Below the pieces are notes generated by a model. It worked only from the letters and a program-made list of their open reading frames with translations. It was not told where the DNA came from and searched no databases. The position numbers and the translations under genes were made by a program. DNA of 64,000 bases, from the NCBI GenBank assembly GCA_038496445.1, contig JALMLS010000122.1, positions 78,108-142,107 of the forward strand, read 5' to 3'. Numbering within the stretch: the first letter of the stretch is position 1; each line of letters begins with the position of its first letter. This document shows positions 1 through 64,000 of the stretch, piece after piece. Source of the DNA: Trichosphaerium sp. ATCC 40318 (lineage: Eukaryota; Protista; Tubulinea).

Positions 1-2919
1 TCCCCACAGTTCAACATCAGTCTAAAAGGTAAATTCCAAAATACAACGTAAAACTCATGTAAGGAAGGTTTGTCACCAAAGGACAAGCGGAGGAGGGAAG
101 CAAAGAGCAAAAAAAGCCAGCGGGATGAACGCTTAATAAGCTCACGAAGTGAATCTAACCTATAGTACGCTTGTCAAGCCCGCCGTTGTGCGACTAGATA
201 CAATGAATCTTTACCAACTAATGTCATTTCAGCAAGCGGAGAGTGGTTAAGGCGCCGCAAATAAAGCATCAGCGATCTAAATCGGCAACATTTAACGGTT
301 CTTCGCGATTACGAGCTAAAGGTCGCACATCGTCAAAAGGAGAACCAAAATCAGCGCGTGGTGCGTAGGGTTTTGTTCTACTTGAGTTTTGCGCTGATCA
401 TCAAGCTGTTTTCTTTTTGGTGAATTACTAACATTTGTTTGTAAAGAGGAAAGTACTCGTGTCAAGCCGAAGAAAAAAGCTAAGATCGGTTCACCTTATA
501 ATGCACAACACAACCTTCATGTTCGTAAAGGAGAGAAAGGTCTAGAAGGATTACCACCTGTGTGGGTCACAATTTTAAAGGCAAGGTTTTAAACCTTTTT
601 TTATTTTTTTTTCTCATCGCCATGTACCTTTTTATGACTTTTTTTACTTTGGTGTTTTTTAATGAAAGTTGGATTAATTATTCAATAGGGTCTGGGTTAC
701 TCTGATGATCAAATATCTGAGAATTCAGAAGAAATTAGAGATGTCATTAATTTTCAGGATACAAGAAACTTACGTGCTTCTTCTTCGTCCACAGCGTCTC
801 TACCGGAGTCATCTCCTAAACAAAATAATATTCTATGTACGCAAATATTTATAACTTCCTTCTGGGTGGTAGTCAAAAGAAGGCAGCCAAATCAATTTAG
901 AAAATATAAGTTTGCATAAGGTGGAAAGAAAACGTTTCTAAATAACTATATAGGGAATCACATTGATAGTATGTGCTTGGATCCAAAAGATTTATATACA
1001 ATGGACACCGTCATAGGTATGTAGAAAAACTTGAAGTATTTACAATGATATGCACAAAGCTCTAAAGTCTCGTAATTTTCTACCATTTTCTCGGTATTGA
1101 ATTATAATTTTCCTGGATATTGTATTCTGCGCATTGCGAATACTCGGCATTAACGTGCAAAATATCATCAACTTGTAAGACAACGTACAAGAAATGTACA
1201 GTGAGGTTTTCGCCAAAGTAACTGGTTTTTGATTGTTTTTTTTTTGTGGTCAACTACTGTCATTGTTTCGTTCTAACAACTGTTTATGTAATAGGTGAGG
1301 GCTCTGAAGGTGTTATATATAGCGGTAAAGATCGTATATCAAACAAAGAAGTTGCTATTAAAAGCATGAATCTTAAAGAAAATGAGCTTGATCGTACAGC
1401 TCAAGAACTTCATATTATGAAGACGTGCAACCATGAAAATATTGTAGAATTTTATAGAGCATATTATTGGGATGGTAGGCTATATATTATACTTGAATAT
1501 ATGGATGGTGGTAGCCTTGCTCATTTACTTCAATATCATAAGAAATTTCCTTTTTTAGAGCGTCAAATACAGTTTGTATGCTTTAATGTTCTTAATGGAT
1601 TACGTTATTTACATAAACATCATCGTATGCATAGAGATATAAAGAGCGATAATGTTCTTTTAAATACTAAAGGTGCTGTGAAAATCGGAGATTTCGGTTT
1701 TTGTGCACAGTTAACTGAAGTTCAACAAAAAAGGAATACAGGAAGTGGAACACCTTACTGGGTACGGCAATATTGTTTTTTATAAAATCTTTATTTATTC
1801 TTTTCAATATCCCTGATTATTGATTTTAGATGGCACCAGAGAGTAAGTGTAGAACGACAACGACATTAGTTTTCTTTTTTTTTCAGGCTGTTTTTTTTTT
1901 TGACATTTTGATTTTTTTGTGGCTTCTGTTTGTCGTCTTGGTGGTAAAATAGAAATATTGATTACTCATATACATGTAGTTATACGTGGTAAGAAGTACG
2001 GAACCAAAATTGATATTTGGAGTCTTGGTAAGGCTAGCTTTTTTTTTTTGTTGTAAAGTTTCTAATCTTGTTTTTTTCAATAGGTATACTCTTGATGGAG
2101 ATGGCTGAGGGTTTACCTCCTTATTTTGACATGGCAGAGTTTGATGCTCTGTTGTATATTAGAAAACATGGCGCACCAGAACTAAAACAGCCATCACAAT
2201 GGTCAGATGCTTTCAAGGTACGAGAAACTTGTATTTACTAGTTTTATTTCAGTTTTCCAAGTTTACTACATTCTGGCATTCTATGCGCTTTGTGTTAGAT
2301 ATCATTCTTTCAGTTTCTTTGTATTTGTATTTAACACGTTTTTCTTGAAGGGGTTTTTAGCATTGTGTATAACAAAGAATCCTGCTTCACGTGGTACTAG
2401 TAGTGAACTATTACAACATCGTTGGATGACTGTGCAGGCTCTAGATGCCAATCAAAGGCGTATTGTACCTATAATAGATGCTATAAAAGCACATAAGGAG
2501 AATGAAGTCATAGCACTAAAAGCTAGAGCGGTACGCCATTTTTTTTGATTGAATCAAATTCTCAAAAAAAATTCTTGAAAAAAAAAGGTAACCAACAATT
2601 CTACTCTTGTGCTCTCTCTTGAAGTAACACAAACCAATTATTTTACAACAATAGAGTAATACCAAGCGTGTTGCTTTGTGCAAATTCTTTTAAGTAATGT
2701 AGCCAAACAGGGGTTTTTTGAAATCCTTTAAAAAAAAATTCAGAAATATAGTATCGCTAAGATGACTTTTAGGCTCAGCATCTTGTTGATATTGGTATAA
2801 ACATAGCTGCATCAAAAAAAGATAATAATTCCTCACCTAAATCACGTAGTGGTAACTCAAGAGGAAAGAAACGAGATCACCATCATCATAAAAAAGTAAC
2901 AATAGCAGATGAATCCTAA
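1..2919 (+). CDS. PAK/STE20-family Ser/Thr kinase with CRIB (PBD) domain; multi-exon, 5' end outside window
   Basis: Exon ~448-580 reads KIGSPYNAQHNLHV...GLEGLPPVW (CRIB). Kinase exon 1294-1761 has GEGSEGVIY, VAIK, HRDIKSDN, DFG, KRNTGSGTPYW. A 13-nt exon gives MAPE, followed by DIWSLG and EMAEGLPPY. Last exon 2773-2919 ends in TAA. Confidence 0.92.
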
Positions 2920-3295
2920 AGATGCACAAAAATTACTAGTATCCTTGTGAATAAAAACACTAGTGGAGAAGGTGGCATTGGCTTGTGTTTTGAAGCTTTC
3001 TTTTAACTTAAGAGCAATGAATCCTATTCAACCAAATTTTCACTGTTCCAATATGAGCACGCGAAAAACGGACCAGTTTTCTCTTGCTTGGTCAGACAAA
3101 CAATAAGAAAACTCGCTATTTTTAGCTAGGTCAACTGTATACTAAATTTGTAATAAAGTTTGACCTTCACGTGAATGCAGAAACTATTATGTGTACGCAA
3201 CAAGCTCCTAGATTTTTTTTTTACACTTGGTGTACCGAGGACGAACATATACGTTCACACTTCCTTTGACTTTTTATTGTTCGTGGTGTCGCAAT

Positions 3296-6200
3296 ATGCA
3301 ACGACCAGAAGCGGATAGCACTGCAAAGTCTACAAAACCAGGTTTTAGCGCGCTATGGGCTCGTTTAAACCACGCAGCCCCACATACAACTTTTGGTACA
3401 ATAAACTATCTTCGTCTTTCTGTACGCACCCTGTGCACCTTCTAAGGTGAATGTAATATACTTACATGTTGTTTAGCGTAATATTACTACTGTAAGTGTA
3501 GTAATTGCCTTGGGAGCCTTTTCCATCACGTTTTCCTCCTATTTAAACTATTTCAAAACCAACCAGTGTACAAACTTCTCCCAAGTGTTCACTGTACGTT
3601 GTTATCTACAAGTTTAGCTTATACACACGGACAACTGACGTTTAAGACTGAATAACGGTTTTGTTATTTAACGTTAAGCTCTTGATTAACACGCTAAATT
3701 ACATAGCGCTAGTTTCGAGTCAGTTCCAGTCAGAAGGCTTTGCCATGAAGCAATGCAATATTAATTTAACGCTCTGGGCTACTTGATAAACACTACACCG
3801 ATCAGTAGCAAGCACTTGACATTCCTGACTACCAAGCATATGAAGTACTCCATAATAATCTCATAATGTTACCTGTCAGTGTTCACAACCTATCTCGAAA
3901 GATTAGGTATTTTATACTCTTACCACGTAAAAGTGTGCACGTGTTTATGTTTGAGAATGGCTTGATTTTCGTGGTAGTTACTGAGCATGAAAGATATTAA
4001 TGACAAAAATAGAGATGAATATTAATGTATTTATGGATGGTTGTGAAGACTGACAGGTAACCCTTTGAGATTATGGCTTACTTTATATGCTTGGTAAGCA
4101 GAAATATGTCAATTGCTTGCTACCGATCGCGAGTGGTCTTTTATCAAGTCGAGCATTAAATTCATTTGCGTTACTTCATGTCAAAGCCTTCTGAATCTGG
4201 AACTGAATCGAAACTAGCGCTATGTAATTTAGCGTTATTTCGCCTCAAAAGCCCAACTATTCTCCGTCAATTCCTCGATGTCATCTAACAATTCTAACAT
4301 ACCTTCTTTTTATATAGAGTGTGTCTTGGTTTGCACCATTTTATTTAGAGCGAATAATTCAAAATTTTTGTGTCGGTTTTTATTATGGTAGTCTAATATT
4401 ACTATTTGTGCAATTATTTAGAGACAGGTATGTTTTTATTTGGCAAGTAGCCATTCTCTCATATCTTTCTAGACAACAACCATTGTTTAATATTAGTAAG
4501 TATACATATGAAAAACATATCACAGTATTTCTTGAAACAGCATAAAGGTAAAGTTGCTGAACAACTTGCAAAGAGTTATTCAAAATATGGAAAAGTTTAT
4601 GGTGTCTGTACCTTTATATGACAATAAGAAAAATTGTTTGATACCAACAACAGGCAGAAAGTGTTGTAATGAAGCTTATATAACGTTTGAATCAACAGAA
4701 GGAGTGAGTGCTGTTTATCAAAAACAGTATTACAAAAAGTGTTGTAAACACCAAGAAAGGTATGTCCAATCCTTTAAAAGAATCTTTCTTAACTTGCACG
4801 ACTATTACTGACTCCTTATTGATAGAAGAGTAAGGGCTGAAGTACCACAGGTACCAGAAGCAATCGATATGGACAAATGGTCTGTCCAGACTTCATTCTA
4901 TCGAAGGGGTTTTAGTATGAACTTTGGGGTTTTTTTTTTACTTGTTTTGTTTGTTGAACTTGGAATTAACACTGGATAATAGTGGTAGTAGTGATGGCTG
5001 TAATACTTGGCCTTATCTTAGGAAGTTCTGCTGTTATTTGTTTGAGATACACTGTGAGCCTTATCACTGACAATTCAGCCAGTGTTTTGTTAGTTTAATG
5101 AGCGTTTTCCTTGTTTCTATTATTGAAAGCATTCTACGTGATTTATCAACCTGTATGTTGGTCACATGACTCACTTACCTTAAAACAACCGCAATTCTCA
5201 TTCATGAATGATATCTAAATTGTTTTCTAGATATCACAGACAAGTTAATTTGTCACTCTAACCGTTCTTTCAAGGTACTGTTGTGTTTTTTTTGTGGTGT
5301 CAAACTTTTTGCTATTTCAGCATATTGACACCAAGGATAACATATTTCAAGAGTTTCTGTGATATTAATGGTATAATTGTAGCAAATCAATATAGTTTCT
5401 AATTACCAGATAATACGAACAATTCTAGTAATTGTTGTAATCACGTATTGCTTTTCATCAGTAGTACAAATGCAAAACGACTTTAGAGATAGGGAGCTAT
5501 TTTTGGTTGAAAGTACAGAACAAGAATTTTCACGTATTACTGGACTAGCTTATACCGATGCCACTCAATTCTTGGTAAAACTTAACACCTTGAACTATTT
5601 ATAGCGTTTTTGCGACTTGCTCAACTTTTTTCTTAATTTATTCTTATTTCTTTTAGATTTTATTCTCAGCAATGTCAATATTTATTGAGAATTTTGCTGA
5701 GCTTGTGAGACCCAAAAAACATTTAATGGAATACTTTGGTTTATGGTACGTCTTCTAACACCTGATAAAGATCACAAAAGTGCCTTTAAGTCTGATTTTG
5801 TTGTTAAGTGTCAAAGATGAACCAGAGTTTCCTCTTGGAAGCAGATATGGTAGCCTAGCTGCTGATAGCATACCAATGGTGTTAGCAGTTAAAATAAGCT
5901 TTGCAATATTTATATTTACAGGGATAAGTTGTGCCTGTCGGTACCTTAGAGACAAATACCTTGGTACACCTTTGTTTGCAAGTTTTTTTTGCAACTTGCT
6001 TTTTTTTGGGACTCTGTGAAAACAAACAGCTTTGTAATTAAAGTCAATACTAATTGGTAACTTTTAAGTGCCAAACAGATACAAAACAAGGAGTAAAATG
6101 CCATTTAAACTTGATTTTGTTTCACACACGGCAGTTTTGTTAATGAAGTCAAGATAAAGAAAAGTTTATCCTCAATAAGCTAGCTTAACTAACATTGTTT

Positions 6201-6580
6201 TAATAGGCTCGATTCAAAGCCAGAAATGCCTGACATGGTGTTAACGATTTTGCCCTTTATTACAGTAATAGCAGCGCTCATTTGTGAGAAAAATAAGCAG
6301 TCAATGAGAAAAAATCAACCTTCATTGGGATCTATTTTTATTGGTTTCTATCCTTCTAGCAGAACATATCTTGGACCCAACATAACTTTTGAAAAAGCAA
6401 TTGGTATGCCCGAATGTGGAACAAATGTTTGTACGTTTAAACAAAACACAAAGACTTTAGTCCCTTTTTACAGCTATTAACTCCCATTTTCAGACTGTGA
6501 GTATTACATATCCTTATCACATGGACTGCACTTAACTGAAATCTACAAGTCGGAAGCAACAAATGCAAGCAAGTAAATAG
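3296..6580 (+). pseudogene. Probable pseudogene of an OSCA/TMEM63/TMC-like multi-pass membrane channel
   Basis: Hydrophobic exons; RRM-like cytosolic piece (KYGKVYGV...NEAYITFES...AEVPQVPEAIDMDKW); EPEFPLGSRY...YLRDKYL motif. Several in-frame stops and frameshifts (~3476, 4543-4620, ~5097) are not removed by plausible introns. Family call rests on motif resemblance only. Confidence 0.45.
3691..4235. repeat. ~545-bp foldback with ~200-bp imperfect inverted arms (MITE-like element or long hairpin RNA)
   Basis: Perfect 28-bp inverted repeat ACGCTAAATTACATAGCGCTAGTTTCGA (3691-3718 / 4208-4235). Imperfect complementarity continues inward to ~3894 / ~4036. Lies in an intron-like region of the channel pseudogene. 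Confidence 0.9.
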
Positions 6581-6745
6581 CTCTGTTCTCTAAATTGAAA
6601 TAGGCTACATGTCCTTTTGTACCACGAAAAATACATATCTGAGGCATAGTCACTTTTAGCTGACCCAACGTTTTGTTGTTTACAATGAAGGAGTAGGTCA
6701 AAAGCAATCATTCATGTTTATTTACACAAAAAAAAAATCTCTATT

Positions 6746-8716
6746 CTATGAAGTGTCCATTTTATCCTCACCGTCCTCTGTCTTCCCTTCTTTTTCCTTC
6801 TTTACATATGCAATAACTGCCTTCAAGAAAGCTGCGGTACCGACACTTGATCCAAGGTCAATATTAGTAGTATCAATACCAAAGGAGCGTAAGATGGAAG
6901 GTCCTTCCTGAGATAAAAGAGTGAGTACAACACACGAACAAAATCAAAAAACTTTTCACAGCAAAAAAAAAAAAAGGTACTCTTTGTAGACAAAGTCGTG
7001 AAGTCACGTGACATCAAGTCTTCAACAAGTAAAGTAAAAAATAAAACTGTTTCTATGATGCTAAAGCAATCATTCATACCGATAAAGTAAGGAAAGCAAG
7101 CGACTAATAAACAAAAAAGCAAACAGAAAAAGAAAAACAAAGATGAGTCGATATCGACTCTCTTTACAAAAAGATCTTATTCAAACGTACTTGCTGGCAA
7201 GCAGCTGATAACATATCAGCAGCTTGACGGAACTGAGGCGTTCTCAGAGTAGCTTCAAGAACACCAGGAGTCTCACGATCTTGTTCAGGTAATAGTGCCT
7301 TAAGGTTAGCTTGGATCTCTGGATCATTTAATGCTCCGGATTTAATAATAGCCTCAGCATCGAAAACATTACCCAACGAAGGTCCTGTAAAAGAAATCTC
7401 ATCAGAAAACAGAAAAAAAAAAAAAATAGGACATTCGTCATTCCTTGCTTCACTCACCTTGTTGGCCCTGTACTTGTGGTCCAAGGGTTTTAAGGATATT
7501 TTCCAAGTCCATAGCTTGAATCTAATAGGTATTGGGTAAGAACAGAAGCTCAAGAGCAACAGTAACTACAAAAAGAGGCAAAAAAAAAACGATTTCCTAA
7601 AAAGAACGTACTGGCTCTGGCTGCGCTTGTTCTGGGGTTGCAGCTGCTTCTTCTGTTTCTGCTGCTGCCGCTGCAGCAGGAGAGCTAGTAGTATCACTTG
7701 GTGCATCTCCTCCTTCTGCTGCTGCTCCGCCGATACCTGCTCGTCTCAGAAAACGCTGACGTTGTGTTTGAGTAAACATACCTACGAAGAAACGAGTTAA
7801 TACAACAGGTAAACGCGAACGAAGCGCTTATGACTTTCTACAAAAATACTGAGCGCAAGGCGCTCCCTTTTGCTCAAAAGCGATTATAAACGAACACCAA
7901 AGTACTAGTAAAGCACTAGAAGGGTTTTTAGTGGTTTTAACGTACCGAAGTTTCCAGCAAACATTTGCAAGAGTGCGTTCTGGTCAAGACCTTCTAAACC
8001 AGCTGCTGGAGATGGTTCTGGTTGAGGTGGCTCATTCATGTACTTGTTAATCTTAGTGCAGTACTCTTCGTCCTTATCTTCTTTGGCTTCCTTTTTAGAG
8101 CGTGTTAGTAGCGTTTAGGAGGCATGTAAAGCGCTATTGGAAGCAGCTGTTACTGTTTGGTTTTTTTTAACTGACAACGTCTACATAAACGCAAGAGAAG
8201 CTTTTGATGCTGTAGAATCGAACAGTAGCGAAAGATATGCGTTCTAAAAGGGTGACGTACTTGTAACCAGAAAAAGAGCTTCTTGTCGCTGCTCTTGAAC
8301 TCTAGGAGGTACACGCGACCAGTTTTACATTCTTTTACACGACGAAAGTGAGCGTCGTCTGGAAATATAATCAGATCCTGATTAGGTTAGCCTATTGATT
8401 ACAAAGGAGATAGGATATGGTATAGCGTACTGTTTGGGCGACACCTGTCGCTCTCTCTTTCCAAATGAAATGAATAAGATTATCTGCGGACTAGATAGCG
8501 TCAGCGCAACAAAATAATCAGTTTAATACCAATTTTAATTGAACAAGCCCTTTTCTTTTGTCTGGGCGAACCCAACGTGTTTTGGCATCTTTATGCATTA
8601 ACCCCGCTTTAAATTCAACAAGGACAGACTTATCCTAACAAATATCGATTAATAACGGTCGTATTGCTTTAACTTACGCCTTGTTGAGCCTGGGGAGCAA
8701 AGAGGTTCATAGACAT
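6746..8716 (-). CDS. RPN13: Proteasome ubiquitin receptor Rpn13/ADRM1 (Pru domain + C-terminal UCHL5-binding domain)
   Basis: Spliced exons read [10 protein letters not shown]...[10 protein letters not shown]...LIHFIWKER...[11 protein letters not shown]...[22 protein letters not shown]...[14 protein letters not shown]-terminal LKALLPE...[10 protein letters not shown]...FLKAV, ending KMDTS*. Confidence 0.95.
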
Positions 8717-8831
8717 CTTTGTTGTTTTTGTTTACGAAAATTTAGTCGAGCCTTGAGTATTTTACTCTGTTTGACTTTGGTCGGCAACTTCACAGTGTAA
8801 CCGTTTGTGATTAAAAGCAATATAACAGGCA

Positions 8832-9474
8832 ATGCAAGCTTTGTATATTCTCGCGCTAGTTATTTTATGCAATTGTCTCGCTGTAGAGAGTGTATTTCCA
8901 AAACTATACTGTCAAACAAACGACTGTGTTCGTATTGGCGTTGTAGGGTACTCCGGAAAGCGATTTAACGAAACAAAAGCGATTTCGTATCTAGAGCAAG
9001 GATTTACAAGAGTAACAGTGCGTCAAGTAACTCCATCATACTACTAATGCGTCACTCGAAGAATACTATGCCTTCAAAAGAGTACATCATTGTCAGTGGG
9101 TACACAAATATAGGAGTACCAAAGTTAGCGTACCAAATTGCTCTTGAAAAGGCTTGGTCTACAGTAGGTGTTGCTTGTCCAAAAGCAACGAAGTATGACA
9201 CATTCCCTTGTAATACTACTGTTATTACAGGACATGATTGGGGAGATGAGAGTCTGGTACGAACCTCCGTTGTGGACAGAGTGTTGTCCTATTTTTATGA
9301 CAGGATTTTTTTTTCTACTTTTGTTGATTGTCTTTGTAGATGTTCTTGTCAACTATAGATATACTCGTTCGTGTAGGTGGCGGTTCTCAAACAGTTAAAG
9401 AAACATCTATTGCTGAAGCTAACGGTATACCCACTATACAATATGATCTTGGTACCTTACCACCAATGTTCTAA
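8832..9474 (+). CDS. Secreted SLOG (DprA/Smf-LOG)-superfamily-like protein, 3 exons
   Basis: Signal peptide MQALYILALVILCNCLA, then IGVVGYSG...IVSGYTNIGVPKLAY..A...TVGVAC...WGDESL|MFLSTIDILVRVGGGSQTVKE...GIPT, matching the SLOG Rossmann-like motif pattern. Introns ~9012-9061 and ~9257-9339. Confidence 0.7.
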
Positions 9475-9787
9475 TTTAGCAACTTGCACATTTTACAAAG
9501 GCAAGCAGCTACACGCTGTTTTAGGCCTTAGAACGTCTGAAATAAACTATGAATGAAATTATGCGTTGTGTATAAATATTGGTAGCGTGATGTTGGTGGG
9601 TTAGAGTGGAGTAAAAGCTTACGGCTTAAAGAGCTATAGTTCCCAAAAACGCAAGTATTGCGTCTCATCCTAATGTTTGTCCTGAGCCAAGATGAGATAA
9701 CTCTGACAAGTGAAATGGAAATATGATATTTTAATGACTGTATAGGATGCGCTAGCTCACTTTACATTACAATTTATCATGCCACGT

Positions 9788-10543
9788 TCAAGGCTTTCTG
9801 TAGATCATATGGCCAGGACGATGTTCACAGTACAGCACTTCAATATTATCGGCAACATACTTGCAGTGACCTTTTAATTTACCACTTTCAAACCAACTTT
9901 TGTATTCTCCGTGCCTCTTACCATTAGAGAAATAAAGTTGATATTTCAATTGACCACTATTATACCACCCTTTGTATTCACCTTCTTTTTTACCATTCAC
10001 ACAAAAGTAATGCTCTTGTAGATAACCAGTTATTCTCCAAGTCTTGCATTCACCTTCTCGTTTGCCATCAACGTAATACCAAGCCTCCTCTAACTGTCCG
10101 TTGCTATACCACCCTTTGTACTCGCCATGTATCACTCCCTTAGAGTACACATGATGCTCGCATATTTGACCATTCTTATACCAGTACTTGTAATCTCCGT
10201 CGTACATGCCGTCTACAAAATTACACTGACTGCTTATTTGCCCGTCTTCATAATATTGTTTGTGTTCTCCATGGTTTACACCATTTCTCCAATTACTTTG
10301 ACGAAGAACTATGTTATTCGCCAAAGCAGTCTGTTTCCACAAACCGTGTTTGTTCATCTTGTCGTCAAACCTTGAAGTCGTCGCTGTGTATTTGGACAGA
10401 AGAGGCCATAATCTATACACTTCTACATCCAGATCAGCGATATCTAGATGTAATTCAACAGGAAGGTCAAAAAGGTGGCGACAATCTAGTTTTGCAATTG
10501 CTTTCGGTTCTAAGGGTAATTTACGTCTCACGTTGCTTGCCAT
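9788..10543 (-). CDS. Intronless F-box-like + MORN-variant repeat protein
   Basis: ATG at 10543 (MASN). LFDLPVELHLDI is F-box-like, followed by ~6 24-aa repeats of the type GEYKxWYxNGQLxxxxxYxxGK. Confidence 0.8.
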   Translation of the reverse strand: MASNVRRKLPLEPKAIAKLDCRHLFDLPVELHLDIADLDVEVYRLWPLLSKYTATTSRFDDKMNKHGLWKQTALANNIVLRQSNWRNGVNHGEHKQYYEDGQISSQCNFVDGMYDGDYKYWYKNGQICEHHVYSKGVIHGEYKGWYSNGQLEEAWYYVDGKREGECKTWRITGYLQEHYFCVNGKKEGEYKGWYNSGQLKYQLYFSNGKRHGEYKSWFESGKLKGHCKYVADNIEVLYCEHRPGHMIYRKP

Positions 10544-11499
10544 TTGGTACTTTTGAAAAAAGAATTCAATCAAGCCAATTATTTGACCAGTTGATTGATC
10601 TTGATAGTTTTCAGTGAAAATCAGACCACTGGTTAAGATTTAAGGCGTTTTCTGTACATCAGCAAGCCTCATTTTCACTAGCTTGAGTTATTATAAAATA
10701 GGAGCCATACCACTTAAAAACCAATGTGTGAATTAAAATCACTTGGAATCGAACAACGACTGAAAGAAAAAAACTCGAAGTTAAATTTTACTTTCATTAA
10801 AACTTGACGGTACTTCTTCCTTTTGTCTGAGTCAGTACTAATTCGACATTTGATATATTACACTTGTCATTCATATTGGAAGAACGCTACTTGAGAGCAA
10901 CAAAAGATGCTTTACGGACTAAGAAAAAATTCGAAACAATAAAAAAAGCCCAAACGTTTTTTAGTAACTATAACAACCACAACCACATTGCCAATAACGC
11001 TTCTAATAACTTCAGAATTGCTACCTAGTATTGGAACAACCATCTGACGTTATGACAAGATTTAGCTTGTTTCCAACAACTTAAACAAACATGAATACTA
11101 ATAAACAAACTACAATCATGTGTACCTGAAGAAGACTTGCTCCTCTGCAATTATCTTTTTTGAACTTTAGGCAATTTTCTTACTTGTTAGACGTTGGTTT
11201 GGGTGAAAGAACCAAAATTATCTTCCTATTTAGGTAAGTATAGTGCGTAATACACGTGCTCAAATCATTTATTTTCTTCCAAACATACTTGTAGGTGTCC
11301 TACAACTTCAAAGGTAAAGCGAGAATGTGCTACAACTGCTCCAAATAGCATTTTTGTGCACAATTGCCAGTACGTTTTTATAAAGAAAAATCAGTGAACT
11401 TACTTTTGTTAGGGCCTAGCTTTACGTATACATACTGATGCAAGGGGTGTTACAAAAAGGGTTCAAATAGCTACATATTTAGTTAGTACTTAATGCTAC

Positions 11500-11755
11500 A
11501 AAATCAGTATCTTTTCAATACTTTGACTCCTTACTCTGCTACTTCAGTATTAAATACGCGAATTGTATGAACCTCAAAAGAGCTTTAACACCTTCATCAG
11601 TTACTGAAGTATAACAGAGGTGAATAATATGAACACCAGCAAGTGCTTTAATACCTTCATCTGTTATATTCTTACACTATTGAGGCGTACGTCGAAGGCT
11701 TTAATACCTTTGTCAGTAACTGAAGAGTTATAAATGTAAATAGTTTGTACTCAGG
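11500..11755 (-). pseudogene. Decayed 3' fragment of the F-box-LRR family
   Basis: Translates as VQTIYIYNSSVTDKGIKA...KNITDEGIKALAGVHIIHLCYTSVTDEGVKAL/EVHTIRVFNTEVAE*GVKVL. Shares the 29-mer GCTTTAACACCTTCATCAGTTACTGAAGT with the gene at 46925-47692. Contains frameshifts and a stop. Confidence 0.85.
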
Positions 11756-12376
11756 AGAGGCAATGAAATGGCATGTTTGACAAGCTATATCGAGCATCTC
11801 AAGCCGTCCAGAATCTACCAAACACACGGGTCTAGTAGGCTTGAGCGCCATATTTTAAAGCATATCTGAGCTTTTGGGGTTAACACAAAAGGCTAGTTCT
11901 TCGTTCAAAGACACCAGGGCACTGTTTGTAAACCCAAAAAAATCCTTTTTATTATGTGACAAGATTCATACAAGTTTTTTTTTTTTTGTTTGGGTTTTTT
12001 TTCTTTTCAAGTACGAGTCGTTTTCTTCGACTAGTTTTGCATCAAACACAAGAAAAAAATAAGATTGATGCAACATTCATTGTTGTTGTAAAACTAGAAT
12101 ATATTAGAATCGAATACATAGTGAGGAGAGAACATCAAAAGTAAAAAAAAAATCCAAAAAAAGAGAAAAAAAAGGCAGTTCGTTCCAATTTGTTGGATTT
12201 TTGGCTCCCAGCAAGGCTTTGTTTTGAAGTTTTGTACTTAGGTAGCTGTATTAAACTCCAACACAAAAAGAACAAACAATACTCCAACAATATTTTATGA
12301 CTGAGGCTAAATATGAAAAGGAAAAAAAATCTGAACGTACTTTTTTGTTTTTTATTTTTTTTGTTTTCCTTCTCTT

Positions 12377-15300
12377 TTATTGCAATGGGACAAAGTATCT
12401 ACCATTAGGTGAACGCACTGGCTGTGGTTTCTTATAAGGATCACGTTGTGGAGATCCTATACCACCAGCTCTAGGTGGAGCTAAAATCAAAAGTCAGTCT
12501 CAGCAGCGATACAATAAAAACAAGCTTGCTACTTGTCTGGATTTCAAACAATGACTTAAAACTCCATCTAGGTTTATGACAAAACAGTCATATAACCATT
12601 AACACCAACGATCATATCAGAGTAAATGATCAAAGGTGGTGGAGCAAGGGAACAAACGGTGTGGTGATGATAGAAATGTTATTTTGTTGAATGCAAAAAA
12701 AAAAAGTACTTACGGCTCCTGTGCCTCCTAGCGGCAGTTCTATTTTGAACCTTATTCCTCCTTGCTTTCATACAATTATTTTCAACTAGTGACATACCAC
12801 AAAGCATCAAAAGGAAAATTCCTCCAACTACACAAGGAGAAAAGTTAGTATCCATGGATAGGTATTGAAAAGTTCAAGAAAAAATCTTTGCTCATCAAAC
12901 AAAACTATCACGTGGTTTTTTGATAAAATAATATGTTTATAATATAATAAACATAAGCGTGGATTTAATAATAACTTAGTTTCGAAGATACAGGTAGAAG
13001 AAACGAGAGTTCTTGCAACAAAAAAAGATAAAAAAACAAGAAAGAGTACTTACCAATAGTAAAAGATATCGCAAAGTATCCACTGCTTTCTTTCTCTGGA
13101 GGTGCCGAATAAGATACATGACCACTTGGGTTACCCGGGAATCTAGGTGTTGGCTTGCTACCATCAACCCTGTAGTGAACATGAACAGTATCCTAAAAAA
13201 AAGTCAGTTTGTTACAACCTTCTGTTGGAAAAAAAGAAGAAATTGCTCATTACCGCTAGGTTATTATCAGGATCTATGAGTTGTATAGGAACACTCTCAA
13301 AGTTGGTTTCATCAGGATTAAGTACTGTTACAACAAGTATATAACGTGACGCATTAAGAGGATCAGAAGCTTTTCCAAATTCTGGATTTTCTTTCAATCG
13401 AGCATGAATCCTAGCGTCCTTCGCCATAACATAAACTGATGGTCCTCCATATACATTTATACTATAAGTACGTGCAAGAGGAGACATTTTGATCTTAAAA
13501 ATTGAGTAAGAATTACACGTTAAGCGTGACTTGTCAACAACAACAAAAAGAACGAAAAAAAGGAGAAAAACGAAAAAAAGTCACATTGACGAGAGTACAA
13601 AGAGTACGTACACTTCGGAGAGAAGGCATGAGACTTTGCACAGTATTTGGAACATCAATAGTTGTAGTATTTGAAATTTTTAATTCTCCTTTACCACCAT
13701 TGTCTGTAACTTCAACTTTAAGTTCGAAAGTTGTATCATAAACATTAGCAATCTGAAAAAAAAGAGTTAGCCACGAGACTCAGCACAAAAAAAAAAGTAT
13801 CAGCAGTAAGCACTACTACACGCCAGATTATTTTAAAACACTAAATTGGTCAGCTGTGGTACCTGGTTCTCAAATTCTAATCTACAAAAGTAATGTGCAC
13901 GTAATCCAGAACTTAAATCTGTATACTCTTTGATAGATATTTCAAGTTTTGATTTATCACCAAGCTTACAATCAAACTTGATATTATTCTTTATATTGTT
14001 TGAATCAAAAATCTCATCTCCAGTAGCTGTCTCGAACTTTATAGGTACAAGCAAAGCATGTGGGTCTACTTCACCTCCCTGTACTATAGTCTGGGCTTCT
14101 CTATCTATAAGTATACGTGCGACTTTATCAACAATAACCACAGCAAAAGTGTAAACGCTGGAATTATGGAAAATATGTGTTCTGCCAACTCCCTTTGCAG
14201 TAGCTGCGCCAGTGTTTGGGTTAACCCTAAATACACATATAAGAATTGATTAAAAAATTACAACCAGACAGACAAGTCTTGTCCAAGCCAGTATAAAACG
14301 AAGAAAATAAAGTACAAAAACAAGAAAAGCCAAACACAAAAAATTTTCTGAACTGATAGGTTTCTCAGAACGCTTGTAAAACATTATGTTGAAAAGGCGT
14401 TTTCTTCAGAATCAAGCATAACACCAAAGTTAATTTTGTAAATATCATAGCGTGAGGCATGTTTCAATTCAAGAAAAAACGTGAAAGAAAAAAAATACTT
14501 ACTCGAGCAAGTCTGGATCTGAGCTCGACCATGGTCCTTTGAATACACTCTTATCATATTTGAATGTAGTCTTTGGTGTTATTTTACCATTGACATGAAC
14601 AACAGCAAATGAAGGACTCAAGGAATTTGATACATGAAGCTTTACGTAAGTAGAGTAAGAACGTGAAGCATGACCTCTTGTATGTTGTGTATTATCAAAC
14701 TCCTCAGTAGATCCATGAGGCCATACCATAGCCTTTAATGTAATATTTCCAGCACGAATACCCTTAACAACAAGGTTGACACAGTCATGGCGGGAACCTT
14801 AATCAACATTAGAACACGGAAGCCGAGAAAGAGTTTGATGAAAATTTTCTGGGAAAATGTTTGTGCTTCGGGCTGACCCTTTCAGGTCTCAACAAGGAAT
14901 CACTAGACGTACCGTTACTATAGTCAAGACGCCAAGAAATCAGTTCAGGCGAATCAGTTGATACCTCAAGAGCAACATTGTCGAGAGTTGTGAATTCTCT
15001 ACCAAGATCATCACGTACTCTAACTCTAAAATGTTGTTCTGCACCAACAGGTAGCTTTCAAAAAAAATTAGCATTTAAAATAGTGTAATAAACTAAACAC
15101 ATCAAACAGAAGACAAGAAAAAAAGAAAAGTGAGCAACAACAAAACACGTGATGATAAGTAATTAACAAAAAACTCCGATGCTTAAAGTGTTTTGCATTA
15201 GTAAACGTACGAAAGAAAATACAGGTGGTAGAGGGTCCAAGTGAACACTACCGACCATAGCAGCATTTACGGTAACAATAAAGTCTTGAGAAGGTGTCAC

Positions 15301-18300
15301 AGTGTTTTCAACACGAACATATCCTTTAGGGGTATAAAGTAAGAAATCCAAAAGAAAACACTTTTTTTTTTTTTGCTTGTACCTCTTCCAGAACGTATTG
15401 CCGTGATTTCTCCTATTGAGTCAACTCTGATGACATCAGATGCTTTACCATTATAACCACCAAGCTCCATGTAACGATCATTGAACTAAACGAAAGTCAT
15501 AAAACTGACAGGAAGGGAAAAACAGCTTCTGCCTAAAAAAGCAACTGACTTTAAATAAACGTTGTACATACACTTCCTTCGCTAGTAGTACGAAGCTTGT
15601 ATTTAGCTCCAGGTACCATAACAATCATACTATTACAAGCACAATCATCTGTTTTAAGAGCAAACTCCTGAAGAGTAGTAAAAGAAGATGTAGCTTCAAG
15701 TTGTGTTGTTCCAGCAAAAGCTTTTCCTGTAGGGTCGAATACAGAGACCTGAATAGTAGCTCTACCAGCTTCCGCACCTAGTATTCATGTATAAGCATAC
15801 CACTTAAAGATATCGTAATATAATAGTACCTTTGACGACAATAGCAGGAGCATACTGTGGAGACAAAGTAACATTAGCTTGGTTAAATATGGACATCAAA
15901 CCAAGAATGTTAGGATGAGATATACTCCATTGGAACTCAAGTGGTATACCAGCCCATGCGAGTGGTGTTTCACCATCCTCTCCCTTTATAAAAAGAATTA
16001 ATTATTGTGACTCTACTCCACGCTATAGCTAAGAAACAACGTACTTCAACGTGAATGGTTTGACTTCTTCTTGATAAAATTGTATTTGTCCAAGTACGTA
16101 TCATTAAGCCTTCCAGTTTCTTTACAGTGATCTTAACAGCGGCTTTGCCTATCTCAAGAGCTTGTCCAGTAATAGGTTCATATGTAGTCATTGTGACGTA
16201 TGCTGTTGTATGACCGACCTTTGTAGCAGATACTACACCATTAACCTTATTGATACTTGCAATATCTTCATGGTCAACATCCCACTCAACCTAAATACGC
16301 ATAAGAATATTCATCCAGAACTTTAGTAATGAACTGAAGGAAATCTCATGAACGAAACAACAGCACTTCGGAAAACCAGAAAAAAGGCGTACATCACGTG
16401 TTGGTGGACCACCCTTGTAGGTGAGTTGAAACTTAGCTCCTGGAAGTAGCACAAGGCTTCTTTGCACAACTTCCAATGGTTCAAAAACATGAATCTAAGC
16501 AAGAGTAAGAATGAAGCAAAAAAAAAAAAATGCAAAAAGATTTCTAGCGAAGAATGGTTTCGATCCATTGACCTTTGGGTTATGGGCCCAACACGCTCCC
16601 TGCTGCGCCACTTCGCTTTTTACGTTGTAATAAGAAGGAAATAAAATGTAGTCTTTCAAAATTATTCTAAAGACTACGATTGACTAGTTTTTGAGCTTAG
16701 ACTGTATTCATTTCGTACTGGTTTTGGGTCAGATGCCACAGTATTACCATTATGGGTAATAAGGGTTGCTGAAATACGGACTGTACCAACAGAGACACCT
16801 CTAACGTAGAATTGGCTTTTCTCAGTCTTATCACGCCTAATGGATGCACCATTGCTATCAAGGGTGATGTCCACGCGAACGTATTTGTATTGATCCTATA
16901 AACGAAGTTACAAATCGATTACAATTTAAAAAAAACGTCATGTTTCTCGTTCATCTGTAAAAGGACGTTAAGCTATCGTACCACTCTGAATACTGATCCT
17001 TCGCTATCCAGAATTTGTACTTTCAACGGTATTTCATTACCGAGCTGTACAATGGTAGTAGATGTGAGAATTAAATCTGAAAAAAATAACGTTAACTTTG
17101 CTGTCTAACAATGCACCAGTACCAGATACATGGGAAACCAAAATACGAGTTTCTGAAATATCAGTACCACCCAAGCACATATCACGAACAGAAACCTATA
17201 AAGAAGATCAGAACTTACTCTTCAAGTTCAACAAAGAAAACAAGAAAAAACAGTTTACCTTAACAACTCCAGGTGCTTGTGGTATGAGTGTAACTCTACC
17301 ATTTCGCTCAGGAGTAACCTTAGCAATCTCTGTAGAATTTACAGAGAAGCTAAATTCTCCACTACCACCTGCCAACCTCAATAAAGCTTGATTCTTTGGG
17401 TGCAAAATGAGAGAAAGAGCAGGTGGCATAAGTTTGACAATTGGATGCAAATAAATACGATAAACGTTTTGTATAGGAACAGAAAATCGTTTGGCCACTG
17501 TTGGAATAACACGCATTGCATCTTCAGTATAACCAGAAGCAGTAATAGTCAAATCAACAGTTCCTAGAGCAGAGTTTTAGAAAAAAAAAATACGAGAATG
17601 GAATACATACCTTCAAAGTCCGCAAAGTCAACATAACGTGCAGGCTGTCCAATCTCTTCAGGCGGACCTTCAAGGAAATTTGCGACAGTCTAAAATCCAT
17701 TAAGATCAGGGCAATATAAACAAGCTGCTTTGTACATTGTTAGATGCTGTCCAAGTTAAATCTAGTGAAGTAAAGTTTGTAAAACGATGACCTTCCTCAT
17801 CATATGCTGTAACGTTAAATACAAGTAAACCATCATTTCTAAGATCGTATTGTTCAGGAAGACCTCCTTTAGACTCTTCCAAGTGATTCAAAATAGCTAT
17901 AAGAGCACATAAGCTCAAAGATCCTTCAAAAAAAAATAAAAATCGATTGCTTACTTTCAGCACATGTAGGAGGAATATTAGCCAACGCTGTTTCTAGAAG
18001 AGTAGCTTCAAGATGGTGGAGTGTTGGGTATAATAATAGGTTCTTTGGAGTATGGCAAGAGATATAAAAGCTTAACTCAGCATCAGCTGGGAACCTATTA
18101 TCATCACTCTCACTATTGGAATAAACCAATTTCGCCAACTAAAAAAAATTAGTAAGATCTCAAAGTTTAAAGTGTCAACGATTAAACAGCACGAGTTGTT
18201 AGTTTTGTTGAAAAGTGAGCGTGCTAGTACTTACTTGGTCTGTTTCTTCCAAACAGGTAATAAGGTATGTCCTCAAATTACCTCTCACAACACGTTTTTG

Positions 18301-21300
18301 TGCAAGAATTGAGTTACCATCTTGAACTTCAAGTTTATGCTTAAACAAAGAAGGATCACGCCTCCACGGAGTAGGTCCACCAACAACTGTAACTAACGCG
18401 CTACTTCCCAAAGTGAGTAAGTATAGAGGTAGTTCCTTTCTATATTTGCCATGTTCAGGTACCTAATACAACTTAGAAAAGAAGACAAAGAACAAAGAGA
18501 TTTTAATGCTTCGTTTTAAGTGCCCAAAAGAAACTTACGTATCGCTGAAGAACTCTCTCTAATGGTGGGTCAATTAGCCTCATTTGTTGATATGCAGCAA
18601 TTATAACGTTTTTAACAGGCAATGTGCTATAACGAAGTAATACTTCAGTAGCACCATCTTTCAATCCAGCGAATTGTTGAGAAGCACAAATATTGCCTTC
18701 ATAATCTTGTAGAACGTAATCCTATAACTCAAATCAGAACAAATAATCATGTAGTAGTATTATACTCTACGTTCTATGGGTTCTCAGGACAGAAACCCGC
18801 TCAATAAACGTAAAATGTCAAAAAGAAAAAAAAAATACCTTTGGTACAGGCTCCATTCTGAAAAGCTCAGAGTGTTGTAAATCCCATCCAAGACGCAAGT
18901 TACCACAGCTGTCAAAGACATTACCCTTCTTATCATAAATGATAACGTGTAATACTAAATTTTCTCCAATGAGAACTTCACGCGCTCCAGAAAGAAAGTC
19001 CATTCCTGTAGGAGAACTAACCAAAATCTAAAGAAAAAATTAAGATGAAAGAAAAAACAAAGCCCAAGACAAGCACATACCTCAACAATAGCTACGTTTT
19101 GAGGCGCAAGTTGATCTTCTACAAATACTACGGTGGTTCCTCTAGCATGACCAGTAACAGTACCAACATTATCAACCTGTAAAAGCAACAATATAAGTAA
19201 CCTTACTTTGGTTTTTTTTTTGTTGAAAACAAAAGTTTTTCAAAAACCGTACCTGAGCGATTGTAGTATCATTTGAGGTCCATTCATAAAGAGTAGATCC
19301 ACCGCTGACTTGGATATCATAGCTATGTCGAACACCAGAATCAAAAGGTAATGAGATTGTACGATTCGGTTTAACAACAAGTGGAGTTGTAATTTGTACT
19401 GTATGAGCATATAAACTTAATCCCTCAACGATTGACCTCGAAAGTGGATATTGCTTATTTCTGCGCGTGTTCTAAACGAAAAAGTAAATAAGCCATTAAT
19501 CACTTTCTTAGACATTATAAAAACAATGGGAATGTATATTTCAAAAATAGCGCGACCAAGAAGAACTTATGGTCAGTGAAAAGTGGTCACCAAAAAAAAA
19601 AATAATTGAAAGCTGTTTGAAAACTCTCAACTACGGAGTGTTTTCTCGGTTTAGATTGTTTTGTAAGTAATTTCAACTCGTATGTGAGGGACGTACACGC
19701 ATCTCTATAAAATTAACATCAATCTCAGGGAATCCAGCCTTGAGTGCAGTGACTGTAATAGTATCTTGATTTGCATTTGTATCCAAAAATGTAAAATACT
19801 CTTCAGGCAAGTTCCAATGGAAATGCAAGTCCTATTTTAAAAAAATAACGTTAATAAACCGTTAGTTGTAAAATAAAATTCAAGGTGTTCGTTGAACCCA
19901 ATGAAACGTAGAAGAAACTTCTTTATGATTTTTGGTTTTTTTGATTTTTTTTCCTTTGTACGGTACCTTAGTGTGGTATAATCTGTTGTCCTCTTTATCA
20001 AACGCATTGATTTTAATAGTATAGTCTCTTCCAGAAATCATTAGCTTAACAGAACCCTTTTCCCATGTGTCATCATCCTTCAAAATAAAGTTAAAAAAAA
20101 ATACAAACGTTTATAATTTTCACAAATCACTCACTGCTGGATAGAAGTCCAAAGTGATATACTCTGGGATAACTACAACAATCTCAGCGTGTACAGTGCT
20201 TTCTTCCAAATCAATATCTGCATAACTAAGCAAAAAAAACATGTTAGAATCCAAAACAAATGTATAATGGCATTCGAAAAAACACTCACGTAACACAAAC
20301 ACTGAACTTTCCAAGCTCTTGACCAATAACTGAAACCATACCAGCATGTGTAACTTTACCATATCCAGGAGCGGTTACTTCACCGTCATTGATACGTGTG
20401 AACCAAGTGTATCTTACAGTAGGCAAAGGAATAGCTAAAAGACAAGTAAGCACGATTGAGCAAAATTTTTTATTGGTTTGTTTTTCGCTGAAACAAAAAG
20501 GGAGAAAGCTGATAACCTCGTGTTAAAAAACAAACGTACGTTTGATTTTACCAGCCTCCAATAGATCAAGTTCGTATTGAATATCAGAAACAGGACATAC
20601 ATATATCATGTATGAAGGTTTAAGTTGAATAGGCTCAATTACGGATAACTTAGTTATAGCGACAGCAATCATATTATAACGGTCGGAAACAAGTGATGCA
20701 GATACTGTTACACGTCCAGGTGTAATACCACGAACGAGAATAGAATCAGCTTTCTTTCCCTAAGGCACAAAGTCAAAAAAAAAAAAATCATTTTGTTGGA
20801 AAAAATTTTCTCATTTAAAACTTTTATGACATACACTGCTTTCCATGCGCAAAACGACATTTGTAGTATCAACACCAGAGTCTCTCCATGGCACAAATTG
20901 TAAAACAGGTGTACCTTGCGCGAATATAAGTAAGACAAAACCAAAAAACTGCAAAAAAAAGTTGTTCGTTTATCCAATAAAAAAAAAAAAAGAGTTTGGC
21001 GTACCTGGTGTTGAAACAAGTACATCTTCAATATTCCATTTAAATTCAAGCCCTGATACGCTTGAAAACCTATTATCTACAAAGAAGGACACAATGAGTC
21101 ATCACAAACAACAAGAAACGAAAAAAAAAAACCAATCAAAACAGCCAAATAACTTGTTTATAATTCATTAATGGGTTCCGTAATTACCTTCAGTACCCTT
21201 AAAGACTTTTTTTTTGATGTCAAAGGAAGAAAAACCAAAAAATTTGGTTCAAAAAGCGTTTGAAGCGGGATTTCTGTTTTTTAAAGTTCAAATTAATCGT

Positions 21301-21941
21301 ATTTGGCGCGTTTGAAATACATACCAAGGTTATCGAATGCTAGTATATCAAGTGTTTCGACAGCATCTCTGTAAATAGTTTTTGTTGTGGTGAGTATCTG
21401 GATCTTTTCTATATGGTCCAAGTATACTTCCATTTGCATTGTGCGGCCGTTTTGACCGCGAGCTTCGCCGATTAACCATGAAGAGTCGCGAGTAAGCTCT
21501 TCGTGGATACTGGCCGCTCTGGCGCTGCAAGAAACTATGATTGTGCGGCCGCAGGTGTCTCTTTCGTCAACTTTAATTAATTCTGGTTTGGTGGCATGCC
21601 TTGGTCAAATTTAGCTCCATATAATACAGCTGCGCAACGTTTGCGCGTTTGTGACGTAATACTGATAATCAAGAAAAGTTTTCTATACGGCAAGGATACG
21701 CTCTGTACGCCATTTGGGTGCCGTAGAGGGAATTTTAACGAAACAGAAAGAAAAATACTTGCTCGTTCATTGCTTGTTCATTTACGTACCAATCAAAGCA
21801 GCCATTGTCTGCAGCTAGTGTATGTTGTACGGCAGAGTTGTATGGTAGCAACAGCATAGACTCAGAAACTGTGATATCATCCTGAAAGCAGAGAACCACG
21901 CCTACCAAAAGGCACAATACTATGGTATGCGAAGTGATCAT
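12377..21941 (-). CDS. NUP210: Nuclear pore membrane glycoprotein gp210/Nup210 (many exons)
   Basis: Signal peptide, then MLLLPYNS...LAADNGCFDW; IQILTTTKTIY...LAFDNLGNVFSSVSGLEFKW. Tandem Ig-like segments (VSGGS, LAGGSGEF, GGPTPW, LTYKGGP). Single C-terminal TM (GYFAISFTIVGGIFLLMLCGMSLV) and a short basic/SP-rich tail. 3' end approximate. Confidence 0.9.
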
Positions 21942-22060
21942 TCTGACATGCCACAGTAGTTCGCGCCAAGATAATCGTTCTGACTCAAAATTGACCTAAC
22001 TTAACGCGCAAAAAATGCCCTGTGTGAACCGCTTACATATGCAGTTCAGCGATAATACAC

Positions 22061-23777
22061 ATGGAGAAGTATTTTGTAAACGACAATGTTCAATTGTGTG
22101 AAAATGACACATTAGGGCGGTACATACTTGCTGACAAAGGTACTGTTAGTGTTTAATCGCGCCAGAGCTTATTTTGTTCAGATTTCGCTGTTGGGGATAC
22201 AATTTTCACCGACAACTCATTGGTTTGCGTAAACAGCTTCCATGATATTGATAAAAAGAGATTTGATGCAGTAGAGCAAATTTCAAAGACAACAGGTGTT
22301 CCTGTACGTCAACACTCTGACATCTCCGAGCTAAATGCGTCATAGCTTGGTCATATATTCCTACTGCTTGAATATATTGATCAAACTGAAAAAAACCCGC
22401 AGTTAGAGGAGCAAATATTGCTTTTGCGTGATTTTAGTAAAAAACCAGCTTACAAAGACACTGTGGAGTTGCTAATTTCAAAGGTTCACAAAACGCACAC
22501 ACCACAAAAATCTGACACGTTTTAGCTATCTCTAGACAAAACACCAGAACAACTACGCACGTTGATAACGGTTCTTGGAATATTCGCTTCAAATGGGTAT
22601 AGTGTCGTTTCGTTAAAATGACCTCAACTTTTTTTTTTGGCAGATTGTCTTTTTTTTTGTGCTCCGATGTTTTGCTTGCTCGGTGTTACTTTATATAAGC
22701 TTACATTAGAATTAGATATCGGACCAGAAGTGGTGGAGCAGGCACTTGTCTAAAAATGCCAATGATACAACATAGTTGTTGGCCTAACGCTGGATTTATA
22801 ACAGTTGGAGACGAGGTAAGTTTTTTGTAAGTTAAATGATTTACTAAGAAGCTATAGGTTCAAATCTTTGCAATAAGCCCAATTAAGAAAGGAGAGAATG
22901 TGGCTATATCATACTTGCGACCAAATATGCCTAGAGCAGCTCGTAAAAAATACCTAAACTACAGATACCAGTACGTGCTTTTTTATATCAAGTCACGTGA
23001 TTGTTACATTTCTTCTTTTATTTGTTGGTCTAAACCTATTTTTAGGTTCGTTTGCAAATGTAAATTATGCTCAATGCCTTATGATGCGTTGCGACCAGCC
23101 ATATGTATTCTGGTGCGTTACGAGTACTGTCGTGTTGTTTGGCTCACATAAAGTAACAGTGTGATGGAGGCACTGCCTATCCTCATAAAGATGTCTGGAG
23201 ATGCCTTCAATGTAATAATGTGATCGAAGGACCTAAAGCAGATGAATTGAATGCTCTAGAAACGAATTTGAAAGCTTTACCAAAGCATAGACGTGACATA
23301 AATAAGATGGTATGACTTGCTTTTTATCATATTTCCTTTTCGATTTTGAAGACTAATAAGAAGTTGCTTTACAGCTTAAGACATTCACTGTTGGTCATTA
23401 CCTTGTATTGGAAACACTTAAAGAAAAATATGATATTTTAAAGCGTCGCTTGACAATCCAGCCAGAGCTTTGCCTAGATTACGCTCAAGTAAGTTAGCCT
23501 TTTCTACTTTTATCTCAATGAATATAATTATGGCGTGCTTGACTTTGGAGCTAATAATATTTTTAGAAACTTCTTGAAGGTAGTTTAAATACATCATCTC
23601 CACACAGCCAACATGCTACAGACTACAAGCGTGTTCAAGGTATAATTTTTTGTGTTTTTTTTGGCATGTTGCAAACTCAGAGTTGCTAATTTTTCACTTG
23701 TAGCTGCACTGTACGATATTCTAGATGAACCAAATAAGGTTCAAGAAGTTATGAGCACTATTATAACACGTGATTAA
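22061..23777 (+). CDS. SMYD-type SET-domain lysine methyltransferase
   Basis: LGRYILADKDFAVGDTIF (N-SET), IQHSCWPNA, AISPIKKGENVAISY, post-SET YQFVCKCKLC, an extra CxxC pair and a helical C-terminus. Confidence 0.85.
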
Positions 23778-23935
23778 CTCTTAAGTTAATCACACCTTTG
23801 CCAAGACGGACAACACATCACTGTAACAATAAAAAAACCAAAATTTAAAACACCAAACATCTTCGTATTGGGGTCAGTTGCATATCAATATCTACGACAC
23901 TCCAAAAATTTTACCACTTGTAGATGAACCAAAGA

Positions 23936-26900
23936 CTAGCTTGTTTTTAGCTCGTGATTGTTCATCACGAAAGCTGTTTTTTTTTTTTTTTGTTTTTAAC
24001 TATTAGTGCTTTGTACAAATGTACACTATTTACAATTTCTTTGTTTGAAGAACTATTTCTTTTTCACGTGATTAATGAGTCTCACTTTGTGTCTCTATAT
24101 CTGTATGTTTTTCTCGGATACCATATTCTAAAAAAACACAATAAGCATACTATTCAAGCACAGGTAAAGGTAACAACGTACTTTTTGTGACAGTTTTTTC
24201 AACAAGTTCGCCTGCTCTTCTTTTTTTGTTTGCGAACCAAATTCCAACTCCTATCAACACTGCTACAATAAGACCTCCAATAATGATACCAATCAAGAAC
24301 TAAAAGTACACAGTAAGCATTTGCAAGGAGAAAAAATGAATGAGACTTACCAAATATGACTTCTTATTGTCTGCTAACTCCGCCAAAGGTGCTAGAGTTG
24401 GAGGATCAGAGTCATCATCATCGTCGTAAAATGGAGGCAATGTAGTAGGCGGCAAAGTAGTTGGTGGCATGGTAGTAGGTGGTAGAGTCGTAGGTGGTAA
24501 GGTTGTTGGTGGCTCAGTTGTCGGTGGCAGAGTTGTAGGAGTTAATGTCGTTGGTGGCTCCGTTGTCGGTGGCTCCGTTGTTGGGGCAACAGGTGCAGGG
24601 GTGGGTGGTCTTGTAGTTGAAGTAGGAGGAATTACACAAAAGCCTCCGCCAGCAATTATAGGATTTGTACAACGGCAAGATTCATCACAAAAAAAAGTGC
24701 CATCACATGTTTCTGTTTCAGGATCCCAAATGCCATTTCCACAATCTATTTGTTTAAAGGTAAGGCAAAGGTCTTACGAAAAAGGAGATACTGAATAGAA
24801 GATAAATACGTACTGTCAACTACTGTAACATTGAACTCTACCAAGTGGACTATAGGTTTAAGCGTAGGATCTGCTGGGAAACTTATCTCTGATCTGACTA
24901 TTCCCCCAGAAACATAGTAACTGACATTAACCCTCATTTCGAACTGGAAGGCTGCAGGCTTTGGAGTGAAGTCATGTGTTCCAATCAATCCACCAAATAA
25001 GATAGTTGAATCAATTACAAATTCGCTGTCTGACTCATAAGCAAGTGTAACAAAGAACGCTTGTTTTCTGTCAAATATTTGACGTTCAGTAATTAATTCT
25101 GAATCTTCGAATGTCTCTACTGTTGTTTGAATAGCACCGCTTCCAGCTATTTAATATTAACATCAGAGTAGGTAAAAAGTAATTTGAAGAAAAAAAAAAG
25201 AGCACGTGCGCACCTGGATGACCATGAATTAAAAAGACTTTTCCAAACCCATCATTTTCATCACACAATACAACACTTTCAAAAGCTCGATCAAGAAAAT
25301 TTCCCGTTTCAAGGCACGTGAAAGGTGATGAATGTGTTATACGTTGTATTTTAGAGAATTCAACGTCATTTACATCAATGACACCAAAAGATTCGAATAT
25401 TTCACCGTATACAACATATGCTACTCCTTCTTCTTTTGATGCAATGACAATATCAATAATAGTATCACCGTTAAAGTCAAGAGAGTCAACCATATGTGTG
25501 GTATTGCTTTCTCTGTTTTTAATATAAAAGCCAAATCCTGTAGGTTCTATCAAGTTTATCTCACGTGTTAAAAAGTCTGAGCTACTTTCGATACCATAAA
25601 CATCTCCTGAGAATAAAGTAAGAATTATGTTTAATAAGAAACTACAAAATTGTTACTCCTTGATTGTTGTGGCATACCTTGACCACTTGATATCACTAGT
25701 ATATTTTTGGAAGGAAATGGAACTTGTTTGTGTGTACCAAAAGTACCAAACCTATGTCCTGGATAGAGACCCTCCATTATGCGACCACGTTGTACTGTTG
25801 GGCTAGCAGGCGAAAACAGTGTATCGGATTGAACTTCCAAAGGTCCTGGTTTGGATGTTACAATAACACATCGTCCAGTATCATTATTCCAAGTAGGATC
25901 GCATATGCCAACAGCATTAATACCATTATCTAAAGGTGTTCCTGATATACGAATGTTAGAACTCAACAACGAAGAAAGCAAAGTTGAAGAAAAGTATGAC
26001 ATCAGAAAATAAAATATGATTTACCTGCTTCAAAAGTGTAGTTTCCAAACAATGATATACGTGTACTAAATTCATCACATATATTTAATGACTGATCCCC
26101 AGGTGTTTCGTATATGTCTTTCAAACCTTCTGTGAGGACAATAGCGCCAGATTGATCTGACAGTGCAATTTCGAAAGTATCAGATCCACCAAAGTCAAAA
26201 GCTACTAATGTATCCCCGATATTTTCGTTTGAAGACCCAGTACCAGTATTACAATAAAAAGCGCTTTTGGCACTAGTGAGATTTTGCCCAAAGACGAGAA
26301 CCTATTCGTAAGAGTGAGCAAAAGAACAAACGAATTTCTTTGACTTGTGGGAGGATTTACAAAAAACCGGTGTGTTAGCGTACTTCTTGATCCAGAGCAA
26401 TCATAAGCTCCATATTAAAATCAGAACCAATATCTATCGTTGCCAACTACGCAAAAAGAATAAGAAGATTGAAAATAAAATCCATAAAAAAAAATGGTTC
26501 TTGATTGACTTGTGCTTTAATGACAAACAACGTACTGCTTTTCCGAAATTGGTATGAGGATTTGTTTCGTTACCATACACGCTATGAATATGTGTTGCGT
26601 TTGGTCCAAAAAAATCGTATGTTACTGCAGGCATGCCTATTTGTTTTGTTAATCCATCTGAAATCATTCTTTTATTTCTTATCTCTGTAGGACGTACCAA
26701 CGTAGTTTGAGAAATCTTCTATTAGGTATGCGTTACCTTGATTTACGCCGTCAGGTACTGTAGGATGACCTATTATCAAACCATCTACAAAACAATCAAT
26801 CACAACGTAGCTTTGATAGACGTTGTGGTTCTAAGAGAACACATACAAATGCCTTACCTGTGACTCCATCACGGAGATGATTGTAGCGAACCAATGAAGC

Positions 26901-27178
26901 TCCAAATCGTGGGAACGCTTTACCTTGAAAATATTGCCCATTGTACCCGTTCAATTCAGCAGTATCAATGTCATACGCTATAGTTGGAGTTAGACAAATA
27001 CGAAGCAAAACTTGGTAGATTTGTTAAAACAATTTCGTTGCAGCCGTTAATGGCTGATTACGCGTTGCTTTGTAGTCGTAACACTGTACAATAGAACGTT
27101 TAACGTACCATAAGAGAGTGTGGTAAGAACAGCCACAGTAAATAAACAGTTATAAATAATCCCTTTCTTGTCAAGCAT
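23936..27178 (-). CDS. Type I membrane protein with integrin-alpha-like FG-GAP propeller, Cys-rich module and Pro/Thr stalk
   Basis: Signal peptide. FG-GAP-like repeats RFGASL...LIIGHP, NFGKAV, DFGGSDTFEIAL, RFGTF, DFNGDTIIDIVIAS...GVAYVVYG, GKVFLIHG. Then CGNGIWDPETETCDG, (PPTT[LE])n repeats at 24435-24600, and TM FLIGIIIGGLIVAVLIGVGIWF followed by KKRR. Confidence 0.7.
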
Positions 27179-27497
27179 TGCTTCTATCGTTTGTTTTGAT
27201 GAGTTTTGATGAGTGAGGTAGAGTGAAGTAGAGTGAAATATTGCAAGATTGAAAACAAGTTATCACGCATGTTATCGGTATAAATGGTACAGCATAAAGC
27301 GGAATAGAGTAAAAACGTAAAATTAGAGCGCAAAGAAGAAATACAGCCATCTTCTGTAGCTGGTTTTCTGTCTTTGTACAGATTATTTTCATAAATCGCC
27401 AAACTTGGAAGTTCGAAGTGAAATTTGAGGATTAAAACCAGCTCCATTAGCTCTTTTTTGTTTCGCTTTATAATAGCCTTAAATGTGTTGTTAATCG

Positions 27498-27905
27498 ACG
27501 ATAATAACTAGCAGACAAGCAAAACGATTCAAAAAATTCACAAACCACTACACTCTGTTTGAGGGCAAATTAGACAATACTGAGCTTTTAGACATACCAA
27601 CAGAGATATTAGTTGAGTTTGTGGACCGTTCATCTCAATTTTTCGTTTCTCAAAGCTGTAAACGTTTATCAGACGTCATTCACAATCATGTTGTGTTAGC
27701 TGGTGCAAGCAATATAGGTTTATCTTTAACAACCGTCACTGAAAAAATTCCGGCGTTGGTTGGAGTTAAGAATATAATCCCTTCCTGTTGTAAGAAAGTC
27801 ACAATATCATGTATGAAATTGCAGGTGTACACAGCATTAATCTGTCATGTGCAGTCACTGGTAACTCTTTTGATAGTATTGCAGGTATACATACATTTTT
27901 ATCGT
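27498..27905 (+). pseudogene. Decayed F-box-LRR gene (5' part with internal deletion)
   Basis: Frame opens at ACG 27498 (possibly a mutated ATG): IITSRQAKRFK...LLDIPTEILVEFV...SQSCKRLSDVIH, homologous to the N-terminus of 46925-47692. Then LAGASNIGLSLTTVT, LVGVKNI and frameshifted AGVHSINLS / AGIHT repeats. Confidence 0.8.
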
Positions 27906-28198
27906 GTTTCGTTCGCATCTTTTGGGCAAACACCTGAAGGTACACCGTCGCTATTAGTGTAAAGCTTACCGTGAAATGACATTCCTAATACTACTTATAT
28001 AGGTTTGTATGCTTGCTCACAACTACAGAAGGCGCCTCGTTTGAAGCAACGTTCAAAGTACTCGCGCTTGTAAAGAATAAAAACCGTTAACGGTTCTTCA
28101 AAAATCGTTCAACACTTTTTGTACCCAGAATTTAGTGCTATTGACAGCGGACACAAGTCCGCTTGTTTCTTTCAACACCTCGTACTAAACCGGGTGCG

Positions 28199-29244
28199 AT
28201 GGAAGCAGAAGAGCATGGTAATACAGGTACATCACAAACAAACACAATCATTACATCTAACGCCGCGTAAGAGCTACCCCCTGAGGTGTGGGACTCGATA
28301 CTGTCATATTTAAAGAATATTGGTGATTTTAGAGCGTTTGCGTCTTCGTCACGAGAATTTAACGCTTTGGTGGATGCATCAGCCCGTAAACCATCTGTCT
28401 ACGCCCATCTCATAATACACAACTCAATTAAATACGACCACGTGAAAAAACTTGAACAATACTTACCGCTCTACAACCCTCATTTAGACGGCTTTGACAG
28501 AGATGGTGGAAAGATTTATGGCTCCTGGAAGCTCGTGTTCAAACCTCCTGGTGGGAAAGAGCTTATGCTTCAAATCAAAAACACTGATACGCTCAAAGAT
28601 CTTCGGGAACAAATGTGTCTTAAAGTTGGTGCAACAGATTTGGTGCTTATATGGGGAAGTACAAAACTTGCAGTAGGGTCAACATATCGTCTTGGCGAGA
28701 TAACAGACGATACTACAATGGGACAGCTGAACCCTGGTGTTAGAGATGGATATCCGCCAATATTTTACATCGTTAGAAAATACTCACCTCGGTCTAAAGA
28801 AATGAAAGAAAACCAAGGCAAGCAGTTTTTTACCCTATTTTTATTCTTTTCTTTGTTTTTTTTTCCATATTCGGTCAAATCATTGTCGTCTTTGTCTTCT
28901 AGCGTGACACGTAATTGTACAAATCTCCTCATTTTATTAAAGTTACATGATATACATTTACACTCCATTTATTTATCTTGTTTTTTCTATTAATGTCATG
29001 TGCAGCGTTCAAAATATGGTCAAATCAACCTAGCAGACGAAAAAAATATTGGAGGTTTACAGCACAACAATACTTACTATCAAAGGCTGTAAATTGTAAC
29101 AGCCCTGGCGCTGCTAAGCTATTGATTAATAGTAACAAATTAACGGACGAGGAAGCAAAGGAAATTTTGAAGCATGGACATATACGCAGATGGTTAAAAA
29201 GACACAGAATTAACAGACATGGCAACTCTCTAGACGCCATGTAA
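28199..29244 (+). CDS. F-box protein with ubiquitin-like domain, 3 exons
   Basis: MEAEEHGNT|ELPPEVWDSILSYL...FASSSREFNAL (F-box) and LVFKPPGGKELMLQIKNTDTLKDLREQM...LVLIWGSTKL...DDTTMGQL (Ubl). Introns ~28227-28271 (GT-AG) and 28818-29005 (GC-AG). Confidence 0.75.
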
Positions 29245-30128
29245 ATAGCAAGCGTCCTTTTTGTAACCTTGCCGTTAACTCAACTTATTCAAAAAAATTG
29301 CTCATGCAACCTCTCGACCTCCTACTCATGCTTAAGAAAACTTACGCAATTTGAAAATATTACAACGCCTAGTGTCTCTAGCGCAGCCCTTGATGTTGTT
29401 GTTTATTACACCTCTATTCTGTTAAGTATGATTACTTGAACTGTTGCTGAAACTGGGCACATCGCTAACCAAATACAATTTTTTTTTGTAGAGTACTCAG
29501 TGTTTCCCCTTGAAGACATACATGTCTTCGAATTACCAAGCCATGTACACCCTTATACGAATGTACAACAGTAACACTTACAATATTCCAACTGATTTGT
29601 TGTGAATTATGCTGACGAAATGAGCTATTTGGTAAAGTTTGAATGTCATAAAATGAATGCTGATCACGTGACTTGGTAGTAAGTGTCTTTACCGATAGTG
29701 CTCAGATCTTGCTAAGGTTAGCTGTGATACAATATACAATCAACCTTTGGAGCATTCTACAATTGTGGTAAAAATGGTTGCCTTCAGTACAACCTCCAAA
29801 ACACTTGCAAGCTACATTCGAATCATACACCTAAGTGCGTCGTAGATGAATTAAAAGTGTTCAGAAATCTGTAATACCAGTCATTGAACAAGAAGGACTT
29901 AGTACGTTATACAAAGCAATGCAAGAGATCAATTTTATAATCTTAAACTGTATTACATGCTCATAAAAGTATTTACACAACCCTAAGTGACAACACTACA
30001 AAGACAAATATTTATACTTGTTAAATACTTTGACATTGCAGTGAGCGTAGATAGTTAATCTCTTCTATCGTTGTACTAAGAAGGCTAAGGCGAGGAAGGT
30101 TTCAGTTTATCATCGAGAGCTATTTTAT

Positions 30129-30536
30129 TTATCTTACACTAGCATCTTCTAGATCAACAATGTTATTAACAGTTGCATCATTTCCCGCCTTTGTACTGGG
30201 AACTTTATGATTTTTTTCGACTGAGTGTATTATGAATATGGCGAAGCCTACAATTATACACATAACACAGAATAATGATGCTATTCCAATAATTAGAGGA
30301 GTTGATAATGTGATTCCTATTGAGAAAAATTGTTAACTATGCCGACAAAAAGGTACTAACTTACCACTACACTTTGAATTATTGTCTGTAGGATAATTTA
30401 TATGTTCATCTTGATTTGTACTAACTGCTCGTTGTGTATATTCGTCGGTTTTGTTTTGACAGCTTGCTAGCGTTATATAGCATGTGATAAAGTATGAAAT
30501 CATGGTAAAAGTATTGGAGGACGACGTTCTTGTCAT
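30129..30536 (-). CDS. Small single-pass membrane protein, unknown function
   Basis: Hydrophobic N-terminus (MISYFITCYITLASC), a short intron, and TM PLIIGIASLFCVMCIIVGFAIFII. Ends uncertain. Confidence 0.4.
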
Positions 30537-31750
30537 TGTGTTGTATTTATCTTTTGACACTTTTTTGAAGAAAAAAGGTAGGAGTCTTGAATCACAATTA
30601 CCAGAAACAATAATGCTATTGAGAATTTTACGAGGTATCGTATCAACATAACTTAGCTCGTTCTAGACTGTCACCACTAAGTTTATTTGAAGGAAAAAAC
30701 ACGTGGCGTTGATTAAATCGCTTCAGGAAAGTATGTCGTGTCAATTGTTTTGTTCTCTGAAATGGAGTCCGACCAGAGAAATTATATTACTTGCACGGTA
30801 GTTTGTATCTACCTTCAAATACGCTGCATTCTTGATACCAAGAAGACTGCCACGTCAGTATTGTGCCAACAGTTCAGCGAAAGAGTAATAGTCTTAAAAA
30901 CACTGTTTGGGTTTTTTTGGTAACGAAAAGAGTCTTGGTATGAGCCCTCTTGCCATTAAGGAACGTGACTGTGCCCTGCGATAATATGCCTGCTATAATA
31001 ATTACTCAAAAATATATGTACCAGCATGTTAGGATAAGCAGAAACTCGTATTGGTCTATTCGCTGGCCATCAACGTACCCCTACCACGGACATGATATAG
31101 TATGAATGCGCTACTACGTATACACTTCAAGTATTTCTTTCGTATGCATAAAAAGGTTGTTGTGATAAGATGCTTCATGACGTTGTAATACAGATTTTTG
31201 AACTTCTGATTTTTCCTCGTTGCTGCCTGTTAGCACCAATGTTAGCCTCAAAAAAGTCTAACGGGATAGATTCCGGTGTTAAAAATATCTACACAGTTTG
31301 CAATGGTCCTACAAGCATCGGTTACACCTCTACAAACGATCAGGTTGTTGTGCAATGAAAAGCAACTTTTACATTTCCTCTCTTTTTGCCTGGTTGGCGC
31401 TTATAAATCTACGAAAAAAGATGTACGGCATTACACTCAGAGAGCCCAGAGTTCCGTTTAAGTGCTTTCTGGCTTAATGTCGGAGAAAAGTACCCACACC
31501 TTTCAACCATCGCTTCTGTTGAGGTATTTGAGTAGCATAGGTAACAATAGTGGTACGTCAGTGTACATAAAGTTCAAATTTTATTAAAAACAATCTAATA
31601 CGCACGTAAACAACATCAAAGACGCTTTGAGTACTAGTTGTAATATTTTTTGACGGTTTACAAAAAAAACCAGTTGTTTGAGGTTTGACATCTCTAAAAC
31701 TACGTTTTATAGAACTACACGATATTATTTTAACGCATTACGCTATTTAG

Positions 31751-33185
31751 ATGTTAACAGAACACGATGAAGAAGACCCAAATGTGGTTTTGGATGACGG
31801 TTTAAAATTGCTCACATTGCCAGCATTCAATGGCTATAAGTTCTTGTTTGCTCCTATAATATTATTTGGATTCCTAGCTATGATATTATCCGCTGTTTGT
31901 TACGTACGGAAAAAGAAAAATTAATCACGTGGGGAGGCGATTTTGAGCACAGACTTGAATCAAAGAGAAAAACAATATCTCTACCTGCAGTTTTACTTCA
32001 TCGAGTGATTGATGTTTCTTTTCGAAGGCTTTTAACGAATGTTAGGTTGCTTTGAGTCCTATGAGATTGATAATATGTCTTTCTTCATGGGCTATTTGTT
32101 TTGGTGTTGGAGGCTTCTTTGTAGTACGACTTTGGTCGTGTTTTTTTTTTATACTTCAGCAATAACTTTTTAATGCTTTATTTAGTTTCGATACACATTC
32201 ACACTTACATCAGTTGTTATACACAATGATGGCAACATAGCATTCGATTTTGTTAAATTTAGAGGACAAAACGTTATTGAAAAGGACACAGTTGTACGTG
32301 GTTTTTCTTGTTTGCACTTTTTTTTGCAACAACCGAAAAGAGTTCTTGTTTTGGTTAAGGTTGAATTCCATCTTACGATTAAAACGTTGTAACTACCTGA
32401 TAAGGGAATTATAAAGTTTCTATCACAGTTAAAATCTACCCTACCTGATAAGCATTTGACAAAAACCAGTAAACCTATGGAACTACAAAAAACACATTTC
32501 CAAAGACTTTCCTCCTTTATTAATACAGGTTTTGTAGATGTTGAGTATGGATAAATTCAATCAACCTGTATTTCATATATACGAGAAACATACTCTTATA
32601 CGTTGGTCACGTACAGACGTTTTTGATGAGAATTTGGATCATTTAAAGAGTATTATTTCAGAGGATGTTTTCTTACAAAATAGAGCTTTTTTTAAAACAA
32701 AGCAAGCACCTTACTTTATTAAAATAATACTTGATAAAATTGATATAAAGAAACCTGATACAAAAGAAGAGGCTATTGAACACCTTAATGAATTGAAAAC
32801 GAAAGTAGAGGATATTTATAAAACCGCGTTTGACATGTACGATCCTGAACTTGTGTTCTTACTTTTTTCTCCTTCGCCATTTTGCTCTTTCTACTTTTGA
32901 TCTCCCATAGCGTCAAAGTGTTTACAGTTACCATCAGAGTATATCCGTACTTATACTGTTGATATGGTTTCACAGGTTGAACCTGAACCTTGGAAAGAAA
33001 AAACTTTTGGCGAAGCTTTTTTAACCTTTCTGTTTTGTTGACTTTTTTTTGTTTCTAGTGATGTAGATCTTGAAGTAAACGACCATACACAAATATCAAC
33101 AGGCGAACAAGTCCTAAATAATTTAAAAAGACAAGGTGATACACTAAAAGAAGACGATGAAGCCAATACTCCATTCTTGGATTAG
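31751..33185 (+). CDS. Hypothetical two-TM membrane protein, multi-exon
   Basis: Early exons join in frame: MLTEHDEED...FAPIILFGFLAMILSAVCY|VALSPMRLIICLSSWAICFGVGGFFV|FRYTFTL... Last exon ends TPFLD* at 33185. Middle exons less certain. Confidence 0.5.
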
Positions 33186-33382
33186 AAGGAAAGTTTGATT
33201 GGATATCCATACTTTTTTTTGTAAAAACACTGCAATGTATCATCAATTATTTAACAATAAATAACAAACAACACTTTTTATTGTAGCTATTAACCTTCAA
33301 TTTACATACTCGAGTTGTTTGTTTGAAAAAAAAAACATGCGTCTTGATATTCCAACCAAAGAAATTCCTGAGGTACGTTGTT

Positions 33383-34678
33383 TTACATACACATTCTTAT
33401 ACGATGTTTTTTGTTTATAACTTCCTGTACATCATTCAAATATTTGATTCCCTTATCTGTTATCCCAGAACAAAAAGATATGTTGATACTGTGTACACCA
33501 CACGCCAAGGCTTTCAAGCAATCATCTGTTACACTTGTACCTGATAAATTAATAGTATGCACACCAGCCAAAGGCTTAATACCATCATCTGTTAGGTCAG
33601 AAAGATTGTATAAGTCAATAGTGTGAACGCCAACTAATGTCTTAACACTGTCATTTGTCAAATTGTAGCAATAGCCAAGGTTAATAGAATGTACTCCAAT
33701 CAGTGCTTTTATGCTTTCATCCAACACCATTGTATGACTGATATCAATAGTGTGAACTCCAGCTAACTCTTTAATACCTGCATCTGTAATTTTTAGACAG
33801 CCACTTAAGGCTATGTTATGAACACCAGCCAACGCTTTAAGCCCTTCATCTGTTACTTTTGTGTTACTGATACTGATAGTATGAACACCAGCCAACTCTT
33901 TAATACCAACATCTGAAACGTGTTCACAATTGCTTAAGTTAATCGTATGAATTCCAGCAAATGCTTTAACCTCTTCATCACGTATATAAGTAAAACTGAC
34001 GTCAAGGTTATGAACACCAACCAATGCCGTAAAGCCATGCCAAATGTTTTGACAGTTCTTTAAGCTAATAGTATGAGCGCCAGCCAACGCTTTAAGCCCT
34101 TCAGCTGTCACCTCTGTACATTGCATATTGATATTATGAGCACCTGCCAACGCCTTAAGACCTTCAGCTGTCATCAAATTATTGTACCCAATGTTAATGG
34201 TGTGTACGCCTTTTAACGCTTTGAGTCCTTCATCCGTCAGTTTGGTAGCACTAACATCGATCGTATGAACACCAGACAATGTCTTAAGGCCTTCAGCTGT
34301 CACTTTAGTACTTCCTAGAATAATAGTATGAATAGAACCTGATAATTCTTTAATGCATTCGTCTGTAACTTCAGTATTGTAACCATCAATATAAAACGCT
34401 TCTTTTAGATACTTAAAGTCCGTAGGCTTCAGATTGCACTTCAAATGGACTTCGAATTTTTGTATAAGCGAGGGACATGACTTAAATATCTCCGCAAGAT
34501 TTTCTCTGCTGCTAATTTTAATAACACGTTTTTTATAGCTGTATAAGCTTGCGAATAGAGAGCATGTTTCACGTAAAGGCTGTATACATGTGCTACTGAT
34601 GAAATTGAATACAAAAACCCACATCTCAATTGGTAGGCATGGTATATCATCAGCAATACGATTAGATCCTTTATCCAT
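33383..34678 (-). CDS. Intronless F-box + LRR protein (431 aa, ~15 repeats of 21-22 aa)
   Basis: LPIEMWVFVFNFI...LRETCSLFASL F-box; repeats LAGVHTIxLSxTxVTDEGLKA. Confidence 0.92.
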   Translation of the reverse strand: MDKGSNRIADDIPCLPIEMWVFVFNFISSTCIQPLRETCSLFASLYSYKKRVIKISSRENLAEIFKSCPSLIQKFEVHLKCNLKPTDFKYLKEAFYIDGYNTEVTDECIKELSGSIHTIILGSTKVTAEGLKTLSGVHTIDVSATKLTDEGLKALKGVHTINIGYNNLMTAEGLKALAGAHNINMQCTEVTAEGLKALAGAHTISLKNCQNIWHGFTALVGVHNLDVSFTYIRDEEVKAFAGIHTINLSNCEHVSDVGIKELAGVHTISISNTKVTDEGLKALAGVHNIALSGCLKITDAGIKELAGVHTIDISHTMVLDESIKALIGVHSINLGYCYNLTNDSVKTLVGVHTIDLYNLSDLTDDGIKPLAGVHTINLSGTSVTDDCLKALACGVHSINISFCSGITDKGIKYLNDVQEVINKKHRIRMCM

Positions 34679-35253
34679 GTTTGTTAATAACGTTTAACGT
34701 GCTCTTATTATCGTAGGATCAAGTATCGTTTGGAAATACGATAAAAAGTCAATTTGTGGTCAGATATATTTTGTGTTTTACTATACTGTTAGGGTGTAAT
34801 ATTACCAACTTCATTTGTTTTAACAGCAAGCAAACTGTTTACCTAAAAATAGTACTTTCTGGTTGATGTGTTTTTCGGCTAAATCCACGCACAAGACTCT
34901 CGTTTTGTGGATTGTATTTATGAACTGATGAAACGTAGTTCAAACAATATCATGTAACTAACGTAACATTTTCTAGAAAGACTCATATAGAGTATCGCTT
35001 TCAACAAACTGGTCTTGTCTTTACCATTCTCAGAATATTCTTTGCTCACGGTGAAAAATTGTGTCTGTCCTTTACATTTGGAACACAACGTGAGAAAATG
35101 TTGCTGCAGTGAAACTTATAAAGAATACTCAAGAGCTTTTAAAAGAGAACTAGATATTCAAATAATGATAAACACAAAAATTGCTTACGGTGATGGCAAA
35201 AAACAACATCGTAGGTTCTACACTAGTTCATTTTTATTACACCAATGAATTTT

Positions 35254-37636
35254 TTACAATAGAAGCATTGACAATAATACAGTAAGAACAGCAACACCAA
35301 CATGCGAAGCAGAACTTGGTGCTATTGGCGTAACAGGTGCTACAGGCTCAACAGGTGCAAGAGTTGAAGCTTCAGTTGGTGCTGAAGTAGTTGGAGCTAC
35401 TGGAGCAGTTGGTGTTTGATCAACATCAGACTCTAAAGCTTCTTCATTTACAGTTGCTGAAGGATCCCACTCGAATGTTTCGCAATCTTCTCCATCTACA
35501 AGTTGAGCTATAACACGTATTTGTTTCATGCCAACTTCTTTAGGTTGACGGTTTGTGACGTTAGCGTTGATCTTTGAAATGACCTTCAAAACAACAGCCA
35601 CTTCTTTTTCTTCGTCATCCCAAGTAGTACATGTTCCTGTTTTCTTAGCTCTGAAGATAGCACCACAACCACAAGTAATGCGATTGAAATCAGTGTTATC
35701 TGGGTCATCCTCTAGAGCACCAAAGTCACCACTGCAGCGGAGATGGAGGGAGATTACACGTCTATAACAAAGTAAGAATAAACTCCTTAAAAACACTAGG
35801 CTTTCCAAAAAAACGGTCACGTACGTGGTGTTCTTAGTTTTTCTGACACATTGTGACAAAGCTAAAACGCTTTCAATACCAGCGCCAAGAGGAGATTCAT
35901 CAGCGGAATCCATAGAATCTGCGGTAGCAGCTTTTTGTCTGAAAGACATACTGCACCCATCATCGAAAGACATTCTTTGGACTATTGTTGCAACTCCAGG
36001 TCCATTTCCGTCATTTCCAGTAGTGTCATTAGCATCAGTAGAACCTTCTCCAAGGTCGATTGAATCTTCTCCTTCGCCATCAGTGACCATGTTGCGAGAA
36101 TTCAAACAAACATCTGGATCATCAATATTTTCTTCAAGGCAATCTGAAACTCTATCGAAAACCATTTCGAATGTAGTCTTTGAAGCATTCTTACATTTTG
36201 CGAAAGCACATCTTACAAAAGGTGCTCTGGCTGTCGTTCCATTATTTTCTTTGACAGTAGATACACACTGGCATGTTGTCAGTTCAAAGAAAAAAAAGAC
36301 AAAAAAAACCGATAGTTGTGCACAATAACTTCAACGTACGTTTGCGACGTCCTCATCTGGGAAATCGATAGGTCTTCGCACTGCAGTGGTAACTACTCTT
36401 CCGTCTAATTCTTCTTCTACATCAACATCACCAGGACGTGTTACGTTGCATACTTTATCAAGCGCAACAAGTTTTGATCTGCTTTCATTTCTGAGACTTG
36501 TGCTGTCGTTTCCAGAATTGGCACGTGTACAAAAGTTAATGTAACGTCTTCCAGCTTTACGTAGGGCAAGACAAGGAGCTGAGCAAGTCTAAAGAGTATA
36601 AGAGAACGGCAAAGGTAAGTAAAACAAGATACGTACGTTGTTCTCCAAAGCGCTCTTGCAAACATTGAACAAACCAGCGATTCGCTGTCTTAGTTCGCCA
36701 CATCTTTGAACTTTGTTACAAACCTCTTTACGTTTTTGAACAAGAGGCTTAAACCTCTTCATGGTATCAAGAACAGCACTACGATGAATACAGAATCTTG
36801 CAACATTAGCTAGAGCCTTTAATCCAAAATCACATCTATCATTGCATGCTCCTTCGAGGATATTGCTACGAATGAAACAATTTGTTACAACGCTATCTGC
36901 AAGTTCCTTGAATCTATCAAATAGGGAACCTGGACATTTACGGTCTTTTGGAGGAGGTGAGCTAAGAACAAGTGAGTTCAAGAGAACAATCATAGAACAA
37001 GAAAACAAGACGGTAAAACTTCAGTTTGGAACGTACCATTGCTGTCTCAAGAAACCGATAACACGTTGTACATCGATGTTCGATCCATTCATACTTTCGT
37101 TTCTTACTGCGTTATCTAGACGAGCATCTTTGATACAAAACGCAATAGCACGTGATCTGTTTTTGTATGCAATTGCGCATTCTGATGTATTATCACATGC
37201 TCCAGGGATACGTCCTTCATCGATTGTAAAGTTATCTCTGGTTACAGCACGTTTCATAACTTCGTTACTGAATTCACTTGGTGTACGAGAAGGGAGATCG
37301 ATCATGTCATCCTCCTTGGCCTTAAAAGGAAAGTAAGAACAAATAAAGAAAGTGTTTAAAAGAGCTTGGCGTACTGGGCGTGTTGCGTTATTTATTTTAT
37401 CCAAGACTGGTTGGCATTTACGTAGGATAGCGCTAAAGTCCACTTTAGAGCAATCAAACTCGTCTTCTTCAACTGCTGAAGAGAGTACTATAGTTGCAAA
37501 GTTAGATTCAAATTCGATGCACTATAGTGTGCGAACAACAAAAAGGTTCTTTCCGAGTGACCACAAAAGTACGACAGTTGTATCATCATAATAACTTACC
37601 TATAAAGCACGAAAGTAATATGAGCAAGAGCTTCAT
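35254..37636 (-). CDS. Secreted/GPI-anchored Cys-rich surface protein with Pro/Thr/Ala stalk
   Basis: Signal MKLLLILLSCFI, Cys-rich helical exons, a D/E-rich region, PTAPVAPTT stalk, and C-terminal SSASHVGVAVLTVLLSMLLL* resembling a GPI signal. Confidence 0.7.
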
Positions 37637-38768
37637 CTTTGGTTTAGATTTGATTTTTTTGTATAAAACTAAAATTGATAAAAATAAACATCTCAACCCC
37701 GCTGTTTTCGGCCGATTAACCAAAAAAAAACTCGTGCCGCATTGTTTACGAAAATTGTCCACAGTGCACTAAAATACGTTACTTACAAGGAGATACTTTG
37801 GCGAAACATGGAGAACGAAGGGTAAAAAATTGCGGCCAAAAAGTCGGCAATGCAACTTGCATTCTTGGTTTTCTACCAAGTTTCCTCCTAAAAAGAAAAC
37901 TCACTAATCAAACAACAACTGCAGAGCGTATTTTACTTAATACTGAAATAAAACTACATTGCTAAAAATGGAAAAAAAAAACCACAATTCGTCAATGATG
38001 TTTCTTTTTTCGAGTGATATGTTCGTTCATGTCTACAAAAAACTTGTCTATTCTGTAATGAACACTTCGACACTAAAGAATTTCTGGTTGAACCGAAAAG
38101 GCATCTGTTTAGAACGACACCAGAAGCTCACCTCTGGTAACGCCAAAGTCAATACTCCAAGCAACTAGATGTTTTGCTCCAAGATGACTACTGCTCTACA
38201 TTCTTGGTAGGATAGATTAGTACATAAACAGTCTAGAGTTGCTCCAAATTGCAATCCTCTTATGTTGCGGCAACCACGCAAATGACAAAAAGGTGTGAAG
38301 AAAGGGACAGAACAAAACAAATCCATATGCCAATAAAACATGTACAAATGAAACGACGAATATCTACTTTATCCGCTGAGCAAGTCCTAGTAACTTTTGG
38401 CCAGAGGACACCCATGTAAAACTAGTAAGCGTTCAGTTGCACTAGAAACACGTGCAACATTTGTTAAAACTGGAAAATTGTGTTTTTTGTTGCCATGGAG
38501 CTTATCAACAGCCAAAAGATACCGCAACACGTTGAAATTTATGAAAATGGAGCTCCATACTATCTAATAGCCATAAATCAGACAAATTGACCAAAACGGC
38601 GCTTCAGCTTCTAGTCTCACGTGGCAGAATCTTCTGCGTATAGGTGGGGCGCCGTAGAGGTCTACCATGGATGTCAGTCTGCTTTTTTATTATTTTCAAA
38701 ACAAAAAGAGTCAATTCAGAGATTATCAAAACAAAGTTACGTGACCACCGCTCAGAGGTGAATGCTCT

Positions 38769-41648
38769 ATGGCAAACACAGACCAGTTCGCGTATGACCC
38801 AAACGATTTATACGAGGACATCGTTAAACAACAGCCAGAATACCTCAATCAGTCTGGAAACACGTTACAATACGACCCTCAGGAATTTCAAGAAGGTGGC
38901 CTTTTTGACGAGGGACAACCATTAGGCGATCTAGCGTATGATGTCTCAACGCCTGCGTACCCTTCAAGTATACAAGGTACTGATCAGCTTATTGGCGCTG
39001 ATGCAGGGACTTATGGCCAAGAGCCTTTCTATAACCAACCGCTCACCTATGGACAACCTATGGGGCACCAACAACAACAAATACACCAAACTCAGCCTCA
39101 AACACAGCCTTTTGGGCAAAACAACTTTCAACAACAAGTGCAAACGCCAACGAAAGTGATAAAAACAGTACCAACGAACAATGCAATGTTACCTGCAAAG
39201 CAAGCGGAGGTTGTAATGTTTCCGTTTAACACTACTGGTGATCTTGATGGCAAAGCAATTTACACAGAAGTACAGCCGGAAACAGCAATTGTAGCGCCTC
39301 AAGTGTCTCAGTTATTATCACAGAAGCGCTATCAAATTGAACGATACATTATAACGGCCCTTACACAAATGAAGGTTTCTATCGCGCAACTAACTACCCC
39401 TGTGCCTGTAGCACATTACCAAGGATTATGCGCCAGACAAACACAACTACAGAATGAAATACAAAGGCTAAAAGTAGAAATACAAGCTCTGGAGGAGAAA
39501 TTCCTTCTAGACCCTCCGTACGTTATTGTTTTTACCGATTACCAAAACTAGAACTGACACAAACGCACGCAGAAATTTTAAACTTCTATTACGGCTTAAA
39601 TCAAGTCTATTGCTTCATGACGCTCAATTACAACTATATATGCACGAATTGAATCAATTAACCGGAAATGATCAATTTTGCAGGTACCGTATTGTTTTAA
39701 ACGTAAAACCTGTCTAATATTATTATTTATTAGCGTATTGGCGTCTTTGTTTATTGTAGACCAACCATTTCCATGTACAGTGAAAAAGGGCAAACCAGTA
39801 GGACCAATAGAATTACATTTGCTCACGGGCGCACGAACGCGTCTAGAGATTGTAACACCATGCACAGCAGAACTTCTTCAAGGTACGTAAACCAAAAAAC
39901 CTCGCGAGCGTTTTCAAAGTACAATCAACTCTATGGCCTTGTTATTGAACATGACGCTATTATTGCGCTCTTGCTGTTGGAATTAAGCATTATTAATAAT
40001 GTTTACAAAGGATCCAACCTCAGACAACGACGAGGGAAGAAGACAGAGATGAATCATATATCAGAGAACTTTGTAAACAATGTAGCGCGATTTACAAGGC
40101 TGGTGAGTCCTTACTCTCTTTTTTTTTTCTTTTCCCGTTTCAAAGAAGCCAAAACGTTGGTTTTCTCATCTTGATTTTCGTTTTGACTTGTTGTATAGAC
40201 GTTTACAAATGGTTCAAATATGAATACAGTCAATATAAAGTTTAGAGTAACAGTTAAGGCTATTGTAAATGGTAGAGAGATGAATCAAAGCTTGGTATGA
40301 CAAAACTTGCACATAAAAAAAAAAGCGCCAGCACGAAATTTCTTGTTAGGTATTTTAGCTTATTCTGGCGTAGGAGAGTAGTATGAGTAAACCAGTCATT
40401 GTTTTGACGCATAATGATCAGTATCATGTTGCAGTTGGAACTCTCTTGGGTCTTCAAATGTTCAAGGGAATAAATGGTAGAAAAAAAAGCAAGACTGATC
40501 CTCGTTATTAATGTTTTGGTTTAGGTCCAAAGTTGGAAATTCCTTTGAACCAATTTTGTAACTACTTACAATGTGCATATATGGAAGCAACGCAGCAAGC
40601 ATCTGATAGAAATCTTCGACCTCTATGGCGGTCAGATTTACAGTATTTGTATGTCTTTGAATGATTGTTTTTGTTTTCGATTTGAAGCTTCTTTTATTTA
40701 TTCCTATTTGTCTTTTCTTACAATATATAGGTGTGCAACTCGGTTGAATAAGGATCTAGAGAATACAGCCGCTTGTATTATCCGTGAGGAATTTATTGAA
40801 TTTTGGAGTTGGTTTGGTCCTTTTCTTCAAAAACTTCGATACCAGAAGCATTTACAACCTATGTGGCTTCAAGGCTATGTATGGGGATTGCTTACAAAGG
40901 CACGGATAAAGTTTGAAACGATTTTACATTAGACTGTTGTGACTTTATTCATTTTCTTCTAATTGTTGTTTTTAGAGTGAAGCAGAGTGTTTATTGTTAG
41001 ATCAGCCTATGGGATCTTTTCTTGTTCGTTTTTCTGATAGTAGAAAAGGTGGTATTGCAGTAGCATATCGATGGGGGTACGTGCTGATGTTTTTTTTTTT
41101 TTGATTTTTTTTTTTTTGTTGAAATGCCAACTGCTATCATGAGGGCTACCATGCCGCTTGTATTGATGGATTGTCAAATTTTTTGCAGATCTTTTTTTGA
41201 TCGTTTTTAGGGAAAGTGGTAAAAAAGCAGTAAGGCACTATATGCTACGACCGTCGGACACATCAGAAGGACAGACTTTTCCAGAATTTCTTAAAAACTC
41301 ATCGACGTTTGTGCGGTTAATTCAAATACAACATAAGCGAGGTTACAAACAAGCACTTCTACGTAATAAAGATAATGCATTGATAAGGTGGTATAGAAAA
41401 AAGCAGGATGAAGTGAGCATCTCTGGTACGTAATAGTGAAAGCGTTCTCTTAGCTTTTTTATTCTTTTGAGTTGTGTTTTTACTGATATTTTCTTTCAAG
41501 GCTATGACAGGGAGCTTCTAGCGCTTGAAACACGGGTGAAGGGTATAGCATTTCATACACCACCTACTTCTCCAGATACGACTACTGGTATGGTGAGTAG
41601 TTGTTTGAACTTTTCTTTTACTGACTTTTTTTTTTGCTTTAGATGTAA
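38769..41648 (+). CDS. STAT transcription factor (Dictyostelium-type)
   Basis: Q-rich N-terminus, coiled coil, ASLFIVDQPFPCTVKKGK, FTNGSNMNTVNIKFRV, FIEFWSWFG...LRYQKHLQPMWLQGYVWG, SH2 GSFLVRFSDS, and C-terminal SGYDREL as candidate phospho-Tyr. Confidence 0.9.
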
Positions 41649-41894
41649 TGTGATGTTTGTTTTTTTAAAGAACGACGTTTATGAAACATACCAGTTTGTG
41701 TGGTTTTTTTTGAAAAAAGGTTGTAAATTTCTTTTGTACATAGCAAAAAACAACAACAGGAAGAAAAAGCAAAAAAGAAAAAAAAAAGAAGAAAATAAAT
41801 CAAAAAGTTTTTCATTCAAACTTTTATTTGTACAAATTACTAGCACATAAACTAGAAGTTAAAAAGTGGTCAGCTAAGGGAAAAGAGCCAGTAT

Positions 41895-42043
41895 GTTTAT
41901 GCTATTGACATCAGTTACACTTCAGTAACTGCTGAAGGCGTCAAAAAGCTTGTGGGAGCAAAGACAATTTTTGTTTATGACAGTTATAAAAACAATGTTG
42001 CTAAACTTTAAAGGGGACTACAGTGTACACTGGCTACTTTTAA
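41895..42043 (+). pseudogene. 3'-terminal fragment of the F-box-LRR family
   Basis: VYAIDISYTSVTAEGVKKLVGAKTIFVY, then a frameshifted LKGTTVYTGYF* that resembles the LNGTCVYTF* end of 46925-47692. Confidence 0.75.
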
Positions 42044-42184
42044 GCATAAAATACAAATACTACAACAAAGAATGACAAGAGGAGCGAAATGAAGTAACAC
42101 GTGATTGTAGTAACAATTACAATTATTTATTATTTTAGAAGACTGAGGTAATCTTTTGTAACAACAAGAACCCAAAAACAGTAT

Positions 42185-42833
42185 TCAATGTTCTGGTCTA
42201 GTATTCTCAATAAGTATAACTTCTGGCTCTTTGTTGTTTTCTGTCCAATCAGGCTCAGAAATCTTGTTTATTTTTTGTATTTTGCTTCGCAATCTATTGA
42301 CTTCTACTTCTAGAGCTTCTGCTTTTCTTTTTCTTCCTCTTTCAATTTCTAGTTCCGTCTCTAGCTCTACAATACGTGCTGCCATCTTTTTCATTACTGT
42401 AGTTACTAATGCCTAATGGTACGGGTGAGAAAAATGGTCTAGAAGTAGAACAAAATCCACCGTTTAAAAGATTGCGGTTTTCGTTTTTTTGTAGAGTTGT
42501 CCGTTTGGCTTTAAAAAACCTTTTGCATCGTCCATAAGCGCAGACCGTATCCATCGCAGAGTTTGCTAGTTATTTAAAGCCGAAAAGAAACAAAACAAGA
42601 TAAAAACCTAGCTGAGGTACTTTTTAGTTCGTTTTCTGTCCATTCGCGCCGGCCGAACCCATCGCAGAGAAAAAACAAACCGTTGGTACCAAAACTGCTT
42701 TTATACGTACTTCTAATGGTTCTAAAGCCTTATCGAACGCGGGATTAACTTCTGAAGCGTATTTCTTCAAGATTTTGTCCGCTTTCTTCGCTTGCGACAC
42801 GCCTCTCCCTCGCGGTGAGTTTTGGGTAGCCAT
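42185..42833 (-). CDS. Small basic coiled-coil protein, 2 exons
   Basis: MATQNSPRGRG...ALEPLE|gtacgt...ag|ALVTTVMKKMAARIVELETELEIERGRKRKAE... joins in frame. Confidence 0.55.
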
Positions 42834-43249
42834 AGCACCGTTCTTGTTTTAAAAGGCTGGTAAAATGAGCAAACGGCGGACTTAACGTATAATATCACTT
42901 CTACTTCGTTTTTCTTGCTTAATGGTGCAAAATCTAGCTGTGTTGCGCATAATTTTTCGAACTTTTCTTACAGACTTAAACCTGGCTGTGATAGCACTGA
43001 CTTAATTGGTAAAGTGCCAAAAAAAAAAGTGTCACCAAGTACTACCAAGGAGGATGACACAACCAATGTTAGAACTATTGGTACGGAATGATTTGTATTT
43101 TTTATTCCGAATAAAATTGAATAGTGTTCAACACATTTACTGCTGTAACATCTTTAGTCAAATGAGAAGCAACAGCTTTGCTAGTGGCTGAGGAAATACT
43201 TTTCAACCTAGGTAAATAATAAGGCTTATTCTATAGCCAAGACTTCTTG

Positions 43250-44472
43250 AGGTTAAAGAAAAAGACGGATTGCAAACAAGGAAATAAAACCAAAAATTCG
43301 CCTTGTTGTGATCTCCTTGTGAAACCTAAGCTGGGTGTTTTAGGACGTACATTTGTCGCTGTGTGTCTGATAAAGAACTTAAAGGTCCATTTGGTGCGGT
43401 AGGACTGCAAATAGATTGAAAAGCTGCATTGATTTCTTGTTCGATTGTTCCTACCATCTCAACTTTAGCTTTTGTAATTGCATCCTAGAAAAACCAATGC
43501 TTAGAATAACATAATGATCAATACTAGTCATACTATTAAAGCAACGAGTGTATGTCCAATATGATCTGGAGAGCTACGTCGTGGTGGTAAGGACAAAATG
43601 CAACAAAAAGCGAAAAAAAAGTGATAAAAATTTCAAACGACAACGCACGTGACAGGCTCTGATACACATTTTTCTAGTTCAGAGCATAGAGAAATTATAT
43701 TATTAAGGATTGACATACGTAATAAATGATCTACATACGATGAGTACTTGGAATAAAAAAAAAGTGAAAATAAAAAAACATAGAATGACAATTGACAAGT
43801 TTTTGCTTACCATCATGACCATTTCCTTTAAATTTTTTACCACATACACGTTTCCCTGTCCTAGGGAATAGTGATGCTAGACCAGATTTCTCTACACAGG
43901 CCTTTGGTATATTAATAAGTCACATTGAAGTAGATCGTGATTTCTATTGCTAATTTCCAGCGTACTTTCAAAGGTTTTGTATTTAATTTGCTTCCCAAGC
44001 GTTTTATTAATGTATAAGAAGGAACACGCAATGGATCTGTTATTCTTTGTTAGTAACCAAAAGCAATCAATATGTTTATGGTCTACAGCCATTTTACACG
44101 CGTTTCATACCTTTGACGAACTCCTCTTCGCGGTTTAAGCCTTTTAAAAATTTTCTCTAATAAAAAGCGTTAAATTATTACTGTAGCACATACTTACGTA
44201 TCTGACATCCTTTGAGAGCATGCCAGCGTACAGAGTACACTGTGTCATTAATTTTATAGCATTGTGGCTTTTAGAAAGATACAAGGGTTCTCCCAAGCGC
44301 ACTGTCAAGCCTACAATGCTGTTTCACTAAAACAACTTTTAACTGAGATAGTCGTACATCCTGGTTGCGAATTGCTGTTTATTGTCACCAATGGAGGACC
44401 ATTCATTGTGTAAAGCACTTGCCACAACAGAACAAGGCGCTTAATAGCAAAACGAGTCTCACTTAGCTCCAT
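43250..44472 (-). other. Unassigned exon-like segments (hypothetical gene or pseudogene)
   Basis: Several GT-AG-bounded open segments, but no clean full model or recognisable motif. Confidence 0.25.
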
Positions 44473-44510
44473 GAGTACAATAATTCTGTAAAGACCACTC
44501 CTACGCGTCT

Positions 44511-46768
44511 ATGGCATCAGTAACGGTATGCTTTATTAAACGTCAAACTCAGCGATACTAATTATCACAGACGTGCTTGGTAGCGTTCATTGCAATATTT
44601 ATCGCATTGGTATACGTCGCACTGTATACTGACGAAGAAGCAAACAAATCCACTCCTTTGACGCCTATTATCATCAAGCCATCATCAAACTTGGATGAAT
44701 ACGCCATTAACCGACGCCCTGTTGTTTTACGTAACAGCCTAGTTAAGAAATGGAGTGCGTTAGATTTGTGGTCTCTAGAATACTTGAAACAAAGGCTTCC
44801 GACAACGGTACGCATTGCATGTCACTTTTGACACCCCAATTTCTGGAATGAAGTAAAATAATCAACTGTTACAGATAAAAAAAGTAAAAGTTAGTGAACA
44901 GCGATTTTTTGCTAACTATGCAACTCAAAAAGATCATCCTATCCGTGGTATTATTTACGAGTGTCTTGTGTATACAAACATTAATTATTTAAGGGTATGA
45001 TGATCCAGTGACACCTGTAAAATACGATGGAGAATTTGAGCTGGATTCCTTTGTTGATGATGATTTATACAGGTCATTTGTTCGCGTATTTTGCACTATG
45101 AGCTACTAACACATAACTCAGATATACCACACATCCTCTTAGATCGATATCACCATCATTAGAGGTTTGTTATTTAGCGTAGGGTTTCGTAATCAAAGTT
45201 TGTTTTTTTAATACTTTTATCAAGGTTGATGTGATGCCTGCTGGAGGGTTGTTTTCAAGTGCTTGTGGATCATCAACACGAAAAGCGAGGATGCTTATAA
45301 TAAGCTCATCTGTACGCTTTGATTGTCGTTCGTCGTGATTGTTGTTATCCTGTCTAAGAACCTCAAACAAAGGGAGTAGTTACAACACCACATTATGATT
45401 TGGCAGAGAATTTTTTTGTACAAATTGTCGGTGTTAAAAATATCAAGCTTTGGCCTCCTTCTTTTGCTGAAAAATTCCACGTGTTCCCTGCTTTACATCC
45501 ACATCATAGACAAGGGCAGATATATAATCTAAAAAACGTCAACAAAACCTTGTTTCCGGAATTTAAAGGTACTTGGTATTGTTGTATCCAATATCTTTCT
45601 CATTTAATGCAGATGAAGCTCCATTCATAGCAAGGCTTTTACCAGGAGATATACTATTCATACCACCACACTGGGTATGTTCCAACCTTATTTAGGACTC
45701 AACGTTTACAGAGGCTGTACAAGGCGTTTCAACATTTGCGTTTCATTTTTCTTCTCTATCACGTGATATCTGTTGTGTTTTTTTCTAATGACCTATTATC
45801 AAGGTACATGAAGTTGAAACTAAAACGTTCTCAGTATCTTTATCGCACACGTGTGAAAGTGAAGGTACATTTTCATAGTGTATTCTTCTTTTTATGGCCT
45901 TTTTGCTTGTACAAAGCTTATGTCTCAAACGTTTTCTTTTACAGTAACTTTTTGTACCTGTACCATAAGCCCTACCTAGCTCACCTTCATAACTAATCTG
46001 AAATGTTTGATATAGAGTACAGAATCTTTGAAAAATCGTTTGTATCATTACCTTTGAGTGGTATAAGTGATTCAGTAAAGCAACAAGTAATTGCTACATA
46101 TCTATTTGCATTGATTGAAAGAGGTATTGTCAATGCTCTTCTAAGCTTTGTTACCCTTTTGTGTAACTTTGCTTTATTGCTTTAAACTCATTGCATGTAG
46201 TTGTTGGTGAGGGTTCTTCAAGTAATTTCTTTGGGCATCTCTACAACCAACGTTATGCGCCTCTATTTGGAGAAAATCCAGGCAAAAGGTAAAAGTGGTT
46301 ACAGTTTTTCTTTGTTGGTTTTTTGGTCAAATACTACTTGTGTTTAAATACCAACAACTTGATTCAATACCACACATAATATAGTGTGTTTTATTCTGTA
46401 TAATTGACCTCAGTCACAGTGTAAAGTGCTGTTGTTTTAGCATACTTTTTCTGGAGTGTTTTTATGTTTTTTTTCGTTTGGCTAACAAGTTGCTTATAAA
46501 TACTCGTGTAGGTCTATTGCACTTTTATCTATGGAAGATATTAAACACCTACATAGTGCTATTGAAACACACAAATCACTATGGGAGCATGTTAATACAG
46601 ACATTAGAAAGTATGTGCACAACTGTTTGTTTTTGTTACTGTTCTATTTCATTAACTTTTTTCAGTACTTTGCTTGGTATCTATGTTGAAAAAATATCTT
46701 TATGGGCATGTAATGATGAATGGGAAGATGTACCACTGTTCATTGCATCTCTATCACGTGTAAACTAG
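44511..46768 (+). CDS. JmjC (cupin-8 type) Fe(II)/2-oxoglutarate oxygenase with N-terminal signal anchor
   Basis: TM VAFIAIFIALVYVALY; RRPVVLRN...W.ALDLWSLEYL; TTPHYDLAENFFVQIVGVKNIKLWPP (HxD); LLPGDILFIPPHW|VHEVET (distal His). Confidence 0.88.
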
Positions 46769-46924
46769 ACAACAAAAATAAAAAAAAACCATCCTAATTT
46801 AATTACCTGCAGTACTTCAATTGACGAATGATTGTTTTATTGTCTTTATCTTCTTTGCAAGTTATACAGCTATTACATACTATTACGTGTTGAATATAGG
46901 ACGCCCAATACTTAGTACTCTTGG

Positions 46925-47692
46925 CTAAAAGGTATACACGCAAGTCCCATTCAAAATTGTAAACCATTCCCCTGTAACATTAGTGGTATGTGCATAAATA
47001 GTGTATGTTGGTGCACCAACAAGTACTTTTATGCCTACATCAGTTATTGAAGTGTTATTAAGGCTTATGGTATGAACTCTGGTGAGTGCTTTAAGACCTT
47101 CATCAGTAACTGAAGTGTGATCAAGGTAAATCTCATTAACTCCAGCAAGTGCTTTAATACCTTCGTTGGTTACTGCAGTATTGCTGAGGTATATAGCATG
47201 AACCCCTTTAAGTGCTTTAATACCTTCATCAGTTACCAAAGTGCTGCAGAGGCCAATAGTATGAACTCCAGCAAGTGCTTTAACACCTTCATCAGTTACT
47301 GAAGTGTTAGCAAGGTGAATCTCATGAACTCCAGCAAGTGCTTTAACACCTTCATCTGTCACTGTAGTATTAGAAAGGTAAATCGTGTGAACACCAGCAA
47401 ATAGTTTGATAATGTTATCGTCGAAACGACGTCCTTTAAACGTGATTTTTGTGTATTTAAGAATACCAGCATATTTCGCAGCTGATTTTGCCTGAACTGG
47501 TGTATTAATTGTAATGGCGTGATATCCAATAATATCGTGAATGATAGAAGCAAACAAATAACAAGTCTGACAAGCTGCAAATCGTGATTTGGTCGTTTGA
47601 CGCAAGATGTGCGCTAACATCTCTGTAGGTAGCTGTAACAAACTCGTACTGGTGGTGTCAATTTTAGAACGTTTTGAGGTGGAAAGCATCAT
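46925..47692 (-). CDS. Intronless F-box + LRR protein (255 aa, ~7 repeats of 21 aa)
   Basis: LLQLPTEMLAHIL...CQTCYLFASII F-box; 63-bp tandem units encoding LAGVHxIxLxxTxVTDEGxKA. Confidence 0.92.
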   Translation of the reverse strand: MMLSTSKRSKIDTTSTSLLQLPTEMLAHILRQTTKSRFAACQTCYLFASIIHDIIGYHAITINTPVQAKSAAKYAGILKYTKITFKGRRFDDNIIKLFAGVHTIYLSNTTVTDEGVKALAGVHEIHLANTSVTDEGVKALAGVHTIGLCSTLVTDEGIKALKGVHAIYLSNTAVTNEGIKALAGVNEIYLDHTSVTDEGLKALTRVHTISLNNTSITDVGIKVLVGAPTYTIYAHTTNVTGEWFTILNGTCVYTF

Positions 47693-47748
47693 GTGGTAAT
47701 TTCAAAGCGATTTCTGTTAAGTTTTTGTAGTTTTAATTAACTATTGTA

Positions 47749-47894
47749 GACGGCAGTCAAGTTATTAATAACTATCAAGTCAACCTGCACTTTTCTTGCT
47801 GAACAAAACGTCTTAACTGAACATTATTGCGTAATTGCAAAGTCTGGTCAAAGTAAATAATAATTAATAATCTATTGATAACTTGACTGCTGTC
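47749..47894 (+). repeat. Inverted repeat forming a fully paired 22-bp RNA stem (two G-U pairs)
   Basis: GACGGCAGTCAAGTTATTAATA (47749-47770) pairs with TATTGATAACTTGACTGCTGTC (47873-47894). Confidence 0.85.
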
Positions 47895-48446
47895 GATAAT
47901 AACAATCAAGCAATTGTACTAAGCTGAAGAAATTTCTTGACATATTCGCTTATCCAGATTTCAATAGATTGCAGCCACTATTGGCAAAAAAAGAACTGTT
48001 TTTGTCTGTAAAGTTGCACAAAAGCTCATAAAAAAATTCTAATTAGTTCTATCACGTGATCCTCTTGAAATATAACTTGCCAACCAAATTCGCGAAATGT
48101 AGTGCAAACCCTTAGTTGTGCACATGGCAAAATGAAATTTGTCAATGTGTAACCTGGAGATAATGTGACAAGGTTATGAACATAATACTTGAGAGTGAAC
48201 AAGGGAATATGTGACATAGATGTTTAAGTACACGATATTTTCTGCATAATCTTGAAGATATTGCCTTGTATCCATACAACTGTTATGTTATATCTCTCAA
48301 AAATTGTAGTACGCGAGCATACTTAGGGATGTATATCTGTGTTTTGTCCTTCACATTCACAGTACAACTGGTTTTTGTGTACAACCTTTTTTTTTTTATT
48401 CTATTTTCTTTTTTTTTTTTCATTATGTTACATTCTTCTTATTCTT

Positions 48447-51400
48447 CTACACTTCACTACTTTCACCAGAATGCCTTTCATTATTACTAATAGGCATACT
48501 AGTGCTGTTATTATTGTGCTTCTTTTTAGGGGTCTTTAAAGACTTTTGAATGGCACTATGGCCATGATCATCACTATTTGTTTTATCGTTTGTTTTGCTA
48601 TCCGAAGATTCCTAAACAAAAAACATAAGTTGCCATCAAAATGTTACAACAAACAAAAGCAAAACTACTTAGATTAATACTAGAAAGCTGTTTCCATTTT
48701 CTTTCTATGGACTGAAAGTCAAAAATCCAAGGTGTTGTTACGCAACTCGGAATTGAAAATCAGGAAAAAAACGAAGTTAAGTTACCTTTGCCTTTCGTTT
48801 TAGTCGTCTTGGTGAGTCTTTTTGTACAGATTGACGAACGTTTTTTGACGTTGATCTAGATGAAGGAGAGCTACCTCTAGATGATTTACTACTTGGAGAC
48901 TTAGGTTTGGAGGACTTTGGAGATCTGTAACGATCACGATCATTGTCTAAGAAATAAAGAAATCAGCAATCATGACGTTAACTTATCACTCGGTTTAATG
49001 GCAATAATCTAGTTGAAATAACTTCTAAACTAACATCTGAATACCAAGAACACTCATGTGTGCATTGGAGTTATTTTTGTATCGAGTATGTAAACATATG
49101 ACAACCAACAAATGTTTCTTTAAACTGAAAAAAAAAGCACTGAAAACAATAAAGTTTGTGGTTGTTACCTCTGATGTTAAACCGTAAATCGCGACTAGAC
49201 CTTGGTCGTCTAGGTTCAGTACGTCTTGAAGCACTTGGCGATAGTTCTTGTGTTGAACGTCTTCGTGAAGCCTTCTTAGCATCAACAATCGAATCATCTG
49301 TATTTTTATCTTCAACAACATCGTCATCTTTCTTATTACTCATTAAAGCACTTGAACTCTGTGCACGTGGTAGCTTTGCTATATGGTGTATAGGCAGCGG
49401 TACACGTTTATTTGTATCTACAGATTCCTTTGATTCCTCTTTAGAAGCAGCAGACCGATTTTTTTTGATTTTTTTTCTGGGCGTAGAAGATCTTGGATGG
49501 TTTCGTTTTGGTTTTTTAACCACACGGCGAATTATACCAGGTGATACTTCTGTAAGCCCTAAAGACATACTATCTTCTTCTATACTGTGTGATGGAGGAG
49601 ATGCATCTGTTAACATTGGTATTCTAGGGCTTACACGACATTAACAAACTGAATACAAAAAAAACCGCATAAAACTCCAAGAATAGAAGTTACCTTGTAG
49701 TATTCGCTACTGTGCGAGTATTACGTACAGGTACAGATCTTCCTGTAGCACTACCAGTTGCGCTACTAAAAAACAGTATTAGTTAAGGTTAATAAAGGCC
49801 AGGACTCCTTGAAAAAAAGGATGAACAAACTCTTTGTCTTTTCCTTCGTACAAAGATTGTGCATCTGATTCAATTGTGGATGTATCAACAGAGACAGAAG
49901 AATCCGCTTCAAATCGTCTAGAAGAGAAAGAATCCATTACACTTGAGTAATAGGTAGCCTATTTCTTTGAGTCAGTTTTTGAAGAAAAGTAAAAAAAAAC
50001 ATCAAAATTACTGATTTAAGTTTCGGACAGTCTTGCACTTGCCTCATCTGAAGAATCATCAGGGGATCCCCACGATCTAGAATCCATTACGCTAGATGTA
50101 TATGATGCCTCATCAAATGAGTTTATATCATAACTAGAGCCTGAGGTGATTGTGTTTCTTCTTTTATGTTTTTTTCTCTTTCTTGGTTTTTTAACGTGTC
50201 TTTGGACTGTTATCGTATCATGTGCTCGTTTTATATCTACATCTATATTCGACATAAATAAAAGACACTATTTGGTAAATTGAAAACAACTTTAAGGTCA
50301 AACAGCATGTGAAAAAATAATTTCAGTGAAAAATTCTGGATTTGAAGTTTTCTAGTTTGTGTACCTTTTCCTTTGTCTTCAGGTGAGCTATACTGCTTCG
50401 GAGATGCAGGTCCAAGTATTTGCTGTCCATCTTGATCAATTTTAGCAATTTTGTAGACTGCGTTTCCGTCTTTAAACTTTGTTTCTCCGGTTAGCGTAAA
50501 TTGAACAGATTTCAGGTCTATAACACGTTGACATATACTAACAGCCTTCTTTCTATCATTCTCTAAGTATACATTACGAAGCATCCAATCTACGGCATCA
50601 GAACCTTGAAGAAAATGAGTGTGAGACGATTAATGTCGGTTGGTGTTTTTTTTTTCATTTGACTGCAAAAAAACCATCGCGATTAATCGCTTCCTGGGTA
50701 ACAGTTGATTATGACGTACCTGTGAATGCATGGTATGGTTGTTGTTGCTTTAATAGATACTTTCTATCCTTGAATTTGATACCTTCTTCACGAGAAAACA
50801 TCTTTGTCAGAAGAAATTGAAGATCTTCCTCTGGGATTTGTTTTATTGTCTTAGTAGATGTTTTTGATTTCTTCCTTGGTGGCTCTTGTTGATCGACTTG
50901 CATACACCTAAACAACATGAGCCTCAGAACGAACCAAGATTGTAAATTATAAGCGTGAACAGCAATTTTTTGATGCTGTCAACGACTGGAAAGATCATTG
51001 ACTCAGTTGGCATGTGTTGACATGTACAATGCAGTTTTTTGTAATTAACGATTTGATGTAGCGATTAATATGTTTTCTCAATACTGTACCTCTCAAATGC
51101 TGCTTGTAGATGTGTTTCAACAGCTCCGTGTATTTCATGGAACATGTCTGGAGGATAACGCCTGTATTTAGACATCTTCTTACTTTGGTTGTAACGCTCA
51201 ACGGTCTCCTGCCAACGTTCGTTCAGAAGCGGAAAGCGGTAATTCAATGAGTTTGTTTCAGAACTTGTAACATCGGTAGAAACCTTCTGCGCAGGATCTC
51301 TAACGCGTTGGAATTAATATTAGGTAACTACAGTTAATTTAACCTTATAACGCGTACGTAAACCGGGTATTATATATGTCAATTATGTAAGACAGCGTTT

Positions 51401-51560
51401 TCTTGCGTCTTTTGGGTTTAACTTCGTTTCTGTAAAACTCTGTGTCCAGCCAAAATAAAAACAGCCAGTCCTCATCAGTAGGTAATAAGGCCTTTCTAAA
51501 TCGTAAACTGCGCGACGGGTCAACAAGTAGGAATGACCTTATACCGACTGTTTTTTCCAT
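48447..51560 (-). CDS. RGS-like domain + DEP domain protein with long Ser/Arg/Lys-rich tail
   Basis: RGS-like: FRKAL...DEDWLFLFWLDTEFYR...IIDIY...PPDMFHEIHGAVETHLQAAFERY. DEP: GIKFKDRKYLLK...HAFT|GSDAVDWML...DRKKAVSICQRVID...FKDGNAVYKI. Low-complexity exons run to 48447. Confidence 0.75.
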
Positions 51561-51758
51561 ACATCACGCGGCGGTATTGTGAATGCGCCGAGGTGCAAGG
51601 AAATTACAGATGTGTGGAGTTATTACAATCACTAAACAATTGCGCTCAGTCCAACAGAGTCAAAACTTATTATCTGAGGCATCCTAACGTACGTTGAGTG
51701 TTATTACGTACTTCCAGTACACGTTAATAAACCTTATGTAACTATTTTAGTGTTAACA

Positions 51759-54700
51759 ATGTCGAACTTGCGTATTGTTGGCGTTGACGTTGGTGGTACA
51801 TTCACAGATATAATTTACGCCGAAATTGGCACTTCGAAAGTTCATACTCATAAAGTCCCTACCACGCCCCAAGATCCTTCGATTGGTGTGGTAACGTACG
51901 CTGTGTTTCATTTCTCGCTCTAGACATACCGTTTAAACCTTGCTTTTTTTGTACTCTAACCTTATTGTTATTAACCTCGCGAATTTAGCGGTATAAAGCA
52001 ATTATGTGAGCAAAACAATATTCCATTGAGTTCTATCTCCCATGTAATGCATGGTACAACTACAGCTACCAACGCTATATTGGAGCTTGACGGGTACGCT
52101 TGTACTGAATTGGGCGTTGAGAAGTTATTTTTAAGATATCTTCAACAAAAAGCCTAAATTAAACCTTTACACATTCAAATTGCGCCAACAACACTGTTTC
52201 CTTTCGCGTTTTAGTTGTAACTTTCGAAAAAATTGCTGCTTTTCTATCTACTTCTATGTAGTATCTATTTTCCTGCATCCTAACGCATGTACCTTAGGTG
52301 CCGTACTGGTATGATCACTAACGAAGGCTTTCGCGATATTCTACATATTGGTCGTCATCAACGGCCTCAACACTACTCTATTCAACAAGAAGTACCTTGG
52401 CATGACAAAATCCTAATTAAGAGGCGCTTTCGTAAAGTAGTAAAACAACGACGTGCGCCTCCTACAGGAGAAGTTCTTGTACCTCTTGATGAAGAAGGAG
52501 TAAGAAAGGCTGCGCGTGAACTAAAAGAACAAGGTGTAGAGGTAAACCAAAGACAGAATTCCTTTGTTTTTTGGTTTTTTGACTTTTTGTGCTTTTTAGG
52601 CTGTTGCTGTTTGTTTCTTGTTTTCGTACTTAGACCCTACGGATGAGATAAGAGCTGCTGAGATTGTTAAGGTGAGTATTGTATAAGAACAGTCCACAGA
52701 AACAGATAGATTTTGGTTTTTTTTTCTTTTTTTTTTAATTTCTTTTTCTGTTGCGGTTTTTTTACCTTGTTTGCAAGCTTAGCTTGTAAAAAATATTGTA
52801 CCATGTTTTAATATAAAATAGGAAGAATGCCCGGACATGTATGTTTGTTCTTCTGCCAATGTATCGCCAATGTTCCGCGAATTCGAGCGCTTCACTACCG
52901 CTGCAATGAACGCCTATGTTGGACCTCTAGTATCAAAATACGTAGATAACCTACGTGACACACTGAGAAATAGTGGTATCACAGGTGAATTGAGAGTAAT
53001 GACATCGAATGGTGGCATTGCCACACCACAAATGGTAAAAAAACTACTTTACTCCTTTGCCATTATTTATTTTCTCACGTGTTAAATTCCTTTTAAAGGT
53101 TCGTGCAAAACCTGTTCAAACAGTACTTTCTGGACCTGCCGGAGGTGTATTAGGAAGTGTTTGGATTGGAGAACACTGTGATAGACCAAACTTGATTACT
53201 TTTGATGTTGGTGGTACATCTGCTGATATTGGTATTATTAAAGACTTAAAATACGCTGAGGTACTGTATTTCAACTTTGTTTTTTGTTTTCAGCAAGCAA
53301 TGATATTCGTACGCTTATTTTTTTGATTTCTAGGCTTCTGCTCGTGATACTGAGATTGCAGGATTCCCTCTTATGATTACAATGATTGATATTCACACGA
53401 TTGGCGCTGGTGGTGGTTCTATTGCTTACAAGCACCAGAGCGGACAATTCAGAGTTGGTCCTCAGTAAGTTTACATTATTTCTATAGACTCTCTTGCCAA
53501 CAACTCTTTTAGATCAGCTGGATCAGTTCCAGGCCCTTCTTGTTATGGTAGAGGAGGAAAGAAGCCAACTGTAACAGATGCAAATGTAGTGTTGGGAAGG
53601 CTTGCACCAGAGAACTTCTTGGGAGGAAACATGACCCTTGATATTGCTGCAGCCAAAGCTTCTGTTGGCGGTTTAGCAAAGGAGATGGGTATCACACTTG
53701 AGGAATGTGCTTTAGGCATTCTTACGCTAGTAAACAGTAACATGGCGAATGCCATTAGGTACGATTAAGTGATTTCAAGCAAGTTGTTAACAGACTTCAT
53801 AAAAAAAGGTCCAAGACAGTACAGAAAGGTATAGATCCAAGAGAATTTTCTTTGGTTGCTTTTGGTGGTGCTGGACCTCTTTCTGGTGTTGAAGTTGCTG
53901 CAAAATTACAAATTCCAGAGGTTATCATTCCTACATACCCTGTACGTAGCTTACTTTTTATGTTTTTGTTCAACCATTCGTTTTCTGAGAAAATTGTTGG
54001 CATGTGACCCCTTTTTGATTTTCGTACTTGGAAATTATAGCGACACTCTAGTTTGGACTATCTACCACGACTGTGGACATTTTATTGATACTTTGGTTGT
54101 TGCTGTAAAGCACTTTTGTCTAATGTTTTTTTTTCTTGTTAGGGTATCACATCTGCTATGGGATTGCTTACAACAAACCTTAAATATGATTCTTGCCGTA
54201 CTGTTTTTGGAACAGAAGGTGGCATGAACTTTGATAAACTTAATGCTGATTATGAGGCAATGGAAAAGGAACTCAAAACACTTTTGGTAGCTGATGGAGT
54301 AAAGGATGATTGCAGTACGATAAATAAATACCACGTAAACTTTCTTAGAAATTGACTATCTGCTAGTAACATTCCACCGCGCTGGAGATTTGCGTTATGT
54401 TGGCCAAGGTTACGAGCTACGTGTTGCTGTACCTTCAGGAAAAATTGACGCAGAGTCCATCAAATGTGTACGTCAATTATTATCCTCGGTTGTCTTTTTG
54501 GTAACTTCTATTGTAGGTATGGAAAAAATTCTCAGAACAACATCTCGCTGATTATGGTCATATCCATGAAGAAAGCAATGTTGAGTTTGTCAATGCGCGT
54601 TTGGTAGCTATTGGTGACGTACCAAAAATACAAGAATTAGAGCCTTCTCAAGTATGTACAATCCTGCTACATATTTAGTAAAATTAACAACCAAAAAGGC

Positions 54701-57700
54701 ATCAAGTCAATTAAAAGACTCTGTCCTCAAGACTGCAAAAACAATCTTCAATGTTAATGGCATTGTAGAAGAGTTTGAAGTACGTAGTTTAGAACTAGCA
54801 CTACTAACATGTTCTCACACTATACTAGACAACATTCTATCAACGTGTGAAACTACCTGTTGGTGTAGATATCAAAGGACCTGCTATCATCTGTCAAAAA
54901 GACACAACCAGCGTCATTCCACCACTTTGTGTTTTCAATGTACGCTATCACTAGCTAATTTCTTCTTTGTTATATACTTTAATCTAACTACTATGAAGGT
55001 AGCTAAGGATGGAAGTATCATGATTAATACCAAAGAACTGTGTAAAGCTCTCGCTTCTTCAACAGACGTTACCAAGAATGGTTCGTTTTTTTCTTTTACA
55101 ATCAACCTTCTAAAAACAATTGCCTATTTAAGGTGCCATTGATCCAATTACTGCTGCTGTTATACAAGGTGAACTTGAGAATATTGCCATCGAGATGGGA
55201 TACAAGCTTATGCGTATGTCTTACTCAAGTATCATTCGGGAATCAGAAGATTTTGGTGCAGCTTTAGTATCAGCTGATGGTCACCAATTATGCGAATCAA
55301 AACAATCCACACCTCTTCAAGTATGCCTATCTCACGATTTATATATGTCACTCTAACGACATCACTTAGTGTGGACCTATTCCTGGTTACGTCAAGGGAA
55401 TGTTAAAGATTCTAAAAGAGCGTAAACAAGAGATCAAAGAAGGCGATGTTTTTGTACATAACGATCCTTACGCAGGTAACCACTGTCTCCACTTATTTGA
55501 ACCAACTCTTAACAACTGAACTAGGAGCTAGTCACTGCCCTGATGTTGGATTCCTTGTACCTGTGTTTTACGAAGGTGAAATAATTGGATACTCAGCAAC
55601 TACTGCTCATCATCTTGATATTGGTGTAAGCCTTTCATCGCGTTTTCTGTTACTTGTTTTATTTGTTATTAATTGTGATTTTGTTTTAGTCTTGTGCTCC
55701 TGGTTCTTGTGGTATTGTAGATGCTATTGATTCATACGCTGAAGGCCTCACACTTCGTGCTCTTAAAGTATATGATAAAGGCGTCAAAGTAGAACCAGTT
55801 TGGCAGTTTATGCGTGATAATATAAGAACATCAGATATGGTTGTAGGAGACATGGAAGTACGTCATTATGCTGGCACTAATTATTTTATACAAAACCCGA
55901 AAACAGCAAAAGTTTTATCAATTTTTTGAGAGCACGTTTTTTTTATTTTTGGATATTTTACATTTATTGCTTGTACAACCACGACAAGTATTTCTTTTAT
56001 AATATTCCTTGATGGTTGAGAACTAGTTAAAAATTATTTTCGAAAAGAAAGAAAATCCTCTTGTTGGTTGTTGTGTTCAAGTATTTACTGTCTTTATATT
56101 AGGCACAAGTAGCTGCAGCTAGAATTGGAGCAGAACGTTACATTAAACTCGTAACACGTTATGGTAAAGATGTTGTTAATTCAGCATATAAATACCTTCT
56201 TGTATCATCTGAGAAGCTTATGCGCGATGCTATTCGTAAACTGCCTGATGGTAAGGTCTTTATTGATAATTGTTTTTTTTGAACATCCCTTTGGTTGTGT
56301 TGCCCTTAACTTTGTTTTGTATAGGCGAATACAAAGCTACTACTTATCTTGATGGATACGAGTACATTGATAAACCAAATTACCATGATTTGCCTCTTTG
56401 TGTTACCATTACAATTAAAGGAGATGATATGGTACTTGTTGCTGTTTACCTTTCTTGGACATGTCCTTCTCGCTTTATTTTATTTTATTGTCGCCGTATT
56501 ACATACCTAGGACTAATATCAACAATATAGATTGTCGACCTCGAAGGCACAGCTGATCAGATTGATGACAAACCTATCAACATGCCTTTCCATGTACGCT
56601 TGCCTCGATATTTTAAGTTTTTCTTTCAATTTTGTTTATTGAGTTACAACAAAACCTTAATATGATTTATAGGGTACCGTTGATATAGCCATTTGGTTGA
56701 CTATAAGAAGTACACTTCTTGACTCTGATGTGTACGGATACATCCCACAGAACACTGGTTTATGTAAACCAATCCAAATTAAGGCTCCTTTGGGTACTTT
56801 AGTCATAACACTCGTAGCTTTGATTTCTGTTTTATTAATATACTCCCTGTAGGTTGTCTCGCAAACCCAAAGTTCCCAGCACCTACAATTGCTCGTTTTT
56901 GTCCAGGTATGAATGCGTTAAAGCAAGTGATAATTTTTGTTAATGTTTTCTCAAAGGAAATCAGCTTGCTGATACTGTTATGAAGGCTTTGGCCCAAGCA
57001 GCTCCTGAACAAGTTTCTGGTGGTATTGGTAACCTTAAAGTTATTTCTTTCGCTGGTATGAGACCTAACGAAAGCTCCCACTGGGTACACATGGAGATCT
57101 TTGAAGGCGCCTATGGCGGTAAGTATTGTCTACTGTTTGTTTCAAAACGTGAGAGCTTACTCAGTTTGATTAGGCCGTTTTGGACAAGATGGTATGGATG
57201 CCATTGATACTCTATATGCTAATACAAGAAACAATCCTATTGAGGATATTGGTACGTAATTTGAAGAAAAAGGTAAAAGATACTGTAAATTTACTTTTAC
57301 CTAGAATCTCATTTACCACTTCGTGTTATGCGTTATGAACTCAGAACTGACCATGTACCTGCTGGAAAATGGCGTGGTGGACTCGGAGCTATTAGAGAAG
57401 TTACCTACCTATGTGATCATGCTGGAGCTTCAGTTGAAGGCGAAGGTACAGTGATACCAACTTTTTAACTTTTTGTGCTAAAAACTTATTAGGTCACAAT
57501 CACGCACCTTGGGGTCTTGCAGGCGGTAGTGATGGCGCTACTGCGAAGCTAACTTTGCGTGCTGCTGATGGATCCACTGAAAAGATGCCTTCGAAGATGG
57601 TATGGATTCTAGAAACGAAAAACCGTTGTGGAACTAAGTTTCGTTTTTATAGGCATATAAATCAGCTGGTAAAGGAGATACATTTATTGTAACTGGTCCT

Positions 57701-57999
57701 GCTGGTGGTGGTTATGGTAACCCACTTGAACGTGATCCAGAGAAAGTATTAAGCGATTTCTTGGATGACTATATAACAGTTGAAACCGCGAAGAAGGACT
57801 ACTGTGTCATCATTGAAAAGGTAATAACAAAAAACCCAAAGCACTCCTCTAAAAAAGGAAAAACCAATTCACCTTAGAACTCCGGTTCTTTCGTTTTATT
57901 GTAATTAAAATACTCCGGAATCAATACTAAAATACACTGTAGGGTGCCGTTAATCATGATGCCACAAAAAAATTGCGTGCAGAGAGCACAAAAGCTTGA
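51759..57999 (+). CDS. ATP-dependent hydantoinase/oxoprolinase-family lactamase: in-frame fusion of bacterial-type A (HyuA-like) and B (HyuB-like) subunits, >20 introns
   Basis: A half: [80 protein letters not shown] half: DPIT...[59 protein letters not shown]. The halves join in frame across intron 55081-55132. Confidence 0.92.
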
Positions 58000-58895
58000 G
58001 AAAGAGGTAACAAAATAAACCAGAATTCTTCAAGTCAAAAAAAAAAGTTTTACTTCTTTCCTCAAGCACCCTTCACATATGGTACATTTTTAATTAATCT
58101 CTTATAATCGAGGGATATCTAAAAAATCTCTTGTTTTGGGTGAAAGTTTTAGTACGTGAACTATTTTCGACGTATCATGTGTTTGGAGCCATGCAGATAA
58201 CAGGATTCCCAAACAGGAGTTTCTTTTTTCTTGTTTAAGTACATTTCCACGTGTTTGGAGTTTATTTTTTTGTACGTTCTTTAGCAACTACTGCACTACT
58301 GTCCAATTTACGGAATTACTTTATGTACACCACCACAGCCGCCGCTACAAGGCGCCTTGTAGTTATCCACATTAGTGTCATTAATTTTACGAAAAAGTTC
58401 GAGTGTTTGTTTAACTGTTTTGCGTTTTGGCGTTTTCTTCGTGTATGAACGTACGTACTCTAATTTATTTACCTGTTTGGCTTTGTACATCACAAAGAGA
58501 GTAAATTAACAGTTTTTAAAACCCCAATACAGCGAGAAATTGTGTTCTTCCAGAAAAAAAATTAATGGATGTAAAGTAAATCACGTGTCTTCGTCTTAAA
58601 GGTGCTTCATACCTTGTTGTCTACCCGGAGTATTCTAGAATTATTTTCACTACATAATTTACTTACAATCTCCGCTTGTTACTGTGTCTTATTCTTGTCG
58701 ATAAAGTGTAAGCAATAAATCCATAAACAGTTCACAGTTTGGATTCAAGTGTTTTTTTGCGGTTTTTTTTTGTATTTTGTTTTTTTTCGTCTCAAGAAAA
58801 AAAAATCAATCAATTGATTCTCATTTTCGTCTCGTTTAAACAAGTATAGAACAACAGCAGAGGGTGAAAATAAGTACATTTATACTATTAAAACA

Positions 58896-60133
58896 ATGTT
58901 TGGGCGTATAGAAGAACATACAGTCGTAAGATCGGTCCATGAAGCACAGCTAGCACAGACCTTATCAGGGGATGAAGAAATGGAAGAATCATGTGCTCTA
59001 CCTCCTCCCGCACGTTTTATACAACGCAGTACTTTTCCTTTAGGCCAAATACGTCTATCTGAAAGCTATGGTGCTGTAACTGCTACTCTGGTATCACCTA
59101 GTGTTCAGGTACTTCGGTTTTTTTTTATTTTGCATGTAATTACTTTGCTTTTTGATTGGGGATATTAAATAATTTTCGAAAAACTCAACAGACCTTTATG
59201 AAATTTTTTTTTTTTCTTCCAACCGTTTCTTGAAGTTCTTTCTGAAATAGGATACCTCCACATGGATTTTTTTTTTTGATTTTTTTTTTAAGGCGCCTCC
59301 GAAAAAGTTACCTGAAAACCAAATATATTGTGATGAAGATAGCTGCGCTTTATGTATAAGGCGTAAAATTGCTGATAAGTATAAAGGTACGCGAGAAACG
59401 GATAAATTCTATTTTTTTTGTTGACGAAATAAATCTTTTTTTTTATGGTAATTCTAAGCCGCCATGATCGATTTTATCAAATCTTTTATACCTTTAACGC
59501 ATACTATAACGATATATCGATTCACACGCATATTGCTAAGGCGACCTCGATAAATATCAATCTCGGAAAAGAGTCTATTTGCTTTTTTTTTTTCTTTTTT
59601 TCAACAGCTTATTTGTTTGACTATCTGACCTCGCTAGATGATCACATTGACGCTGTTAAATGGCAACGCATGGTCAAAGCCGCTGCTGTTCATTACACAA
59701 AGAAGTTTGAACATAAATCTAAGTGGTCAGTAAGAAGAAAGAAAACAACTTTCTATCACGTTTAGCGCTTCCTTGAACTTATCTTTTTTGATTTTTAGGT
59801 CAATGTCCCTCAAATCACCACAAAAATGGAAAAAAGCGCATGTCAAACGTACAAGTAGACAGAGCTTAGTTAAACGTGGTATAACAAAGAAAAGAAAAGG
59901 ATTTGAATCACAATTTTTAGCTCACTTCACATTTCCTTTGGAAAATGGTACTCAACTCGAAGCTTTCTTTTTTTTCAAAAAAACAAACTTTAATCTTTGT
60001 CACGTGATTTATTTACCAACCACGTGTAGCATCAGTAAGAAAGCCTTCAGTTGGGAGCGAAAATAGATTATCAGCGTTTGTAAAAGTTCCTAGAGAAGCA
60101 GCAATACTAGCACAACTCGCAGACGGACATTAA
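58896..60133 (+). CDS. Hypothetical basic protein, 5 exons
   Basis: Exons join in frame from MFGRIEEH to ...LAQLADGH*; includes CDEDSCALC. No family recognised. Confidence 0.5.
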
Positions 60134-60557
60134 AAAAATAAGCGACAAAACACGGTTGGTTTATCATTTTTTTTTTCAAAACCAACAAAATACAGATCAC
60201 GCGCATCTGTTTAGGCCTTTTTGAGGCTATTTTTTGTATCTATATAAAGTTGCTACTACGTATTGTCAATTTACTGCAGATTTGAAGGTTGTTTAACGCT
60301 TTCAATTCACAATCATTGTAAACCCACTCTGTACGTCATTTCTACGCTGAGAGATTACTCTCGGTTGCTTTCTAAGCGGATAGCAAAGATTCGCACGGTT
60401 TTTTCTTAACCGTTTTCTACGCTCTTAAATAGAGTATGGATCCACTCGCACTTGTGTGAGATATGATAGAGCAGTACAATAGAAATGTGCTTGATTAAGT
60501 TTTGTGCTGTGGTCTCAGCTTTTATCAGAACATACTAACAGTACTACAATTACAGTG

Positions 60558-63228
60558 ATGGGTAAGAAACTGTTATGTTGCGGCGTTTTTGCTGTAATTA
60601 TCGGATTGTCCATTCCTCTTCTGTACCAAATGTATCAAGTACGCCAACTGTCTAGTTTACGCCCTGTGAGCCTGATAGTCATTGTTAGACTTCGCATTGG
60701 GCAGAAAAGCGCTGGCATCGTTGTTCAAGCCTTGGTGTACCGTACTTACTCGCAAAACGCTCTTGGCTACGCTCCAACGCTATTTTCGACGCGCCAACGA
60801 TTGATAACACCAAACGGTTTCCTTTACCTCAAAAACCAGGAAATAAAGGCTACAAACACCGCGTAACAACTGGACACTTCAACGCTCCCAGTACGCAAAA
60901 AACAGACGAAATCAGAGAAAAAAACCACCAAACGACACTCTTTAGTTTGAAAGCATTTTTATCGTTCTTGCTTGTGGTTCATTCTAATCTCATATTCCCG
61001 AAAACAAAAAAAAATCAGTCTGATTTTTGGGTTTAAAACAGCCCGAATTGACGTTTTTATGACTTAATTTGGTTTAGATAACAAGTTTATGGGTGCTGTT
61101 GGTCAACCTCTTGCTCGTAATTCAAATATATCTGGAATGCCGCGAGTAAACTTGGACATTAACGACCCAAGCCCTAAAAAAGTAGCTGAGGCATTTTTAC
61201 ATCGGAAGAAAAACTTTGACGATCCTTCTTTAAGTACTGATATTGCGAACCTATGGGCTGCTGCTTGGATACAATTTATGATACACGATTGGGTACCAGC
61301 TCATTTGGTTGATAAAACAAGTTTCCTAAAGGTGGACGGGTACGCCAAAGACTTCTTAAGTCTTTCAGTTTTTTGTTATTAAATTTCTCTTTCTAGCAGG
61401 GACATGCTCTTCACGACTGAGTTAACTGATGAGAATGACGGAATTCCAGCTTATAGTAATAAGGTACTATTAAAGACAAAATTTGATCATAAAAATACAC
61501 GTGCTAAGCACGTGACTTCAAAGGCACCACATTGGTGGATGGGATCTCAGATTTATGGTACAAGTATAGAACAAGAGAAATCTCTTCGGTCACTTACTGA
61601 TGGAAAAATGCGTGTAACAAAGAACTATATGCCTCTAGACCCAGATACAAATCTTGAACTTGTTGGTGCGGGTAGTCCAAACCTTTGGTTTGGTTTAACA
61701 ATGCTACACTATATCTTCTTGCTTGAGCACAACCAGATATGTGATATGCTCAAAGAGAATAACCCATCTTGGGATGATGAAAGACTTTTTCAAATAGCGC
61801 GTCTTATCAATACAGCGCAGATAGCAAAGATTCATACTATAGATTGGACTACTGCTATTGTACAAGTGAGTTGATTTAACATGTTTTTTTGAAATTAGCA
61901 CGTGATTTACACGTGGGTTCGAAGAGGTTTTTTTTTTCTGATTTTTTTTATTTATTAAGCATCCAACTGGTCGTTTTGCTCAACACACTTTGTGGTCTGG
62001 ATTTCTTGGAGGTTTATTACCTTCCCTTGCTGAGAAACGTAAAAGCTTGGGTCCTCTTGATAATTCTTTGATGTGGGGTATTCCCTCCTCAGAGCAAAAT
62101 ACACAAGGAGTAAACTTTGCGCACACTGAAGAGTTTGTAAGGTGTGTTTAAAGAAGTGTTTTCCATCACCTTTCCTTCTTTTCTATGCTTCCATGGTAAC
62201 GCTTATTTTTTTAAATAGCGTATATCGCTTCCATGCTCTTTTACCAGATGTCTTCAAACTTGTATCTCATAAAGGCAACCATGAGAAGATAAAGGTAAGT
62301 TCTGCTTTTTTTTTTCTTTGAATTATTTTATTTCGCAATTTATTTTGGTTAAACTTTGAGTGTAGGATGTTAAAGCGGAAGACTTTATTATGTACAAATC
62401 CTATTTACTCAATACAAAACATCAAATAGATACTATTTACTCTCTTGGAGTTCATAGAGTCGGTCAACTGTCTCTACACAACTACCCTAAATTCTTAACA
62501 AATCTAAAAGTACCCGCACTAAAGGATGCCATTGATATGGCTGCTGTAGATATTGTCCGTGACCGCGAAAGAAAGGTAAAGCTAATCTATACCTAGCACA
62601 TTAATACACTAAATAATCGAGAATAACATGAACTCAGAAAGTTCACAAGAAACGATTTTTTCGATTTAACTCTTACTTTTTTCTTTTCTCGTCTTTTTTT
62701 TGTACTTGTCTAGTTACCTAACATAAAGTTTTCGTTTAGACACCTCGGTTTAATGATGTAAGGAGAGCTCTTGGATTACAGCCGCTAAAATCATATGAAG
62801 AACTCACTAGAGATAAAGATGATATCGAAACTCTGAAGGAAGTTTACGGCAAAGATGGTATAGAAAAAGTTGATTTAATTGTTGGAACTTTAGCTGAATC
62901 TAAAGTCCCTGGATACTTATTCTCTCCTACAATATATGCTTTATTCACAGTACAAACACAAAGACGTATAGAAGCAGATAGGTTCTTTACAGATGATTAT
63001 AATGAAGATGTTTATACAAAGGAAGGTAAACAATGGGTTGAAAGTTCCACTTTTAGAAGTGTTTTATTACGTCACTTTTCAAGTGATCTTTCTTCCTTTT
63101 TACCTCAAGGAAAGAATGCTTTTATGCCTTGGGATAAAGAAACAAAACCTGTATATGAGGATGTATATGGTGATATCTTAAAAACATTTATTTCTTATGA
63201 TTGTTACTTTGGAGAAGCTGACTACTAA
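60558..63228 (+). CDS. Alpha-dioxygenase-like heme protein (peroxidase-cyclooxygenase superfamily) with N-terminal TM
   Basis: NLWAAAWIQFMIHDW (distal His), HWWMGSQIYG, EHNQICD, AKIHTIDWT, TEEFVSVYRFHALLPD (catalytic Tyr + proximal His), DIVRDRER and RRIEADRFF, all characteristic of plant alpha-DOX. Confidence 0.88.
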
Positions 63229-64000
63229 ATAAAAAAAAAACTTCAACATAAAGTTCACCTGATGGTTAAGACATACATTTCTATCAGCAATATTTCGCTA
63301 GACTTGTCTAGCCTTAACAAATCAAGCTTTACATTTCTTTCATACTTGTTGTACTATTTCCTTTCTAAATGGCGTTTGTGTGCCACATACAATTATGTTT
63401 TTGAGAACCTTTGTTTTGGCTAAAAACACTTTAAAGTCGATTTGCAGGAGCTCCATACATTATGTTTGCTTTTTATTATTCTTTGCTTTTGGTACAGAGA
63501 AAGTACTATGTATTGATAGCAAAAAGACTGAAGAAAGTTGTTGCTAAACCACTACCATCAATGTCACTGAAGTTTTAGTTTGAATCAGAATCAGAGTCCA
63601 CCCATCTACCATGCTCAAATACTTGTATTATTAACCTTTCCTTTCACAAACGACTGGGTAGATATCAATGTTGAAAACCTTTCAATGCAGTGAAACAAAC
63701 TCGAATAGTATTGGACTAATCAATCTTGAATACACCAGCCAATGCTTAGCTTGAGGTTTGTTATTTTTACTTTACTGTATACCCTACAATTGCAAATGAT
63801 AGAATGAAGGTATTTACAGCTTTGAGCTGCTGAGAAACGGGCTGTTGTCGTATTAGTTAAAATACACGCCAAAACCTAAATAGGTGGCTGAGCTGGGCGT
63901 TTAAACAGGCTATGCAGTCCAAAAAATTCTTGACCGATTCTTGTTGACAATTGTCGCTTACGTCGCCAACCTTCCGTACTCCAAACACATAAAACCTTGT

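Follow-up and report, generated by a model that had tools for sequence, protein, structure and literature searches.

The window analysed here, a single stretch of 64 kb with 36% GC, is AT-rich; each of its conserved genes consists of many small exons. The oxoprolinase gene (51.7-57.9 kb) is represented by at least 8 separate ORF pieces whose matches follow one another along the Pfam profile, and the Big_2-like gene (13.5-21.6 kb) by many short ORF pieces in a row (~70-140 aa each), which bears out the statement of the first-pass annotation that the neighboring genes are densely intronised. Set among these genes are six LRR-family loci, located on both strands and separated by unrelated genes; the neighbors of the copies include a kinase, the Big_2-like gene, a cupin, a DEP-domain gene, the oxoprolinase, a peroxidase and ORFs of unknown families. 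Two of the loci, hereafter A and B, are single ORFs, and the description of intronless genes within an intron-dense genome therefore holds as well. As a whole, the set of observations made in the first-pass annotation was confirmed in part: the intact LRR genes, the decayed loci and the intron-dense surroundings were recovered, whereas the F-box proposed for A and for a MORN gene was not.

Gene B (46925..47692, minus strand) is an intact single-exon F-box/LRR gene, a complete ORF of 255 aa. Its F-box, defined by the Pfam F-box-like profile and by the helices of the structural model, spans residues 19-60 (47513..47638, minus strand). The Pfam score of the N-terminal piece (24.9 bits) passes the cut-off of 24.3, and the AlphaFold model of B (pLDDT 80) has three N-terminal helices (residues 23-31, 37-43 and 45-55) followed by an LRR solenoid; B thus displays the three helices within some 40-50 residues that characterize an F-box domain. 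Six 21-residue LRRs (47021..47398, minus strand) were delineated by repeat parsing, by the repeat HMM (domain E-values from 1e-11 to 4e-14) and as a tandem repeat with a period of 63 nt and 73% matches. In addition, Pfam LRR_6 matches B with an E-value of 8e-13. The top PDB fold matches of B are FBXL17, FBXL2 and SKP2 in complexes with SKP1, at a sequence identity to solved FBXL proteins of only 14-17%; a word search with the N-terminal domain of B alone returned no match, and no 5-residue words were in common. On the strength of the profile and the model, B is a credible, predicted FBXL-type SCF substrate receptor, in which the F-box would dock on Skp1-Cul1 and the repeat solenoid would recruit a substrate for ubiquitination.

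The repeats of A and B are 21-22 residues long and follow the motif GVHTIxLSxTxVTDEGLKALA. LRR_6 hits, repeat parsing and the alternation of strands and helices in the model all identify them as CC/RI-type LRRs, that is, tandem LxxLxLxx(C/T)xxITDxGLxxL units that stack into a solenoid. FBXL-class proteins such as Skp2, FBXL2 and FBXL17 likewise combine an N-terminal three-helix F-box with a CC/RI-type LRR solenoid, but their repeats are ~26 residues long, compared with 21-22 here, where the Gly-Val-His-Thr-Ile strand is nearly invariant. Within this strand, the His-Thr pair at repeat positions 3-4 is exposed on the concave face and is almost invariant in hosts and viruses alike. Variation falls on repeat positions 6, 8, 9 and 11, which are solvent-exposed. 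The family is a distinct short-repeat F-box/LRR subfamily, defined by 21-22-residue repeats and a conserved His-Thr ladder.

Gene A (33383..34678, minus strand) is also an intact single-exon LRR gene with a complete ORF (431 aa, ~14 repeats), but it belongs to a divergent subfamily. Its repeats match Pfam LRR_6 with an E-value of 3e-18, and no Pfam F-box was found in A, even at an E-value of 10. Thus, of the two F-box/LRR genes previously described as intact, both are indeed uninterrupted and carry LRRs, while the F-box is supported by Pfam in B and not in A. In an hhalign comparison, residues 11-46 of A align in register with the family F-box, including the LPxEM and CxLFAS motifs, at weak significance (E-value 0.003, probability 10%). 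A profile of the N-terminal domain built from other organisms did not match A (E-value 5.2). Since an F-box could not be detected in A, this protein may not be an SCF adaptor.

A similar picture emerged for the single-exon MORN_2-repeat gene (9788..10573, minus strand; ATG at 10543), which matches MORN_2 (PF07661) with an E-value of 3e-18. Several PF07661 stretches are present, and they form a β-hairpin array modeled with pLDDT above 90. The fold matches giant-virus MORN proteins. The gene has a conserved N-terminal helical motif, which begins with LPxEL and is conserved in five homologs; P0120-P0123 share it. Previously, the gene had been regarded as an intronless F-box-MORN gene. This designation could not be sustained for its F-box part: neither the gene nor its five homologs contain a Pfam F-box, the helical N-terminus is modeled by AlphaFold with pLDDT below 50, and in the hhalign alignment to the F-box just the LPxEL start matches. 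It is worth considering that neither A nor the MORN gene is linked to ubiquitin ligases and that both encode plain repeat proteins, which would reduce the proposed F-box "arsenal" to the B-type family alone. The missing Pfam F-box in both genes, the failure of the independent N-terminal profile to find A and the low-confidence N-terminus of the MORN model all fit this possibility; set against it are the in-register alignment of A with the family F-box and the conserved LPxEL-initiated helical N-terminus of the MORN homologs. We consider it a serious possibility, with a chance somewhat short of even.

The remaining four LRR-family loci are decayed; their stops and frameshifts were read directly from the sequence. 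Solid evidence exists for a B-type copy at 11516..11851 (minus strand), which comprises a truncated F-box remnant and ~4 repeats distributed over three frames with stops (repeat HMM E-value 6e-17). Its DNA is 78-84% identical to that of the B repeats, and the similarity ends at the coding part. A second B-type copy (27567..27907, plus strand; tblastn against B, 7e-5) has an F-box-like N-terminus with no preceding ATG, degenerate repeats and at least one frameshift. Its repeats are weak (repeat HMM E-value 0.006), and a profile derived exclusively from other organisms recognizes its N-terminal domain with an E-value of 1.6e-6. At 41895..41975 (plus strand) there is a fragment of ~1.5 repeats (repeat HMM E-value 3e-5), 81% identical to the 11.6-kb relic over 52 bp of DNA. 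The three decayed copies listed in the first-pass annotation were all recovered, with strong evidence at 11.5 kb, moderate evidence at 27.5 kb and a mere fragment at 41.9 kb. To these we add a fourth, absent from the earlier list and lying beyond the range that the first-pass annotation covered: a B-type copy at 63665..63914 (minus strand), detected by tblastn (0.002 with B and 2e-6 with P0177, a protist transcript discussed below) and by the independent N-terminal profile (E-value 1.7e-6). It retains the N-terminal domain and repeat remnants, interrupted by stops and frameshifts.

With four of six loci dead, the suggested birth-and-death mode of evolution is consistent with the content of the window. 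The placement of the copies, described earlier as single, on both strands and not in tandem, holds with respect to the strands and the unrelated genes in between, with the caveat that two loci have close neighbors. The MORN gene is ~950 bp from the 11.5-kb relic. Directly downstream of the 27.5-kb relic, on the same strand, there is another ORF (28271..28990, plus strand) whose F-box-like start scores below the cut-off (19.7 bits, E-value 7e-4) and is not preceded by an ATG; its middle is weakly similar to ubiquitin-like domains (ubiquitin and Rad60-SLD at E-values of 0.07-0.09). Six LRR-family loci within 64 kb could represent a local cluster.

We next consider relatives in other organisms. 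In a phylogeny run against giant-virus sequences, B falls within a protist clade (support 95/94 for the clade holding B and P0177), and the giant-virus contigs fall outside; the tree is based on 156 repeat-rich columns and its deep nodes lack resolution. Within this clade, the sister of B is P0177 (support 92/86), an orthologue-like transcript of another organism. The two proteins are ~48% identical, and synonymous sites are saturated. Because intact B groups with an orthologue-like transcript of another protist, the "fast turnover" attributed to the intact genes is argued against, and the B-type lineage would predate the split from that protist. At least 8 expressed members were found in JGI sample 3300016894, which also includes MMETSP culture transcripts, or in its MMETSP assembly. 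The family thus looks modest in size in the nearest available transcriptome, with at least 8 members and not hundreds. The sole named relative comes from Clydonella, and it is the basis for calling the family amoebal.

Taken together, these data suggest that the window genes probably represent a lineage-specific, single-exon FBXL-like family evolving by duplication and decay. Its members would share an F-box at the N-terminus and, after it, a solenoid of CC/RI-type LRRs that are unusually short (21-22 residues). The 64 kb would hold a single intact gene of the B type, three to four relics of that type and an intact but divergent A-type gene. Duplication, the mechanism of which we infer, would be followed by decay. 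Lineage-specific expansion, many pseudogenes and variable substrate-binding positions are known from the F-box families of nematodes and plants (PMC8120010; PMC4209131), which the window family resembles in all three respects. In those families, however, most C-terminal domains are of the FTH, FBA or Kelch type and not short LRRs, the copies run into the hundreds, and positive selection has been demonstrated.

The giant-virus kinship of the family, anticipated in the first-pass annotation, was upheld. Proteins encoded on giant-virus contigs L028 and L029 have this 21-residue repeat as well and are 42-48% identical to B, and the best viral fold matches are proteins of the mimivirus group and pithovirus-like proteins. 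The contigs were found in IMG/VR only with a DNA pattern of 21-residue period, which gave three matches; protein-pattern scans of the same collection, based on either the family alignment or P0006, produced none, nor did a DNA pattern of 22-residue period. The third match, L027, fell on a simple repeat and was rejected as fortuitous. Multigene families of F-box/LRR and MORN proteins have been reviewed for amoeba-infecting giant viruses (PMC5753266), including the mimivirus group, pithovirus-like viruses, Orpheovirus and Marseillevirus. Like the window genes, the viral F-box/LRR genes are single ORFs in which the F-box lies at the extreme N-terminus and the LRRs follow. They differ in lacking the longer conserved linker of ~40 residues between F-box and repeats, which is common to B and the protist transcripts; moreover, the window copies stand among intron-rich cellular genes.

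Since this repeat family also occurs in giant viruses, its genes appear to have crossed between hosts and viruses, one way or the other. One possible scenario is that A, and perhaps the whole family, came from giant viruses and was later adjusted to host composition. In the tree, A is an unplaced long branch outside the protist clade, and the sequence nearest to it comes from a giant-virus contig (38% identity); the F-box-like genes with the same 21-residue repeat on NCLDV-type contigs and the mimivirus-group and pithovirus-like fold matches point the same way. However, B is nested among protist transcripts, GC3 values (A, 0.31; B, 0.27) are near those of host exons (0.17-0.27), no viral hallmark genes were found adjoining any copy, and transfer from host to virus would be equally possible. 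We therefore regard a viral origin as unlikely. Recent virus-mediated insertion, as put forward in the first-pass annotation, is likewise unsupported, as both hallmark neighbors and foreign composition, the marks of an endogenous giant-virus element, are absent.

The other proposed source of the copies was retroposition, by which processed retrogenes dispersed by reverse transcription would account for both the absence of introns and the scatter over both strands. Intronless genes in an intron-dense genome, present as single dispersed copies, are what such a process would leave. Nevertheless, direct reading of the flanks revealed no poly(A) tract after the intact ORFs or the relics, self-comparison of the window showed no flanks shared among the copies, and no obvious flanking direct repeats or target-site duplications were seen at the ORF ends by eye, where short ones are indistinguishable from chance in AT-rich DNA. 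The 3' poly(A) and target-site duplication of a processed retrogene are thus missing, and there is no known intron-bearing parent gene; old copies could have shed such marks. Furthermore, the viral and metagenomic relatives are single ORFs too, so the intronless state may be the original condition of the family. With no poly(A), target-site duplication, shared flank, viral neighbor or odd composition, retroposition is as unsupported as recent viral insertion, and we consider it highly improbable. Overall, what endures of the initial interpretation is an intronless F-box/LRR family, exemplified by B, with birth-and-death evolution and giant-virus kin; retroposition, recent viral insertion and fast turnover of the intact genes are not supported.

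Bacteria that live in amoebae offer another point of comparison. NEX1a of Neochlamydia, a symbiont of amoebae, belongs to a large, fast-evolving family with an F-box, a conserved linker of ~50 residues and LRRs (PMC4209131). It shares this layout and the tie to amoebae with the window family, but it is bacterial. When 185,579 species genomes of bacteria and archaea were scanned for the repeat motif, no confirmed relative emerged, and for this reason a link of the short-repeat subfamily to Chlamydiae or Legionella was dropped.

As for function, the genes had been proposed to form an immune arsenal of "variable receptors", fast-diversifying SCF receptors directed against proteins of intracellular pathogens. 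The high fraction of pseudogenes, the concentration of variation at the four solvent-exposed repeat positions and the precedent of the nematode and plant families speak for such a role. At the same time, two exposed positions of the concave face, His and Thr, hardly vary in hosts or viruses, a counterpart of B is conserved in another species, and the family looks modest in size in the one transcriptome available. We thus strongly doubt the immune reading. A more specific variant, an arms race between host SCF receptors and giant viruses, seems to us just as remote: exposed positions would diversify to tag viral proteins, viruses would capture copies as decoys or ligase redirectors, and the relics would be the debris of turnover. 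The probable reading, a lineage-specific family shaped by duplication and decay, leaves the understanding of SCF ligases and of gene-family evolution unchanged. What it adds to the known F-box/LRR proteins is a short-repeat subfamily that occurs in the genomes and transcriptomes of protists as well as on giant-virus contigs. If a role in host-virus conflict were true, the family would provide a tractable case of a ubiquitin-ligase adaptor that protists and giant viruses share and for which they possibly contend.

The LRR genes of the window belong to a real lineage-specific F-box/LRR family, of a kind already known, that duplicates and decays as such families usually do. Two members, gene A (33383–34678, minus strand) and gene B (46925–47692, minus strand), are uninterrupted ORFs of 431 and 255 aa, respectively, and both match LRR_6 strongly. 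Their repeat unit of 21–22 residues follows the motif GVHTIxLSxTxVTDEGLKALA and occurs six times in B and about 14 times in A. The N-terminal 98 residues of B, searched alone, matched Pfam F-box-like with 24.9 bits (cut-off 24.3), and the AlphaFold model of B (pLDDT 80) opens with three short helices and continues as a regular strand–helix solenoid. The solved structures best matching this model were FBXL17 and FBXL2, both SKP1-bound, with SKP2 also listed. By sequence and model, B is an FBXL-like F-box protein. In A, no Pfam F-box was detectable; in a profile comparison its residues 11–46 aligned in register with the family F-box, at a probability of only 10%. A is thus an LRR protein in which an F-box is possible but unproven.

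Decayed copies were sought with the repeat HMM over all six frames of the window and with an N-terminal-domain profile made solely from proteins of other organisms. Besides A and B, the repeat HMM detected relics at 11540–11750 (minus strand; E 6e-17, in pieces in three frames), 41901–41945 (plus strand; E 3e-5) and 27699–27895 (plus strand; E 0.006). The N-terminal profile matched B (2e-25), ORF 27495–27959 (1.6e-6) and ORF 63723–63875 on the minus strand (1.7e-6), the last being a relic with repeat remnants downstream. Matches from both searches add up to six LRR-family loci, two intact and four dead. The first-pass annotation had counted five; its two intact and three decayed loci were all found, but the one at 41.9 kb extends over only about 1.5 repeats and the relic at 63.7 kb had been missed. 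Read frame by frame, the 11.5-kb relic consists of a shortened F-box remnant and then about four repeats interrupted by stops and frameshifts. At the DNA level it is 78–84% identical to the repeats of B, exceeding the identity of B repeats among themselves (73–78%); between the 41.9-kb fragment and the relic at 11.6 kb, identity is 81%.

How did the copies spread? Retroposition or viral insertion had been proposed. In a self-comparison of the window, similarity between copies ended at the coding parts, with no common flanking sequence, and neither a poly(A) tract nor any evident direct repeat was found when the flanks of A and B were read by eye. GC3 values of A (0.31) and B (0.27) are close to those of host exons (0.17–0.27), and no viral hallmark gene adjoins any copy in the window. 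Because flanks, GC3 and neighboring genes are all negative, there is no positive evidence for either retroposition or recent viral insertion.

The window is eukaryotic, with no part resembling human sequence and a GC content of 36% throughout; its conserved genes are split into many short exons, which were searched individually. A hydantoinase/oxoprolinase gene (51.7–57.9 kb) comprises at least eight separate ORF pieces matching consecutive parts of the Hydant_A_N, Hydantoinase_A and Hydantoinase_B profiles, and a Big_2-like gene (13.5–21.6 kb) is a long row of ORF pieces, each of about 70–140 aa. Within the span of the latter, on the same strand, lies an apparently intronic tRNA-Met (anticodon CAT; 16545–16617, minus strand). 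The neighborhood also includes genes for a protein kinase, a cupin/JmjC-like protein, a DEP-domain protein and an animal-type haem peroxidase. At 3691–3890 and 4039–4235 lie the arms, 82% identical and about 150 bp apart, of a roughly 200-bp inverted repeat that could be a hairpin or MITE-like element. A 15/45-nt tandem repeat (24432–24581) lies inside an exon-like minus-strand ORF weakly matching extensin-like (proline-rich) sequences. In the region 35257–39551, longer ORFs of 358, 143, 166 and 268 aa follow one another, none with a Pfam family; one encodes a Ser/Thr/Pro-rich protein whose C-terminus is hydrophobic, another a Gln-rich protein. The window's GC maximum (0.405, at 38–40 kb) falls in this region.

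The gene at 9788–10573 (minus strand) encodes a MORN_2 repeat protein whose N-terminal motif, starting with LPxEL, is conserved in four transcriptome or metagenome homologs. Neither the gene nor any homolog examined matched Pfam F-box, and the N-terminal part of its model is of low confidence; the earlier label of an F-box–MORN gene is therefore not established. ORF 28271–28990 (plus strand) has a sub-threshold F-box-like start (E 7e-4) with no preceding ATG and a faint ubiquitin-like middle. It may be one more relic, or else an additional gene of the ubiquitin system that has an exon upstream.

The nearest relatives in public collections, from which the window's own proteins are absent, are protist transcripts. 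P0001, P0008, P0016, P0043, P0151, P0172, P0177 and probably P0002 come either from JGI sample 3300016894, in which MMETSP culture transcripts are also present, or from the corresponding MMETSP assembly; P0023 is from the amoebozoan Clydonella. Between P0177 and B, identity is 48% overall and 58% over residues 12–80 of the N-terminal domain. When 1.84 billion representatives were searched in full with a profile, 585 matched at E ≤1e-30; among the 150 listed, only about 11 covered both the N-terminal domain and the repeats. In a tree built on 156 columns, reaching from the F-box to the third repeat inclusive, P0177 is sister to B (support 92/86) within a protist-transcript clade; together with Clydonella and two metagenomic sequences, this clade makes up a group (95/94) that leaves the giant-virus contigs outside. 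The B-type lineage is therefore older than the divergence of the two protists, evidence against a rapid turnover of intact B. Fast turnover, as proposed, is not supported for B; the family does duplicate and decay, four of its six loci in the window being dead. The branch of A is long and has no firm place in the tree; the sequence nearest to it is a viral protein (contig L028, 38% identity).

Repeats from the window, protists, viruses and metagenomes were compared position by position. Variation falls at positions 6, 8, 9 and 11, the usual solvent-exposed sites after the strand in LRRs. The standard LRR rule places the His-Thr pair of positions 3–4 on the concave side too, and this pair is almost invariant throughout. 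Such a pattern would fit differing targets having one feature in common. It leaves the suggested variable receptor neither proven nor excluded, and nothing found here supports an immune role directed at pathogens.

At the family level, the link to giant viruses is clear. Family members P0036, P0004 and P0163 lie on giant-virus-like contigs of 354, 10.6 and 709 kb, densely packed with short orphan genes. Two IMG/VR contigs, L028 and L029, were retrieved by a DNA pattern of 21-residue period, and their family proteins are 42–48% identical to B. The L028 gene has NUDIX, capping-enzyme and ankyrin genes as neighbors; L029, a giant-virus MAG, carries genes for an XRN-type exonuclease and a kinase. 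Among viral folds, the B model was best matched by F-box/LRR proteins from pithovirus-like viruses and the mimivirus group, and the MORN model by MORN proteins from Orpheovirus, Hyperionvirus and pithovirus-like viruses. Scanned for the repeat motif, 185,579 bacterial and archaeal species genomes yielded no confirmed relative. Whereas the window copies are scattered, some metagenomes carry the family in head-to-tail tandem arrays; contigs L010–L019 (Ga0209181, Ga0105048, Ga0335394) hold such arrays of near-identical F-box-like/GVHTI-repeat genes at 42–45% GC. On the 709-kb contig (Ga0209960_1000028, L030), P0163 lies near BTB, F-box and GIY-YIG genes, a sign that ubiquitin-adaptor families may be clustered in that genome.

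Follow-up and report, generated by a model that had tools for sequence, protein, structure and literature searches.

The forward strand of the window (the whole stretch of DNA analysed here, 64 kb long) carries, between positions 51759 and 57999, an intron-rich gene whose two halves correspond to a bacterial hyuA and a bacterial hyuB. The question arises as to how a eukaryote came to hold such a pair as one gene. The reading that we prefer, with a probability of roughly 0.55, is that a bacterial pair was transferred, was fused after the transfer and independently of other fusions, and then gained its introns. Its core, namely a real single gene, an origin in a clade of unfused bacterial pairs and an independent fusion, we consider very probable.

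As read from the sequence, the locus is a real single eukaryotic gene, predicted to encode a single chain of 1297 amino acids that belongs to the ATP-dependent hydantoinase/oxoprolinase family. The hand-built model has 30 exons and 29 canonical GT-AG introns (47 to 245 nt, median 58), that is, 7.4 introns per kb of coding sequence, and its reading frame of 3894 nt (1297 aa) runs without internal stop from an ATG at 51759 to a TGA at 57997-57999. The first-pass annotation had announced HyuA and HyuB joined in one gene with more than 20 introns, and this is borne out by the model, in which A precedes B in a continuous frame:

51759..57999, + strand: whole coding region of the fused gene (GT-AG introns, open frame, collinear with bacterial homologues)
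51759-51895, 51989-52093, 52298-52541, 52600-52671, 52822-53034, 53099-53260, 53334-53464, 53513-53758, 53809-53941, 54143-54314, + strand: exons 1 to 10
54367-54467, 54517-54651, 54699-54779, 54829-54939, 54999-55080, 55133-55320, 55370-55475, 55525-55625, 55690-55857, 56103-56250, + strand: exons 11 to 20
56325-56431, 56531-56593, 56673-56793, 56853-56906, 56957-57118, 57174-57251, 57305-57445, 57493-57599, 57653-57820, 57943-57999, + strand: exons 21 to 30, the last including the stop codon
51759..55080, + strand: A half, exons 1 to 15, hydantoinase A, the ATP-binding, actin-like ATPase part (Pfam PF05378 and PF01968, identity, A-half tree)
55133..57999, + strand: B half, exons 16 to 30, hydantoinase B, the metal-dependent hydrolytic part (Pfam PF02538, identity, B-half tree)
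55081..55132, + strand: A/B junction intron, 52 nt, phase 1, GTTCGT...TTTAAG (direct sequence reading)
55026..55137, + strand: linker, aa 691-710, split by the junction intron (flanked by the final conserved residues of A and the initial ones of B)

Aligned with bacterial homologues, the spliced protein needs hardly a gap, and 27 of the 29 exon junctions are seamless, which, as judged from this alignment, is far above the chance expectation. Intron 1, for example (GTACGC...TTTAG, 93 nt), lies between the end of exon 1 at 51895 and the start of exon 2 at 51989, a boundary that yields an invariant Gly and the stretch GIKQLCE.

Hydant_A_N, Hydantoinase_A and Hydantoinase_B are each found above the Pfam gathering score on single exons, in stop-free stretches of the + strand. 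Hydant_A_C (PF19278) was not detected on the short exons in the Pfam scan; exons 10 to 15 are collinear with proteins that carry it, and the gene has the domain set and order of the superfamily (PF05378, PF01968, PF19278, PF02538). The motifs quoted earlier for this protein (VDVGGTFTD, HGTT, REFER and GGGYGNP...) are all present, and map together with the ATP and metal sites as follows:

51783..51809, + strand: first phosphate-binding motif, VDVGGTFTD, its Asp matching CapA Asp11 (by motif; role from PMC8453981)
52050-52061, + strand: HGTT, within HGTTTATN
52876-52890, + strand: REFER
53201..53227, + strand: second phosphate-binding motif, FDVGGTSAD, its Asp matching CapA Asp295 (by motif; role from PMC8453981)
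53520-53537, + strand: adenosine motif, GSVPGP (by motif; role from PMC8453981)
55243..55257, + strand: SEDFG, its Asp being the first metal ligand and matching CapB Asp41 (residue-level alignment to 6yra_B)
55530..55619, + strand: SHCPD ... AHHLD, with His, Asp and His ligands matching CapB His99, Asp102 and His124 (alignments to 5m45_A and 6yra_B)
57704 onward, + strand: GGGYGNP...

The roles of the ATP-site Asp, the adenosine motif and the metal ligands are described for the CapAB family (PMC8453981, from which the list of metal ligands is taken). In the A half, the two DxGGT Asp residues and GxxPGP of the ATP site are present, their correspondence to CapA resting on motifs and not on residue-level alignment. 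In the B half, the Asp-His-Asp-His metal site is present in residue-level alignments to 6yra_B, covering residues 98-129 at the SHCPD/AHHLD site, and to 5m45_A, where the ligands of that site fall on His150, Asp153 and His175 of acetone carboxylase. The mutation-tested ATP-site Asp and the metal site of the Pseudomonas jessenii caprolactamase CapAB (PDB 6yra), a member of the same family made of two subunits where the window gene makes one chain, are conserved, and so are 221 of the 229 columns that are near-invariant across 80 bacterial homologues. Equivalence to CapA and CapB proper is not indicated by the scores: against a cut-off of 1000 bits, the relatives L014 and P0313, introduced below, score about 556-566 (A, NF050156) and 263-288 (B, NF050157) with the NCBIfam models, which the window exons, scanned singly, match weakly.

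Our sample consists of the 80 bacterial loci most similar to one of the exons; in it, the closest homologues have A and B unfused. They form a clade in which, among the sampled loci, nearly all members are two adjacent genes, mostly of Alphaproteobacteria; these two-subunit N-methylhydantoinase A/B pairs ('hydantoinase/oxoprolinase family protein') include those of Candidatus Entotheonella sp. TSY1 (L014), Reyranella, Thalassobaculum and Sulfitobacter. Median identity to the 56 unfused pairs is 56% for the A half and 66% for the B half, and reaches 63.6% for the protein as a whole with L014, as against 44% (A) and 42% (B) with fused bacterial proteins. The window gene shares with the pairs the clade of both halves (56-68% identity), the motifs and the order A then B. 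It differs from them in that the pairs are intronless and consist of two open reading frames, which often lie in different frames with a gap of one to a few bases between them. As one frame crosses the junction, the window gene is a descendant, not a typical member, of the two-subunit clade. Closest bacterial homologues that are already fused would have contradicted the first-pass annotation, but those in the sample are not fused; its statement that such proteins are normally encoded by two adjacent genes is right for the nearest clade, but understates the single-chain bacterial forms, one clade of which (P0034/7hk5) has more than 7000 matches.

Separate phylogenies of the two halves, suggested at the outset as a check, agree with each other. 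The A half falls inside the unfused clade with an SH-aLRT value of 99 and the B half with 100, both with L014 as sister (92 and 97); the concatenated tree gives 100 and 98, all these values coming from quick searches. The branch of the window gene is long, and its amino-acid make-up deviates from the rest of the alignment. In AU tests (LG+G4, 18 rows, some groups having been named after the tree was seen), trees joining the window gene to P0313 (p = 1.6e-5), to P0314 (p = 1.6e-4), to both together (p = 7e-5) or to the 7hk5/P0034 clade (p about 1e-95) were rejected, as was a position outside the bacterial clade (p = 0.002). Both halves thus nest in a clade of adjacent, separate A and B genes, as the proposed transfer of an operon has it, and the rejection of the fused 7hk5/P0034 clade, P0313 and P0314 as sisters agrees with the proposed convergent fusion.

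The single-chain bacterial N-methylhydantoinase of known structure (PDB 7hk5/9h03, 1288 aa) deserves separate mention. It has the same A-B architecture and length as the window protein, which is likewise a single chain with A before B, and all the exons tested have it as their best match among solved structures. A fusion shared with its clade, which includes a Baekduia soli 'methylhydantoinase', was nevertheless rejected: in addition to the AU result and the low identity of both halves (about 43% overall), the clade is separate and its linker unrelated.

In the preferred reading, whose account of the origin is shown by the trees, a hyuA-hyuB pair from the clade of mainly Alphaproteobacteria and Candidatus Entotheonella entered the protist lineage, where its two reading frames would have become one, in a fusion separate from that of eukaryotic 5-oxoprolinase and from those of all the fused bacterial lineages sampled; host codon usage would have been adopted and all 29 introns gained after the transfer. 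Since the bacterial origin is firm, every intron should post-date the transfer, and the intron gain proposed earlier finds its match in 29 introns in a gene of a clade whose bacterial members have none. As A-B fusions recur in bacteria, the fusion itself could have come before or after the transfer. We lean slightly to the latter, because in L014 a single base separates the stop of A (TAA) from the start of B (ATG), so that a small change would join the two genes, which are in different frames and have a GGAGAG ribosome-binding site at the junction, and because a second cistron would go untranslated in a eukaryote.

Alternatively, the donor may already have been fused, an unsampled lineage close to the Entotheonella-type pair having delivered a ready-made single gene. 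We regard this as a plausible, if somewhat improbable, course of events. Fusion has occurred repeatedly in bacteria, in the single-chain clade with its more than 7000 proteins as well as in P0313 and P0314, two fused proteins inside the otherwise unfused clade, the first of them in a clearly bacterial setting (IS transposase and ABC transporter); a single frame could have been expressed at once after transfer, which a two-cistron operon could not; and a sample of the best 80 loci by one exon may have missed a closer, possibly fused, relative. However, the nearest sampled relatives are separate genes, P0313 and P0314 are rejected as sisters, and the linker of the window gene has no similarity to those of P0313, P0314 and the P0034 clade. 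Moreover, a profile search restricted to fused-length proteins returned no fused protein closer than P0313 and P0314, and in metagenomes a pattern specific to the pair of window gene and L014 matched only two distant loci.

Does the locus yield a fused protein at all? The junction had been quoted exactly: the 52-nt intron 55081-55132 separates exon 15, which contributes its last 17 or so codons to the linker and ends in ...STDVTKN plus one base at 55080, from exon 16, which starts at 55133. Retention of this intron would bring a stop at 55140-55142 into frame (the open reading frame 54654-55142 shows this stop) and give an A-only product; the gene could also be a decaying relic. The donor GTTCGT, alone among the 29 in having neither GTA nor GTG, speaks for such a failure. 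We nonetheless find it very unlikely, as the frame is intact over 30 exons, exon 16 offers no separate start codon at the N-terminus of B, and 96% of the bacterially invariant columns are kept in both halves; with these columns and the metal ligands kept in the B half, an untranslated B is improbable. The position of the intron, exactly at the A/B seam, invites the idea that it is a remnant of the removal of the A stop and the inter-cistron gap, the gap having been made into an intron, so that the gene would amount to a dated natural experiment on how introns are gained and how an operon turns into one gene; we think this doubtful.

Descent from an old eukaryotic 5-oxoprolinase paralogue, inherited vertically and with no transfer, is highly improbable. 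The signature motifs of OPLAH are IDRGGTFTD and RMGTTVATN; the window protein has VDVGGTFTD and HGTTTATN. Eukaryotic 5-oxoprolinase (OPLAH, yeast OXP1) is a single chain that corresponds to the A and B subunits joined together, in the same order and of about the same length (PMC8453981; PMC12547972), so that the window protein resembles it in layout, and the introns and codon usage are fully host-like. By clade placement and by profile-search ranking, however, the nearest relatives are not of the OPLAH type but unfused bacterial pairs. Both halves lie deep in the bacterial clade, with 64% identity to a bacterial pair, and the AU test rejects a place outside it. An OPLAH of the window type would top the fused-length profile search, so its absence there counts against this origin: the two proteins that ranked above the P0034 clade are both apparently bacterial. 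An exhaustive exon search, too, found no full-length or high-identity eukaryote-like relative.

An origin of the stretch by bacterial contamination or chimeric assembly, as the bacterial affinities of the protein might suggest, has a negligible probability in view of the 29 spliceosomal-type introns, the composition of the gene (exon GC 42%, GC3 28%, with host-like codon usage, against 57-74% GC in the bacterial loci), which runs on into the flanks, the eukaryotic genes that flank the gene on either side within the 64-kb window (F-box/LRR, kinase, haem peroxidase, MORN) and the lack of any other bacterial neighbour gene there.

Judging from solved relatives, the N-terminal A part would bind ATP and activate a cyclic amide or ureide, and the activated ring would then move on to the C-terminal B part, to be opened by hydrolysis at a metal bound by Asp-His-Asp-His. 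Two chains probably pair, as the two alpha-beta pairs do in the caprolactamase structure, an (alpha-beta)2 tetramer. Hydantoin-like rings are suggested by the genes that often adjoin the bacterial pairs: a carbon-nitrogen hydrolase at 16 of the 56 loci, and also beside the fused P0313, and an AtzD/TrzD ring-opening amidohydrolase at 11 of the 56; an ABC transporter is another frequent neighbour. None of these lies in the window, and no partner carbamoylase is found in its 64 kb. Our best guess for the putative substrate is a hydantoin-like ring, the N-carbamoyl product being handled by another enzyme. The protist probably has an enzyme that is absent from most eukaryotes, a predicted ATP-driven amidase that opens the rings of hydantoin-like compounds, and this may be of use in recovering nitrogen from prey or the environment.

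The gene is a tidy, not an unprecedented, case of gene transfer, and it does not overturn current understanding. Eukaryotes have reportedly taken up neighbouring bacterial genes together, which is the same general kind of event. With it, the single-chain A-B layout has arisen independently once more within the ATP-dependent hydantoinase/oxoprolinase family, having been known from eukaryotic 5-oxoprolinase and from at least three fused lineages of bacteria; the two subunits evidently fuse with ease, and their fusion is favoured. The gene also illustrates cleanly how a bacterial two-gene unit can turn into a fully 'eukaryotised' gene, given its 29 introns, its host-like codon usage and its eukaryotic surroundings. 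As all of the introns must post-date the transfer, it should be a useful marker of intron gain in the lineage, and if related protists hold it with fewer introns, or as two genes, the order of intron gain and the route of fusion could be read.

Finally, the locus of the single-chain bacterial protein P0034 contains a permease, an isochorismatase-family gene, a racemase and sarcosine-oxidase-like genes, a cluster that we take to resemble a creatinine degradation route.

The fused gene for hydantoinase A and hydantoinase B (HyuA and HyuB) lies at 51759-57999 on the forward strand, where Pfam searches of stop-free stretches detected Hydant_A_N, Hydantoinase_A and Hydantoinase_B, ordered as expected. 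Exons were modelled with a fused bacterial relative as guide and with splice sites read off the sequence, and the boundary between exons 1 and 2 was fixed by a check on columns that are invariant in the bacterial homologues. The resulting model, in which splicing is predicted, has 30 exons and 29 introns, contains no internal stop and encodes a protein of 1297 aa. All 29 introns are of the GT-AG type, with lengths of 47 to 245 nt (median 58 nt), and when the predicted protein is aligned to bacterial A+B pairs, the exon junctions are seamless in 27 of 29 cases. The elements of the model that matter most here are the following.

51759-51895, forward strand: exon 1
51896-51988, forward strand: intron 1 (GTACGC...TTTAG)
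51989-52093, forward strand: exon 2
55081-55132, forward strand: intron at the A/B junction (52 nt, phase 1)

Exon 15 ends in ...STDVTKN plus one base, at 55080, and exon 16 starts with [10 protein letters not shown]. The first-pass annotation had placed a 52-nt intron at precisely this junction and had counted more than 20 introns; the first point is exact, as read directly from the two exon ends and the intron, and the second agrees with our 29. Every motif that it quoted is also found in the predicted protein. At one intron per 134 nt, an intron inside the A/B seam, which spans about 60 nt, is unsurprising.

Bacterial contamination is not a credible source of the gene, given its eukaryotic flanking genes (F-box/LRR genes, a protein kinase, an animal-type haem peroxidase and a MORN-repeat gene) and a base composition that runs on from the flanks and is far from the GC content of related bacterial loci (57 to 74%). 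Exons have a GC content of 42%, introns 31% and third positions 28%. The flanking features are listed below, and the kinase and MORN-repeat entries were used as signs that the window is eukaryotic.

1246-1785, forward strand: exon with a protein kinase domain
9788-10573, reverse strand: MORN-repeat ORF
33383-34678, reverse strand: F-box and LRR_6 ORF, also with a weak match to a 2-hydroxyacid dehydrogenase domain
46925-47692, reverse strand: F-box and leucine-rich-repeat (LRR_6) ORF
61404-61874, forward strand: exon-like ORF strongly matching the animal haem peroxidase family (PF03098, E=5e-34), just downstream of the hydantoinase gene

No other bacterial neighbour genes were found within the 64-kb window.

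Relatives were sought in database, family and solved-structure searches with single exons, or with the proteins and loci returned, as queries, while local alignments, identity counts and tree building drew on the joined exon translation. Among solved structures, all exons tested matched best a single-chain 'N-methylhydantoinase' of 1288 aa (7hk5/9h03), in which about residue 701 corresponds to the start of our B half. Searched exhaustively, exon 3 returned mostly fragments, together with several A subunits that are unfused (about 695 aa) and one fused protein, P0034 (1294 aa), which represents a very large single-chain bacterial clade (more than 7000 matches, with names including Baekduia, Gaiellaceae and Vicinamibacterales). 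Its gene neighbours are a permease, an isochorismatase-family gene, a racemase and sarcosine-oxidase-like genes. Bacterial loci were then sampled by scanning one genome per bacterial species with an exon-3 alignment and keeping the best 80. These are mostly from Alphaproteobacteria (Reyranella, Thalassobaculum, Sulfitobacter, Rhodospirillales), the others including Candidatus Entotheonella and a Neobacillus. Their reading frames for A (about 690 aa) and B (about 580 aa) lie next to each other but are separate. In global alignments, median identity to 56 such unfused pairs is 56% for the A half and 66% for the B half, as against 44% and 42% for the fused P0034 clade; identity to the Entotheonella pair (L014) reaches 63.6%. 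Membership of the window gene in the fused 7hk5/P0034 clade is ruled out by these global identities, together with the trees and approximately unbiased (AU) tests described below.

We had also considered that the closest bacteria might already be fused, from an ORF in locus L002 that runs from the last part of A into the first part of B. This was dropped, since L001 and L002 lie on contigs of 71 to 74% GC in which genes are broken into several frames. The gene is in three to four frames on several high-GC metagenome contigs (L001, L002, L077, L083 and L091), probably owing to long-read indel errors. Such broken frames yield called fragments of 100 to 500 aa, which crowd the best matches in protein searches with single exons and can pass for fusions or for pieces the size of an exon.

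Eukaryotic orthologues did not appear: the exhaustive exon-3 search gave nothing above 71% identity and no second protein of fused length. Where fragments looked suspicious, because of unaligned ends or a low-GC make-up, the contigs fetched were bacterial, with a GC content of 63 to 68%, collinear genes and no introns. A scan of metagenomes with a pattern specific to the window protein and L014 found nothing closer, returning two loci only, at 43% identity.

In the tree of A halves, the window sequence falls within the unfused clade (SH-aLRT 99) with L014 as sister (92); in that of B halves the corresponding values are 100 and 97, and in a concatenated tree of 33 rows, 100 and 98. An AU test rejects placement of the window sequence outside the bacterial clade (p = 0.002). 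The trees are quick searches and the AU tests used 18 rows under a simpler model (LG+G4), and the window branch is long, with an unusual amino-acid make-up. The nesting of a single eukaryotic sequence within a varied bacterial clade speaks for acquisition of the gene by transfer from bacteria. Since the A and B trees agree, one history is common to both halves, and their shared sister points to A and B having been transferred jointly, as a pair. The operon transfer proposed at first pass is thus supported, both halves nesting among unfused bacterial pairs. Uptake of bacterial operons by fungi and amoebozoa has been reported, as cited in PMC12803844 (reference 37).

Fused members of the clade were sought with a profile weighted to the unfused type, which covered fused-length candidates only because its first row was fused. 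Among these proteins, only two outscored the P0034 clade. P0313 (1301 aa, 55% identity to the window protein) is encoded at 2180-6085 of locus L087, whose setting is bacterial: an IS transposase (IS240-type) and a carbon-nitrogen hydrolase adjoin it, and an ABC transporter is present. P0314 (1311 aa, 50% identity) comes from JGI metagenome 3300056388. Both lie within the otherwise two-gene clade and group neither together nor with the window sequence, so that A-B fusion recurs in bacteria. AU tests reject the grouping of the window sequence with P0313 (p = 1.6e-5), with P0314 (p = 1.6e-4), with both (p = 7e-5) and with the P0034 clade (p about 1e-95), in agreement with the earlier proposal of an independent fusion. 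Within the sampled lineages, the single-chain layout has at least four origins, namely in the P0034 clade, P0314, P0313 and the window gene. A comparison of the linkers of the fused forms, which in the window protein has 20 residues, found no similarity between them. The literature adds eukaryotic 5-oxoprolinase as another fused case (PMC8453981; PMC12547972).

The question arises as to where the fusion took place. In L014, A ends with TAA, followed after one base by the ATG of B in another frame, with a GGAGAG ribosome-binding site ahead; given so tight a junction, A and B could be fused by a very small change. Fusion may already have been present in an unsampled bacterial donor, a scenario to which the recurrence of bacterial A-B fusions lends weight, and under which the incoming gene would have been expressed at once. 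All near relatives among the best 80 loci are unfused, and we therefore lean slightly, at roughly 55 to 45, towards fusion after transfer, in the protist. The architecture, family and chemistry of the gene were known already; what is new is that a hyuA-hyuB pair of the Alphaproteobacteria/Entotheonella type has become a single 29-intron protist gene, fused in an event separate from the others.

In caprolactamase and related carboxylases, the A part binds ATP via two DxGGT motifs and a GxxPGP motif, a metal is held in the B part by Asp, His, Asp and His, and a tunnel joins the two sites (PMC8453981). By analogy, the A part of the window enzyme would bind ATP and its B part would hold the metal. 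The protein carries [18 protein letters not shown] and GSVPGP, and in residue-level alignments the metal-ligand positions are matched by the Asp of SEDFG, the His and Asp of SHCPD and the His of AHHLD. As to likeness with caprolactamase itself, the NCBIfam equivalogs were matched far below their cut-offs. Among columns near-invariant over 80 bacterial homologues, 221 of 229 are kept; their survival over a time long enough for complete codon adaptation and the gain of 29 introns speaks for ongoing selection on A and B alike. The first motif has no N-terminal extension ahead of it, and the protein is presumably cytosolic.

The third metal-ligand position (His124 of CapB, the caprolactamase B subunit) is Gln in 7hk5_A (793-823, aligned to window 55527-55625), and His in the window protein, P0034 and acetone carboxylase. 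The metal site of the 7hk5 enzyme may thus differ from that of the rest of the family.

Of the 56 bacterial loci of the clade, 16 have a carbon-nitrogen hydrolase as neighbour (one also lies beside the fused P0313), 11, mostly Reyranella, have an AtzD/TrzD ring-opening amidohydrolase of the cyanuric-acid/barbiturase type, and one has an M20 peptidase; a solute-binding ABC transporter is a conserved neighbour of the unfused pairs (L005-L082). These neighbours suggest a pathway for the breakdown of N-heterocycles. None of the three hydrolase types is encoded within the window. A hydantoin-like ring, whose N-carbamoyl product would be hydrolysed further, fits as candidate substrate.

No intron can be older than the transfer, which makes the gene an attractive marker for intron gain. 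No introner-like repeats were found among its 29 introns. Seventeen introns are in phase 0, nine in phase 1 and three in phase 2, and after 21 of the 29 the next exon begins with G. The donor reads GTACG (GTACGT, GTACGC or GTACGA) in 11 of the 29 introns (window 51891-57942), an unusual preferred extension of the 5' splice site.
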